Assembly (NCBI GenBank): GCA_002269645.1
Contig: NIVC01000952.1
Location: 1-64,000 of the forward strand
Source: Macrostomum lignano
Lineage: Eukaryota
Direction: 5' to 3'
Length of the DNA: 64,000 nt
Shown: piece by piece, positions 1 to 64,000 of the stretch
Layout: every line of letters begins with the position of its first letter
How positions within the stretch are numbered: the stretch's first letter is position 1
Made by a program: the position numbers and the translations under genes
Notes under the pieces: model-generated
What the model was told of the DNA's origin: nothing
The model's input: only the letters and a program-made list of their open reading frames with translations
Databases searched by the model: none

Positions 1-1542
1 CCGACGGAGAAGCGGTGGCCGTGCTGCTGATGGACACTCAGGGTACATTCGATCACCAGTCGACTCAGCAGGAATAGCACCTCAATCTTCGTCTTCAGCA
101 CACTACTGAGCTCAGTGCAGATCTTCAACATCCGCAGAACATTCAAGAGCGGATCTGCAGCACCTCCGACTGTTCGTTGAGTTCGCTCGATGGCAAAGGA
201 TGAAAGCGAAAAGGTCCTTCAAGACTTGTGGTTCTACGAGTCGTAATTCGGGACTGGCAAAACCCCGATGAGTTCGAGAACGCCATGCGGCGGTATGAGA
301 TATCTACGCAAGGTAGTGGCGTCAGATGAGAACATGCGCCGCTGAAAACCGTGAGCTCCGCACAGGCATCAGGAAATATTTCGCATGTTTTGCTGCCTGC
401 TGCCCAGCCCTGGGAAGTGTGCGACTAGATCGAATGTTCGGGGGAGCTGGAAAGCTAGATGAAGACTTCGTTGAGGAGGTTGAGAAGTTTGTGGAACTCG
501 TGCTATCACCTGAAAAGCTTGTCATTAAAGCAGTTAATGGAAGAGAACTCACTGGGCGCGAGCTGCTGAACTTCGCCAAAGTCTACTTCGAGGCCTTCCG
601 CAGCGGCAGGCTGCCTTCCCAAAGTCGCTGTTCTCGGCCACCGTCGAATTGACGAACGCTGTGCGGTTGCCGCATCGCCAGACAGACGTTTGTTGACAAG
701 GCCAGGCCGATTTCAGCCTCGCATCCGCTGTTGACGCAATCGAATTAGAGCCACAGCTGCAGAAATTGGCCGACGAATCGCTCGAACAATTCGACAAGCG
801 CTGCATGCAGAAGGACTCAACCGACTGCGACAAGTGCCGACGAAAACTGCACGACGATCTACAGAGGGAGGTGCAGGATTTGATACTAATGAACCAGCTG
901 AAGTCTGACAAGATCGCTGAGCAGAAGAAAGGAGAGTTGCTGCAGCAAGATTTTCAGCGTGTCCTTGATGAGAAAGTTGATACCAACAGAAGGATGCAGC
1001 AACTGGAGCAGGAATTCCAGGAAAAAGTGAAACGAATCTTGGAGTCATCCGTGTCCAAGGAGGAGATGCGGTCACTGCTAGAAAAAGAGTCCATGCAACG
1101 CCAATTGGCCCTGCAGGAGTCCGAGGCGCGCAGCTCGCGGCAGGCAGCCAAGATAGAATCCCTGCTAAAGATGAACGAGGAGCTGCAGCGCCAGGTGCGC
1201 GAAAGCCAAGAGGAACGCAGGCAGCAGGATGCCAACGCAAAGCAGATGATGGCGCAGTGGGAGAAGCACATGGAAGAAGAGCGCAGGCGTCGGGAGCAGG
1301 AAGCCAACGCAGTGCTAAGTGGGAGAATTTTCTTTTCGGAGTTTTGCAGGCTGCTGGGGGTGAAATTGTTAAATGAACGATTTCGATTTTTTTCAGCGGC
1401 AGCGAGACAAGAGGCGCCAGTTCTTCCTCTGCCGCAGCCGCGGCTTCAACCCCAACCTTCATCCCGTTTCCCATGGTTCAGCCCCCAGCTTCGCAGAAGC
1501 AGGAAAATCCAAAAGGAAAGGAAGCTGATGGGAAATAGCTGA
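1..1542 (+). pseudogene. Atlastin-family GTPase paralog 1 (5'-truncated by the window edge, multiple frameshifts and stops)
   Basis: Begins PDGEAVAVLLMDTQGTFDHQSTQQ (atlastin G3 motif), followed by an in-frame TAG at about 75 and several indels. Pieces such as DEDFVEEVEKFVELVLSPEKLVIKAVNGRELTG (326-652) and MQQLEQEFQEKVKRILESSVSKEEM (766-1542) align to the 2807-4593 gene. The indels could also be assembly errors. Confidence 0.8.
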
Positions 1543-2806
1543 TCAAAATTGTGTTTTACTTTACAATATGTTTGATGTAATCATAATTGACTATATTTGT
1601 TATTTATTCACGCATATTTGCCTTTTTTGAATTCCTGTAGACATTCTGGTTCAAACAAAATTTTATTTGAAAGCGGTACGAGCTACATCATTGATTTTAG
1701 GAACGAGCGTACTATCAAAACAGGGTTCCATCCAGAATTATCCTACTATTCAAGATTTTGGAATATTCTGTCAGTTTCTGACATAAATTTCCTGTTTAGC
1801 CTCGTGTTCTTCAGAAATTTTAAATACACAAATATATTTAAACCTCAGATAAATTAATTAATTTTATTATATTGAATGTCTGCCAAGCTACTCGGTATCA
1901 GGCTTCCCCGCTCCCACCAACGCTCTGTGGCCTTCACAGAGCTGTTTGCCACTGCAACTGTGCTTTCATTCTCAATGTTCTTAATATTCATTATTAGCGT
2001 TATGCTATGGCAGGCAGAAATCAGATCCCCAAATTCCTTGAAAAACCCTAAGAATTCTTGCGTAAAAGCCTGCTCAGAGCCTGCTCGTGAGGAGTGGTAG
2101 CCGCCTCCGAGGCATTTACAGCGGCCCGGAGGGCACCAAAACCACCTTAGCAGCCGGAGAGGTTCGCAAAGAGCCTTGCGCTCAGGCATAAAAAATTATA
2201 CCTTAAAAATCCTTCACAATTAGGGCACTCTTACGAGATGAAAAGAGTGGATAATACAAGTGCAGGGATTGAGATAGCCTTTTACCCATTCAGAAATCAA
2301 TAAGTTCGGTTATTCATATCGCCATGAGCTCAAAATATTAAAAGCTCGAAGCTTGTCAAGCATCTCCCCACAACTTAATACTCAATCGGATCTGATTGAG
2401 TATTAAGTTGCGCCCTAGTTGTGAATGACAAGCAATTGTCTTTCCGACGATGTGGACCTTCGAGCTTATGAAACGACCGCCTTATTTGATTCCCTTTGGG
2501 TTAGAGAATGCTGAAGCGAGTGACAAAGCCAAATCAAAGCTAAAATAGACATAAGCGTAACGCGTTTGTCTTGCAATTTTATTTTATCACGCATCAGGAA
2601 AATGATGCAATCCAATTATCAGTATACACAGGTCCTGTTTTAGATGCTCTTTAGGGTCACAAAGCTTGGGGGAAATTCGAATACTGGTACAGCTATTCGA
2701 TAAAACCATTTGTTGATCTACTTTTGTATAACAGAATTTCATGAAAAACTGTCATTACAACAGCAGAATGGGAAAAATTCTTCTGTAGTCAGGGCAGCCT
2801 CAGCTG

Positions 2807-4593
2807 TCACATCATCACACAGTTGCCTTTATTGAAGCTATCTTGTATCTCGTTCAGCTTTTGGGCACTCTGTCTACTGTTGGCCTCTTCATTTTTCAGC
2901 GCGAACATCACTGCTTCCAAGTTTCTTTGGATCTCCGAAATTTCTCTGTTAGCGTTTCTACGCTCCTCGTTTCGTTCTCTGTCGAGCTTTTCCTTCTCAT
3001 TCCGAAGACTGCTGACCTCGCGTTCAAGCCGCTGCACAGCACTGTTGGATTTCTCGCTTTGGCTGCGGCTTAATTCAGAGAGACGACCTTCCATAAACCT
3101 TTTATCGGTTTCCAGACAGCTGATCCGCATGTTGTAACTATCCGATTCCACTTTCAGTCGTCGAGTCATCTCTTCCTTGCTCACGCTGTTCGCCCGAATC
3201 TCCTCCACTCGCTTCTGGAAGTCAGCCTCCAACTGCTGCATCTTCTGCACGCCCTCAGCGTACGCGCCCGCTGGGTCTCGAGCTCCTTCGCCAGCAAGTC
3301 CGCCCTCGCGTCCGCCTCCTTCTTCCTCGCAGTCTCTTGGAGCAGCAGCGCCTGCTTGCTGCCAATCGATCGCAGCTCCTCCTGCAGCCTCCTCTTCACG
3401 CAGTCAACGTCAAAATCCGCGACTTCCATGCACCGAGAGTTGAACAACTTTAACGCCTCTTTCTCGATGCCGGCGAGGACTTTGTCCATCTCGGCAGAGC
3501 TAATGTCCAACGACGACTCCGATCGGAAGAACTCCTGGATCTTCGTCTCAAAGAGCTGCTTCGCCTCCGAGGCAGCGAGAACGTTGATCATCTCGACGGT
3601 GGCCGTAAATATGCTTCTCGGAGTTGGCAGCCTGCTGCTGCAGATGGCGTCAAAGTACTCCTTCAGAGCGAAGAAGTCCACACCCTTGAAGTCTCTGCCG
3701 TTGATCTGCTTCACTGGAATGTTCTCAGGTGATGCGATGAGGGCCACAAACTTTTCCAGCTCGTCGACAAACATTGCATCAAGTTTTTTAAGCTCGCCGC
3801 GGAACTTCGACGAGGCTACGGCGTTTCCAGGATGCGGCAGCAGACAGCATGACGCCTGCTCGAAGTGATGCGTGATGCCCTGCCTCAGTTCCTGGTTCTC
3901 TCTCGGCATCTGCTCGTCGCACTTTAAGATCTGCTTTAAATACTCCACTCCGTCAGCGACTCCGTACTCAAAATCATCAGGATTCTGCCAATCTCTGATA
4001 AGGAACCACAGGTGTTGCAGCGCCTTCTCCTTCGAGCCCTTCGCCATCCCAGCGAACTCGACAAACAGCCGCAGGTGCTGCAGATCCGTTTCCTGGACCT
4101 TCTGAGAAATGTTGAGGATCTGCACTGAGCTCATCAGTGTGCTGAGTGCAAAGATAGTTGTGCAGTCCTGCTGAGTCGACTGGTGATCGAATGTACCCTG
4201 AGTGTCCATCAGCAGCACGGCCACCTCTTCTCCGTCGGGCTTGCGGATGAAGAACGGCTCGGACCAGATAAGGATCCCGGTGGTGTCTCTCTCGCTCCCG
4301 GCTCTCCAGTGGAATCCGTCGTCGAGCTGGTCCTCAGATCGAATCCAGTCTCGAGTGTCACCTCGACTGAGAGCTCGGAGGTATCTCAGGAAGAAGTTGA
4401 GCAGGAAGGACTTGCCTGTGCGGAAGGCTCCGGCCACGCTGATGACGGCCACCTTGGCGCTGTTCAGTTTGTCCAAATCAATCATCTGCTTCAGCACTTC
4501 TGCATCGAGTTCAAACCTTGGTCCAGTTTCAGTTCGCTCTTTCACGGACACCACAAGCGGCAGCGGTCGCCCAGCATTATAGCTTGAGGCCAT
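2807..4593 (-). CDS. Atlastin-family (dynamin-like/GB1-RHD3) GTPase with coiled-coil tail and C-terminal CaaX; one frameshift near 3265
   Basis: Atlastin motifs GAFRTGKSFLLNFFLRYL (G1), RDTTGILIWSEPF (G2), LMDTQGTFD (G3), DLQHLRLF, FLIRDW, LPHPG. ATG at 4593. ORF 3181-4602 shifts into ORF 2807-3250, which ends KGNCVMM*. No introns are apparent. Confidence 0.85.
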
Positions 4594-5904
4594 GCTTAGC
4601 ACCGTTAAATCAGTATCTCGTTTGTTTTAATGCAGTGGTGAAATAAAATCTTGCTACGCTTTGAGGAAATTTTTTATATATTTTATTATTATTTGCTCAG
4701 TGTTTCTTTTATTGTCAATAGAAAGCTGTGGAGTTTCTCACCAACTCGTGTGCTAAAAATATCGTGCTCTTAACATCAAACAGATCATCTTCATACAGTT
4801 TCTGTTCGCTTTGACTTGCCATAAGCTGAGCATGTAGCTCATATGAATAAAGTGAGAAAAAACTCAAACACGAGAATTTTGTCAGCTCGATATAAATAAA
4901 ATGTGCTGAAACTCGTGAGCATTTGCTCACGCGGTCTTTCTCTGCGAGTTTGTCCTTCGAACTGAGTAAATACTCGCGATTGATCGAATGCACAATTAAT
5001 GTGCTTTTGTAAAACTGCAGGCACTTGAGCACCCGCAGTCTGGGAGAGTGCAAAGATATTTCTTGGAATTTCTCAGAAATACGCTCGTACTTCTTCCTCA
5101 GCTGTGCTCAATGAAAAGTATGCACAACCTTGTGGCTCACGTGAAACTTTCTCTTGTTTGTTGGTGGCGTGAACGAACTTTTAAAACTCGTTGCAGCGAT
5201 CAGTTTGAAAAAAAATCTGAAAAAAATCAAACGAAATTGATGTTTGACAAGATCTTTGAGCAGTTCTTTGGCAAGTTGCTCGTTAGTCCAATTGTTTAAA
5301 AATTAAATTACGTATTGCGATGTTAGATTTTGTGTAACTTCTGTTTGCCTACTTAGAACATAGAAAGTTCAGTGGCAGCTCGTGGGGTAAAACAATGGAT
5401 AAATAATCAGCGGTCCCAGTGCGTGACAACGATTGTCTGGCGAGCGCCGGCAGGCGCGAGCCATAGACAAATCGTTGTCACGTGCTGCGACCGCCGATTC
5501 TTTGCATTGTTTTTCTGTTTGACGATCCTACAGACAATGCATTGTTTGTAGTAATATATTGTTCTGCATTAAAAATGTGAATAATGATCGCCAAATTGCT
5601 AAACAATGGCTTACCTCAGGCTTGGAATTTCCAACAAATCAGCTTCCATGAGTGCTTCCCACAGATTCCAACAGAAAATACTTGTCCCAAACGTACTTGC
5701 ATATAGTATCGCGTAAATTTTCTTAGAAAATCTGTACAGCGGAGAGAGAGAGAGAGAGAGCTAGGGGTCTGAGCGCCTGAATGTGCACTAGCTGGAGAGT
5801 ACAACAGGACAATAGCAAATCCCCTGTTGGCATCAGTAGACATCATCTACAAAGACAGAACTAGCTCTTAGCTCGTACGAGTAGAAGATAACAATCAGCC
5901 CTAA

Positions 5905-6580
5905 TATTGCAGCGAGTCATCAGCAGCGCGGCCACCTCTTGTCCACTGGGCAAGATGAGGATCCCGGTGGTGTCTCTCAATCCCGGATCTCCAATGGAAG
6001 CCGTCATCGAACGCCTAGACCGCCAAAATGATGAAGACCGGTATTCATTCCATACTTGCACAGGGTTCGCTTCCATCATCGCGTCTCATCTTCATGCATT
6101 CCGTGGCAAGAGCCCCGCCGAGCTGGTGTTTGTCTCACACTATGAACGAGGCGAGGTCTTTTATCAACCTCTTAGCTCGAAACTTTCAACGTCCTCGAAG
6201 GGGAATCGCTACCGCCTTGCAAGCGCCAAGCTCGCCCCAATTTTCATTGCTGCTCGATCGAGCTGCATTCTTTTGCAGGATGAAAATGCTCCAGCCGCTG
6301 ACGTCGAGCTGGCCGAATGCACACGACCTTTCCGAGGTGGCCAGTGAACAGGAGGCAACTGCTGACAAAAAGCCTGCTGCAAAGAAAATTGCCACGAGAC
6401 AGCCACGAGAGCAATGCCGTACTGCCCACCGGCCCTTTTTCTAAACGACAAACGGAGCGTCGCTAAACACAAGGCCAAACATGCCTGCAGTCGGAGAACA
6501 TGTCTTGGCGAGTGACTACAGGTGTCACATGCCCTTTGGGTGAGAACGGGAAGAAGACGTCGAGCCTCACCGTTCAAGGG
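5905..6580 (-). pseudogene. Degenerate atlastin-family paralog 3 (N-terminal fragment)
   Basis: The minus strand at 5910-6020 reads FDDGFHWRSGIER-(D)TTGILIL..GQEVAALLM across frameshifts. This matches LDDGFHWRAGSERDTTGILIW...EEVAVLLM of the 2807-4593 gene. The upstream boundary is approximate. Confidence 0.65.
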
Positions 6581-7360
6581 AGAATGAAGCCTTCCTTCAC
6601 GTGATCCGGAGCTATAGTTGCTGTTTCGGAACCACCGCTAGCGCCAGAAGCGATTTTATGAATTTTCGCTAATAATTATAGCTGAACTGCAATGATTCCT
6701 TAGTTGTCTGCGAAGATTTTAATAAATGTAAATTTGTATTGTTTATTTGACTTGCTGTCATACCCCAACCCACATTAATAAACGCTTGTAAAACAATGAC
6801 GAGCTGCTTTTTCGGTAAGCAACAAAACTTTATTAAAAAAATTTAAGTGTATAAAAAAAGCAGAATTATGTGTCACTGCTTTTCGCCTATTTGATGCAGT
6901 ATTACAGTGAGTATACAATTGTCGATTTCAAGTTTGCTGAGATTCAATGCATAGACAGAAGGGTCACTATAGAGGTTGCCAAGTACTCTTAGAAGATCGG
7001 GCCGGTAGTGGGCCATTGCAGAGCAGCAAAACGGCACAATCTACTAGAAGCAAAGCGTTGCGAAAGGAAAGAAAAATGCACTGCATCGGGCAGAGAACTG
7101 CAGATTGAATTGCGTATCTAATGTTTGCTAATTGGGACATTGGAAATGCAAGCCGTTGAAGAGTTGTGCAGATTTATGGATCTACAACAGGACGACAAGG
7201 TGGTTTGCTGTTGATGTGATAAAACAACTGTACATTCGTGAGATCCGTAATATACTCGTATGGTTAAAATTGAAAGTGTCACTTTGTGCGCCGTAAAGTA
7301 CATTGTTTATTTTGCAAGCACTTGTTTATATACTCACGCTGCTGGTGGACATAAAACTGC

Positions 7361-7636
7361 CACTTTGGATCTTCTATGCGCCATTTTGGATTTTGTAAGT
7401 GCCATTTTGGATTTTGTAAGTGCCATTTTAGATCTTGTAAGTGCCATTTTGGATCTTGTAAGTGCCATTTTGGATCTTGTAAGTGCCATTTTAGATCTTG
7501 TAAGTGCCATTTTGGATCTTGTAAGTGCCATTTTGGATCTTGTAAGTGCCATTTTGGATCTTGTAAGTGCCATTTTGGATCTTGTAAGTGCCATTTTGGA
7601 TCTTGTAAGTTCCATTTTATATTTTGTAAGTGCCAT
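7361..7636. repeat. 21-bp minisatellite (GTGCCATTTTGGATCTTGTAA)
   Basis: About 13 tandem copies. Confidence 0.95.
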
Positions 7637-7698
7637 TGAATGCTCTTAAGGGAGCCACTTTGAAACCCATACAGCTGCAATAAAAGCAGCAGGCGGAT

Positions 7699-7914
7699 TC
7701 AAGCCTCTGCCTCAGCAGCAGCGGCAGCAGCTGCGGCGGCCGAAGCGTCCTTGAGCTGGGCGATCTCCGCGAACACGCTGGCCAGAGGCTGGTACTGAGG
7801 GGTCCAGCTCACCAGGTGGCTGGGAAACCGGCCCGATGGCGCCGCCGCCTGGGAGAAGGCGGACGCGGCCGCGGCGGTTGATCGGGGCAGCTCCAGGCTG
7901 GGCACCGGCGTGGC
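7699..7914 (-). CDS. ds: Dachsous exon 9 (conserved C-terminal motif)
   Basis: LVSWTPQYQPLASVFAEIAQLKD then TGA at 7701-7699; acceptor cccgcag|GCC. Confidence 0.8.
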   Translation of the reverse strand, partial: ATPVPSLELPRSTAAAASAFSQAAAPSGRFPSHLVSWTPQYQPLASVFAEIAQLKDASAAAAAAAAAEAEA

Positions 7915-10900
7915 CTGCGGGCGAGGGGAATCGGTGGTGGCGATTCGAGTGCTTGGTTGCGGGTTGCGGGCAGCTCAACTAACTGGGTAAGTGACTGGAG
8001 TGGGGTGGGTGACGAGTGGGGTGGGTGACTGGAGTGGGGTGGGTGACTGGGGGTGAGGTGGGTGACTGGGGGTAAGGTGGATGACTGGAGTGGAGTGGGT
8101 GACTGGAGTGCAGTGGGGTGGGTGACTGGCGGTGGGGTGGGTGACTGGAGTGCAGTGGGGTGGGTGACTGGCGGTGGGGTGGGTGACTGGAGTGCAGTGG
8201 GGTGGGTGACTAGCGGTGGGTGGGTGACTGGAGTGCAGTGGGCGGGTGACTGGGGGTAAGGTGGATGACTGGGGTGAGGTGGGTGACTGGGGTGAGGTGG
8301 GTGACTGGGGTGAGGTGGATGACTGGGGTGAGGTGGATGACTGGGGTGAGGTGGATGACTGGGGTGAGGTGGATGACTGGGGTGAGGTGGATTCAGCCAA
8401 TGCTGAGCAGCAAACCTGGTAGTGATCCTCGCCGGACCATCGCCGGCACCTTAGCGGGGAGGCAGCATCCGGCGGCGGCTCGCGCACGCCCAGGCGCAGC
8501 AGGTACTCCCGGTGGTCGCGCGGCAGTGAGGCTTCGGCACCGTCGCCGAAGCCGACGCCAACGCCGCTGCCGCAGTCGCTGCTGCCGCGGCCGGAGCTGC
8601 TCAGCCTGGACAGGTCCGTCTGCGTGCGCGGCGGTGGCGGCGGCGGCAGCGGCTGCTGCTGCAACAGCAGCGAAGCCGGCGGCACCTGCGGCGACAGTCG
8701 ATCGAAGCAGCTGTCGTAGATGGCGGGCGACGGCGGCGGCGAGCCGGCACCGGGCGAAGGCGGCTTCCTCCCCTGCCGGCGGCGCGAGTGTCGGCGGCGG
8801 TGCCAGCAGCGCCGCCTGCAGCCGAGGACAGCCAGCAGGACCGCGACGGCGATCAAAGCCACGACGCCGAGGACGCCCCCGCCGATGCCAGCAGCGAGGG
8901 CGGCTCCGCCAGCGTCCGCGGCCGCGTTGGCTTCGGCCAGCGGCACCGGCGCTTCCAGGACGAGCGTCGCCACGGCGGCGAGCTGCCCGCTGCTGGCCCG
9001 CAGCCGGTAGGTGAAATTCCGTCGTTCCGCAGGCGTCGAACCGGGGCCCACCAGGCGAGCAGAATCGAACCCGCGACGTATGTACACCTGGCCTGTGGTG
9101 GCGTTGACGCCCAGCCTGAGGCGGCGGCTGCGGTGACGGCGGTCGGTGCCAGCGGGGAAGCCGTTGAGAAGCGCCGAGAAGCCGACGCGACCGGCGGCGC
9201 CTCCGTCGGCGTCGACAGCCGATAGCGTCAGCGGCAGCAGCTGGCCGGTGCGCGGATGCGGATTCGAACTCGGGACTGACAGGTGAAATTCGCGGCGCGG
9301 CAGCACAGGCCGGAACTCGTCGACGTCTTCGATGAGAACTTCGATCGGGAGCGGAGACGCCAAGCTGGTGCAGTTGGCGCTGAGCGAGTGGCGCTGCTTG
9401 CTCTCGTAGTCAAGGATGCGAAGCGTTGTCAAGAGGCCTGTAGACAGGCTCAGGTGAAACAGGCTGGAGCTTGGCGAGAGGCTGCAGTTCGGCGCCACCT
9501 GAGGAGCCAAACGTTCATGGAAGATAGTGAAAGACATGCCACGAGATTTGAATGACTGATATGTGACAAGCGGATGTGATTGACTGACATGTGACAAGCG
9601 GATGTGAATGACTGACATGTGACAGGCGGATGTGAATGACTGACATGTGACAAGCGGATGTGATTGACTGACATGTGACAAGCGGATGTGAATGACTGAC
9701 ATGTGACAGGCGGATGTGAATGACTGACATGTGACAAGCGGATGTGAATGACTGACATGTGACAGGCGGATGTGAATGACTGACATGTGACAGACAATAT
9801 GAATAATCTGCAACCAACCTCTCCCACAAGCGCCCCAGGTCCCAGGCCCTCTCTGACGCGCAGCACAAGCGGCACAGTCACAGGTTGCCGCGGGACCGTC
9901 GGAGTCGGGAACTGCAGCGTCACCAGGGTGCAGGCGCTCAACGGGCCGGCGGACGAGGCGGCGGGGCTGTCCGATGCCACGATGAGCAGCTCGAGAGAGC
10001 CGGAGGCTGGCGGCTCAGCCAGCAGGATGAGGTTACCGTCGGGGTCAACTCTGGCCAACAGCGACGACTCCGGCGAAGCGGCCACGCTGTACGAGACGCG
10101 TCCGTTGCCATTGGTAACGCTGTCGGCGTCCCTAGCAACCAGGCGAATGCCGGGAATCGGGCGGCCAATCCAAGCGGATGCCGGGCCGGACAGAGAGACG
10201 CTGCCAGGATGGGGATCGAACTCCGGCGCGTTGTCGTTCACGTCAGTCACTTCGAGCTGCGGAGTTCGGGAAGAGGAGGCCATGCAGAAGCGGGTGCGAA
10301 ATTCTGCTTTACCGCTGTGTGGGTTGTAGTGACGAAATTCTACACAGTTTATTTACAGCTCGCCATACATACTACTGCAGAGATGGCCATGTGAACGATA
10401 AAAAATTATTATAACTTCTCCCGAATTTAAAAAAATTGAAAAAACGTTCAGCGAGGAGGAAAACTTGAGGCGTGACAACAGAAAGAATCACAAGCCTGCA
10501 ATAAAGGCAAGAGAGAGGACAGGGAGAGGAGGGAGAGGATGGAGAGGAGGGAGAGGATGGAGAAGAGGGAGAGGATGGAGAGGAAGGAGAGGAAGGAGAG
10601 GAAGGAGAGGAGGAAGAGGAGGGAGAGGATGGAGAGGAGGGAGAGGATGGAGAGGAAGGAGAGGATGGAGAGGAGGGAGAGGATGGAGAGGAAGGAGAGG
10701 ATGGAGAGGAGGGAGAGGAGGGAGAGGATGGAGAGGAAGGAGAGGATGGAGAGGAGGGAGAGGATGGAGAGGAAGGAGAGGAGGGAGAGGGAGAGGATGG
10801 AGAGGAAGGAGAGGAGGGAGAGGAGGGAGAGGATGGAGAGGAAGGAGAGGATGGAGAGGAGGGAGAGGAGGGAGAGGATGGAGAGGATGGAGAGGAAGGA

Positions 10901-13900
10901 GAGGAGGGAGAGGGAGAGGATGGAGAGGAAGGAGAGGAGGGAGAGGAGGGAGAGGATGGAGAGGAAGGAGAGGATGGAAAGGAGGAGAGAGGATGGAAAG
11001 GAGGAGAGAGGATGGAAAGGAGGAGAGAGAGAGAGGAGGGAGAGGATGGAGGAGCGAGAAAAATGAAGACATCGATAGCAAGAGGTGATAATTAACAAGC
11101 AGATATTAAGTGTTTAAAAACCCAACATAAAGGTGAACACGCAGATCACAGCAAGCTAGCAGCGGGCCAATTGCGCCAGACGCAATGTTTCCGCAGCGAG
11201 TTTCAGAGCCGCGAATGACCAGAGCCCGAAATCGGCCGGACCGCCGCAAAAATGGAGATTTCTGCTACCAATTAAAACAAAACTGACAGACTTTTCTCTT
11301 CGAAAAGCAGACAGCGCCGGCAGAAGTCGAGTTGCATTTCTTTGCTTTACATTTTCGGAAATGCTTTCACAGACGTTACCGGAGACACAGTTTCTAACAG
11401 CAAATCTAGACAGGGCACACAATGGATAAGGGAAGAATTCCTGGCCTAGGAAAGAGGCGTCCGATTCAGGGGAAAGAGGCGACCGAGCCACGGAGCTCTC
11501 GGCCTGGGGTCTGGAATGCCAGCTCCTTAGACCTGGGTTTGTGTTACATGATGCATCAAATATTAATATCAATAGCGTTTTAATCCTTATTGGGATTCTT
11601 AAGATTTCAAGACTATCAATTGTCGAACATTGTACTTGCAAACATGGAGTTCCCCCTCCTCTCTCTCCTCTCTCTCTCTTCTCTCCCACCTCTCTCTCCT
11701 CTCCTCTCCTCTCCCCTCCCACCTCTCTCTCCTCTCCCTCTCTCCTCTCCCTCTCTCCTCTCCCTCTCTTCTCTCCCACTCTCTCTTCTTTATCTCCTCT
11801 CCCTCATTTCTCTGCAGACTCTTGCAACTTCTTCGGTACAGAGAGGCTCAACAGTGTATAGAGTTGGGTGGAGACGCTGCTGTTTCATTTTGTCAAACAT
11901 TTGAACAGATGCGAACTGGCACTCTGTGCGGAACCGAACCCGGCTAACTCGGTGACAAGTTTGCATGCCAGACTCCAGATGCATGGAATCTAGGCGTCCA
12001 TGGTGCACTTTTCCTTAGCCGTGTTTCTGCCGCAAATTCAACACAGACAGACCCAGATTTTGGAGTGACAGCTGACACGGGACCAGCGCTAAGGCATGGG
12101 AATACGGGATCTCTAAACACGCAGGAAGGGGATAAGACTGCGCAGAAAGCACGGGATTAGGCCTGGGATCGAGCACACCAGCTGTACACTGCAGGCTTGA
12201 GCTGAGTCAGTCGAAAGTGAGGTTAGAGAAGAAATTCACGCCAATGCAGAACTGCAGCCGGTGCTCCGGGCCCCGCTATTTCGATACCATAATTTTCCTG
12301 TCAGTTCTTGCGCATTTAGGCTCGGCGCTGCATCGGCAAGAGAGGAGCGGCCCCGAAACCGGACACTGTGCACTGCTTCTTTTGAACCCTCAAGCTTAGC
12401 TTATCTATAAACTAACCCTGTGCCATGGCGCAGGGACTGCGAAACTCCACGAAACCTGGACTGGAAGTGAGCTTCACAAACTGGAATCTTCACAAACTGG
12501 ATCCTTCACAAACTGGAATCTTCACAAACTGGAATCTTCACAAACTGGAATCTTCACAAACTGGAATCTTCACAAACTGTAATCTTCACAAACTGGAATC
12601 TTCACAAACTGGAATCTTCACAAACTAGAATATTCATAAACTGGAATCTTCACAAACTAGAGCCTTCACAAACTGGAATCTTTACAAACTGGAATCTTCA
12701 CAAACTGGAATATTCACAAACTGGACCCTTCACAAACTGGAATCTTCACAAACTGGAATCTTCTCAAACTGTGAATGCACTGTAATCTTCACAAGCTGGA
12801 ATCTTCACAAACTAGAATCTTCACAAAAAGGAACCTTCGGAACTTCGAAACTTCACATCATAGAAAACATTAACCACTTTATATTTGAAACTGTGGCCCT
12901 GCTCCCAGTCCAGGGAAGGTCTAGAAGTCCTGCGTGCACAGACTGAGTGAAATATTACCCCAACCCCCGTCTTTGGCATTCAGGCGCGCAAAGCTAAAAA
13001 TGCAAGGGCTGGTCCGCTCCGCCTTTTAATGGCCGCCTCCCATGAAACACGCCTCGCGGTTAAAAGTCAAAGTCAAAGTTACGAGAAATGAATGCAGATT
13101 TAATCCTTGCTAAATGGGAAATGTAAAAGGATAGCATTTGGGAGATAAGACACAGGACCAATCATTTTTATGCAGGTTGCGTGCACTTAGGGCAGGGAAA
13201 TCGATCCGTAAAAATGCGACATAAAAGCTTGTTACTTTGTTAAGCCGTTGATCTACTGGTAATCGGTGCCCAAAATAACTAACCGATACCCAAAGCCAGA
13301 CAGCCGATACCCAAAGACAGGTGCTCGATACCCAAAGACAGGTGCCCGATACCCAAAGACAGATACCCTATACCCAAAGACATGCGCTCGATACCCAAAG
13401 ACAGGTGCCCGAAACCCAACGACAGGTGACCGATACTCAAAGACAGACAGACGATACGCAAAGACAGACACCATATACCCAAAGACAGGTGCCCGATACC
13501 CAAAGACAGATACCATATACCTAAAGACAGGTGCCCGATACCCAAAGACAGATACCCTATACCCAAAGACATGCGCTCGATACCCAAAGACAGGTGCCCG
13601 ATACCCAAAGACAGATACCCTATATCCAAAGACATGCGCTCGATACCCAAAGACAGGTGCCCGAAACCCAACGACAGGCGACCGATACTCAAAGACAGAC
13701 AGACGATACGCAAAGACAGACAACCAATACCCAAAGACAGACAACCAATACCCAAAGACAGACAACCAATACCCAAAGACAGACAACCGATATTCAAAGA
13801 CAAGTACCTGATGCCTAAAGACAGATACCTGAAAAGACAGGTGCCCGATACCCTAAGACAAATACCTAATACCAAAAACGCAGTACCCAAAGACTTGCTA

Positions 13901-16900
13901 CTGGATTGGAACCCGCTACCCACAAACCAATACCCGGTAACCGACACTCCGGAGTGAAGCTGTGAAACTCCATCCGCAGGCTGCATTTGCTCAGAGTTTC
14001 ATCAACCCCCCCTTTCAGAGTGCCGCCGTTCCTCACCGTCAGCTCTGCCGAGGCAGTCAGCCGTGGCTGGCCGTTGTCCTCGCAGACCGCCGTCAGCCGC
14101 CAGGAGGCCGCCAGCTCCCGGTCCAGCGGCCGGTTCAGCACCAGCTGCCCAGTATGCGCCACCACGGCCAGGGGAGGTGAGCCGGAATCCGCAGGCGTTG
14201 CCATGGCAACCAGGCTGATAGAAACCAGCGGGCCGGATTCCGGGTCCGAGCAGACCAGCCGGCCAACTCGGCTGCCCGGCTTGGCGTCCTCCGGCACGGC
14301 CAGTTGCCATGGTGACGAGGAGCTGTCGAGTTGCTCGCCGGCCGGCAGCAGCCGCAGAGTCGGCGGCCGCCGGTTTATCGACACGGCGGTCACGCGCACA
14401 GTGGCGAAGTCGCTGGCCGCGGAGTCGGCGGTGTCGGGCCCGGCCCGGACTGCGAACACGTGGTCGCCGCGCCGGCTGATCGGCTGCCTGCAGATGACCG
14501 GCGGGGATGGTGGGACCGCTTAGAGCCACAAACCCGGCATTGATTCAGATATCCCACACCCCACACACCTGAGATAGACTCCGCCGTCCCACACCCCACA
14601 CACCTGAGATAAACTCCGCCGTCCCACACTCCAAATCCCACACCCCACACACCTGAATCAGACTCCGCCGTCCCACACCCCACACACCTGAGATAAACTC
14701 CGCCGTCCCACACCACAAATCCCACACCCCACACACCTGAGTCAGACTCCGCCGTCCCACACCCCACACACCTGAGATAAACTCCGCCGTCCCACACCAC
14801 AAATCCCACACCCCACACACCTGAATCAGACTCCGCCGTCCCACACCCCACACACCTGAGATAAACTCCGCCGTCCCACACCACAAATCCCACACCCCAC
14901 ACACCTGAGTCAGACTCCGCCGTCCCACACCCCACACACCTGAGATAAACTCCGCCGTCCCACACCACAAATCCCACACCCCACACACCTGAATCAGACT
15001 CCGCCGTCCCACACCCCACACACCTGAGATAAACTCCGCCGTCCCACACCACAAATCCCACACCCCACACACCTGAGTCAGACTCCGCCGTCCCACACCC
15101 CACACACCTGAGATAAACTCCGCCGTCCCACACCACAAATCCCACACCCCACACACCTGAATCAGACTCCGCCGTCCCACACCCCACACACCTGAGATAA
15201 ACTCCGCCGTCCCACACCACAAATCCCACACCCCACACACCTGAGTCAGACTCCGCCGTCCCACACCCCACACACCTAAGATAGACTCCGCCGTGCTCAT
15301 CCAACCGGAACAACCGTCGCGCCTCATCGGCGTCCCGGTCGGTGCCGACAATCCGCAGGCCGCTGCCGCCGCCACCAGCGCCACCGTCAAACTCCAGCCG
15401 GCCGATGGGCTTGGAGGACGCGGCGGCCTCGCCGGAGGCGGGCACGGAGAAGGCGAACAGCGGCCGGGAGAATCTCAGCCAACCAGCTGGCGGCTCAACG
15501 ATGACGGAGAGATTCTGCGACACTGAGTGCAACGAGTCGCTGGCGGTGACCTGCAGCAGGTAGAAGCCGGGCGCGGGCCGGTCGGTCAGCCAGAGCTGGC
15601 CAGTGAACAGGCCGATAGCAACCGGCAGCCGGTGTTGCTGTTGCCATGGCAACGCGTGCACACTGTAGGAGATCGGCGGATAGCCGTCGAGGTCGGTGGC
15701 TCGCAGCTGGGCCAAGAGACTGCCGGGCTGGGCAACAGCGGTCGCGAGGTGCACCGGAGGCGGCGGCTGCAGCAGCGGCTTCTGGTTGTTCTTGTTGACG
15801 ATGCGGACAGTCAGGAAGCAGCGGTCGGTCTGCAGCGGGTTGTGCACTGACACGGCCAGCACGGTGACATCGTGCCGGCTGCGGTGGCTGTAGTCAGGCG
15901 GCGATTTCACCAGCACCTGGCCGGAGTCCTCGTCAACGGCGAAGGTGTCGGAGGCGGGGCCGGCCAGGCGGTACTTGACTGGGCTGTCGCAGTCGGCAGC
16001 CGAGGCCCGCGCCACCGGGGCGCCAACCGGAGTCTTCTCCTCCAGCACCGCGGACAGCTCGCGCTGGGCGAACACTGGCGCACAGTCGTCCACGTTCAGG
16101 ACTCGAACTTGGACCGTGGCCAGGGCGGCCTCCTGGCGGCTGGCCAGGCGAGCGGCGACCACCAGCAGGTGCCGCTGGCGGGTCTCGAAATCAGGACGAG
16201 CTGAACCGGCCGCTACCGAGATGCGACCTGGGAGGAGGCAATCAGTAGAGCCACAGGATATACTCAAGAACTGTTATTAGTGATGGAGCGGAGTGGGGGT
16301 GTTGTGCGATTCACATGCCTAACAATTAGAGGGCCGATGTACACCCTGCATGAGCGATTAAAAAGCCTGAGGACGGCTTTTTTATCGTCAGGCATGTTCA
16401 CTCCCTGCGCCTTGGGGCTGGCCCTCATAGCTGGCCAATTTTCGTGAACACAAGCCCCAAATGAATGTGGCCTGCGCACCAGGGGTCGTGGCGCGAAAGT
16501 CGGACGCCTCTTACCGACAGGCAGGCCGAATATCGGCATTGTAAAACCGCATCTTATTATCCTGGCTGCTAAGCCAAGCGGCTTCATAGGCTAATTGTGC
16601 ATGGTCATCTGCATTTGCACTGCCTCGCGGATCACAGAAATTTGTGGGATGATTCTGAATGCACGCCGGCTGCAATTTCATCCTGTTCACCTTGGCAGGT
16701 GGCTCGCTCGGTTGCTCCGAGCATCATTAGTTAGCTATTTACACGGTACTAATGATGTTGGCTGTGCCCATCTGTGGATCATGATTCATTAGTCACCCAC
16801 CGACTACAGCAGTTGTCGCAAACTTTTTACCTTAAGGGCCAGATAAAGTCTTGATGATTGCTGCGGACCAGATGAGAGTGGAAAGGAGATGGAATGGGGG

Positions 16901-19900
16901 AGAGAGAAGAAAGGGGAGATTAGAGATGACAAAATAGTTTGAGAGATGAGATAAAATATAAGAGAGAGAAGTGAGGAGAGATGAGAGGAGATAAGAGAGA
17001 TGAGATGAGATGAGATGAGAGAGGAGATTATAGGAGAGGAGAGGAGATGAAAGGAAAGAGGAGATGACATGCGATTAGAGGAGAGAGGAGATGAGATGCG
17101 ATTAGAGGAGAGAGGAGATGAGAGGAGAAAGAAGAGAGGAGATGAGAGGAGAGAGGAGATGAGAGGAGAGAGGAGATGAGAGGAGAGAGAAGAGGAGATG
17201 AGAGGAGAGAGGAGAAGAGAGGAGATGAGAGGAGAGAGGAGATGATATGAGATAAGAGAAGAGAGGAGATGAGAGGAGAGAGGAGATGAGATGCGATTGG
17301 AGGAGAGAGGAGATGAGATGAGAGGAGAGAGGAGATGAGAGGAGGAGATGAGAGGAGAGAGAAGAGAGGAGATGAGAGGAGAGAGGAGATAAGATGAGAT
17401 GAGATGAGAGGAGAGAACTTAGAAGAGACACCAACCTTGAGCGGGCCGGAGTTTGCCGAACCCTGGCCTTGCGGGCTGACCCTCAGCCCGCAGACCCTCA
17501 GACCCTTGCGGGCTGGCCAATTTTCGTAAACACAAGCCCTAAATGAATGTTTAACCCTGGTTAAACTTAATTTAAATAGAATGAAATTATTTTTTTATTT
17601 CTATTTTCTATTCTTAATCTAACATCAAGTCCTACAGCCAAAGGGAGCCACAGAATGACCCTTGCCAATGTTCCACCAGCATGGAGTCATTCAGTCAGTC
17701 AAGCCCTACCCCAACCCACCGCCTTAAGTTCCTGTTTGAAGTGGTTTCAAGTTCCTCCATTTTTGTCCACCCAGCATCCGCTCAGGTTTCTCAGCTCCTC
17801 TCTTTCCAAGCTGAAACTGCCTGACTCACTCTGGCCACAATCTCTACCAGCCACCTGAGAAATAGTGAGCAGTAGTTCTCAACTTTCGGGTTGCAGCCAT
17901 ATGCCTAGCATAGTTGAGTAGGCAGTTAGATCTCTGAGTTCACTCACTACATTGCGTGACTACGAAACTTCGCAGGCATTTTCTCAGATCAGCCCCAAGA
18001 TTGCAACTGTTGTTTTGAGTATTTTGAGTCCGTCTCTCAGCTGGATACATGACAAATTAATGAACAGGCCCACACACACAGCAGTGCGAGCCCGGCTCAT
18101 CCGACTCCCCACCACCGCACTTTGGATAAACACAAACACAAACAGAGAAATACAGACAGGCACAAACCTCATACAAGACTATCCACTATCCAGTTCTACT
18201 CAGTGAAGAAGCAGACCCTAAAATATTAATTAGCTAGATAAAAATTCTTAACCGGCGATTAATTACTTCCAATCCAGATTTCTAGCCTAAGGCGTCCTTG
18301 GCTCAGACTAGGAGCTATTTTTTAATAGTCTTTGTCTGAGCAACAGACAGAGACGGGGGGAGGGGAAACTTGAGAAGCCCGGGAGAGCTTATGAGGCGTG
18401 GGAAACCACTGGGCTGCGGAATCGGGGCGGGATAATGCGGCCCTTTTTCAATAAGCTGCAGGAGCGGAGAACAGAGCGCTGGGAAACTTGGGCAGGATAT
18501 GGGCGGGGGCTGCAGTGTGCTCAGGCAGAAAGAAGCGACTCACTCGGGGCCTTTATAGTAAATAAATTGCACTCTGAAATATAGACGGGCGAAACTTGGA
18601 AAGCAAATTGAAAATTTGCCAAATACAATTGAAATGAAATATAAGTACGAGTTTTAAACTGCTGTGTCAGCACCCTGTAACACTACTGTGTCAGCACCCT
18701 GTAATATTACTGTGTCAGCACCCTGTAACACTACTGTGTCAGCACCCTGTAATATTACTGTGTCAGCACCCTGTAACACTACTGTGTCAGCACCCTGTAA
18801 TATTACTGTGTCAGCACCCTGTAACACTACTGTGTCAGCACCCTGTAATATTACTGTCAGCACCCTGTAACACTACTGTGTCAGCACCCTGTAATATTAC
18901 TGTCAGCACCCTGTAACACTACTGTGTCAGCACCCTGTAACACTACTGTGTCAGCACCCTGTAATATTACTGTCAGCACCCTGTAACACTACTGTGTCAG
19001 CCTCTGTAACACTATCGTGTCAGCCTCTGTAACACTACTGTATCAGCACCCTGTAATATTACTGTCAGCACCCTGTAATATTACTGTCAGCACCCTGTAA
19101 TATTACTGTCAGCACCCTGTAATATTACTGTCAGCACCCTGTAATATTACTGTCAGCACCCTGTAACACTACTGTGTCAGCCTCTGTAACACTACTGTGT
19201 CAGCACCCTGTAACACTACTGTATCAGCACCCTGTAATATTACTGTCAGCACCCTGTAATATTACTGTCAGCACCCTGTAATATTACTGTCAGCACCCTG
19301 TAACACTACTGTGTCAGCCTCTGTAACACTACTGTGTCAGCACCCTGTAACACTACTGTATCAGCACCCTGTAATATTACTGTCAGCACCCTGTAATATT
19401 ACTTTCAGCACCCTGTAATATTACTGTCAGCACCCTGTAACACTACTGTGTCAGCCTCTGTAACACTACTGTGTCAGCACCCTGTAATATTACTGTCAGC
19501 ACCCTGTAATATTACTGTCAGCACCCTGTAATATTACTGTCAGCACCCTGTAATATTACTGTCAGCACCCTGTAATATTACTGTCAGCACCCTGTAATAT
19601 TACTGTCAGCACCCTGTAATATTACTGTCAGCACCCTGTAATATTACTGTCAGCACCCTGTAATATTACTGTCAGCACCCTGTAATATTACTGTCAGCAC
19701 CCTGTAATATTACTGTCAGCACCCTGTAACACTACTGTGTCAGCCTCTGTAACACTACTGTGTCAGCACCCTGTAACACTACTGTATCAGCAACCTGTAA
19801 TATTACTGTCAGCACCCTGTAATATTACTGTCAGCACCCTGTAATATTACTGTCAGCACCCTGTAATATTACTGTCAGCACCCTGTAATATTACTGTCAG

Positions 19901-22900
19901 CACCCTGTAATATTACTGTCAGCACCCTGTAATATTACTGTCAGCACCCTGTAACACTACTGTGTCAGCCTCTGTAACACTACTGTGTCAGCCTCTGTAA
20001 CACTACTGTATCAGCACCCTGTAATATTACTGTCAGCACCCTGTAATATTACTGTCAGCACCCTGTAATATTACTGTCAGCACCCTGTAATATTACTGTC
20101 AGCACCCTGTAATATTACTGTCAGCACCCTGTAACACTACTGTGTCAGCCTCTGTAACACTACTGTGTCAGCACCCTGTAACACTACTGTATCAGCACCC
20201 TGTAATATTACTGTCAGCACCCTGTAATATTACTGTCAGCACCCTGTAATATCACTGTCAGCACCCTGTAACACTACTGTGTCAGCCTCTGTAACACTAC
20301 TGTGTCAGCACCCTGTAACACTACTGTGTCAGCCTCTGTACCACTACTGTGTCAGCACCCTGTAACACTACTGTGTCAGCACCCTGTAACACTACTGTGT
20401 CAGCCTCTGTAACACTACTGTGTCAGCACCCTGTAACACTACTGTGTCAGCACCCTGTAACACTACTGTGTCAGCCTCTGTAACACTACTGTGTCAGCAC
20501 CCTGTAACACTACTGTGTCAGCCTCTGTACCACTACTGTGTCAGCACCCTGTAACACTACTGTGTCAGCACCCTGTAACACTACTGTGTCAGCCTCTGTA
20601 ACACTACTGTGTCAGCCTCTGTACCACTACTGTGTCAGCACCCTGTAACACTACTGTGTCAGCACCCTGTAACACTACTGTGTCAGCACCCTGTAACACT
20701 ACTGTGTCAGCACCCTGTAACACTACTGTGTCAGCACCCTGTAACACTACTGTGTCAGCACCCTGTAACACTACTGTGTCAGCACCCTGTAACACTACTG
20801 TGTCAGCACCCTGTAACACTACTGTGTCAGCACCCTGTAACATTACTGTCAGCACCCTGTAACACTACTGTGTCAGCACCCTGTAACACTACTGTGTCAG
20901 CAAGAAGCCTCACCAGACTCCGAGTTGATGCAGAACAGGCCGTCCTCGTTGCCACCAACGATGTCGTAGAGAACATCCTCAGCGTCGCCACCTTCAACCC
21001 GAGCTGTCACCATCAGGCACTGAGCAGTGCCGGCCGCAGTCAGGCAGGTGCCCGCCGCGGAGTTCTCGGCGATGCTGCCGGTAAAGTTTCGGTCGAACAG
21101 CAGCGCCGGCTTGGATGTCGCCGGCAGCAGCAGAATGGCGGTCTCGGCCGTCAGGGCAGCCGGAAGGCCGGAGTCGGACGCGCGCACTCGAATCAGTCGG
21201 GAGTTCGGCAAGGCCGACTGTCCGAGACTGACCAGGCCGCTATCCGGATCCACAGTGACGGCGTGGCTGGCGCTGTCCGGCTCGGCCAGGCTGTAGGTCA
21301 GGCGGCTGTTCGCGGCGCTCGAGTCCCGGTCGGTGGCGCGCAGGGTCAGCAGGGGGCCGGGGCCGGCCGGCCGCGCCGAGTAGAAGGCCGACGCGAACTC
21401 GGGCCGGTGGTCGTTCTGGTCCACAATCTCGACGTCAACGCTCACCAGGGCGGACATCGGGTTTACCTGCGCGCAGTGTGCGGGGACAAAGACTCCGGAT
21501 GAATACTGGACAATGCGATCATTGGAAGGGGGCGATTCTATGGGCAATTCTATAGGCGGATAGGGGAGATTCTATGGGCGGATAGGGGGCGGTTCTATGG
21601 ACAGAAAGGGGCGATTCTATGGGCGGATAGGGGGCGGTTCTATGGACAGAAAGGGGCGATTCTATGGGCGGATAGGGGGTGGTTCTATGGGCGGAAAGGG
21701 GCGATTCTATGGGAGGATAGGGGGCGGTTCTATAAGCGGAAAGGGAGCGATTCTATGGGCGGATAGGGGGTGGTTCTATGGGCGGAAAGGGACGATTCTT
21801 TGGGCGGATAGGAAGAGATTCTATGGGAGGATAGGGGCGATTTTATGGGCGGATAGGGGCGATTCTATGGGCAGATAGGGAGAGATTCTATGGGCAGATA
21901 GGGAGAGATTCTATGGGCGGATAGGGGGCGGTTCTATGGGCGGATAGGGGGCGGTTCTATGGGCGGATAGGGGGCGGTTCTATGGGCGGATAGGGTGGGG
22001 GGATTCTATGGTCGGAAGGAGGAGATTCTATGGGGGTAGGGGGAGATTCTATGGGCGGATAGGAGGAGATTCTATGGGGGGTAGGGGGAGATTCTATGGG
22101 CGGATAGGGTGGGGGGATTCTATGGTCGGAAGGAGGAGATTCTATGGGGGGTAGGGGGAGATTCTATGAGCGAATAGGGGCGTTTCTATGAGCGGATAGG
22201 GGCGATTTTATGGGTGGATAGGGGGTCACTATGAAAACTAGTGTGCACCTCGCTGAAGTCGGTGGCGGCCACAGTGATGGACACGAAGGCCAGTTTCTCC
22301 CGATCGACCGGAGTGGCCAGCCGCAGCTCCCCAGTGGCCGGGTGGACGCTGAACAGACCGGCCGCCGCACCTCCGGACTGCGACACGACGCGATAGGCGA
22401 GCCGGTCGCCGTCCTCGCGGTCCCAGGCGGACACGGCGAGCAGCAGGTGGCCGGGCGGGGCGAGCTCGGGCAGGCGGGCCGAGTAGCGGCTCTCCCGGAA
22501 CACCGGGGCGAACCGGTTGGCCGGCAGGACCCGGACCAGCACCAGAGCGGTCCCGGTGCGGCCGCCGCCGTCCGTGGCTACGACGCGAATCCGATGATGA
22601 TAGCGCGGGCTGGCCGGGCCGCGCGGCGGCCTCGGGTAGTCGAGCGCCGAGCAGGACAGGCGGCCGCTGCTCGGGTCGAGGATGAAGCGGCTCAGAGCGT
22701 CATCGCCGTCGATGGAGTAGACAAGCCGGCCGGCGGGGCCGCGGTCGGGGTCGTGCGCGGTCACGGTGATCAAGTCGGCGAAGGCCTGGCCCTCGGGCAC
22801 CTCGGTGAAGTACTCGAGCTCGGCGAACTCCGGCGAGTGCAGATTCTCGTCCTGCAGGCTCACGGTGATGAGGCAGGTGTCCGCCAGCTGGCCGTCGGGC

Positions 22901-25900
22901 TCGCGGAGCAGCCCGGTCACAGAGTAGGAATCCCTGCTGTCCGGATGCAGTGTCCGGGACAACCGAACCTGGCCGGTGGCCGAGTCAACCAGGAACAGGT
23001 CGTCGAACAGGCCGGAGGGCAGGCCGAACCGGTCCGCGGCCGACTGCTGCAGGCGGGACACTCGGGCGGAGCGGCTCCTGGCGGCCAGTTGGGCGACTTC
23101 CTGGCCGGGCGGCGCGGCAGTGGACAGGCTGGCCAGGTAGGCGGGCTGGGAGAAGCCGGCCGAGCCGGACTCGGAGCCATCGGGCAGCAGTGGCAGGCCG
23201 ACAAGGCGCCAGTCCGAGCGAGGCACGGCGCCGGCGTCCTCGACGCTGACGTTGAGTCGCAGCTGCAGCCGATGCTGCGCCGTTGAAGACGCGGCCGCGG
23301 CCGCTGCAGCCGCTGCCGCAGCAGCCGCCTCGGAGCCGGGCACGGCAAGCCGCACCAGGCCGAGCGAGTCGATGCTGACTGCCCGACCGGCCGAAGCGTC
23401 CGCCTTCCAGCGGAACCGAGCAGCCAGTCCGGCCGGGCCCGGGTCCGGGTCGGCCAACTCCAGGTGGCCCACGATGCGGCCGGCCGGGTCGCTGGGCAGG
23501 AAGAAGGCGCCCTCGCCCAGCCGGAACTGCGGCGCCCAGTTGTTAACATCGCGGACGAGTTGGACGCGAAGCACCGCGTGACGCCGCCTGCGACAATCGG
23601 GCGGGCCGGCGCACAGGTCGGTGGCCATCGCGGCCACCTCGAAGCTGTTGTTAGCGGTTGCCATGCCAACCAGGCTGCGCTTGGTGTACAGCTGACCGGA
23701 CACCGGGTGCAGCCAGAGAAAGTCGGCAAGTCGGTCGAATGCCAGGCGGAACCGGACGGTGCCGTTGGGTCCAACGTCGGGATCGGCGGCAGAGAAGCGG
23801 TACAGCGGGGAGCCAGCGGGCAGTGACTCCGGCACGGTCACCGCAGGCGCGGCATCGGCGAACACCGGCCAGTTGTCGTTCTCGTCCAGAACGCGGACCT
23901 CGAGTGCCACCCAGCAGGAGCGGGGCCGGCCGGGGCCTCGCTGAGCCGCCTCAGTCACCAGCACCTGGTAGGCGTGGACTGGGGCCGACTCCCCGTCCAG
24001 CCGGCGGTTCACCAGCACCCGGCCGCTGTCGATGGCCACCGCCACCGCCGAGTCAGCCGGCCGCACCACAGTGAAGTAGGCCGCCGCCTGCGACTCCGTG
24101 AAGATCCGGCCGATCACGTGACCAACGCTGGCGGACTCGCTCACAGCCAAACTGACGCTGCTGTTGCGCCAGCCGTCCGAACGGTCATCGCCACCGACAT
24201 TGTCATTATCGGCATCGACATTGTCGAACGGCACAGTTTGCAGGCTGATGGACGACGAGCCGGTCAGGCCGCCCCCATCGGTGGCCGTCAGCTGGCCGGA
24301 CACGCCGCCACTGTCCAGGTCCGCCAGTTGGCCAGCTACAGAGACAACGCCGGTCACCGGATGGACGGTCAGGAAAGCGGCCGCGGGACCGGACACGGCA
24401 AATCGGGTGTCGCCATTGCTGCCGCCTCCAGATTCGGGTGCGTCAGCGTCTGTGGCGGACACAGTCGCCAGAGCGGCACCAAGCGGCGAGTGGCCGGCCG
24501 CAAGCAGACGGTAGGCCGGCTGTCCGAATGTCGGCGCGGCGTCGTTGACATCGGAGACGAGCACGCAGAGAGGGGCGATGGCGCTGAGAGACTTGGGTGT
24601 GCCAGCGTCGGCCGCCTCGACACTTAGGAGATGCTCCGGTTGGGCCTCCCTGTCCAGCGGCCGCAGAACTCGGACAGCGCCGTCCACCGGGTCGATGCCA
24701 AAGTAGTCGCTGGGCGTTGTAAATCGGAATCGGATGCGCCCGTTGTCGCCGAGGTCCGGGTCGGAGGCTGCCACGCGGCCGACCACCGAGCCGACGGGGG
24801 CGGCCTCGCTGACCAGGAACCAGTAGCCCGCCGGCTGGGACAGCGCGGGCCGGTGATCGTTGGTGTCCCGCACCAGCAGGCGGCGGGTGAAGTTCGAGCA
24901 CAGCAGGTCGGAGTCGCACACCCTGACGGACAGGTCGATGCCGCTGCCGGCGAGGTCGCTGATGCTTCGGCGGACGGTCAGCAGGCCGGTGGACGGCGCC
25001 AGCGACAGCCGCTCGGCGGCGGGGCCCGCCAGCTCGTAGGTGAGGCCGACCGGGCCGCCGTCCGGGTCCTCGCAGGCGAGGCTGTCAATTCGGTCGCCCG
25101 GCCGGAGGTTGTCCGGCACCGACTGGCCGGAAGCGGCGGCGGCGGATGCGGGCCGGCCGCAGTCGGGCGGGTTGTCGTTCTCGTTCAACAGGCCGATGCT
25201 CACCAGCAGGACGGAGGAGCTAGCAATGCCGTCGCAGCTGACTCGAAGGTCGCGAGTTCGCGGCCCGGTCTCGAAGTCCAGGCCGGGCGGCTGCAGCAGC
25301 AGGCTGCCGTTGGGCAGCAGCTGGAAGGGCGGCCGCGGCTCCAGAAGCCGGTAGCCAGAGGGGCAGCCGCCGACCGCCGCCACGGTGAAAATCTCCCGGC
25401 CTGGCGGTTGCCACTCGCTGACGTCCACTTGGAGTCTGGGGGCACGAGTTGGGACTGGAGATTTAGCCTTGGTCGAATCCCACTACTCAAATCCCGCACT
25501 GACTCAAATCCCAAACCGACTCAAATCCCAAACCGACTCAAATCCCACACTGACTAAAATCCCACACTGACTAAAATCCCACACTAACTCGAATCCCACA
25601 GATTCGAATCCCACATTAACTCGAATCCCACACTGACTCGAATCCCACAGATTCGAATCCCACATTAAATCGAATCCCACACTGACTCGAATCCCACAGA
25701 TTCGAATCCCACATTAACTCGAATCCCACACCGACTCGAATCCCACATTAACTCGAATCCCACACTGACTCGAATCCCACAGATTCGAATCCCACATTAA
25801 CTCGAATCCCACACCGACTCGAATCCCACATTAACTCGAATCCCACACTGACTCGAATCCCACAGATTCGAATCCCACATTAACTCGAATCCCACACTGA

Positions 25901-28900
25901 CTCGAATCCCACACCGACTCGAATCCCACATTAACTCGAATCCCACACTGACTCGAATCCCTCAGATTCGAATCCCACATTAACTCGAATCCCACACCGA
26001 CTCGAATCCCACATTAACTCGAATCCCACACTGACTCGAATCCCACATTAACTCGAATCCCACACTGACTCGAATCCCTCAGATTCGAATCCCACATTAA
26101 CTCGAATCCCACACCGACTCGAATCCCACATTAACTCGAATCCCACACTGACTCGAATCCCACATTAACTCGAATCCCACACCGACTCGAATCCCACATT
26201 AACTCGAATCCCACACTGACTCGAATCCCACAGATTCGAATTCCACATTAACTCGAATCCCACAGATTCGAATCCCACATTAAATCAAATCCCAAACTGA
26301 CTCAAATCCCACACCGACTCGAATCCCACACTGATTAAAATTTTAAGCTCATAGAACCTCATATTTTAATCCCAAAGATCCGGAAACGCAATTGAATCTG
26401 AAAAACTAACTACCCAAACTAACTTGTCAATAGGAAAAAATCCATGGCCAGCGGAGGCGCTTTCGGTTGCCAGGCCGTTGCTAGGCAGCCGCAGGATCAG
26501 CAAGGCGAAGCTCTGCATGCCTGACGGATCCGTGACTCGCACCGACAGGTCCAGGCGGCCGCCAGCCCGCGCCATCAGCCGGCCCGCTGCCGTGCCGTTC
26601 AGGACGCACAGCTGGCCGGTGCGCGGCTCCAGCCGAAAAGCGGATTCGAACTCGCGACCGTACCAGCTGGCTGTAGGGTTGACGGCGAAGTCAAAGTTCA
26701 GCACGGAGCCGCAGTCTGGGTCGAAGGCCGATACCCGAGCGACGCAGGCGCCGTCGGTGAGCGAGGCGAGGGAGACGGCAGCGGTGAACACCGGGCGGTG
26801 GAAGCGGGGCGGGAAGGCGGCCGAGCTGCTGACAGTGACTGTCAGAGTGGCGTTCCCAGTCAGCGGCGGCCTGCCGCAGTCGGTAGCGCCGAGCAGTACT
26901 GAGAGGCTGCCGCACAGCAGCCAGCTGCCACCGGCGCCGTCGGCCAGCGACACCCAACCGGTGGCAGAGTCGATCTCCAGTGCGCCACCGCCGCCGCTCA
27001 GGATGGCGTAGGTCACCGGGTCGCCATCCGGGTCGACAGCCGACACCTGCAAGAGACGCCTGGCGCCGGTCCCGTCGCTGGTCGATGCGGCGGTGACGGC
27101 GGCTTGGTAGGCGGGCCGCGCGAACACCGGGGCGCGCTCGTTGCGCAGCTGGACGGTCAGGTTGAGCAGCAGGCTGGCCGACAGCGGCGGCGCACCGGAG
27201 TCCGTGGCCGTGAGCGAGAGGGTGAACTGGCCGGGCGACAGGCGCGAGGCCACCTGAGGGGCGTCAGGATAGTGAGAGGAGAATTCAGATCATTGACTGA
27301 TGCGCCAAACACATTGATACCTGTTTGATGACTCATTGAGTGGTCAAATGCTGAAGGATTAAAGTCAGCCTTGCTCTGCGACGCGTCTAAGCTCCCGTGC
27401 TTAAGTACGAGTAGCTAAGGATTGTTTCTGGAAAATGATTGCAGCCCCGGCTTGTCTTGCGACCCAAATCTGAGGGCTAATCTCTCTTCATAGATGAGTG
27501 TACTTTGCTTGTTGATGAGGATGGCAAAAGTTGCTTGTGCTGTGTCTCCGTAAGCATCCGCACTCCATAGCGCACCTCCTGGGACTCAGGCCACTACGAG
27601 AGATGATCTGTCCCCTTAGTATGAACTGTATGGACTTATTGAACTCAGATCAGCTTAAAATCACATAGGGAGTCAATATATTTCAGCCTTTTCAGTGGTT
27701 TCCTAGAAGAGCAGATGCTTTTCTTAGCAGAGACAACTACTTGTAGATTTTGTCTTAACTTGTCGAATGAGCACTAGAGTTACATTTCGTCTAGGGCAAA
27801 AATTGCGAAACTAGAACTTGCAACCTATTGATAACAGCCAAACAAATTTCACACAATTTTTTCCGTGCAAAATCTGAAATGGACTTGACTAGCGAAGGCA
27901 TCAGCGAAGCCGCATCATCGCCCAGTCTGTGCGACTTTCGACGCTGTGCAGCCGCTGGCGATGCGCATTTTCGGCTTCCACCGGATGACGGAAGCTCCTC
28001 TGTCGACGCCTTCAACGCTGACACCCCGTTGAGCTGCAAACGGTCCCCAGATCGAAGCAGAAAGACCTATAAGCTTACTCGATTCAGCACTGCGGAAGTT
28101 TGCCTGACCCCGGACTTGCAGCAGGCGGTTGTCAGGTCACGGTCAGCTGTGGATTCAAGGCCTCGCTCAGAGAGTTCAGTTGTATCGTCACTGAACGAGA
28201 AAGCGACTGCAAGCAGGAGGACTCACTGCTTCTTCGAGAGTATCTTCCTCAGGAGTCTGCCGGTTACTCCAGCTAGGGAAGTATCTCACAATTTGCTGCT
28301 CGAGTCCTGCACACCTATGCCAACGCCAGTGGAGACAGACAGACCAGTAATCAAGACAGTGAGGAAGCATTGGTGCATCGTGTTTTGTAGCTCAACTCCG
28401 GCACAGGTGCTACCATCGCCAAGGTCGTACTTGGTCCCGTCGAATCTCGACTGTCCCTGCAAGCATCACTGCATTGACTGTCATACTGGTGACGCCATCG
28501 ATTGGCCATCGAGTGAACAAAACATTCTGCAGAAGTGCAGTTCAATGACACGCCGCGTCAACCGCAGCTTTCGGTATGCTCTCCAGCAACAAATAACCCG
28601 CGTCTCTGACGACCCATCACCTGTCTTGGCCGTAGAATTCAAGGAGGAATTCAACCTTCAGCTGGAGCTGCTGTACCAGCAACCACAGAGCTGGCAAAGC
28701 TGTGCAGAGTCTACAAGCGAGTCAATTTACCTACAACCGGCTGTTTCTCGGCGAGAAAAAGTACTTTTCTACTGTGAGCTTTCCGACTGTGACGAGACTG
28801 TGACGGACTGGCAGATGGCTGCATTTTACAAGCTGAAATGTCACCCCATGACTGCACGTTGCATCAGGGAGAAACCGACTGCGTCATCGGATTGGCGAAT

Positions 28901-31900
28901 GGAGCAATGGCGCATACAGTGCAACGAGCCACAGTGCGCACCTCTTACTGAGGTCCTGCATCCGGCTTTGCATTACTCAAGTGGAGCCAGTACTGGCGAC
29001 TGCGGCTGCACTACCGACTGTCAGCAGATGAAGCCTCAGTGGCCGCCTGCACCTGATCCACATTCATCACATCGAACTCGCGACAGCGACTGCTGCACAT
29101 CAGTTAGCTACTCAAATGTGCACTCAGCACCAGAACGACGTGTAGACAAGAGATGGCGGCAGCGTCGGCGAGCTCCCTCGGATTCACCGTCAGCTTCGGC
29201 GGTCTCAACTCAGTCAGCAGAGACCGAATCAGCCGTACTGCATACGGCCATTGCAAGAGGCGGATTCGACCACCTTCTGCAGACGCTGGAGAGGGCGAGA
29301 CTGCGGTACAGCGGCTCTGCTGTCTCTGCAACTTTCTCCTGTCCAGGGACGGGTAGTGGACGACGTCGCCGGAGGCAGCAGAGCAAGGCGTGCAGCTTTC
29401 AGACATGCCATGCAACCTGCGATCTTGGCCTCGAAAATGACAGAAATGAATTAGAGATTGAAGACGAAGATGTCGAGGAGTCTGAGCTTGAGAACACGCA
29501 GGTACTCGACGGAAACCAGTCGAACTTCGAAGACAACGACTGCAGCGATGAGTTTTGTGCCTGCGACACTCAATATTGCAGCTGCAACTTTAGAACTTGT
29601 TGCTGCGAAGGCGACTATCAGTGCAATGACGGTCTCGCAGAGCCGTCTGTGCAGCCTCTTATCGACCATTCGACCGCATCTCAGCGGGAGCGCCGGGAGG
29701 CGAAAATCATCGACTCCATGTCGCAGTCGCTGCTCACGCTAACGAAGAGCTTGGAGTCGTGCGTGCGTCACATTCGCGGCACAGTGGCGGAGCTGCAGCG
29801 ACTCTGATTCCGCATTATAGATATTAGACCCACTGCTACAAATTTATTTACCAATAAGTCCACTTACATGAGCTTTACATATTGTTTGTTGCAGTACGGT
29901 ATAGTCATTTTCTCTACCTTTATAAATAAAAGAGCTGCCGATGAGATATTCAAAGCTGAACTGCCCTCTTAAGCTTTTTAATGAGGCCGAATTCAGTCCG
30001 ATTTTCTTGACTGGGTCGCCATCATAAACCCGAAAAATCACAACCCTGAAAGCAATTCCCATCATAAACTCGAAATATCATAAACCTGAAATATCCCAAA
30101 CCCGAAATATCACAAACCCGGAATATCATAACTCCGAAAACCGAAATAGTTTTGGACTGTTATAACTTTCGGAGTTATGATATCTCGGGTTTATGATGGG
30201 CAATGCTATTTTTGTTTTCGGAGTTGTGATTTCTCGGGTTCGTGATGGAAAGCGCTTTTCGGAGTTGTGATTTTTCGGGTTTGTGATGCCCCCCCTTGAC
30301 TTGACTTGCTCTACCTGGAATCGAGAGTTGTTTAGTTTAAGCACGCACTTGACTTCGCCTTAAAATGCTTTGCAAGGACGCGAATCCCAATAAAATACAT
30401 AAAATTTAGCAGACAAGAGCGCCAGCGTTGTATGACTAGTGCTGATTTCCGAGTGGCAATGACTTTCGGGGAGGTTCCTATGCTGCATCGAAACAGTTTG
30501 ACCGGTTATAAACTTTTTATACAGCAGCTGGTATACCTTTGTTTGATAGGTGCACAGATACTTTTTGTGTGGTTGAGTATGTGTTAAGCAATTGCCCCGA
30601 GAAAATTGAAATAAATCTATTGAGCAACAACACAATCAATGACAAGAATCTTTGATCGAAGTGCCAGATCATTAATCGAGGTGTCAGATCATTAATCGAG
30701 GTGTCAAATCATTGATCGGGGTGTCAGATCATTGATCGAGGTGTCAGATCATTAATCGAGGTGTCAGATTATTGATCGAGGTGTCAGATCATTAATCGAG
30801 GTGTCAGATCATTGATCGGGGTGTCAGATCATTGATCGAGGTGTCAGATCATTAATCGAGGTGTCAGATTATTGATCGAGGTGTCAGATCATTAATTGAG
30901 GTGTCAGATCATTTATCGAGGTGTCAGATCATTTATCGAGGTGTCAGATCATTGATGGAGGCGTCAGATCATTAATCGAGGTGTCATATCATTGATAAAG
31001 GTGTCAGATCATTGATCGAGGTGTCAGATCATTAATCGAGGTGTCAGATCATTGATCGAGGTGTCAGATCATTGATGGAGGCGTCAGATCATTAATCGAG
31101 GTGTCAGATCATTGATCGGGGTGTCAGATCATTGATCGAGGTGTCAGATCATTGATCGAGGTGTCAGATCATTAAACGAGGTGTCAGATCATTAATCGAG
31201 GTGTCAGATCATTGATCGAGGTGTCAGATCATTAATCGAGGTGTCAGATCATTAATCGAGGTGTCAGATCATTGATCAAGGTGTCAGATCATTGATCGAG
31301 GTGTCAGATCATTGATCGAGGTGTCAGATTATTGATCGATGTGTCAGATCATTGATCGAGGTGTCAGATCATTGATCGAGGTGTCAGATCATTGATCGAG
31401 GTGTCAGATCATTGATCGAGGCGTCAGATCATTGATCGAGGTATTGAGGTGTCAGCTCATTTGATAAGATGTCAGTTCATTGAGCGAGACGTCAGGCCCA
31501 TTGCGGTTCTCACCTGCAGCACGTAGAGGTTGACATCCAGAGGCGCCAGCCTGAAGTACTCCGGACACTGGGCGGCGCCACCCGCCAGCTGGCAGGCCAG
31601 CGTCAATTTCACTGGTTCTCCGGGCCTGTCCGGGTCGGCCGCCTGCACTCGGAACACCGGTTGACCCACTGGTGTCACCTGGGTCAGGTCGGCGCTGCCC
31701 AGTCTGGTGGCCGAAATCGATGGCGGCCGGTCGTTGACGTCCAAGACGCGCACCAGCAGGTTGGCGCTGTTGGAATTGGCGCCATCCGACGCCAGCAGGA
31801 CCAGCGAGTGGGCGCGCTTGGTCTCGAAGTCTAACTGGCCGGCCAGGCGGACAATCCCGGTGTCCGGCTCCACTGAGAACAGGCGGCTAGACTCGGACAC

Positions 31901-32710
31901 CCCGTGCTCGATGCTGTAGCTCACAATGCCGAACACCCCGGCGTCCCGATCGGTGGCCCGCACCTGGAGCAGCCGGGAGCCAACAGTGGCGTTCTCCAGC
32001 ACGTCCAGGCTGTAGCGAGTCTGCTCAAACACCGGCCGCTCATCGTTGGCGTTCTCCACGATCACAGTGACACCGGCCGAGCCGGTCAGGCCGCGCTTAT
32101 CCGTGGCAACCAGCCGCAGGCGGTGCTCAGCTGCCGACTCGAAGTCCAGCGGGGCGAGCAGCTCCAGCAGCAAGTCGGAGCGGGCCGGCCTGGCGGGCTG
32201 CTGGCGGAGCCGGAGGCGGAACCGGTGCTCGGCGTTACCAGCGGTGATCTCCACTCGGTCGAGGCCGTTCTCCGCCGAGTCAGCGTCCTCCACGAAGCCC
32301 AAGGACAGCTCAGTGGGGACAGCGACCGTCTCCAGCAGCCGCAGCCACAGGCTGGAGTTTGAGAAAGTTGGGGCGCAGTCGTTTTTGTCGTCGACTAGCA
32401 CGGTCACGTGACCGACCTGGCTGCCGCAGATGAAGTCGAAGCTGTAGGAAGCCTGGGCCTCGCGGTCCAGGGCTGCAAGAGTTCGAATCTGGCCGGTGCG
32501 CGAGTCCAAGCTGAAGCGGTCGCGCGGGATGCTGAAGGAGTTGTACACCTGGGCGCCGGCGCCGCCGCCACAGTCGCCGGAGTTCACAGAGCCAACAAGC
32601 AGGTCCGGCCGGTCTCCGTTCTCCTCAACATGGAAGGTGAAGTTGCTGGCTTGGCCGCTAGCGCCAGGGGGCGAGTGTAGCAGCGGCAGCAGCAACAGCA
32701 GCGGCAGCAT
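7699..32710 (-). CDS. ds: Dachsous protocadherin (9 exons, about 2968 aa)
   Basis: Signal peptide MLPLLLLLPLL, roughly two dozen cadherin repeats (DRE, DxNDNxPxF, AxDxG motifs) and a TM segment (GIGGGVLGVVALIAVAVLLAVLG). The cytoplasmic motifs SSSGRGS and WTPQYQPLASVFAEIAQLKD are typical of Dachsous/DCHS. Phase-compatible GT-AG exons: 32710-31514, 27253-26424, 25435-22249, 21466-20914, 16227-15276, 14487-14037, 10256-9819, 9498-8416, 7914-7699 (sum 8907 nt, divisible by 3). Confidence 0.9.
7985..8390. repeat. G-rich minisatellite (GGGTGACTGG-based), ds intron 8
   Basis: Tandem copies with unit-length variants. Confidence 0.9.
8416..9498 (-). CDS. ds: Dachsous exon 8 (last cadherin repeats, TM, proximal cytoplasmic tail)
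   Basis: IEDVDEFRP, TM helix, SSSGRGSS; acceptor cctcag|GTG, donor CAG|gtttgc. Confidence 0.85.
9552..9792. repeat. 28-bp minisatellite, ds intron 7
   Basis: GACATGTGACArGCGGATGTGAwTGACT, about 8 copies. Confidence 0.95.
9819..10256 (-). CDS. ds: Dachsous exon 7
   Basis: LEVTDVNDNAPEF; acceptor ccgcag|CTC, donor GAG|gttggt. Confidence 0.85.
10510..11050. repeat. Polypurine GA-rich repeat
   Basis: GGAGAGGAT/GGAGAGGAA/GGAGAGGAG units. Confidence 0.95.
11655..11800. repeat. Polypyrimidine CT tract
   Basis: CTCTCTC-rich low-complexity sequence. Confidence 0.9.
12465..12830. repeat. 16-bp minisatellite (CTGGAATCTTCACAAA)
   Basis: About 22 tandem copies. Confidence 0.95.
13280..13870. repeat. 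21-bp minisatellite (CCGATACCCAAAGACAGGTGC variants)
   Basis: Tandem copies with higher-order variant blocks. Confidence 0.93.
14037..14487 (-). CDS. ds: Dachsous exon 6
   Basis: RPLDRELAASWRLTAVCEDNGQPRLTASAELT; acceptor tctgcag|G, donor ACG|gtgagg. Confidence 0.8.
14548..15295. repeat. 84-bp higher-order minisatellite (35+14+35) overlapping the ds exon 5 donor site
   Basis: About 9 units; each 35-bp subunit contains CAG|GTGTGT on the minus strand. Confidence 0.95.
15276..16227 (-). CDS. ds: Dachsous exon 5
   Basis: VLNVDDCAPVF cadherin motif; acceptor ctcccag|GT, donor CTTAG|gtgtgt. Confidence 0.85.
16870..17420. repeat. Polypurine GA-rich repeat
   Basis: GAGAGGAGAT/GAGAG units. Confidence 0.93.
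18658..20900. repeat. 22/24-bp minisatellite, 2.2 kb
   Basis: ACTGTGTCAGCACCCTGTAACACT (24 bp) mixed with ACTGTCAGCACCCTGTAATATT (22 bp). Confidence 0.97.
20914..21466 (-). CDS. ds: Dachsous exon 4
   Basis: VDVEIVDQNDHRPEF cadherin motif; acceptor gcgcag|GTA, donor TCTG|gtgagg. Confidence 0.85.
21525..22225. repeat. Degenerate ~22-24-bp minisatellite (TTCTATGGGCGGATAGGGGGCG)
   Basis: Fills most of ds intron 3. Confidence 0.93.
22249..25435 (-). CDS. ds: Dachsous exon 3
   Basis: 1080-aa ORF of cadherin repeats; acceptor cccccag|A, donor GAG|gtgcac. Confidence 0.9.
25485..26335. repeat. 14/16-bp minisatellite with TCGAATCCCAC core
   Basis: Fills most of ds intron 2. Confidence 0.95.
26424..27253 (-). 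CDS. ds: Dachsous exon 2
   Basis: Cadherin repeats; acceptor cctcag|GTG, donor GACAA|gttagt. Confidence 0.85.
27879..29807 (+). CDS. Intronless Ser/Cys-rich orphan protein, copy A (nested antisense in ds intron 1)
   Basis: Open 659-codon ORF. The ATG at 27879 aligns with the ATG of copy B, and the frame is preserved between copies. No domain recognised. Confidence 0.65.
   Translation: MDLTSEGISEAASSPSLCDFRRCAAAGDAHFRLPPDDGSSSVDAFNADTPLSCKRSPDRSRKTYKLTRFSTAEVCLTPDLQQAVVRSRSAVDSRPRSESSVVSSLNEKATASRRTHCFFESIFLRSLPVTPAREVSHNLLLESCTPMPTPVETDRPVIKTVRKHWCIVFCSSTPAQVLPSPRSYLVPSNLDCPCKHHCIDCHTGDAIDWPSSEQNILQKCSSMTRRVNRSFRYALQQQITRVSDDPSPVLAVEFKEEFNLQLELLYQQPQSWQSCAESTSESIYLQPAVSRREKVLFYCELSDCDETVTDWQMAAFYKLKCHPMTARCIREKPTASSDWRMEQWRIQCNEPQCAPLTEVLHPALHYSSGASTGDCGCTTDCQQMKPQWPPAPDPHSSHRTRDSDCCTSVSYSNVHSAPERRVDKRWRQRRRAPSDSPSASAVSTQSAETESAVLHTAIARGGFDHLLQTLERARLRYSGSAVSATFSCPGTGSGRRRRRQQSKACSFQTCHATCDLGLENDRNELEIEDEDVEESELENTQVLDGNQSNFEDNDCSDEFCACDTQYCSCNFRTCCCEGDYQCNDGLAEPSVQPLIDHSTASQRERREAKIIDSMSQSLLTLTKSLESCVRHIRGTVAELQRL
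30020..30288. mobile_element. Foldback-like element with internally repetitive inverted arms
   Basis: Left arm CATCATAAACCCGAAAAATCACAAC and tandem ATCAyAAACCCGAA units face the right arm TTCGGAGTTGTGATTTTTCGGGTTTGTGATG. No clear TSD. Confidence 0.6.
30650..31445. repeat. 20-bp minisatellite (GTGTCAGATCATTGATCGAG)
   Basis: About 40 copies. Confidence 0.97.
31514..32710 (-). CDS. ds: Dachsous exon 1 (signal peptide and first cadherin repeats)
   Basis: ORF 31472-32710; donor CAG|GTGAGA. Confidence 0.9.
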
Positions 32711-33649
32711 AGTGCGTCAGAGTGTCATGCCATGCCAGCAAGTTGCCGACAGTCAAACCGCTGGAACACAGGGGCGGGCCCGAGAATGACTTAATAGCCC
32801 CACGGTTGGGCCGGCAGTGCGTCAGGGATTGGCGCCCACACGGATCGGCGGCAGAGCCAATCAGAAAGGCTTGAGACGGAAAACTTATTCTCGTTCGATT
32901 CATTCGTCACCTTACTAGCCCTCTGGGGCGAGTGTGCGAGATAGAGGAGAGCCAGACTGCCTGTACAACCCCTGTCTACATCTTTGCTAGATCCTCATCT
33001 GCTGCTCAGCTCGAGCTCATTTCTGCCCCTCTCTTTTGCGACTTTGGCGAGCGAGGCAAGCGAGCGATAGATAAGATTGGGGTCAGGGGGAATCACATTT
33101 AGGACTCGAAGGCTTCGCTTGGCTACCGGAGACTGACAGACAGAGTGACGAACAGTGCCTACTGATTGGGTCGATCGGGGGGAACTGCCGAGGTCCCGGG
33201 CCGCAGCAGCCGCCCCTCCCGCCTGCTCTGTAATTCAAAGACGCGAGAGGGAGAGGTGGAACTGAGGATGAGGCGAGATCAGGAGGAGGGATTACTCAGC
33301 TTCCGATTTTGCGGCTAAGCAAGCCTCCTCAATCCCACACAACCCCACTCGCCATGAGAGTCTGAGAGCAGAGCGCAGTGAGAGGAAAACGCGAGCTTAT
33401 TCCAGATGGGAGGGAGCTCTGTAGCGAATCTTGAGTGATTTTTTTCAAACATCCTTGAGTAAGGAAGAATAGAGAGCGAAATTGCGAACTAGCTAGACTT
33501 TTTTATCACCGTCAGAACTGTGCGGAATTCTAGAGAAAATATTCAGAGCTTGGAAGATTGCAAAAAGAGCTTGGTAAAAAGTGAGTTGCTACTCACTTTT
33601 TAATGCAAAAATCCTATTCATGCAACACTGCAACACTGATCTAGCTGGC

Positions 33650-34175
33650 ACCTCTGTCACCTTGGGAATTCCCTATGATCCAGCTTGCATCTCTGTCACC
33701 TTGGGAATTCCCGGTGATCCAGCTTAAATCTTTGTCACCTTGGGAATTCCAGATGATCCAGCTTAAACCTCTGTCACCTTGGGGAATTCCCCGGTGATCC
33801 AGCTTGCATCTCTGTCACCTTGGGGAATTCCCCGGTGATCCAGCTTGCATCTCTGTCACCTTGGGGAATTCCCCGGTGATCCAGCTGAAATCTTTGTCAC
33901 CTTGGGAATTCCAGATGATCCAGCTTAAACCTTTGTCACCTTGGGGAATTCCCCGGTGATCCAGCTTAAACCTTTGTCACCTTGGGGAATTCCCCGGTGA
34001 TCCAGCTTGCATCTCTGTCACCTTGGGGAATTCCCCGGTGATCCAGCTTGCATCTCTGTCACCCTGGGAATTCCCGGTGATCCAGCTTGCATCTTTGTCA
34101 CCTTGGGAATTCCCCGGTGATCCAGCTTGCATCTTTGTCACCCTGGGAATTCCCGGTGATCCAGCTTGCATCTGC
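33650..34175. repeat. 39-41-bp minisatellite with internal palindrome GGGGAATTCCCC
   Basis: About 13 copies. Confidence 0.95.
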
Positions 34176-35337
34176 CACCCCTAGATACATGTTAAGTTCC
34201 CTCAGCTCTCGCGGGGGAGGACATCATTCGAAATCAAATAGCCAAAATTTTGGAGGCAATTTTTGTTAGTCGTAGAAGAAACTCAATCAGGGCGCTTTGC
34301 CGCGGCAACTGAAAACTGGCTAAGAACTCGAGGATTCTGCAGAGGCAAAACTCTTGGTGATTACGTAATTGTAATCGAATCTCAATAGGCAAGCTCAGAT
34401 TTCTGTCTCCAAGTTAATTAACTAAAAATCTTGCTACGCCTGCTTACGAATTGAAATTCGCTCTTTTAGAAGCCAAAATGTTCTCAGTTAGAGCTTAACT
34501 GGCCTCTGCAATTAACGAATTATCAAAGAATTCTTAGCAGAAAAAATAGAATTCAGGCATGCCAGTAAAAAAATCCTCCCTTAGAAAAGGGATACACAAA
34601 GTTAAATGCAGAAAAAGAAAGACAGGCAGTCAGGCGCCCACAGAATCTCCAGTCCTCCATCGCTGGCGGACGGGGCGTGACGTAACCGCGCTAGGGTCAT
34701 TACTGCCCCTCCGCTGTTCCCCCTCCCCCGTTGCGTGTCCCCAGCAGCCCCGGTGAATAGACTAGCGAAGCCTAGATTTTAGAAGTCTAGCGAAACTAGA
34801 TTTCCGCGACTCTTTTTAGACCCAAAAATTCATCTCCGTTTCAAATTCTTTTGCAACAAAGAAGAGAGAAAAAAACAGTTGAAAACGATAATAAAAAACA
34901 AGGAAAGTCTTCGTTTGCCTTTGCAATTCTGAAAACCTCGTGCTAGCGGCCAGGCACTGGATGGGAACATTTTATTTTTCCAGCCGGACCCAACTGAAAT
35001 AGCGAGATCGCTAATTCAATTTGACCGTCAGTCGGTCGCTCACCTGCCCCCCCCCCTCTCGTTCAATTTCAATTCAAATTGTCACCCGCAACGATCTCTA
35101 GAATTCTTAATGACCGGGGGCTTCGGCAGAGGCGTGACGCATTCAACGCTTTGAAGCGTCTATAGAAGAGCCGCAAGATTCCGTCGAGTGCCCTCTCAAA
35201 CGAGGGCGCGCCACTTGGCAACCAACGAAGAGCCGACGAGACTGGAGACTCCTGCGCACTAGACAAGATGAGAGCAGAGATAGGCGAACTCTGCCAACTA
35301 AACAGGCTTCAGCCTTTGATTGCTTATCTTCTTTGTT

Positions 35338-35388
<51 letters not shown>

Positions 35389-35413
35389 ATCTGTCTGTTT
35401 GTTTGTCTGTCTC

Positions 35414-35450
<37 letters not shown>

Positions 35451-35511
35451 TTGTCTGTCTCTCTGTCTTTCTGTCTGTCTGTCTGTCTGTCTGTCTGCCT
35501 GCCTGCCTGCC

Positions 35512-35585
<74 letters not shown>
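35338..35585. repeat. (CTGT)n microsatellite
   Basis: About 60 tetramers. Confidence 0.97.
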
Positions 35586-35586
<1 letters not shown>

Positions 35587-38500
35587 GTCAGCTTGTTGAA
35601 TGAACATTAGTAAATTTATAAACGATGCATTTTAGATGCAGTCAAGAATAATCTGAACATGTAGCTTGAATTACTAGTTCTAATCCAAGCATCCTCTACA
35701 ATGGTGCATGCCCCGCAGTTCCTGATTAAATGAACGCGGCAAACCAACCGAAAACACAGCATACCCGGTACACAGATGTTTTTCTAACTACCAGAGCTTC
35801 TTAATTGCTGGCGAGTTTATGTAGCAGCCTCACACGTGGCCATTATATGGGCAGCTGGCTGGGCACTACAGAGCCTTTCAATGCTGTTCCAGCCTCGAGT
35901 ATTCAGAGGCTTGAACGGAAACCCACCACAGCGAGGCCAGCGGTAGCGGCCAGAGCCTTATTAGATCGAGCCTTCGTACAGCAGGGGGGATTCATTAAGG
36001 TGCAAATAGCGGCTAAAATGCTATCGCGCAGAAAACTAGTGATGAGCAGAGCAAAGCACGGCACAGACACATGTCAATCGAATGCACAGACAGCACTGCT
36101 TGGTTGAATTCACAGAACTGCAATATGCAACATTATGAACAAGAGGCATCCAACATGCATGTTCTCATTGTTAAGTCTTTCAAAAGACTGAATGTTGAAA
36201 ATATTGGCTCTAAAAAATTCCCATGTAGAAAATAAAAATATTGCTCTATCTACTCATAGTACCTATGAGTAGTATTATGAACTATAGATTAGTTATATCA
36301 TGATAAGTAAGCTTCAAAAACTTACAAATAGGCCGAATCTGTTTGTCTGTAGTAAGTAAACAAGCTGATTTTCTTGCTTTGAAAACAAGCAATAAACATG
36401 CTTTTTCCAATAGTGACTTATGTTTCAAGTTACTTGTATGTAAATGTTGCCTGAATTGACTTGTATAGGCCTATTACATATGTTGCTATTAGTGATTTGT
36501 ATTTAAAGTTTGGCTATAGTGACCTATATATATATACTAATAGAAATAGCCAAGTGAATCCAAAAGTTTTATACCTATGCTTTTGCTATTTGAAATGTTT
36601 TTTTCATGAAATTTAGGCTCTATCTAGAGAAGGCTATTGATAAAATTGTGGCTTGGATATATTTAGCATAGGCCCAACAATTAAAGTAGATTCTAGATTC
36701 ATTCATGTGCTTATAAATAATAAGTCCCATAGGTATCAAGGTATTAGATTATTGTTGCTATCTAAAAATATTTTTAGCTAAGAACTAAAGGTCTTAAATA
36801 ATAAAAGCTTCTTATAATAAAGGATTTTATAACATTTAGTTTAAGCCAATGTTTGGCTAAATTTTTAACTATAAGACTAAGGGCCCAAAAGAGGAGAATG
36901 GAGAATAGAAAAGAAAGGAAAAAAGAAGAAGGGAGAAAAAGAGAGGAGAAGGGAGAGGAAAGAAGAGGGGAAGAAGAAAAGAAAAAGAAGCTATAAGATA
37001 AGACATAAGCCTTAGGTGATTACTATTGTAGTTTAATAGACTCAAGGACTAGAAAAAGAGGCTTTGTGGGCCATATAGGACCCATAGGGTAGAGTTGCCA
37101 AGCCAACCCATAGTTTAAACCTAGATATTAATTAGTTAAAATCAGTTTAATACTTTAAATTTTAATTTTTAGAAATTGACTTTAAGCTTGTCATTAAGAC
37201 TAAAAAATAATATTCAATTTCTCAATTTTAAACAAGAATCATTTAGAATTAAAACTTAAAGTATAAAATATCTAATTTAATAATGGTAATAAACATTAAT
37301 GATATTCATTTATTTTTATATATAATAATTTATAATTGTATTTTATGACAAACAAATTGCTTTTAAACTAATGAACAAAAACATATATATATATATAGGC
37401 CCCTACGTTAAATAAAAAGGCAAAGGGACAAGTAAACCTTTGCTAAAATATAGATTAGCTTTCCTAGACCTAAGGCCTAGGGCTAGGGTTGAAACCATAT
37501 AAGAATTATTTGCCTTATCAAATTGCTAGTTTTATGACTTTTTTCTAGGCTATACCAGTATATATAATTTAAATGTTTAATCCAACTTAAAGAATGCTAC
37601 TGTATATATTTTATATAGTATTAAACATGTGTTATAAACTTGGCCAGTCTCCCAGACAAAGGTCAGTCAGTACCAATAGATAGGGCCTAATACTATACTA
37701 GGAAATAGGCCTATCCACTTGAATATGTCAATGAATGGCATTTTAAAAAGCCTTAAACAGTGTTAAAGGAAAATATAAATTTAAGTTTAACTAAAGTCAA
37801 GATTGTATTGACAGCATGGGAAATAACAAAATAGCAAGTTCTACATATAAAATTAAGAATAATAAAGCAGTTCATAGGTCTATTCATATATATTTTAAAC
37901 TAGATCTAGCTGACTCAAATACTGAATTATTTAATATAGGCCCTACTCTCTAGCTATTGCGGTCGAAATCGAAATGCATTGGCAAAAGTCTAAGAAACTA
38001 AAATGTTGATTTTGAGTTTCCTCTACTTAATTGTTGTGAAGCGAGGAACCCTACCGGGATCTCTAGCTATAATCTACATCGGCGATTATTAATTTAATAA
38101 TTAACCATTGAGGATTTGGAGCCCATAAGGCATAACACCAACATACAGTTGGCCTTCTCTCTGCACGCACACACGTGGACCGACTTCCAAGAATACAGAA
38201 AAGTCAAAATTTTGCTATGTGGAAGATAACGACAAAACAACAAATTTTAATGTCAATCATAATTAAATATGTATCGCGAGATTTTTACTTCTCGGAAGGA
38301 TTTCGAGCTAATATGCAAATGCAACGCATTATGCGTGCAATTATGGGAACGCATCTAATAATTGGCAACAGTGCAACTATTTTTCATTACATGTTGGTCC
38401 AATCGTACATGCTCAATTATTGTACAGGGCCGGTTACGACAGGTGTAGCATGGGTCTACACTACATACATGTATTTAAGGACCGAGTGCAAACACTGAAA

Positions 38501-39040
38501 CTGCGGCAGTGACAGTCGTGTAACACAAAAAATCAACCGAGATTTTTGAAAATCATCCGAAAGCGTGACAAATTGCCATCACGGGATGGTCCAGCATGTA
38601 AAAGGACAAATTATAGAGTGCTCCGATGAACAGTGGTCAGTGGGACAATTGACGAATCTCAGGCGTTGTTGAACGCTACAGAATGGAAAATTATAGCAAG
38701 TCACTCTGCATGAGTGCTCTAGCACCCCACATAGCAAGTACGAATGATTCGAATATTCTCTAGAAGGGCTTGCCTGTCAATTGGCGATGCAAACGAGCAT
38801 GCCTGAAGGTAGAACGCGAGGCAAACATGTACACTTTTAGAAGGAGACGTATGGGTTGCATATTTACGAAGTGATTTTTGTACAAAACAAAAAATCAAGG
38901 GACTTTTCGGCCAACTGGTTACTGATTAGATGAACAATGAATTAAGCGGCAGTCTTATTAGCCATGCAGAGATCAGCAAAGTGCATTCAGCACAATAAAC
39001 AGGGCAGCTGGATTGAGCACGCTAACAAGCCACAAACTGC

Positions 39041-39279
39041 TCAGTAGGGCCTGTAACCATCACGCTCGTTCAGCACCTGCCAATCGAATGTCCAGCCGCA
39101 GGATTCGGTTCGAAAGATGCTCCACAATTTGAGTGCAGCTGCCACCAGAATTGCCACCACAACGAGCCATAAAAGCCACCGACCAGCGGGTAAAAATTGC
39201 TCCCAAGGTTGCTGAGAGATCTCCAGGCCGCTGGCAGTGGCCGGCCAGTACTGACCAGGCATCGCCTGGGGCGGCAGTG

Positions 39280-39310
<31 letters not shown>

Positions 39311-40106
39311 TTGTTGTTGCTCTCGCCTCTGCATGGAGCCTGCTAGTAAGTTTAAGCAGAATACAGTAAAATGTTTTATAGTGATTCAGTGTTTATAACC
39401 CATATAGTGATTCAGCATACAGCTTCGAACTCACCAATTGCAGTCCTGTGCTGCTGCCCGTCCTTAGAGGCCAGAAATAGGCAAATTCGGCTCTGGCACA
39501 GTTCAAACTCGCAGCTCAGTGGGTAGTCCAGCCTGTCGGCCAGTGCGCCCAGAGTCTCCGCCAGCTGACCGAGTCGACGAGCCCTGTTGAAAAGATCCGT
39601 GTGAAATTACTAACAGTGAGTTCAATTAGCATCTAGAACATGAATAAATGGACTTAAATGAACGCCAATGCCAAGTTCTTGCAAAATTTATTGATCTTTG
39701 CTCCGGTTGCGACTCACTCAGTTCCAACATCCGGGTCGCCGCGGTCGACTTCGTCGGCAAACTTGATCACGTGACGCAGGAAGGCGGCCTCCAGCCGGCA
39801 GACCAGCCGTTCAACTGCTCGGCTGCGCTGCAGCCACAGCTGGGAGGTGTCCGCCAGCATCCGGCGCCATCGACGAGTTCGATCGGCATCGGCGGACTCG
39901 GCCTGGATGGATACGGTTGAGTAGGCCGCTCTCAGCGATTCGCAATCGATTTCATCGGCGGCCAGCTGCAAGCAGTCGGCGTGGATCTCGGCGATGCCCG
40001 GCAGAGCCGACCGGTAGGAGGCATCGCGATTGGCCAGGCTAGCCAGGGAGCTCGACAGGTGCAGTCGCATGTGGCTGACGTCCCGATAGTGGCTCTCAGC
40101 TGCCAT
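39041..40106 (-). CDS. Tail-anchored protein, KASH/nesprin-like (3 exons, 278 aa)
   Basis: Exons 40106-39718, 39583-39435 and 39339-39041 join in phase (GA|gtgagt..caacag|G; G|gtgagt..tagcag|GC), totalling 837 nt. Helical N-terminus, poly-Q, TM WLLWLVVVAILVAAAL and a ~29-aa tail ending GYRPY. Confidence 0.7.
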
Positions 40107-41473
40107 GCCTTTGCTGGTTTTGCTGTCAAAAATTATTTACAAGCTTTAAGCTAGCTTCGTTTGAGACTCGATCCCATGGATCTCCGCTGCACTGCACTGC
40201 AGTGCGGTGGCTCTAGAAATGGCTTACGCTCGTAGTTGAAGAAGCGGGTTAAGCCATAAACCAAAAACTACCAAAAGGAGCTGGATTCCGTGACACAAAT
40301 GAAATAATCAGAGTGTAGGAAATTCAAAGTCAAGTTCCGCGTTCTCATGTGCGCTTTAATTGGCTGAGAGAAAATTTTTTCGTGGAAATGTTACTTAATA
40401 TATATGGAGGCGTCTTGTCTATGGCCTGCCTCGCCCAATGAAATGACTTGGGTGATTGGGTAAGTTCCTTTTTTGGGCTCCAGGAGACTCCAGGAGAGAG
40501 AGCGGAGGGGAAGACTCGACAGGAGAGAGAGCGGAGGGGAAGACTCCAAGAGAGAGCGGAGGGGAAGACTCCAGGGAGATAGTTTATGAGACCTGAGATA
40601 TATCTGACTCTGCTGAAAGAGTAACCTTTAGCTTTAACCATCATATATTTCTTTTTCTATTTTCAGAAAAAGACTACCTCTCGGCGGCTGCTTGTGTTGA
40701 GTTTTTATCTCATCCTACGAGTCGTATGCATCACTGTGTGCGGCTAGCTGCCTATGAGCCAGCTCCCATGAGCCCCTGGAGTCTACCCTGACCATGAGCT
40801 GACTGCCACCCCAGTACACCCAGCTATCGTTTTCATCGCGCTTTATCGAGCTGTCATTTTGCGCTTAAATTTAGTTGCATATCTTAAAAATCACCTTTCG
40901 GGCTCGCTTTTGTCCTCTCCACTTCTGATTGGCTGTTGCATGGCGTGGTCCGTATTAATTTCATCCTCAACATCAGTCGTTGCTTGCTGATTGGATAGGT
41001 TTTAGTGGACCCCGTAGCTTCGCTCGCTTCTTCACTGAGGTTCAGCCCTATTTTTGGGCAATATCCAATGAACTCTCACTGCTACCGCTGTTCCAGGCTA
41101 GTAAGAGTCTGTGATTGCGTTCACGCCGGCGTTAGCCCAGTTTAAACTTCTTTAGACATCGATCTTCGACAGAAGAAAAAAACAGCGTTGTACGACCACA
41201 CCTGATCTAAACATACTGAACCAGCTACGTACGTAGAACTGTAATTTGTTCTTTTTAAGGCTCTCCTTCAGAAAAAAGATTGCTTATTAGGACTGTGCTG
41301 GCTACAATGCAAAAACTTCTGTGACAACTGGGACCCTAGCTTGTAAAACATCAGATAAGCGAGGATTCTGGTTGTTTATATAGTTTAGGGTTCAACTTTG
41401 ACACGTATCCAAGAATGCTCTAAAATTAAGTTAAATTTACGCAGCAAAGCTGAAGTTATGCAGTGCTTAAAAG

Positions 41474-43411
41474 ATGTACTTCAACAGCGAAGGCATCAGC
41501 GAAGCCGCATCATCGCCCAGTCTGTGCGACTTTCGACGCTGTGCAGCCGCTGGCGATGCGCATTTTCGGCTTCCACCGGATGACGGAAGCTCCTCTGTCA
41601 ACGCCTTCAACGCTGACACCCCGTTGAGCTGCAAACGGTCCCCAGATCGAAGCAGAAAGACCTATAAGCTTACTCGATTCAGCACTGCGGAAGTTTGCCT
41701 GACCCCGGACTTGCAGCAGGCGGTTGTCAGGTCACGGTCAGCTGTGGATTCAAGGCCTCGCTCAGAGAATACAGTTGTATCGTCACTGAATGAGAAAGCG
41801 ACTGCAAGCAGGAGGACTCACTGCTTCTTCGAGAGTATCTTCCTCAGGAGTTTGCCGGTTACTCCAGCTAGGGAAGTGTCTCACAATTTGCTGCTCGAGT
41901 CCTGCACACCTATGCCAACGCCAGTGGAGGCAGACAGACCAGTAATCAAGACAGTGAGGAAGCATAGGTGCATCGTTTTTTGTAGCTCAACTCCGGCACA
42001 GGTGCTACCATCGCCAAGGTCGTACTTGGTCCCGTCGAATCTCGACTGCCCCTGCAACCTTCGCTGCATTGACTGTCCGACTGGAGACGCCATCGAATGG
42101 CCATCGAGCGCACAAAACATTCTGCAGAAGTGCAGTTCAACGACACACTGCGTCAACCGCAGCTTTCGGTATTCTCTCGAGCATCAAATTACATCCCGCG
42201 TCTCTGACGACCCATCACCTGTCTTGGCCGTAGAATTCAAGGAGGAATTCAACCTTCAGCTGGAGCTGCTGTACCAGCAACCACAGAGCTGGCAAAGCTG
42301 TGCAGAGTCTACAAGCGAGTCAATTTACCTACAACCGGCTGTTTCTCGGCGAGAAAAAGTACTTTTCTACTGTGAGCTTTCCGACTCTGACGAGACTGTG
42401 ACGGACTGGCAGATGGCTGCATTTAACAAGCTGCAATGTCCCCCCGTGACTGCACGTTGCATCAGGGAGAAACCGACTGCGTCAGCTGATTGGCAAATGG
42501 AGCACTGGCGCATACAGTGCAACGAGCCACAGTGCGCACCTCTCACTGAGGTTCCGTGTCCGGCTTTGCATTACTCAAGTGGAGCCAGTACTGGCGACTG
42601 CGGCTGCACTACCGACTGTCAGCAGATGAAGCCTCAGTGGCCGCCTGCACCTGATCCACATTCATCACATCGAACTCGCGACAGCGACTGCTGCACATCA
42701 GTTAGCTACTCAAATGTGCACTCAGCACCAGAACGACGTGTAGACACGAGATGGCGGCAGCGTCGGCGAGCTCCCTTGGATTCACCGTCAGCTTCGGCGG
42801 TCTCAACTCAGTCAGCAGAGACCGAATCAGCCGTACTGCATACGGCCATTGCAAGAGGCGGATTCGACCACCTTCTGCAGACGCTGGAGAGGGCGAGACT
42901 GCGGTACAGCGGCTCTGCTGTCTCTGCAACTTTCTCCTGTCCAGGGACGGGTAGTGGACGACGTCGCCGGAGGCAGCAGAGCAAGACGTGCAGCTTTCAG
43001 ACATGCCCTGCAACCTGCGATCTTGGCAGCGAAAATGATAGAAATGAATTAGAGATTGAAGACGAAGATGTCGAGGAGTCTGAGCTTGAGAACACGCAGG
43101 TACTCGACGGAAACCAGTCGAACTTCGAAGACAACGACTGCAGCGATGAGTTTTGTGCCTGCGACACTCAATATTGCAGCTGCAACTTTAGAACTTGTTG
43201 CTGCGAAGGCGACTATCAGTGCAATGACGGTCTTGCAAAGCCGTCTGTGCAGCCTCTTATCGACCATTCGACCGCATCTCAGCGGGAGCGCCGGGAGGCG
43301 AAAATCATCGACTCCATGTCGCAGTCGCTGCTCACGCTAACGAAGAGCTTGGAGTCGTGCATGCGTCACATTCGCGGCACAGTGGCGGAGCTGCAGAGCT
43401 GCAGCGAATAA
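41474..43411 (+). CDS. Intronless Ser/Cys-rich orphan protein, copy B
   Basis: 645-aa ORF, highly similar to 27879-29807; the only internal indel seen is 3 bp. Confidence 0.65.
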   Translation: MYFNSEGISEAASSPSLCDFRRCAAAGDAHFRLPPDDGSSSVNAFNADTPLSCKRSPDRSRKTYKLTRFSTAEVCLTPDLQQAVVRSRSAVDSRPRSENTVVSSLNEKATASRRTHCFFESIFLRSLPVTPAREVSHNLLLESCTPMPTPVEADRPVIKTVRKHRCIVFCSSTPAQVLPSPRSYLVPSNLDCPCNLRCIDCPTGDAIEWPSSAQNILQKCSSTTHCVNRSFRYSLEHQITSRVSDDPSPVLAVEFKEEFNLQLELLYQQPQSWQSCAESTSESIYLQPAVSRREKVLFYCELSDSDETVTDWQMAAFNKLQCPPVTARCIREKPTASADWQMEHWRIQCNEPQCAPLTEVPCPALHYSSGASTGDCGCTTDCQQMKPQWPPAPDPHSSHRTRDSDCCTSVSYSNVHSAPERRVDTRWRQRRRAPLDSPSASAVSTQSAETESAVLHTAIARGGFDHLLQTLERARLRYSGSAVSATFSCPGTGSGRRRRRQQSKTCSFQTCPATCDLGSENDRNELEIEDEDVEESELENTQVLDGNQSNFEDNDCSDEFCACDTQYCSCNFRTCCCEGDYQCNDGLAKPSVQPLIDHSTASQRERREAKIIDSMSQSLLTLTKSLESCMRHIRGTVAELQSCSE

Positions 43412-44079
43412 GATTCAATCGTATATAGTTAGTATTTATCTCAATACCTGTCGCAAGTAACTTGCAGCGAAAGCCTACTGTATGAGTTGGTATATGAGCA
43501 TAAGTTTGTAAAGTATCATACATTTGTATTTCATTTTTTGATGAACAGCTGCAGACGAGTAAAAAAGAAAGCTGATTGTTGACTCGATCAGCCTTGATTT
43601 TTTATAACTGGAGGCAGCCATTTTTGGCAAGCAGCGAGGATTTTGGCTGTTCAAATCCAAGCTTTTGTTTTTCAAGGTCTAGATCCCTGTGCGAGCATAC
43701 ATACCACAATTTTATACCTTGTAGCTAATCCAAGTTGCTTTAGTTAGTGATTAATTGGATGTAGGCTTACAAATGGCCTCCTTAGGGCTTACCCAGGAGG
43801 GACTAGGCTTTCAAGACTCGAATGGCGCAAAACTGGTTGACTGCATTATGAACTTGATCGCTGAATTGTCCTCTTCGAACAAAATGTTCATTTTCTGGGG
43901 TGTATACGTGCACCCCATGCAATAGTAAATAGAGAACCATAATCTTAGTCATGCAGTGATCATGGTTGAAAACGAAGGAGAAAAGCGCCAAAATGAATTC
44001 AAGAAAGCGAATTTAAAGCGGAAATCCTGTAATTGTTTTTAAAACGCAAGTGTTTTTAAGGTATTATGTAGTTATTTAG

Positions 44080-44339
44080 GGGCCTTTTCATATTGCTTGC
44101 TCTGGTTCCAGAACCAGAACCAATTTGTGAAGTATAACTTTTTGTCTCCATAACTAGAGGGAGATACGTGCTATAAAGTTTTTATTATTGAATGACAATC
44201 ACCAAGAAGAAAGTGAAAAATTGTGCTAAGTTAGGTTGTTAAGGCAGTCAAATATTAACAGAGTTTAATAGTTATACTGCTGTTTTTCTTGGAATTCCGA
44301 ACCGATTCTGGTTCTGGAATTGGTAATATGAAAAGGCCC
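44080..44339. mobile_element. PIF/Harbinger (Tourist-like) MITE, 260 bp
   Basis: 15-bp TIRs GGGCCTTTTCATATT and AATATGAAAAGGCCC, a 3-bp TAG duplication on both sides, and inverted subterminal TTCCAGAACCAGAA motifs. Confidence 0.75.
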
Positions 44340-46415
44340 TAGGTTGTTGAACTGTATTTTTTAGGTATGAATTCGAATTGGATTTAATAGGACGAACGTT
44401 TTTAGTTTCACGTGTTTCACCTCTTGTGCCAGTTCTGATCGCTAGACAGTGACTCTAAGCGCAGGGAAATGTTATTGTAAAGTACCAGGGTGCCTGAAAG
44501 ACATGTGAGAAATTTTAAAACTAGTGTTGGCACAGTAGTTTGCGCAGGCCGCAGAGTCAATTTGTTCTTTTCATTTGAGTAACAACTGCTTAGCCTACCT
44601 AGGCCGATCATTGTGCCAGTGAATATATATGTCGTAGGTAGCAGGTAGGCTATACCTATATGTCGTAGGTTTTAACTTTAGTGGCTAGGTGGTCCTAATG
44701 GCCTAAGTCTAAGATCAAGGATTAACTCAATATCACTCAACTTCAATAGGGACACATATCTATTTTTTAAGATTAGATAGGCCCTAGGTCTATAAAATAA
44801 ATGAATCCCCTATTATAAAGTCAAGGAACCTTCTTAGGCCCCTATCCTTTATGCTCCAGCCCCAGTAGTTGGTTTAAAGCTATGCCACACAGTTTAAATT
44901 TGAAATTTGTACCTTTGTATCAATAAAATATATCTAGGTCTATTTATAGACATAGACTAGCAATCTAGTCATTCTAGTGCCCCCTTTGGGGTGTACAATA
45001 AGCTAAGAGCAAAAATTGTTCATGAAAAATATTTAAAAAAGCTCATTTTCTTTTCTTAAGCATATTTCCTTCTTCAGTTTTATAAATAATCTTATTCAAG
45101 TAAAATTAAATTGTCATAGAAAAATATGTTTGCTATGATTATGAGTCTCTTTCTTTTTTTCTAAAATTAATAGAAATACAACAAAATATAGTTTTCACGA
45201 ATAGAGGCCTAATAGACATTCCCCCTAAATAGAAAACATCCCCAAGATAAGCAAGCAAGCATCCTCCTAAATAGCAAATAGCAAAATAGATAGCAAGTAT
45301 CTACCCAGATAGCAAGCATCTTCCCAGAGGCCAGATAGTAGGCCTAAGCATCCCCCAAACAAAAAAACAAAACAAAAACAAAAATATTTTGTAGTTATAT
45401 TCAAATTAATAGTGATATTTTGCAAGCTTTTCCATTGTAGAAAACCTACTATATATTCAAATTTGCCTTTAGCATTTAATAGCCTATTGGCAATTTATAA
45501 GCCATAGTGTGGAACACCCTGAATATATGTCAGACAAAAAATCTCCTACAATTTTTTTGGTATGCCAGTGTATGCCAAATTTTTTTCCAATCCAAAATTA
45601 TAATCCCAGAAAAAACAAACCTCATTTCTAATGTTGCAGTGCACTAAATGACCTTTTTTGCTCCTTTGTTTCACTTTTTTGCTTTTTTGCTTTTTTACAT
45701 ATATGTTCCTACAATTCCTACACTTTTTTACTATCCATTTTTATATGCTAGATAGTATACCAAGTGTATGCCAAAGTTGTGAGTGTATACCAGATTAATC
45801 TAGCATACCACCTCTCTTTTGGACTATGGTTTATAAGCCCAGGACCCTCACTTAAGTCCCTGACCCTACCAATATATATTTGCTTTTTATCTTTTATTTC
45901 ATGATAAAAATTAATTTAATCTAGCTAGAATAACCAAAAGCCTTGCAATAAGGCCTAGTACTTATAAAACTTATCCATAGAGGGGATAAGCCTAAATATA
46001 TAAAAGGACTATAGAAATTTTTTGCTAGGCTATTTTTTGTAACTAGTATTTAATTGCATGTTTATTTAATAATAATAGATATAATTCAACATATCAAAAG
46101 TTGTTTTTGATTAGAAGCATTAAAAATTCAACAAATGGTAATACAAAGAATGCTACTAAGATACCTTATAATACAATTAGACAATCTATAGATATATAAT
46201 TTCTTATCTAGTGCCCTTATTAAGATTATATTAAATACTTTTTAATTCTTTTTAAAACATCTTTTTTGGTTTCTAAATTGTTTTTTTATACCTATCTTAA
46301 AGTAGATAGGGCTACTATTGTCTTCTAGTGAATAGTTGGAATTAGACAGGTATAATCCTATATTATAATTGAGACACCCTCAATAAATTATAATAATTAG
46401 ACACTTAGGCAGTAA

Positions 46416-46716
46416 CATACATGCGCAACCTCCAAAATTCAGTCGGCCATGCGACTTAGTTTTAACAAAAATGCGACGTAGTTTTTGGCCAAAAATGCGA
46501 CTTACATGTAGTTAAAAAAACCATACGCAAAATTAACGCAACTTTGGGTAAAAGGCAGGAGTAACTATGACTGTCTTATTAGGTCAAAATGCCTCGTCAG
46601 CTACTTGGTAATACTACTTTGGTATTTTTTCGGGTGGGCATTTTTGCGACTTCCTTGATTGGCTGCCAAATCGGTCGGCCGGATCGGCCGACTCGGCCGA
46701 CTGTTGCGCATGTATG
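46416..46716. mobile_element. Non-autonomous DNA transposon (MITE), hAT-like, 301 bp
   Basis: 14-bp TIRs CATACATGCGCAAC (46416-46429) and GTTGCGCATGTATG (46703-46716). Exact 8-bp TSD GGCAGTAA (46408-46415 and 46717-46724). Repeated subterminal TGCGAC motifs. Confidence 0.88.
46546..46609 (+). pseudogene. Degenerate 28S rRNA fragment (R2/I-PpoI target region) inside the MITE
   Basis: GGGTAAAAGGCAGGAGTAACTATGACTGTCTTATTAGGTCAAAATGCCTCGTCAGCTACTTGGT versus the conserved eukaryotic LSU sequence recalled from memory, GGGTAAACGGCGGGAGTAACTATGACTCTCTTAAGGTAGCCAAATGCCTCGTCATCTAATTAGT. There are 6 mismatches in the 56 flanking positions and the central 8 nt are altered. Confidence 0.8.
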
Positions 46717-46799
46717 GGCAGTAAACAGTAAAAAGATATCTTATTAAATTAAATATCTAGAGATAGATTCCCTATCTTGCAGCAGACATCCTACTAGAC

Positions 46800-47130
46800 A
46801 ATGAACATCCCTATCATATAGTGGACATCGATCCCTATCAGATAGTAGACACCCCTATCAGACAATGGACACCCCTATTCTATCAGATAGTGGACACCCC
46901 TAGAAACCCCTTGGAAACCCCTTAAAAACGCATTGGACACCCCTAGAAACACATTGGACACCCCTAGAAAACATTAGACACCCCTAGAAAACATTAGACG
47001 CCCCTAGAAAACATTAGATACCCCTAGAAAACATTGGACACCCCAATCATTCAGTGGACACCCCAATCAGGCAATGGACACCCCAATCTTGCTGTGGACA
47101 CCCCAATCAGGCAGTGGACACCCCTACCCA
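46800..47130. repeat. Degenerate GGACACCCC repeats upstream of the FCF1 exon
   Basis: About 20-bp periodicity. Confidence 0.8.
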
Positions 47131-47193
47131 GTAGTGGAATCGCTACCCATCAGACACCCAAGGTTATCCTGTCCGCACCGAACAAACCCCCTC

Positions 47194-47798
47194 AGTCCAA
47201 GCGCAAGCAGGCGAAGCGGTTCGCCGCGGTGAAGCGCATGATCAGCCTTAACGATGGCCGGATCCGCAAGCGCGACCGGGACAAGCCGGCCGGCAAGAAG
47301 CGGAAGCCAGCCGAGACCAACAGCGACCCGCTGCCTGTTCGGCACAAGACCGCAGTCAGTTCCGCAATGTTTCTGCACTACAACACCCAGATTGGGCCGC
47401 CCTATCACATCCTGCTGGACACCAACTACGTCAACTTTGCTATTAAGAATCGCTTGGACGTGTTTCAGTCGGCCATGGACTGCCTGTACGGCAAGTGCGT
47501 CCTGTACGTCACCGACTGCGTGTTGGCCGAGATGGAGAAGATGGGCGAGAAGTACCGGGTGGCCTTGAAGATTCTGCACGATCCCCGGGTGCGCCGGCTG
47601 TCCTGCCTGCACAAGGGCACTTACGCTGACGACTGTCTGGTTCGCCGCGTCACCGATCACAAATTCTACATTGTGGCCACCTGCGATCGCGACCTGCGCA
47701 GGCGACTCCGCCGGGTGCCCGGCGTGCCCATCATGTACGTGCACGCCAGGCGGGTCACGGTCGAGCGGATGCCGGACGCGCTGGGTGCTCCGCGTTGA
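47194..47798 (+). CDS. FCF1: FCF1/UTP24 PIN-domain rRNA-processing nuclease (main exon)
   Basis: KRMISLND...YNTQIGPPYHILLDTNYVNF...TDCVLAEMEK...CLHKGTYADDCLV...IVATCDRDLRRRLRRVPGVPIMY...ERMPDALGAPR matches the known FCF1 family. Probable phase-0 acceptor ccctcag|TCC; the initiator exon was not located. Confidence 0.93.
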
Positions 47799-47859
47799 AC
47801 TGCTTGATTGACTGATTGATTGATCCGTTGAGCGACACGTTGAGTTTTGAATTCGGTAT

Positions 47860-48330
47860 TGAAATTTGCGAAAATGGTAGATTCGGTAGTAAAATGGCAG
47901 ATTCGGCAGTAAAGTTAACAGATTTGAGTGTCAAATTAACATTATGTAGAAAAATGGCAGATTCGGTAGTAAAATAGGCAGATTCGGGTGTAAACTGAAA
48001 GATTCGGTAGTAAAGCTGGTAGATTCTGTAGAAAATGGCAGATTCAGTAGTATAATTAGCAGATTTGGGTGTCAAATTAACAGAATCTGTAGAACAATGG
48101 CAGATTCGGCAGTAAAGTTGGTAAAATCAGTAGTAAAATAGGCAGATTCGGGTGTAAAACTGGAAGATTCGGTAGTACATGTAAAGCTGGTAGATTCGGT
48201 AGAAAAGTGGCAGATTCGGGTGTCATAACGCAATCTGTAGAAAAATGGCAGATTCGGTAGTAAAATAGGCAGATTCGGGTGTAAACTGAAAGATTCGGTA
48301 GTAAGGCTGGTAGATTTAAAAAAATCGGCA
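47860..48330. repeat. Degenerate GGCAGATTCGGTAGTAAA repeats
   Basis: Recurrent core with ~60-bp higher-order blocks. Confidence 0.8.
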
Positions 48331-48584
48331 GAATTGGTAGTAGTAAAAAAACAGTTAATATGGTAGTAATTTCCGTTGTCAATGCTGATTGTAAATATAA
48401 CTCATATAAATATAAGTTTGATAAGCAAACCCGCTTGTCCAGTGCAACCATTTTCAGTTATGGTCTCTTGGAATTTCAAGTTTCATTCTCTCTGCGTATG
48501 CAGAACGTGTGCTTTTTGGAAAATTGAATAATTTGGAAACTCCTGTCTCAGGAGTTTCCAAATTAGCAAGTTTAGCAGTTTGCT

Positions 48585-49190
48585 TTGGCAGATTCTGTGT
48601 CAGTTAGATTTGGCAGATTCTGTTTCAGTTAGATTTGGCAGATTCTGTGTCAGAATTGGCAGATTATGTGTCAGAATTGGCAGATTCTGTGTCAGAATTG
48701 GCAGATTCTGTGTCAGAATTGGCAGATTATGTGTCAGTTAGATTTGGCAGATTCTGTGTCAGTTAGATTTGGCAGATTCTGTTTCAGTTAGATTTGGCAG
48801 ATTCTGTGTCAGTTAGATTTTGCAGATTCTGTTTCAGATTTGGCAGATTCTGTGTCAGATTTGGCAGATTCTGTGTCAGTTAGATTTTGCAGATTCTGTG
48901 TCAGATTTGGCAGATTCTGTGTCAGATTTGGCAGATTCTGTGTCAGATTTGGCAGATTCTGTGTCAGATTTGGCAGATTCTGTGTCAGATTTGGCAGATT
49001 CTGTGTCAGATTTGGCAGATTCTGTGTCAGATTTGGCAGATTCTGTGTCAGATTTGGCAGATTCTGTGTCAGATTTGGCAGATTCTGTGTCAGTTAGATT
49101 TGGCAGATTCTGTGTCAGATTTGGTAGATTCTGTGTCAGTTGGATTTGGCAGATTCTGTGTCAGTTAGATTTGGCAGATTCTGTGTCAAT
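48585..49190. repeat. 21/26-bp minisatellite (CAGATTTGGCAGATTCTGTGT)
   Basis: Tandem copies. Confidence 0.95.
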
Positions 49191-49269
49191 TGAATTATCA
49201 ATGGAAGATTCTGCTTCAGGATCAGCAGATGCTCAAAACATACAATGAACAAAAACTTCTGCTTTCAGG

Positions 49270-50539
49270 AGCTCCTTGACGACCTGCCGTGTCTGAACCT
49301 GCCCGTTCCTCTGCTGGGCCTGTCCAAAGCTGCTGACGCCGCTGCCACCCCGCCCTGTAAGCGCGGACGCCAGCGCGATCGGGAGCTGCTGCGCCGCCTG
49401 CCCGGCCGTCGGTCGCGTCAGTCTAGCGGCGATGCGTGCGCCGCGGCAGCGAAACTGATGGCCGACGAGCCGCCGCCCTGGTGGATGCGCGATATCGGCG
49501 CCGTGGTGACGACTCCTGCTGGCAAGAACGATGAAGATCCAGTGCTGCTGGACGAGAGCTTTTGTCCGATTAAGAGAAAGTGAGTAGCTTTTTTTCTTTA
49601 GTATATTCTGCAGTAGATTCTATGCTAGATTGGTAGATTCTATGGTAGATAGGTAGATTCTTTGGTAGATTGGTAGAATCGATTCTATGGTATAATAGAT
49701 TGGTAGATTATTAGATTCGATGGTAAATTTGTAGATTCTATGGTAGATTGGTAGATTCTATGGTAGATTGGTAGATTCTGTGGTATAATAGATTGGTAGA
49801 TTCTATGATAGATAGGTAGATTCTATGGTAAATTGATAGATTCTATGGTAGATTGGTAGATTCTATGGTAGATTGGTAGATTCTATGGTAAATTGATAGA
49901 TTCTATGGTAAATTGGTAGATTATATGGTAAATTGGTAGATTCTATGGAAGATAGGTAGATTATTTGCTAGATTGGTAGATTATATGGTAGATAGGTAGA
50001 TTTTATGGTAGATTGGTAGATTCTATGGTAGATTGGTAGATTCTATGGTGCATTGGATATATTGGTAGATTCTGTGGTAGATTACTTAGTGGACATCTCG
50101 AAAAGGTAGGTTGGAAGATTCTATGACGGGTTAATTGGTAGAAGACTGAATTAATTTCGATGCTCAATTGTCATTCATCCTTGCTCTACGAGTACCATAA
50201 TCTACTTTTTCCTTACATCAGTCAGTAGTGTGCAACGCATTTTACATTCGAATTTCTACTTGCTCTCTCGCCCAGACCGGCCCCCGAGACGCCGAAGGCT
50301 CCGCTGTCTGAGAAAAATTCTCGGCGTAAGAAAAAGGTTGCCGCGGTCAGGGCCGAAGCCAAGGTCAAGGCCGAGCCAGGGGCCAAGGCCAAGCGGGGGG
50401 TCAAGGCCGAGCCGGGGGTCAAGGCCAATCGGAGTGTCAAGGCCGAGCCGGGGGTCAAGGCTGAGGACAAGGAAAATTCCGGCAATAATCGCCGAGTGTC
50501 ACTTCGGCTGGCCCTGGCCAACAGTCTTCAAAATTATTG
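49270..50539 (+). CDS. Unknown basic protein with VKAEP repeats and KEN motif (2 visible exons, 5' end uncertain)
   Basis: Exon about 49270-49580 (tttcag|GAG ... AGAAA|gtgagt) joins in phase to exon about 50275-50539 (cgcccag|A CCG GCC). The product reads ...PIKRKPAPETPK...VKAEPG x3...DKENSGNNRRVSLRLALANSLQNY*. GC-rich coding-like composition. Confidence 0.6.
49610..50080. repeat. 20-bp minisatellite (TAGATTGGTAGATTCTATGG)
   Basis: Intronic tandem copies. Confidence 0.92.
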
Positions 50540-50984
50540 AGGGAATCGATTTTTTATTTGCTTTTTTACGTCAGTGACTGTCGATGTACTTTTATTTTTA
50601 ATCTCGGTCGCTGTTGATTTTTAACAACTTTATCAATAATTTGTCATCTTGATCAGTCTCTCCTTTCGCCGCTTTTATTACTTTATTAATAATAATTTTC
50701 GATTTTCTGCATTTTAGTAATCGATGCTTTTTATGGACAGTGTTACTACTGTCAGTAATATTTTCGTTCAATTGCTGATCTGCTGTGTGGAACTAAATAA
50801 AACTAAGTTACTTTCGATACATATCGGTCAGACAAGACTGGTTTCCAACTTGTTTATAGTTTGTTTAGAAAATGAAGCTCTGGAAACTTGGTACTGTGTG
50901 TAATTTACATGATTACATTGCATGGTGTACTTGTATTGTAATAAATCATTTGCAACTGCAACGTTTACTTGAGATTTGCTAGAT

Positions 50985-51830
50985 TTCACAAACATTTCAC
51001 AAAATCCAGATTGGCGCCACATTTCACAAAATCTAGATTGGCGCCACATTTCACAAAATCCAGATTGGCGCCACATTTCACAAAATCCAGATTGGCGCCA
51101 CATTTCACAAAATCCAGATTGGCGCCAAATTTTACAAAATCCAGATTGGCGCTAAATTTTACAAAATCAAGATCGGCACTTAATTTTACAAAATCCAGAT
51201 TGGCGCCACATTTTAAAAAATCCAGATTAGCGCCACATTTTACAAAATCCAGATTGGCGCAAAATTTTACAAAATCCAGATTGGCGCTAAATTTTACAAA
51301 ATCCAGATTGGCGCCACATTTTACAAAATCCAGATTGGCGCCACATTTTACAAAATCCAGATTGGCGCCACATTTTACAAAATCCAGATTGGCGCCACAT
51401 TTTACAAAATCCAGATTGGCGCCACATTTTAAAAAATCCAGATTAGCGCCACATTTTACAAAATCCAGATTGGCGCTAAATTTTACAAAATCCAGATTGG
51501 CGCCACATTTTACAAAATCCAGATTGGCGCCACATTTTACAAAATCCAGATTGGCGCCACATTTTACAAAATCCAGATTGGCGCCACATTTTACAAAATC
51601 CAGATTGGCGCCACATTTTACAAAATCCAGATTGGCGCCACATTCTACAAAATCCAGATTGGCGCCACATTTTACAAAATCCAGATTGGCGCCACATTTT
51701 ACAAAATCCAGATTGGCGCCACATTTTACAAAATCCAGATTGGCGCCACATTTTACAAAATCTAGATTGGCGCCACATTTTACAAAATCCAGATTGGCGC
51801 CACTTTTACAAAATCAAGATTGGCGCCATG
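50985..51830. repeat. 27-bp minisatellite (CACATTTTACAAAATCCAGATTGGCGC)
   Basis: About 31 copies. Confidence 0.96.
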
Positions 51831-51881
51831 TCTACATACCGGATTCAGATACAGGTAAAGCTACAGATCAGATAAAATAAT

Positions 51882-54841
51882 TCATTTATCAGCTTCTGCA
51901 ACATCAGATTGTTGCTGCTTCTGCTGAACGCGGACCATCTGGGCGGTGAGCAGGCACATCTCGCCGCCGCTGTCTCTGGTATCGTGAGCGGCCAGGTACA
52001 ACAGGTCCAGCCACCGGTGAGTGGCCAGGTGTCTGGGCAGGCACAGGCCCAGCGGAGCCAGAGGGATTCGCTGCACCAGGCTGAAGCTGGCGGCAGGATG
52101 AGGCAGGCAGCTGGACTCGGGCAGCGGGGCCGCAGGTCGGTAGCGATAGACACTCAGGCAGTTGGCCGCCTGGTCTGCCAGCAGGACGGCGCCCCAGTGG
52201 ACGCAGAGGCCGCCCCAGCGGCGAATTGGCGAGCGGCTTCTGGCAAATTCCGTGACCGCCGACGGCTGCGGGCTGGTTGTGGTTGTCTGCGAATGATTTT
52301 TGCTGCTGGGTGATTTGTCATGTTGGATATTATTGTGCATATTTCTATATTGTCCGTGTAGGTGGGTACACGTCTGATAGTGGGTAGAAGCCTAAGGGAC
52401 TGAGAGGGTAGAAGCCTGGTAGACTGAGAGGGTAGAAGCTTGGTAGACTGAGAGGGTAGAAGCCTGGTACACTGAGAGGGTAGAAGCCTGGTAGACTGAC
52501 AGGGTAGAAGCTTGGTAGACTGAGAGGGTAGAAGCCTGGTACACTGAGAGGGTAGAAGCCTGGTAGACTGAGAGGGTAGAAGCCTGGTAGACTGAGAGGG
52601 TAGAAGCCTGGTAGACTGAGAGGGTAGAAGCCTGGTACACTGAGAGGGTAGAAGCCTGGTAGACTGAGAGGGTAGAAGCCTGGTAGACTGAGAGGGTAGA
52701 AGCTTGGTAGACTGAGAGGGTAGAAGCCTGGTAGACTGAGAGGGTAGAAGCCTGGTAGACTGAGGGTAGAAGCCTGGTAGACTGAGAGGGTAGAAGCCTG
52801 GTAGACTGAGAGGGTAGAAGCCTGGTAGACTGAGGGTAGAAGCCTGGTAGACTGAGAGGGTAGAAGCCTGGTACACTGAGAGGGTAGAAGCCTGGTAGAC
52901 TGAGGGTAGAAGCCTGGTAGACTGAGAGGGTAGAAGCCTGGTAGACTGAGAGGGTAGAAGCCTGGTATACTGAGAGGGTAGAAGCCTGGTAGACTGAGAG
53001 GGTAGAAGCCTGGTATACTGAGAGGGTAGAAGCCTGGTAGACTGAGAGGGTAGAAGCCTGGTAGACTGAGAGGGTAGAAGCCTGGTAGACTGAGAGGCTA
53101 CATGTACATGCAAATCAGTCAGCACCCGTCAGCACTGTGCCGAGCCGTCAGCAGGTCGAATGCCAGCACGCCGCGCTCGTGCGCCACCAGCAGCAGCCGC
53201 ACCGCAAAGTGCGGATCGGCCAGCACGGTCACGTGACTCGGCCGGAGCAGCCGCGGATGCCGCAGTTCGGCCAGCGGCGCCAAGGTGGGCAGCGCCAGCC
53301 GCTGCAGGCGGTGGTTGAGCTGGTCGGCCACCCAGACGCTGTCGGCGTCCACGGCGCAGCCGGCGGGCCGGTTGAACTGGCCGAGCCGGGAGCCCGGCGG
53401 GCCGCAGCACCTGGACAGCACCGGCTGGCTGCCAGCCCCGGCCAGCGCCTGCAGCAGAAAGACGCCGTGGATGGCGGGGCCGGCGCCTGCGCACACCAGC
53501 TGGCCGGGGGCGTCCCGGCCGCGGCTGGCCAGGCCGAGCGGGCCGCGGTGCTCCAGTCCGGCCGGCCGGTAGTGCCGGGTGTGGCGCTGCTGCTGCTGGT
53601 GCCGCGAACTGGAGGTCGTCGGGTGCAGCTGCGTCACAGCGTAGGCCTCCTGGCCGCCTGCGGCGCAATGGGTGTCCGTGATTTGTAGATTGTGGTAGAC
53701 TGACATCATTCTGGAGAAACTGACATTATTCTGGAGAAACTGACATCATTCTGAGGAAACTGACATTATTCTGATGAGACCGACATCATTCTGGAGAAAC
53801 TGACATCATTCTGGAGAAACTGACACCATTCTGAGGAAACTGACACCATTCTGAGGAAACTGACATCATTCTGAGGAAACTGACACCATTCTGAGGAAAC
53901 TGACATCATTCTGAGAAAACTGACATCATTCTGGAGAAACTGACATTATTCTGGAGAAACTGACATCATTCTGAGGAAACTGACATTATTCTGGAGAAAC
54001 TGACACCATTCTGAGGAAACTGACATCATTCTGAGGAAACTGACACCATTCTGAGGAAACTGACATCATTCTGAGGAAACTGACACCATTCTGAGGAAAC
54101 TGACACCATTCTGAGGAAACTGACATCATTCTGATGAGACTGACACCATTCTGAGGAAACTGACACCATTCTGAGGAAACTGACATCATTCTGAGGAAAC
54201 TGACATCATTCTGATGAGACTGACATCATTCTGAGGAAACTGACACCATTCTGAGGAAACTGACATCATTCTGAGGAAACTGACACCATTCTGAGGAAAC
54301 TGACACCATTCTGAGGAAACTGACATCATTCTGATGAGACTGACATCATTCTGAGGAAACTGACATCATTCTGAGGATACTGACAGCATTCTGAGGAAAC
54401 TCACACCCTTCTCAAGACTGCATAAACTGTGCTCAGATGCGCAGCTCCAGTCCCAGTCCCCCCAGACCGCAGCTCACCAGTGCCAGACAGTTTAGTGGTG
54501 ACCAGCAGCGCCTCGACCGTGGAGCTGAACGCCATGCCGGTCAGACTCACCGCCGCCGCTGCAGACGGGCCGCCCTTGCTGCCCTTCTGCTGCTTTCCAA
54601 TCTGCATCTTGTGCGGCAGCAGCAGGGTGAAGCACTTCTCATCCTCTTCTTCCTGTTCAGACTCCTCGTCCGATTCTTCATCGGCAGCTTTCCCAGCTTC
54701 CTCGCCATCGTCGTCGCCGCTGACGAGCTCTTCGTCCTCTCCTCGATCCAGCCTCTGCGCCTCATCGTCAGCCAGCAGCAGCAGCTCCTGCCGACTAGAC
54801 TGAGCCGGCTGATTTGGCAGCAGCTCAGCCTCCGCCTGCAT
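51882..54841 (-). CDS. NHL-repeat (beta-propeller) protein with acidic N-terminus, at least 3 exons
   Basis: GQFNRPAGCAVDADSVWVADQLNHRLQ is a canonical NHL repeat, and LLADQAANCLSVY is a second one. Junction 54478|53657 is in phase (ACTG|gtgagc..ccgcag|GC). The junction to the last exon (about 52270-51882) and the start are uncertain. Confidence 0.7.
52380..53095. repeat. 22/24-bp minisatellite (GAGGGTAGAAGCCTGGTAGACTGA)
   Basis: About 30 copies, in an NHL gene intron. Confidence 0.96.
53700..54400. repeat. 20-bp minisatellite (TGACATCATTCTGAGGAAAC)
   Basis: About 35 copies, in an NHL gene intron. Confidence 0.96.
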
Positions 54842-55364
54842 ATCTTCTTCGCCGGTTGTTTTTGCCTCATCAAACTGAGCTCAAAACTCATCGCCGTTTT
54901 AATAGAGCAGGCCAGCCCTGGTCACCCCATTACAGACTCTCTCTCTGCCTGCTCACCTCAGACCGCAGATAAAAAAACAGAGATATTTCTGTAGCACAAT
55001 TCACGCAAACAATGCTGGGTCTGATACACTAATAGCGCTCTCTCTCCACCCTCAGTCCGAACCTAGACCGCACCCGAAAGATCGCAACTAAAGATTATGC
55101 ACCCGACAGCCTGACTGTCGGTCTCTTAAAGCTGCACTATCAGGCTTTCCAGCAGAATTATAAATACATTATGAGCAACGATAAAACTTTTAAAAACTTA
55201 GGAAAACTGAAAAAGCACCAGCAATGATTGGCAGGTGGACTTGTTGCTGGAATCCAAAGACTGCTGGGCAGCAGAGTTGCATACGGGCGAGTTCGCTTCT
55301 AGACTGCATGCAGTAAATACTGTGTTGTAGTACAAATGCTATGACTCACTTTCTACCTTCTAGC

Positions 55365-56345
55365 TGACACCCAAGCATCTCGCGTCTGACACCCAAGCAT
55401 CTCGCATCTGACACCCAAATATCTCGCATCTGACACCCAAGCATCTCCGATCTGACACCCATGCATCTCCGAGCTGACACCCAAATATCTCGCATCTGAC
55501 ACCCAAGCATCTCGCATCTGACACCCAAGCATCTCCGATCTGACACCCCAAGCATCTCGCATCTGACACCCAAGCATCTCCGATCTGACACCCATGCATC
55601 TCCGATCTGACACCCAAGCATCTCGCATCTGACACCCAAGCATCTCCGATCTGACACCCAAGCATCTCGCATCTGACACCCAAATATCTCGCATCTGACA
55701 CCCAAGCATCTCGCATCTGACACCCAAGCATCTCGCATCTGACACCCAAGCATCTCGCATCTGACACCCAAGCATCTCGCATCTGACACCCAAGCATCTC
55801 GCATCTGACACCCAAGCATCTCGCATCTGACACCCAGGCATCTCGCATCTGACACCCAAGCATATCCGATCTGACACCCAAGCATCCCGCATCTGACACC
55901 CAAGCATCTCCGATCTGACACCCAAGCATCTCGCATCTGACACCCAAATATCTCGCATCTGACACCCAAGAATCTCGCATCTGACACCCAAGCATCTCGC
56001 ATCTGACACCAAACATCTCGCATCTGACACCCAAGCATCTCGCATCTGACACCCAAGCATCTCCGATCTGACACCCAAGCATCTCGCATCTGACACCCAA
56101 ATATCTCGCATCTGACACCCAAGAATCTCGCATCTGATACCCAAGCATCTCGCATCTGACACCCCAAGCATCTCGCATCTGACACCCAAGCATCTCGCAT
56201 CTGACACCCAGGCATCTCGCATCTGACACCCAGGCATCTCGCATCTGACACCCAAGCATCTCGCATCTGACACCCAGGCATCTCGCATCTGACACCCAGG
56301 CATCTCGCATCTGACACCCAAGCATCTCCGATCTGACACCCAAGC
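55365..56345. repeat. 21/22-bp minisatellite (GCATCTCGCATCTGACACCCAA)
   Basis: About 45 copies. Confidence 0.96.
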
Positions 56346-58039
56346 AACACCCAAACGCAACTGAAACTCTTGAAAAAAGCAGAAGGCAACAAAGCCGCCA
56401 GTCAGGAAATTGCATTCAGTTGAATTTCACACGCATCGAGACAACGAAGGGTGGCGGCAGAGACGCTCGCATCAGAAATATGGATTGATTTATTTTTCAG
56501 TTAAATTATTAAAAACAGCACGGGTGAGGCATCAAGAAGTTTGCTATAATAATTGATAGAATCAGTGCTGATATAGAATCTTTGCAAAGCACAGGCAAGC
56601 AACAGGATTACAGGTGGAGAACTGCGATGGTCTGTGCGGCATCGCAGTTCCGATCTCGCATTGGCCGGAGGCGAACTCAAGTACATGTAGAAAGATGGGG
56701 AGGGCAGAGCTCGCTCACTGACAGCTGGTTCTGTGTGTACAACAGCTAACGGAGAAGGGCACGTGTGCTAACTATAATTAAATTAGATTTGGTGTACACA
56801 GGAGGTGTAAAACAAGAGCTGCAAAGCAGTGAACGCGCATCTATCGGTGCAAGAGATCCGGCATAATTTCGATTAAAACAAAAGCTCAACCGGTGCCTTA
56901 GCAACGGTAATTTATAGCGTCAACAAGCGCCGCTGGGCGAGCCTATAAAAAAGAATAAACTTGAACACAAAACTTTGCTAGCATTTTGACGAGGACACTA
57001 CTATAGAGCTATAAAGGTCAGTAGTATAGCCAAAATATTATTTATTAAATTTACTATACTACTAACAAAATCGATGAGTAGTAGGATATATATTAAAACA
57101 AATTTTAATTTAGTTCTCGCAGTGAGGAGAGGGAAATGAGCGAAGAAACAACACGCTGACAGAGCGGTTCCAATTTACAGTTCGGGGCAGCCAGCCAAAA
57201 AGTACTTTTTAATACTGCCGATGTACCGGCCCGCTATGATTGGCCAGGCTGAGGGGGGGGGCTTGCCGTCAGCTTTGTTCAACAGGTACCGCTAATTAAC
57301 AATAGAAGTGCAACAGAGACAGACGAGAGCGCCTACTGAACAGTAGTATAATTAGCATGGGATAGTGAGTAAGAAGCATAATTAATTGCATTTACACACA
57401 GGCGGAGGGGAAGTGCAGTCTGGGATCTGGGCACACTGGCTGATTGCAACTTGGGCTGCATGGTCAACAGATTGCCGAATTTTGTTGCTCATAAAAACAG
57501 ACTTTGCGACAGCCGGGCGTGCACTGGCTTCACCCGGCTAATCCTGAATCCTGGTTTCCCATAGACTGGAAGCCAGGGGCCGCACAGACTGCCGGATGAA
57601 AAAGTGCACATGTACCGGCAGACAGATATCTAAAACGAGCTGGTCCTCTAGAAAATAAAATATTCAATACAGTTAGCTGGCAGGACGCATCAGAAATCCT
57701 CAAGCGGCAGTCCCGCATAAATTCTCTATAACAGCCTATAGAACGGGTGCGCAATTATATTTTTAAAAATGATTTGCAAAAATCCAAGGGCAGGTTAGCT
57801 ACTAGTAGTAGTTGATAAGGACGCGTTAGTGCGCACGCGTTATCCTATATTGAAGCAGATTTAACAGAGAAGGAAAAAAACTAGAAAATTATTGAAAACG
57901 GGGAAATTTGAAGCAGTCAGAAGATTGCCAATTGGAGGGGAAACGGTTTGATCAGGGCAGGGACAGCTGACCTCGGCTCGGCTCGGGAGGCCAGGAAGGT
58001 GGATCTGCGAATGGCGTGGGGAAGCTGAGGCAAATAACT

Positions 58040-59685
58040 GCTGTCTGTAATCAGTGTGTTGTTGGTCTGTAATCAGTGTGTTGTTGGTCTGTAGTCAGTG
58101 TGTTGTTGATCTGTAGTCAGTGTGTTGTTGATCTGTAGTCAGTGTGTTGTTGGTCTGTAGTCAGTGTGTTGTTGGTCTGTAATCAGTGTGTTGTTGGTCT
58201 GTAGTCAGTGTGTTGTTGGTCTGTAATCAGTGTGTTGTTGGTCTGTAGTCAGTGTGTTGTTGGTCTGTAATCAGTGTGTTGTTGGTCTGTAGTCAGTGTG
58301 TTGTTGGTCTGTAATCAGTGTGTTTTCGGTCTGTAGTCAGTGTGTTGTTGATCTGTAGTCAGTGTGTTGTTGATCTGTAGTCAGTGTGTTGTTGGTCTGT
58401 AATCAGTGTGTTGTTGGTCTGTAGTCAGTGTGTTGTTGGTCTGTAATCAGTGTGTTGTTGGTCTGTAATCAGTGTGTTGTTGGTCTGTAGTCAGTGTGTT
58501 GTTGGTCTGTAATCAGTGTGTTGTTGGTCTGTAGTCAGTGTGTTGTTGGTCTGTAATCAGTGTGTTTTCGGTCTGTAGTCAGTGTGTTGTTGATCTGTAG
58601 TCAGTGTGTTGTTGATCTGTAGTCAGTGTGTTGTTGATCTGTAGTCAGTGTGTTGTTGATCTGTAGTCAGTGTGTTGTTGATCTGTAGTCAGTGTGTTTT
58701 CGGTCTGTAGTCAGTGTGTTGTTGATCTATAGTCAGTGTGTTGTTGATCTGTAGTCAGTGTGTTGTTTATCTGTAGTCAGTGTGTTGTTGATCTGTAGTC
58801 AGTGTGTTGGCAGTCTGTAATCAGTGTGTTGTTGGTCTGTAGTCAGTGTGTTGTTGGTCTGTAATCAGTGTGTTTTCGGTCTGTAGTCAGTGTGTTGTTG
58901 ATCTGTAGTCAGTGTGTTGTTGATCTGTAGTCAGTGTGTTGTTGATCTGTAGTCAGTGTGTTGTTGATCTGTAGTCAGTGTGTTGTTGATCTGTAGTCAG
59001 TGTGTTTTCGGTCTGTAGTCAGTGTGTTGTTGATCTATAGTCAGTGTGTTGTTGATCTGTAGTCAGTGTGTTGTTGATCTGTAGTCAGTGTGTTGTTGAT
59101 CTGTAGTCAGTGTGTTGTTGGTCTGTAGTCAGTGTGTTGGCAGTCTGTAATCAGTGTGTTGTTGATCTGTAGTCAGTGTGTTGTTGGTCTGTAGTCAGTG
59201 TGTTGTTGATCTGTAGTCAGTGTGTTGTTGATCTGTAGTCAGTGTGTTGTTGATCTGTAGTCAGTGTGTTGTTGATCTGTAGTCAGTGTGTTGTTGATCT
59301 GTAGTCAGTGTGTTTTCGGTCTGTAGTCAGTGTGTTGTTGATCTATAGTCAGTGTGTTGTTGATCTGTAGTCAGTGTGTTGTTGATCTGTAGTCAGTGTG
59401 TTGTTGATCTGTAGTCAGTGTGTTGTTGGTCTGTAGTCAGTGTGTTGGCAGTCTGTAATCAGTGTGTTGTTGATCTGTAGTCAGTGTGTTGTTGGTCTGT
59501 AGTCAGTGTGTTGGCAGTCTGTAATCAGTGTGTTGTTGGTCTGTAGTCAGTGTGTTGGCAGTCTGTAATCAGTGTGTTGTTGGTCTGTAGTCAGTGTGTT
59601 TTCGGTCTGTTGTCAGTGTGTTGTTGGTCTGTAGTCAGTGTGTTGTTGGTCTGTTGTCAGTGTGTTGATGGTCTGTAGTCAGTGT
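58040..59685. repeat. 22-bp minisatellite (CTGTAGTCAGTGTGTTGTTGrT)
   Basis: About 75 copies, starting just after the MARK stop codon. Confidence 0.97.
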
Positions 59686-59696
59686 ACTCACGATAA

Positions 59697-63988
<4,292 letters not shown>

Positions 63989-64000
63989 CTGAAATTATTT

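What the first reader, a model, noticed from the sequence alone, without database searches (positions are those of the whole stretch)
2807..4593. Atlastin-type GTPase that has swapped its TM hairpin for a coiled coil and a CaaX prenylation box (GBP-like architecture)
Seen: the GTPase motifs are atlastin-type (GAFRTGKS, RDTTGILIW, LMDTQGTFD, DLQHL.LF, FLIRDW). After the middle domain there is no hydrophobic segment, only a long charged coiled coil ending NCVMM*. Established: atlastins are anchored in the ER by two TM helices, whereas their sister family, the immune GBPs (e.g. GBP1), use a long helical tail plus CaaX, and X=M usually directs farnesylation. Inference: this is a lineage-specific, lipid-anchored atlastin derivative convergent on GBP design, possibly a membrane-attacking or immune effector rather than an ER fusogen.
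Basis: partly seen in the sequence, partly recalled or inferred. Interest (0 to 1): 0.8.

Follow-up and report, generated by a model that had tools for sequence, protein, structure and literature searches.

The report
Flatworm atlastin-like GTPase with lipid-anchor tail
This flatworm (Macrostomum lignano) gene encodes a relative of the ER-fusing GTPase atlastin that has lost its two membrane-spanning helices. It carries instead a long helical tail ending in a lipid-attachment (CaaX) signal, an undescribed layout resembling that of the immune GBP proteins of vertebrates; its function has not been tested.

Summary
On the minus strand, 4593→2807, lies an intronless gene for a 595-aa protein. It has an atlastin-type GTPase domain and three-helix bundle (PDB atlastin-1 E 1.7e-85, against GBP5 4e-7), no hydrophobic segment, a roughly 200-aa heptad-patterned helical tail, and the ending NCVMM-stop.

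The window copy has a 1-bp deletion near 3264. A 99.4% identical copy in the M. lignano assembly GCA_002269645.1 has one intact 595-codon ORF.

The gene belongs to a clustered, intronless family found only in M. lignano:
- A, 595 aa, ends CVMM.
- C, 556 aa, ends CVLM or CPLM.
- E, 553 aa, ends CSIQ.
- F, 601 aa, ends CKQQ.
- D, 573 aa, ends in a short hydrophobic segment instead.
- B is a pseudogene (window 1-1542).

Cys at position -4 is kept although the tails are only 23-27% identical. The species also keeps a canonical, intron-containing atlastin with two TM helices (P0127).

Best reading: a farnesylated, peripherally anchored atlastin derivative that dimerises on GTP to tether or coat membranes, and is not an ER fusogen. 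An immune role is plausible, since the TM-less silkworm BmAtlastin-n is antiviral, but it is untested. Verdict: new variant of a known kind, moderately interesting.

The parts
2807..4593 (-). Gene A of the family. Intronless CDS for a 595-aa atlastin-like GTPase (after correcting a 1-bp deletion), stop codon included.
   Evidence: ORFs, sequence, frame-corrected protein. The intact 595-codon orthologous ORF in L001 is 98.2% identical at the protein level.
3634..4476 (-). Atlastin-type large GTPase domain (aa ~40-320), with G1 GAFRTGKS 4408-4431, G2 RDTTG 4276-4290, G3 DTQG 4195-4206 and G4 RD 3991-3996.
   Evidence: Pfam GBP domain E 3.4e-64. PDB atlastin-1 E 1.7e-85. Motif residues fall in invariant columns of a 58-sequence alignment. 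Coordinates checked.
3415..3633 (-). G-to-middle-domain linker (LPTPRS, 3613-3630) and three-helix-bundle middle domain (aa 321-393).
   Evidence: Aligned to ATL1 through residue 404. The AF2 model superposes on ATL1 GDP forms with TM 0.86-0.88. P323 and P325 are invariant.
2831..3414 (-). Charged helical tail (aa 394-588) predicted as two long helices, 394-469 and 473-588, broken at the family-conserved SVS of EEIRANSVSKEEM (3167-3193).
   Evidence: AF2 secondary structure, pLDDT about 80-90. The paralogue C variant P0005 breaks at the same motif. Heptad contrast z=5.3. No homologue beyond generic coiled coils in 1.8 billion representatives.
3262..3266 (-). Site of the 1-bp deletion (frameshift) relative to the intact copy.
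   Evidence: DNA alignment of window against L001; indel list.
2810..2821 (-). CaaX box CVMM (aa 592-595), directly followed by stop TGA 2807-2809.
   Evidence: Cys at -4 is also found in paralogues C (CVLM or CPLM), E (CSIQ) and F (CKQQ).
4674..4680 (-). TATA-like element TATATAA, 87 nt upstream of the ATG (candidate core promoter).
   Evidence: Pattern match only; function not tested.
2578..2583 (-). First AATAAA after the stop codon (224 nt downstream); candidate poly(A) signal.
   Evidence: Pattern match only.
1..1542 (+). Paralogue B, convergent with gene A. A degenerate pseudogene with several frameshifts and stops, cut off by the window start.
   Evidence: Three-frame translation and tblastn. 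The same pseudogene, with fewer breaks, is at L001 14906-13017. Database model P0007.
5918..6011 (-). Short relic of a further paralogue's G domain (RDTTGIL...VAALLM).
   Evidence: ORF 5861-6079; tblastn.

Best explanation
The locus is one copy of an intronless Macrostomum lignano gene. Its 595-aa protein is an atlastin-derived dynamin-like GTPase: a complete atlastin G domain and three-helix bundle, then, in place of the two TM helices and the amphipathic C-terminal helix, two long heptad-patterned helices and a CaaX box (CVMM).

Proposed mechanism:
- The Cys is farnesylated (X = M), the -VMM is trimmed and the Cys is methylated at the ER surface. This gives a peripheral, reversibly membrane-bound protein (inferred).
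- GTP binding drives head-to-head G-domain dimerisation and the atlastin-type swing of the helical bundle (inferred from conserved motifs and linker).
- The lipidated ends of the long tails are thereby brought together or exposed, which tethers or coats membranes as GBPs do (inferred).
- It is unlikely to fuse ER membranes. By established knowledge, atlastin fusion needs both the TM segments and the amphipathic tail, and the species keeps a canonical atlastin for that job.

The gene is one of a clustered family whose G-domain core is homogenised by gene conversion while the tails and C-terminal anchors diversify. This fits paralogues aimed at different membranes.

Shown: architecture, ancestry, family, conservation of the CaaX Cys, an intact allele, and transcription of paralogues. 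Inferred: prenylation, dimerisation, tethering or coating. Speculative: immune function.
For: Atlastin identity:
-.
- Foldseek ATL1 E 7e-34, 37% identity, TM 0.86-0.88; RNF112 1e-21; GBPs 1e-18, 18% identity.
- All G1-G4 residues, the P-loop Arg and the linker prolines fall in invariant columns.

No TM segment.

Tail:
- Two long helices with a conserved hinge in two independent paralogue models.
- Heptad signal.

CaaX conserved in 4 of 5 intact paralogues despite 23-27% tail identity and saturated dS.

An intact 595-codon copy exists in GCA_002269645.1, with 11 synonymous substitutions and 10 non-synonymous codons between the two copies.

Canonical atlastin P0127, with two TM helices and an amphipathic tail, is present and contains introns.

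Paralogues are annotated as single-exon genes in an annotation built purely from RNA-seq.

A KRas CaaX tag drives membrane localisation in M. lignano embryos, so the prenylation machinery works there (bioRxiv 10.1101/2024.11.12.623055).

A TM-less atlastin paralogue with antiviral activity exists in silkworm (PMC4926086).
Against: - There is no direct evidence of lipidation, localisation, GTPase activity or dimerisation.
- The window copy is frameshifted.
- Transcription of gene A itself is supported only by a chimeric model, P0003, that contains its first ~140 codons.
- Paralogue D lacks a CaaX box, and the boxes of F (CKQQ) and of the paralogue C variant P0005 (CPLM) are non-ideal.
- Gene A has no polybasic or palmitoylation second signal, so its target membrane is unknown.
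- The 3D arrangement of the tail (hairpin or extended) could not be inspected, because only secondary structure and pLDDT were returned.
- M. lignano is heavily duplicated genome-wide, so multicopy status alone is weak evidence for immune function.
Confidence: 0.6

Rival explanations
1. This particular copy is a dead duplicate. The 1-bp deletion is real, and the window locus yields only a truncated 470-aa protein without tail or CaaX, or nothing at all.
For: - Frameshift at about 3264.
- The neighbouring paralogue B is clearly a pseudogene in both copies.
- M. lignano carries large duplicated blocks in which one copy can decay.
Against: - It is the only disabling lesion in 1.8 kb.
- The tail downstream of the break has no substitutions and stays open to CVMM.
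- The window sequence is unusually rich in indels relative to L001: 30 indels against 30 mismatches in 1-2368, including non-coding parts. This looks like consensus error.
- The intact copy exists.
Confidence: 0.35
2. A soluble cytoplasmic atlastin-like factor, like silkworm BmAtlastin-n. The tail is an oligomerisation or partner-binding coiled coil, and the CaaX box is not used for membrane anchoring.
For: - BmAtlastin-n lacks TM segments, is cytoplasmic and restricts BmNPV.
- Paralogue D has no CaaX.
- F has a weak box, CKQQ.
Against: - Cys at exactly -4 followed by a stop is kept in 4 of 5 paralogues, while the surrounding tail has diverged to 23-27% identity.
- D replaces it with another hydrophobic C-terminus, which argues that a terminal membrane anchor is what is being selected.
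Confidence: 0.15
3. A regulator of the ER network. The TM-less paralogues heterodimerise with the canonical atlastin (P0127) through the conserved G domain and modulate ER fusion, much as soluble atlastin fragments inhibit fusion in vitro (established knowledge).
For: - The G-domain core is highly conserved (81% among paralogues).
- All catalytic and interface-region invariant residues are kept.
- Default targeting of CaaX proteins without a second signal is the ER/Golgi surface (established knowledge).
Against: - The family G domain is only about 43% identical to P0127, no closer than to any other animal atlastin.
- Five or more divergent paralogues with different tails are hard to explain by a single regulatory role.
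Confidence: 0.15
4. Annotation illusion: the real mRNA splices to a downstream exon encoding TM helices, so this is an ordinary atlastin.
For: None was found. It is only the general caution that the ORF end was read from genomic DNA.
Against: - Downstream minus-strand ORFs (1543-2806) encode no TM pair, and paralogue B converges from the other side.
- RNA-seq-based models of paralogues C, D and E are single-exon.
- The CaaX Cys is conserved.
- The true canonical atlastin is elsewhere in the genome.
Confidence: 0.03

Closest known systems
Canonical atlastins (human ATL1-3, Drosophila Atl, and M. lignano's own atlastin P0127)
   Same: - The G domain has identical G1-G4 motifs and the P-loop arginine.
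- The proline-containing linker and the three-helix bundle are the same.
- About 37-48% identity.
- The AF2 model superposes on ATL1 GDP structures with TM 0.86-0.88.
   Different: - No TM hairpin and no C-terminal amphipathic helix. A ~200-aa helical tail plus CaaX takes their place.
- Intronless, whereas P0127 has at least 2 introns.
- Multigene family.
- P-loop Lys to Thr (GAFRTGKS) in paralogue A only.
Prenylated guanylate-binding proteins (GBP1 CTIS, GBP2 CNIL, GBP5 CVLL)
   Same: - Overall design: a large GBP/atlastin-superfamily G domain, a helical middle region, a long C-terminal helix and a CaaX box.
- Clustered multigene family with pseudogenes.
- Full-length GBPs align over 550-640 columns in Foldseek.
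   Different: - Only about 18% identity, E 4e-7 by sequence.
- The G domain and bundle are atlastin-type, and the tail is not homologous to GBP alpha12/13.
- The resemblance is therefore convergent.
- Inducibility and antimicrobial action are unknown.
TM-less insect atlastin paralogues (Bombyx BmAtlastin-n, Atlastin3/4; Operophtera and Manduca ~750-aa proteins; tephritid 'atlastin-like' proteins)
   Same: - Atlastin-type G domain without the TM pair, with an extended C-terminal region.
- BmAtlastin-n is antiviral.
   Different: - The insect proteins listed here end without a CaaX box.
- BmAtlastin-n is reported as cytoplasmic.
- The lepidopteran group does not cluster with the flatworm family. 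The clustering with tephritid and Diamesa sequences (84%) may be long-branch attraction.
RNF112/ZNF179 (PDB 9jju-9jjx)
   Same: An atlastin-related G domain used in a non-canonical architecture. It is the second-best structural and sequence match.
   Different: - By established knowledge RNF112 has an N-terminal RING finger and C-terminal TM segments.
- Only 20-24% identity here.
Sey1p/RHD3
   Same: The same superfamily of membrane-remodelling GTPases.
   Different: No detectable sequence match at E<1e-3 in the PDB search. These proteins are TM-anchored fusogens.

Membership tests
Atlastin (ER-fusion GTPases) | GBP/atlastin-type large G domain with G1 GxxRxGKS, G2 T, G3 DTQG and G4 RD, scoring nearest to atlastins | tested here: met
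   ATL1 E 1.7e-85 against RNF112 6e-38 and GBP 4e-7.
Atlastin (ER-fusion GTPases) | Flexible proline-containing linker plus three-helix-bundle middle domain | tested here: met
   The alignment to ATL1 runs through the bundle. LPTPRS is conserved. AF2/Foldseek TM 0.86-0.88 to ATL1 residues 1-447.
Atlastin (ER-fusion GTPases) | Two closely spaced transmembrane helices after the bundle | tested here: not met
   No hydrophobic 19-mer above KD 1.4 anywhere in the protein. Nearly all of 120 atlastin hits have the pair at about aa 420-500.
Atlastin (ER-fusion GTPases) | C-terminal amphipathic helix following the TM segments | tested here: not met
   The C-terminus is a charged coiled coil ending KGNCVMM. 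Canonical P0127 has both the TM pair and that tail.
Atlastin (ER-fusion GTPases) | ER localisation and GTP-dependent homotypic fusion | not testable with these tools
   Needs cell biology and liposome assays.
Guanylate-binding proteins | G domain groups with GBPs | tested here: not met
   Best GBP E 4e-7, 32 bits, against 291 bits for ATL1. 18% identity in Foldseek.
Guanylate-binding proteins | Helical middle domain plus long alpha12/13 effector helices folded back on the molecule | tested here: inconclusive
   Two long tail helices with a conserved hinge are predicted, but the coordinates could not be inspected. The tail is not homologous to GBP_C by sequence.
Guanylate-binding proteins | Infection- or interferon-induced expression and pathogen-membrane coating | not testable with these tools
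   No expression data were found in four M. lignano papers or supplements.
CaaX-prenylated proteins | Cys at position -4 from the true C-terminus, with a1/a2 largely aliphatic and X specifying the transferase | tested here: met
   CVMM followed by TGA. Paralogues have CVLM, CPLM, CSIQ and CKQQ. By established rules X = M or Q points to farnesyltransferase.
CaaX-prenylated proteins | Motif conserved among homologues while the flanking sequence diverges | tested here: met
   4 of 5 intact paralogues, with tails 23-27% identical and dS saturated.
CaaX-prenylated proteins | Demonstrated isoprenoid attachment | not testable with these tools
   There is only indirect support: a KRas CaaX tag is functional in M. 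lignano embryos.
TM-less insect atlastin paralogues (BmAtlastin-n group) | Common origin (monophyly) with the insect TM-less proteins | tested here: inconclusive
   In the NJ tree the family is 100% monophyletic on a long stem. It groups with tephritid and Diamesa sequences (84%) but not with the lepidopteran Operophtera/Manduca clade. The backbone is poorly supported and no outgroup was used.

The most novel reading that the evidence does not exclude
Macrostomum has evolved, from the ER-fusion GTPase atlastin, its own family of farnesylated, coiled-coil-tailed GTPases that act like vertebrate GBPs. They would be cell-autonomous defence proteins that assemble on GTP and coat or tether pathogen-containing or other foreign membranes. 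Different paralogues would be addressed to different membranes by their divergent tails and anchors: plain CaaX, polybasic plus CaaX, or a hydrophobic tail. This would be an independent, convergent invention of the GBP design. It would also be a direct answer to the open question, raised in PMC9005921, of whether atlastins take over GBP-type defence in invertebrates.
Probability: 0.2. Interest if true: 0.8.

Novelty: new variant of a known kind. Interest (0 to 1): 0.55.

Why it matters
- **A natural experiment on atlastin.** The complete mechanochemical core (G domain, linker, three-helix bundle) is kept, while the TM hairpin and amphipathic helix, both thought essential for fusion, are replaced by a lipid anchor on a long helical stalk. 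Comparing it with the canonical atlastin of the same animal could show what the atlastin engine can do with only a peripheral anchor: tethering, coating or regulation.
- **Convergence on the GBP layout.** If the family is defensive, GBP-like immunity would have evolved at least twice inside one GTPase superfamily. Together with BmAtlastin-n, this would support the idea that atlastin paralogues supply GBP-type functions in invertebrates.
- **It can be tested.** M. lignano is transgenic-tractable, and CaaX tags already work in its embryos.

Tried and rejected
- **Exact-sequence look-up of the window's 470-aa truncated product:** not on record.
- **Exhaustive phmmer with the tail alone** (151 aa against 1.84 billion representatives): two hits, both generic coiled coils. 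One was a 3056-aa protein (not inspected); the other a repetitive 565-aa protein with one hydrophobic segment. The origin of the tail is therefore not traceable.
- **Pfam on the tail:** only a sub-threshold DUF5089 match, E 0.008 and below the cut-off, which I ignored.
- **Literature:** no paper combines atlastin with Macrostomum. Nothing describes a CaaX-bearing atlastin.
- **Supplement mining:** three M. lignano expression papers were searched for ATL1/2/3, atlastin (and GBP in two of them), with no hits. I found no expression pattern.
- **P0003 as the orthologue:** rejected. It is a chimeric gene model joining the first ~140 codons of gene A to paralogue C across 5.8 kb. P0001 and P0002 likewise fuse paralogues F and E.
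- **dN/dS among paralogues:** uninformative outside the G core, because dS is saturated.
- **Rooted phylogeny with GBP, RNF112 and Sey1 outgroups:** not done. The GBP alternative is excluded by scores alone.
- **tRNA and Rfam scans of the window:** empty.
Full report
**What is in the sequence**

The feature lies on the minus strand. An ATG at 4593 opens a reading frame of 470 codons, part of ORF 3181-4602. A second frame, ORF 2807-3250, continues with a charged sequence ending NCVMM and then TGA at 2807-2809.

The two frames overlap near 3260. Joining them gives a 595-aa protein.

**Identity of the N-terminal 400 residues**

- Pfam finds only the GBP/atlastin G domain (PF02263, E 3.4e-64).
- Against all PDB sequences the ranking is clear:
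  - atlastin-1 and atlastin-3, E 1.7e-85 to 1e-75, with the alignment running through the three-helix bundle to ATL1 residue 404;
  - Xenopus RNF112, 6e-38;
  - GBP5, GBP2 and GBP1, 4e-7 to 1e-4;
  - Sey1, no hit.
- An AlphaFold2 model (pLDDT 85.7, pTM 0.72) superposes on GDP-bound human ATL1 with TM 0.86-0.88 at 37% identity. RNF112 (E 1e-21) and the GBPs (E 1e-18, 18% identity) follow at a distance.
- In a 58-sequence alignment the P-loop (G55, R58, G60, K61, S62), T104, D130-G133, R200-D201 and the linker prolines P323 and P325 are invariant columns.
- The nucleotide-binding and hinge machinery of atlastin is therefore intact.
- The one oddity is Thr instead of the near-invariant Lys in GAFR-T-GKS. 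It is peculiar to this paralogue.

**What replaces the membrane anchor**

- No 19-residue window exceeds a Kyte-Doolittle mean of 1.4, and the maximum is a buried strand of the G domain.
- Nearly all of the 120 best database hits show the canonical TM pair at about residues 420-500.
- AlphaFold2 predicts two long helices after the bundle, 394-469 and 473-588, and a disordered KGNCVMM.
- The tail is 39% charged, contains no proline, and has a heptad hydrophobic pattern 5.3 SD above shuffles.
- An independent model of the paralogue C variant P0005 gives the same picture: helices 387-461 and 466-547. The break falls at the same family-conserved SVS of the motif EEIRxxSVSK(E/D)EM.
- That conserved break suggests a hinge or hairpin turn. 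I could not inspect coordinates, so whether helix 2 folds back, as GBP alpha12 does, is open.
- The tail has no detectable homologue. An exhaustive phmmer search of 1.84 billion representatives found two generic coiled coils.

**The frameshift**

- The best relatives are Macrostomum lignano proteins.
- Fetching the contig of one of them gave a stretch that is 99.4% identical to window 2413-8000 (L001, GCA_002269645.1, NIVC01003765.1).
- There the gene is a single uninterrupted 595-codon ORF, L001:10001-11788, ending CVMM.
- The window lacks one G of GGGCGGCG at about 3264.
- Between the two copies there are 11 synonymous substitutions and 10 non-synonymous codons. Most lie in the first 450 nt, and none lies in the last 520 nt.
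- The window is conspicuously indel-rich relative to L001: 30 indels against 30 mismatches in 1-2368, also in non-coding parts.
- The deletion may therefore be a consensus error, or this may be a decaying duplicate in a genome known to carry 180 Mb of 95%-or-more identical duplicated blocks. I cannot decide which.

**A gene family**

The fetched loci (L001-L004) and the window hold at least six paralogues, all intronless and clustered:

| Paralogue | Length | C-terminus | Note |
|---|---|---|---|
| A | 595 aa | CVMM | the gene in this window |
| B | n/a | n/a | pseudogene; window 1-1542, convergent with A; also broken in L001 |
| C | 556 aa | CVLM or CPLM | Cys preceded by RKPKRS |
| D | 573 aa | ...YVSPILSAAVPTALRLWFQS | no Cys |
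| E | 553 aa | CSIQ | identical on three contigs |
| F | 601 aa | CKQQ | |

A G-domain relic also sits at window 5918-6011.

Database entries P0003 and P0001/P0002 are chimeric models joining neighbouring paralogues.

The GenBank annotation of this assembly derives solely from a genome-guided RNA-seq assembly with experimentally defined ends (PMC5730564). Paralogues C, D and E are therefore transcribed as single-exon genes with these C-termini. The average M. lignano gene has 4.9 introns.

Paralogues are mosaic:

| Region | Identity among paralogues | dS |
|---|---|---|
| G-domain core | 81% | 0.3-1.2 |
| Bundle | 39% | saturated |
| Tail | 23-27% | saturated |

This pattern indicates old duplicates whose G core is homogenised by gene conversion.

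A Cys at exactly -4 survives in four of five intact paralogues against this background. This is the strongest argument that the CaaX box is functional. The hydrophobic ending of D suggests that a C-terminal membrane anchor of some kind is the selected feature.

**Relation to the canonical atlastin**

- A profile search with the family recovered M. lignano's ordinary atlastin, P0127. It has two TM helices and an amphipathic tail, and its gene has at least two introns.
- The search recovered no family member from any other species. Between the family (673 bits or more) and canonical atlastins (429 bits or less) lie only multi-domain tick and fly proteins.
- In NJ trees the family is monophyletic (100%) on a long stem. 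It is not sister to P0127 and is roughly equidistant (about 0.9) from all animal atlastins.
- It falls with other long-branch, TM-less fly proteins at 84%. This may be long-branch attraction, and there was no outgroup.
- "Atlastin-derived" is secure. "Recent lineage-specific offshoot" is not.

**Mechanism**

Shown:
- an intact atlastin engine;
- a helical, heptad-patterned tail with a conserved hinge;
- a conserved terminal CaaX;
- a separate canonical atlastin in the same genome.

From established knowledge:
- CaaX boxes with X = M or Q are farnesyltransferase substrates. After prenylation the protein is processed on the ER surface.
- Without a second signal such proteins stay on endomembranes. 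A polybasic stretch, as in paralogue C (RKPKRSCVLM), favours the plasma membrane.
- Atlastin G domains dimerise head-to-head on GTP, and the bundle swings.
- Fusion additionally needs the TM segments and the amphipathic tail.

Inference: this is a farnesylated, peripheral GTPase that tethers or coats membranes on GTP-driven dimerisation, and not a fusogen. The paralogues would be addressed to different membranes.

A KRas CaaX tag works in M. lignano embryos. The prenylation machinery and an assay system therefore exist.

An immune function is suggested only indirectly:
- the GBP-like layout;
- clustered birth-and-death evolution with pseudogenes;
- the precedent of the TM-less, antiviral BmAtlastin-n (PMC4926086);
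- the question posed in PMC9005921.

I rate the immune reading at about 0.2.

**Comparison and novelty**

- By membership the protein meets the G-domain and bundle criteria of atlastins, but fails the TM-pair and amphipathic-helix criteria. It is atlastin-like, not an atlastin sensu stricto.
- It is not a GBP by sequence. It resembles GBP1, GBP2 and GBP5 in design only.
- TM-less atlastin paralogues are known in silkworm and are visible here in Lepidoptera and tephritid flies.
- I found no description of an atlastin-type GTPase with a CaaX box, and none of this flatworm family. The proteins sit in databases as uncharacterised "GB1/RHD3-type G domain-containing protein".
- I therefore call it a new variant of a known kind, of moderate interest.

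**Rest of the window**

The rest of the window holds exons of a FAT-like cadherin and a SIK-type kinase fragment on the minus strand. They are embedded in dozens of ~20-bp minisatellite arrays. There are no tRNAs and no Rfam matches.

Noticed in passing
window 1-1542 (+); L001 14906-13017 (-): Paralogue B is a pseudogene in both copies and lies tail-to-tail with gene A. The window version has more frameshifts and stops than the L001 version. Database protein P0007 is a gene model that skips the breaks.
   Followed up: partly
window 1-2368 vs L001: This stretch differs from the GCA_002269645.1 copy by 30 indels and 30 mismatches. Most indels are 1-bp deletions in the window, and some are in non-coding DNA. 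Window 2413-8000 has only 6 indels and 27 mismatches. This suggests locally poor consensus quality, which bears on whether the frameshift in gene A is real.
   Followed up: partly
window 3991-4431 and paralogues in L001-L004: Concerted evolution. The G-domain core (aa 50-210) is 81% identical among paralogues with dS 0.3-1.2, while the rest of the genes has saturated dS. Differences between the two copies of gene A are clustered in the first 450 nt and match residues of other paralogues. This looks like gene-conversion tracts.
   Followed up: partly
L003 14502-16223 (-): Paralogue D (573 aa) has no CaaX. It ends in a short, moderately hydrophobic segment (YVSPILSAAVPTALRLWFQS; KD 1.3 over 15-17 aa), possibly an alternative membrane anchor or amphipathic helix.
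   Followed up: no
L001 10001-17448; L002 5302-10642: Public gene models are chimeric. P0003 joins the first ~140 codons of gene A to paralogue C. P0001 and P0002 fuse paralogues F and E. The junction of P0003 lies in the nearly identical G-core sequence (that of P0001/P0002 does not).
   Followed up: yes
window 4408-4431: Paralogue A alone has Thr instead of the almost invariant Lys in the P-loop (GAFRTGKS against GAFRKGKS). One copy also has SVTG instead of SVAG just upstream. The effect on catalysis is unknown.
   Followed up: no
P0004 (Diamesa tonsa), P0060/P0067/P0073/P0124/P0132 (tephritid flies), P0070/P0149 (Lepidoptera): Other atlastin-like proteins lack the TM pair. A Diamesa model with three G domains ends CTIA (a possible CaaX, though the model looks like merged tandem genes). 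Tephritid proteins of 620-800 aa have no TM or a single C-terminal hydrophobic segment. The ~750-aa Operophtera protein has no TM segment and may correspond to BmAtlastin-n; Manduca P0149 clusters with it in the tree.
   Followed up: no
window 22186-25428, 26366-27253, 31472-32710 (-): Large ORFs with multiple cadherin domains and a FAT4-like N-terminal cadherin domain. These are probably exons of a giant FAT-like cadherin, which likely corresponds to the 2968-aa gene called next to gene A in L001.
   Followed up: partly
window 61834-62892 (-): An ORF with a SIK3/MELK-type kinase UBA domain (E 1.5e-7). Probably an exon of an AMPK-related kinase gene.
   Followed up: no
window 7358-63274: More than 30 minisatellite arrays, mostly with periods of about 16-28 bp, up to 2.2 kb long (for example 18658-20902, 58043-59685). 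GC content swings from 30% to 70%. This is typical of the repeat-rich M. lignano genome.
   Followed up: no
window 27828-29807 (+), 41474-43411 (+): Two long ORFs (659 and 645 aa) with no Pfam match.
   Followed up: no

What the first reader, a model, noticed from the sequence alone, without database searches (positions are those of the whole stretch)
27879..43411. Duplicated intronless orphan gene whose homology stops exactly at the ORF boundaries
Seen: copies at 27879-29807 and 41474-43411 are nearly identical from about the ATG (ATGGACTTGACTAGC vs ATGTACTTCAACAGC) to about the stop, but the flanks are unrelated by eye. Both ORFs are intact (one 3-bp indel). The protein has Cys clusters (CPCxxxCxDC; CSDEFCACDTQYCSCNFRTCCCEG), an acidic tract and a C-terminal helix, with no recognisable domain. 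Inference: CDS-limited identity suggests RNA-mediated copying or ongoing gene conversion of a young lineage-specific family, possibly of mobile or viral origin.
Basis: partly seen in the sequence, partly recalled or inferred. Interest (0 to 1): 0.7.

Follow-up and report, generated by a model that had tools for sequence, protein, structure and literature searches.

The report
Flatworm orphan gene pair, coding-region homogenised
Two copies of a fast-evolving, flatworm-only gene lie 13.6 kb apart and are 97% identical only across the coding region, most likely because gene conversion re-homogenised two older paralogues; this is an ordinary kind of event with one unusual side lead.

Summary
The window is Macrostomum lignano contig NIVC01000952.1. 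Copy A (27879-29807) and copy B (41474-43411) are intact single-exon ORFs, 97.0% identical from the ATG to 9 nt before A's stop.

- **Orphan status:** the protein matches only itself in 5.8 and 1.84 billion-protein searches. It has no Pfam, PDB, PHROG or viral relative. It is mostly disordered, Cys-rich, and ends in a confident 43-residue helix.
- **Not a recent segmental duplication, TE or retrocopy:** there is no poly-A, TSD or terminal repeat, and there are only two loci.
- **Dating:** synonymous divergence between A and B (0.03-0.04) equals that among three homeologous B loci, whose flanks are still about 95-97% alike.
- **Old edges:** the first 12 nt of the CDS and about 28 nt after the core are about 30% diverged. 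About 200 nt downstream keeps faint colinear homology (moderate evidence). Upstream there is none.

Best reading (confidence 0.5): older paralogues whose coding core was homogenised by gene conversion around the time the homeologues split, followed by near-neutral drift (ω≈0.7).

Side lead: both copies carry a degenerate match to the spliced leader's 3′ end, 8-11 nt before the ATG (P≈0.001, found post hoc). This hints at an ancient retro-origin.

Interest is modest.

The parts
27879..29807 (+). Copy A: single-exon ORF of 642 aa (annotated as BOX15_Mlig012479g1-type). It is nested antisense in intron 1 of a FAT-like cadherin gene.
   Evidence: ORF. 100% match to PAA70540.1. The host gene span comes from the annotation, and the cadherin exons.
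41474..43411 (+). Copy B: single-exon ORF of 645 aa (Mlig011834-type). It is intergenic, between a 278-aa gene on the - strand and an Fcf1 gene on the + strand.
27891..29798 (+). High-identity core in A. Its partner in B is 41486-43396. Identity is 97.4%, with one 3-bp indel.
27879..27890 (+). 5' edge zone (B: 41474-41485). There are 4 fixed A/B differences in 12 nt, and homology ends at the ATG.
29799..30012 (+). 3' edge and faint old homology in A. About 28 nt is clearly homologous at roughly 68%, followed by weak colinear similarity to about 30012. It spans A's stop and a 3'UTR-sized stretch.
   Evidence: 0/500 shuffles. (5-mer near-diagonal enrichment, P=0.03 and P<0.001). (global alignment P=0.0115).. 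(BLAST E=0.06, with controls at 0.45 or higher).
43397..43610 (+). The 3' edge and faint old homology in B. It begins with an 8-bp tandem duplication (43397-43404) that changes the C-terminus.
27851..27867 (+). Spliced-leader-like stretch upstream of A. It matches 13 of 17 positions of the 3' end of the M. lignano SL, and is followed by 11 nt and then the ATG.
   Evidence: The SL sequence is taken from PMC8629364. This was found post hoc and is a weak lead.
41444..41465 (+). Spliced-leader-like stretch upstream of B. It matches 18 positions of the last 23 of the SL, with small indels, and is followed by 8 nt and then the ATG.
28463..28600 (+). Hypervariable segment (B: 42058-42198) that includes the CPCxxxCxDC motif. 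It holds 21 substitution events across all lineages, 18 of them non-synonymous.
29541..29624 (+). Codes for the Cys cluster, residues 555-582, with 9 Cys in 28 residues.
   Evidence: It is not confidently modelled (pLDDT 42-48).
29673..29801 (+). Codes for the C-terminal long helix, residues 599-641, which has a heptad-like hydrophobic spacing.
   Evidence: AF2 on the C-terminal fragment gives pLDDT 76-96. The same helix is seen in the full-length model.
31472..32710 (-). First coding exon, with signal peptide and cadherin repeats, of the host FAT-like cadherin gene. The next exon ORF is 26366-27253.
   Evidence: Pfam Cadherin and Cadherin_FAT4_N. The annotation gives a 2968-aa gene ending at window 32710.

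Best explanation
A and B are paralogues of a Macrostomum-restricted, single-exon, fast-evolving gene. The duplication is older than the 3% divergence of the coding core suggests, and the original flanks have decayed or been replaced. The coding region was later homogenised, essentially end to end, by non-allelic gene conversion between the two linked, same-orientation copies. Whether the template was DNA or cDNA cannot be told. This happened at about the time the homeologous chromosomes of this hidden polyploid diverged. Conversion could not spread beyond the stretch that was still similar enough, so short old edges were left behind. Since then every copy has drifted almost neutrally under relaxed constraint.

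Shown:
- the coordinates, and the sharp 5' border at the ATG
- the diverged edges
- the equal synonymous distances
- the absence of retrocopy or TE hallmarks

Inferred:
- that conversion is the homogenising process
- that the faint 3' similarity is true old homology

The protein itself is inferred to be intracellular: it has no signal peptide, and an RRRRR run may act as a nuclear signal. It is largely disordered, has a possibly metal-binding Cys cluster, and ends in a coiled-coil-type helix for self-association. Its function has not been tested.
For: 1. **The core is young.** dS(A,B) is 0.031-0.043, which equals dS among the three B homeologues (0.025-0.042). The three lineages have equal branch lengths of 24, 25 and about 28 events.
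2. **B-locus flanks between homeologues are still about 95-97% alike**, while A and B flanks are unalignable. The flanks therefore do not share the core's age.
3. **The edges are far more diverged than the core.** There are 4 differences in the first 12 nt. About 28 nt after the core is roughly 68% identical and carries an 8-bp duplication.
4. **Faint colinear homology continues downstream.** It runs about 200 nt and then stops (k-mer P<0.001, alignment P=0.0115, BLAST E=0.06 against controls at 0.45 or higher). Synonymous sites would show that old divergence had they not been homogenised.
5. **Fixed A-versus-B differences are clustered.** There are 12 adjacent pairs against 2.7 expected, and a 573-nt stretch with none (P=0.005).
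6. **The copies are 13.6 kb apart in direct orientation**, the arrangement in which ectopic conversion is most frequent (established knowledge).
7. **Homogenising exchange happens in this locus.** The A-locus contigs are identical over 5.1 kb (24800-29900) but 2-5% diverged on either side.
8. **Flank turnover is fast here.** One homeologue carries an LTR retrotransposon about 600 nt upstream of B that the window lacks.
9. **Purifying selection cannot explain the identity**, because ω is about 0.7.
Against: - The old 3' homology has only moderate support (BLAST E=0.06). Upstream of the ATG there is none (P=0.15-0.8).
- Classical conversion needs homologous anchors, yet the converted tract reaches to within 12 nt of the end of detectable homology.
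- No pair-specific conversion tract is significant.
- Columns 585-725 are hypervariable in all lineages, so part of the clustering may be selection or a mutational hotspot rather than unconverted islands.
- With such weak codon constraint it is not obvious why alignability should have survived across exactly the CDS.
- No orthologues from other species were available for the classical phylogenetic test of concerted evolution.
Confidence: 0.5

Rival explanations
1. A young, one-step copy of only the coding region. About 3% divergence ago a segment running from the ATG to just past the stop was copied into a second site 13.6 kb away. The route could have been a processed transcript or cDNA used as a repair template, or a replication template switch. 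No older paralogy is involved.
For: - The 5' border lies exactly at the ATG, and upstream homology is absent.
- The A-B distance equals the homeologue distance, as a single event at that time would give.
- No significant later conversion tracts are found.
- Local templated events would explain the proximity of the copies.
- Reverse transcriptase sources are abundant: LTR elements make up 21% of the genome (PMC5730564), and one lies next to B in a homeologue.
Against: - The edges should be as similar as the core, but they are about 30% diverged.
- The faint 3' homology of about 200 nt would be unexplained.
- There is no poly-A, no SL at high identity and no TSD beyond 5-nt matches.
- A's transcript has at least 36 nt of A-specific 5'UTR that B lacks (annotated 5'-partial models).
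- Boundaries falling within a few nt of both ORF ends would be a coincidence for a DNA-level event.
Confidence: 0.2
2. An ancient RNA-mediated origin followed by homogenisation. The ancestral unit was a retro-copied, spliced-leader trans-spliced mRNA made of an SL remnant, a 5'UTR of about 10 nt, the CDS and a 3'UTR of about 200 nt. A and B share only that transcript-shaped unit. The core was later homogenised as in the best explanation.
For: - Both upstream regions match the 3' end of the 35-nt M. lignano SL (quoted in PMC8629364), ending 11 nt (A) and 8 nt (B) before the ATG.
- Every one of the last 20 SL positions is matched by A or B, and their mismatches to the SL fall at different positions. 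P is about 0.001 with two nulls, and 0.0003 when positional concordance is included. Singly, P is 0.013-0.017.
- The old homology is asymmetric in the way a transcript is: none 5' of that stretch, and about 200 nt on the 3' side.
- The gene is intronless.
- SL-tagged retrogenes are an established phenomenon in dinoflagellates (PMC6050394, PMC5585692).
Against: - The match was noticed by eye first, and the anchored statistic was chosen afterwards.
- Chance hits of equal or higher score exist elsewhere in the window, including inside the CDS.
- A-upstream and B-upstream do not align significantly with each other (P=0.06-0.15).
- There is no poly-A relic, and no intron-containing parent was found.
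- Two retro-insertions 13.6 kb apart in a 760-Mb genome would be very improbable.
Confidence: 0.15
3. A mobile element or endogenous viral gene present in two insertions.
For: - The unit is ORF-sized with unrelated flanks.
- The protein is an orphan.
- The genome is rich in repeats.
Against: - Only two loci exist, each also present in the homeologous contigs.
- There are no terminal inverted or direct repeats.
- There is no hit in Pfam, PHROGs, PDB or IMG/VR contigs, and none in an exhaustive HMMER search of 1.84 billion representatives.
- The GenBank annotation set excluded transcripts overlapping repeats (PMC5730564).
- There are no further fragments by tblastn.
Confidence: 0.03
4. Old paralogues whose coding identity is kept by purifying selection alone, or an assembly or annotation artefact.
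For: - CDS-only alignability is what selection alone would give for old paralogues.
- The assembly is known to be redundant, and one annotated model is an A/B chimera.
Against: - Synonymous sites are as similar as non-synonymous ones (dS 0.03-0.04, ω 0.5-0.9), so selection alone cannot hold 97% identity.
- Each copy, with its own flanks, is independently present in two or three other contigs, so neither copy is a mis-assembly.
Confidence: 0.03

Closest known systems
Concerted evolution of linked gene duplicates by ectopic gene conversion. Examples are the tandem arrays of Trypanosoma brucei (PMC1855330) and, from my own knowledge, the Drosophila Amy and hsp70 duplicates and yeast ribosomal-protein paralogues, whose coding regions stay near-identical while the flanks differ.
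   Same: - The copies are linked and in the same orientation.
- A near-identical coding block sits in unalignable flanks.
- Synonymous divergence is far below flank divergence.
- The block has diverged edges.
   Different: - In the classic cases the genes are highly expressed and strongly constrained, whereas this protein evolves almost neutrally (ω≈0.7).
- No conversion tract is detectable after the homeologue split.
- The species-level phylogenetic proof is missing.
Spliced-leader-tagged retrogenes of dinoflagellates (PMC6050394, PMC5585692).
   Same: - The gene is intronless.
- A leader-like remnant lies just upstream of the start codon.
- The organism trans-splices about 30% of its genes (PMC8629364).
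   Different: - The remnant here is short (17-23 nt) and 20-25% diverged from the leader, and its statistical support is modest.
- There is no poly-A relic and no parent gene.
- To my knowledge, which I have not checked exhaustively, this has not been described in flatworms.
Processed retrocopies made by LINE machinery.
   Same: - The copy is intronless.
- The flanks are unrelated.
- The unit is roughly transcript-sized.
   Different: - There is no poly-A tract and no target-site duplication.
- The copy lies 13.6 kb from its partner instead of at a random site.
- The UTRs are not shared at the identity of the core.
Lineage-restricted, rapidly evolving 'orphan' genes of Macrostomum. Non-conserved genes make up a large share of the gene set (PMC8629364), and reproduction-related genes evolve rapidly (PMC7336406).
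   Same: - There is no homologue outside the species in the databases searched.
- ω is high.
- The protein is disordered and of low complexity.
- Codon bias is low (GC3 0.58, against 0.83 in the neighbouring cadherin exon).
   Different: - The expression site is unknown. The gene IDs were not found in the supplements of three expression papers.

Membership tests
Concerted evolution by ectopic gene conversion | A high-identity tract is embedded in older, more diverged homology. | tested here: inconclusive
   This is met at the edges: the first 12 nt, and about 28 nt at the 3' end (0/500 shuffles). Support over about 200 nt of 3' flank is moderate (P<0.001 by k-mers, P=0.0115 by alignment, BLAST E=0.06). 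It is not met upstream.
Concerted evolution by ectopic gene conversion | Synonymous divergence inside the tract is much lower than neutral divergence outside it. | tested here: met
   dS is 0.03-0.04, against unalignable flanks or about 25% mismatch with many gaps.
Concerted evolution by ectopic gene conversion | Paralogues within a species are closer to each other than to their orthologues in related species. | not testable with these tools
   No other Macrostomum sequence is reachable. The protein searches return only M. lignano.
Concerted evolution by ectopic gene conversion | Statistically supported mosaic tracts between particular copies. | tested here: not met
   The longest-concordant-run permutation test gives A-B pairs P=0.07-0.26. 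Only the clustering of fixed differences is significant.
Processed retrocopy (LINE-type retroposition) | A poly-A tract at the 3' end of the copied unit. | tested here: not met
   No A-run is present after either copy or at the end of the faint 3' homology.
Processed retrocopy (LINE-type retroposition) | Target-site duplications flank the unit. | tested here: not met
   Only 5-nt matches are seen by eye, and the repeat finder reports nothing bracketing the units.
Processed retrocopy (LINE-type retroposition) | An intron-containing parent gene elsewhere in the genome. | tested here: not met
   All cluster members map to A-type or B-type single-exon loci. No further homologue exists.
Spliced-leader-tagged retrogene | A DNA-encoded remnant of the spliced leader lies directly upstream of the 5'UTR or start codon. 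| tested here: inconclusive
   There is no match within 3 mismatches. Degenerate matches anchored on the leader's 3' end occur upstream of both copies: singly P=0.013-0.017, jointly P about 0.001. These were found post hoc.
Recent segmental (DNA) duplication | The flanks are homologous at about the same identity as the gene. | tested here: not met
Transposable element or endogenous viral gene | Many dispersed copies, terminal repeats, or homology to TE or viral proteins. | tested here: not met

The most novel reading that the evidence does not exclude
Both copies descend from a retro-copied, spliced-leader trans-spliced mRNA. The degenerate leader remnant 8-11 nt upstream of each ATG, together with the transcript-shaped extent of the old homology, would be its fossil. 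That would make this an SL-tagged retrogene in a flatworm, a marker so far exploited mainly in dinoflagellates. It would also give a way to count and date retrogenes across trans-splicing animals.
Probability: 0.2. Interest if true: 0.6.

Novelty: new member of a known kind. Interest (0 to 1): 0.3.

Why it matters
The pair is a clean small example of how, in a repeat-rich hidden polyploid, a 97% identical coding block can sit in unrelated flanks without being a retrocopy or a mobile element.

It has a practical consequence. One GenBank gene model (PAA74360.1) is an A/B chimera spanning 15.6 kb, and read mapping or knock-down designs for this gene will cross-hit six or more near-identical copies.

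If the leader-like remnant is real, the same test applied genome-wide would show whether trans-splicing animals carry leader-tagged retrogenes.

Otherwise the finding is ordinary: a fast-evolving orphan gene pair of unknown function.

Tried and rejected
- **Protein identity.** Pfam, PDB sequences and PHROGs give nothing. The word-indexed search of 5.8 billion proteins and the exhaustive HMMER search of 1.84 billion representatives return only the protein itself. IMG/VR viral contigs give nothing.
- **Structure.** AF2 on the full length gives mean pLDDT 29, which is unusable. The C-terminal fragment gives only one confident helix. No fold search was run, because a single helix or a low-confidence model yields meaningless matches.
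- **Exact or near-exact spliced leader in the window:** none.
- **Rfam:** nothing in the window.
- **TE termini or TSDs around either copy:** none.
- **Antisense ORFs:** 103 aa at most, with no family.
- **Further diverged copies by tblastn** in the window and four other loci: none.
- **Expression data.** The IDs Mlig011834 and Mlig012479 are absent from the held supplements of PMC5816591, PMC7336406 and PMC12896417.
- **Recent conversion tracts:** not significant.
- **CDS-specific conservation among A loci:** rejected. The identical tract spans 5.1 kb and ignores the CDS bounds.
- **Purifying selection as the cause of the identity:** rejected on dS and ω.
- **Upstream old homology:** not found by any method.

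Full report
**Source and setting.** Locus L002, fetched through the annotated protein PAA74360.1, is 100% identical to window 17843-53411. Its record coordinates are the same numbers, so the window is positions 1-64000 of Macrostomum lignano contig NIVC01000952.1, assembly GCA_002269645.1. [quoted passage not shown] The DV1 assembly is known to be redundant, with 180 Mb in non-repetitive blocks at least 95% identical (PMC5730564). About 30% of its genes are trans-spliced to a 35-nt leader that ends in ATG (PMC8629364). Along the window lie:
- a GBP-like gene (3181-4602, - strand)
- a FAT-like cadherin gene of 2968 aa on the - strand, whose first coding exon is 31472-32710
- a 278-aa gene (- strand, about 39041-40106)
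- an Fcf1 gene (47034-47798, + strand)
- a SIK/MELK-like kinase (61834-63813, - strand)

Many minisatellites lie between them.

**Observation check.** Copy A (27879-29807, 642 aa) and copy B (41474-43411, 645 aa) are intact ORFs on the + strand. blastn gives one HSP, 27879-29798 against 41474-43396, at 97.04% with 54 mismatches and one 3-bp indel, and nothing else links the two neighbourhoods. The proteins share 603 identical residues. Local alignments of 60, 300 or 1000 nt of flank on either side score no better than shuffles. An extension anchored at the ATG and run upstream scores 0, while one started 15 nt inside the CDS runs exactly to the ATG (0/200 shuffles). The nuance on the 3' side is described under 'Edges and older homology'.

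**Other copies and dating.** The only relatives in 5.8 billion clustered proteins form one cluster of five M. lignano hypothetical proteins, BOX15_Mlig012479g1 and Mlig011834g1-3. An exhaustive HMMER scan of 1.84 billion representatives returns only that cluster. Their loci give three A-type copies (window, L001, L004) and three B-type copies (window, L003, L005). Each sits in the same flanking context as in the window, so both loci predate the divergence of these redundant or homeologous contigs.

| Comparison | Result |
|---|---|
| A copies with each other | 99.9-100% identical |
| B copies with each other | differ by 1.6-3.1% |
| A with B | differ by 2.7-3.6% |
| dS(A,B) | 0.031-0.043 |
| dS among B copies | 0.025-0.042 |
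| Branch lengths (A, B_win, L003/L005 lineage) | 24, 25 and about 28 events (a trichotomy) |

B-locus flanks between homeologues are still about 95-97% identical. The A/B core therefore coalesces about when the homeologues split, yet the A and B flanks do not share that age.

**Is it a gene, and what is the protein?** A 1.9-kb ORF cannot persist by chance. No substitution among 95 inferred events created a stop, where 4.1 are expected (P=0.016), and all three internal indels are 3 bp long. One B homeologue (L005) carries one in-frame stop. Codon-level constraint is weak: 28 synonymous and 67 non-synonymous events, ω≈0.7, P=0.08 against neutrality, with pairwise ω of 0.5-0.9. Relaxed constraint is expected where six or more copies coexist. 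Alignment columns 585-725, around the CPCxxxCxDC motif, are hypervariable in every lineage, with 21 events of which 18 are non-synonymous. The GenBank models are transcript-based and excluded transcripts that overlap repeats (PMC5730564). The 5'-partial A models show at least 36 nt of A-specific 5'UTR.

The protein has no Pfam, PDB or PHROG match. Its features are:
- 12.8% Ser, 8.6% Arg and 6.1% Cys (39 Cys)
- net charge -13
- an RRRRR run at residues 495-499
- an acidic tract starting near residue 525
- 9 Cys within residues 555-582

AF2 gives mean pLDDT 29 for the whole protein. For the C-terminal fragment it gives one confident 43-residue helix (pLDDT 76-96) with heptad-like hydrophobic spacing. 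By inference only, this is an intracellular and possibly nuclear protein that is largely disordered, has a possibly metal-binding Cys cluster, and has a coiled-coil-type C-terminus. GC3 is 0.58, against 0.83 in the neighbouring cadherin exon.

**Hallmarks of retroposition, transposition or viral origin.**
- No poly-A follows either copy. Only 5-nt direct matches sit at the junctions, and no inverted or direct repeats bracket either unit.
- The leader is absent at up to 3 mismatches.
- Antisense ORFs are at most 103 aa and have no family.
- No further fragments are found by tblastn, and no relative in IMG/VR contigs.
- The copies lie 13.6 kb apart in the same orientation. That is typical of local DNA-level events and very unlikely for random retro-insertion into a genome of about 760 Mb (inference).

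**Edges and older homology.** The first 12 nt of the CDS carry 4 fixed A/B differences, whereas the core is 97.4% identical. After the shared ...GAGCTGCAG, B has an 8-bp tandem duplication. Allowing for it, homology continues about 28 nt at roughly 68%, to A 29826, which is 19 nt past A's stop (0/500, 0/500 and 4/500 shuffles).

Further downstream, several tests agree moderately:
- Near-diagonal 5-mer matches are enriched in the first 100 nt (21 against 11.3, P=0.03) and in the next 100 nt (30 against 9.1, P<0.001), and not beyond. The nulls preserve local composition.
- A global alignment of A 29799-30028 with B 43405-43654 has about 75% identity in aligned columns, with many gaps (P=0.0115).
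- The segment A 29899-30012 / B 43518-43610 alone gives P=0.036, and there is nothing beyond it.
- BLAST with permissive scoring gives a colinear hit at E=0.06, against 0.45 or higher for five control comparisons.

Upstream of the ATG, none of these methods finds anything. The evidence for old 3' homology is therefore moderate, not conclusive. If it is real, the 97% block is a young core inside an older and much more diverged homology.

**Mosaicism.** Fixed A-versus-all-B differences are clustered: 12 adjacent pairs within 10 nt against 2.7 expected (P<0.0002), and a 573-nt stretch with none (P=0.005). Part of this clustering falls in the generally hypervariable segment. No pair-specific conversion tract is significant, so I see no ongoing A-B exchange since the homeologue split. 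Homogenising exchange does occur locally. The A-locus contigs are identical across 24800-29900 but 2% and 5% diverged on either side, a tract that ignores the CDS bounds. Flank turnover is rapid. In homeologue L003, an LTR retrotransposon with one intact 1257-aa ORF (protease, RT, RNase H, integrase) lies about 600 nt upstream of B and is absent from the window.

**Spliced-leader-like stretch.** The leader sequence quoted in PMC8629364 was compared with the 45 nt upstream of each ATG.
- Both regions contain a degenerate match that includes the leader's 3' end. In A this is 27851-27867 (13 of 17 positions), followed by 11 nt and the ATG. In B it is 41444-41465, followed by 8 nt and the ATG.
- Singly, these are at P=0.006 against window background and P=0.013-0.017 against composition-matched nulls.
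- Jointly, every one of the last 20 leader positions is matched by A or B, and their mismatches fall at different positions (P≈0.001-0.0015, or 0.0003 with positional concordance).
- Caveats: B's match was first seen by eye and the anchored statistic was chosen afterwards. Chance hits of score 11-13 exist elsewhere, including inside the CDS. The two upstream regions do not align significantly with each other.

I treat this as a lead with a probability of about 0.2.

**Mechanism.** The best-supported account, at confidence 0.5, is older paralogues plus homogenisation of the coding region by ectopic gene conversion, with either DNA or cDNA as template, at about the time of the homeologue split, followed by near-neutral divergence. 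It explains:
- the young synonymous distance
- the unalignable flanks
- the short, highly diverged edges
- the faint 3' homology
- the linkage and shared orientation
- the lack of retrocopy hallmarks

Its weak points are the very short anchors, the total absence of 5' homology, the weak codon constraint, and the missing cross-species test.

The rivals are:
- A young one-step copy of just the coding region (0.2). It is favoured by the ATG-exact border but contradicted by the diverged edges and the 3' homology.
- An ancient leader-tagged retro-origin followed by the same homogenisation (0.15).
- A mobile or viral gene (0.03).
- Selection alone, or an artefact (0.03). This is contradicted by dS and by the independent contigs.

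**Comparison with known kinds.** The pair behaves like classic concerted evolution of linked duplicates (PMC1855330; the Drosophila Amy and hsp70 cases and the yeast paralogues are from my own knowledge). It differs in that the protein is nearly unconstrained. It fails the defining tests of a LINE-type retrocopy, a recent segmental duplication and a TE or viral gene. The leader-tagged retrogene class (PMC6050394, PMC5585692) is a resemblance whose defining feature was tested with an inconclusive result.

**Verdict.** This is a new member of a known kind, and interest is modest (0.3). The annotated gene PAA74360.1, which spans 27843-43411, is an A-5'/B-3' chimera. The join lies inside 48 nt shared by both copies, at a weak GT..AG (A 28952 | B 42551), and is most likely a mapping artefact.

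Noticed in passing
window 27843-43411: The GenBank gene model PAA74360.1 (BOX15_Mlig011834g3, 656 aa) joins the first 371 residues of copy A to the last 301 residues of copy B across a 13.6-kb 'intron'. The join falls inside 48 nt shared by both copies, at a weak GT..AG, and is probably a multi-mapping artefact.
   Followed up: yes
window 24800-29900, against L001 and L004: The A-locus contigs are identical over about 5.1 kb but about 2% (upstream) and about 5% (downstream) diverged outside it. This is a homogenised tract between redundant or homeologous contigs, and it ignores the CDS bounds.
   Followed up: partly
L003 about 3858-9395 (ORF 5122-8895, - strand): One homeologous B locus carries an insertion, absent from the window, about 600 nt upstream of copy B. 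It is an LTR-retrotransposon-type element with one uninterrupted 1257-aa ORF (aspartyl protease, RT, RNase H, integrase) next to a 27-nt minisatellite.
   Followed up: partly
window 30013-30295: A block of nested inverted repeats, with 31-52-nt arms 75-90% complementary and built from 16-nt units, lies just downstream of where the A/B 3' similarity ends. It looks like a MITE or foldback. A 20-nt minisatellite follows at 30648-31442.
   Followed up: no
window 50139-50162 (+): This is the best spliced-leader-like sequence in the window (3'-anchored score 13). It lies inside the span of an annotated 191-aa gene. Whether it is chance or a relic was not examined.
   Followed up: no
window 1-73 and 4166-4238: A 73-nt inverted repeat, 99% complementary, has arms 4.1 kb apart at the contig start. 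It brackets most of a guanylate-binding-protein-like ORF (3181-4602, - strand; Pfam GBP E=3e-64).
   Followed up: no
whole window, e.g. 18658-20902, 58043-59685, 14551-15294, 50992-51828: The density of minisatellite arrays is very high (35 TRF rows with score of at least 200, units of 9-84 nt, up to about 98 copies). Many lie inside introns of the cadherin gene, and they create spurious long ORFs in several frames.
   Followed up: no
window 36000-38000: A 2-kb stretch has only 30% G+C, between the cadherin 5' end and the 278-aa gene. The window average is about 50%. It was not characterised.
   Followed up: no
window 61834-63813 (-): Exons of a SIK/MELK-like serine/threonine kinase (Pkinase E=1e-47, UBA_SIK3 E=1.5e-7) lie at the right end of the window.
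   Followed up: no
L005 9059-11017: One B-type homeologue has a single in-frame stop and is annotated only from an internal Met (338 aa, PAA70538.1). At least one of the six copies is decaying.
   Followed up: partly
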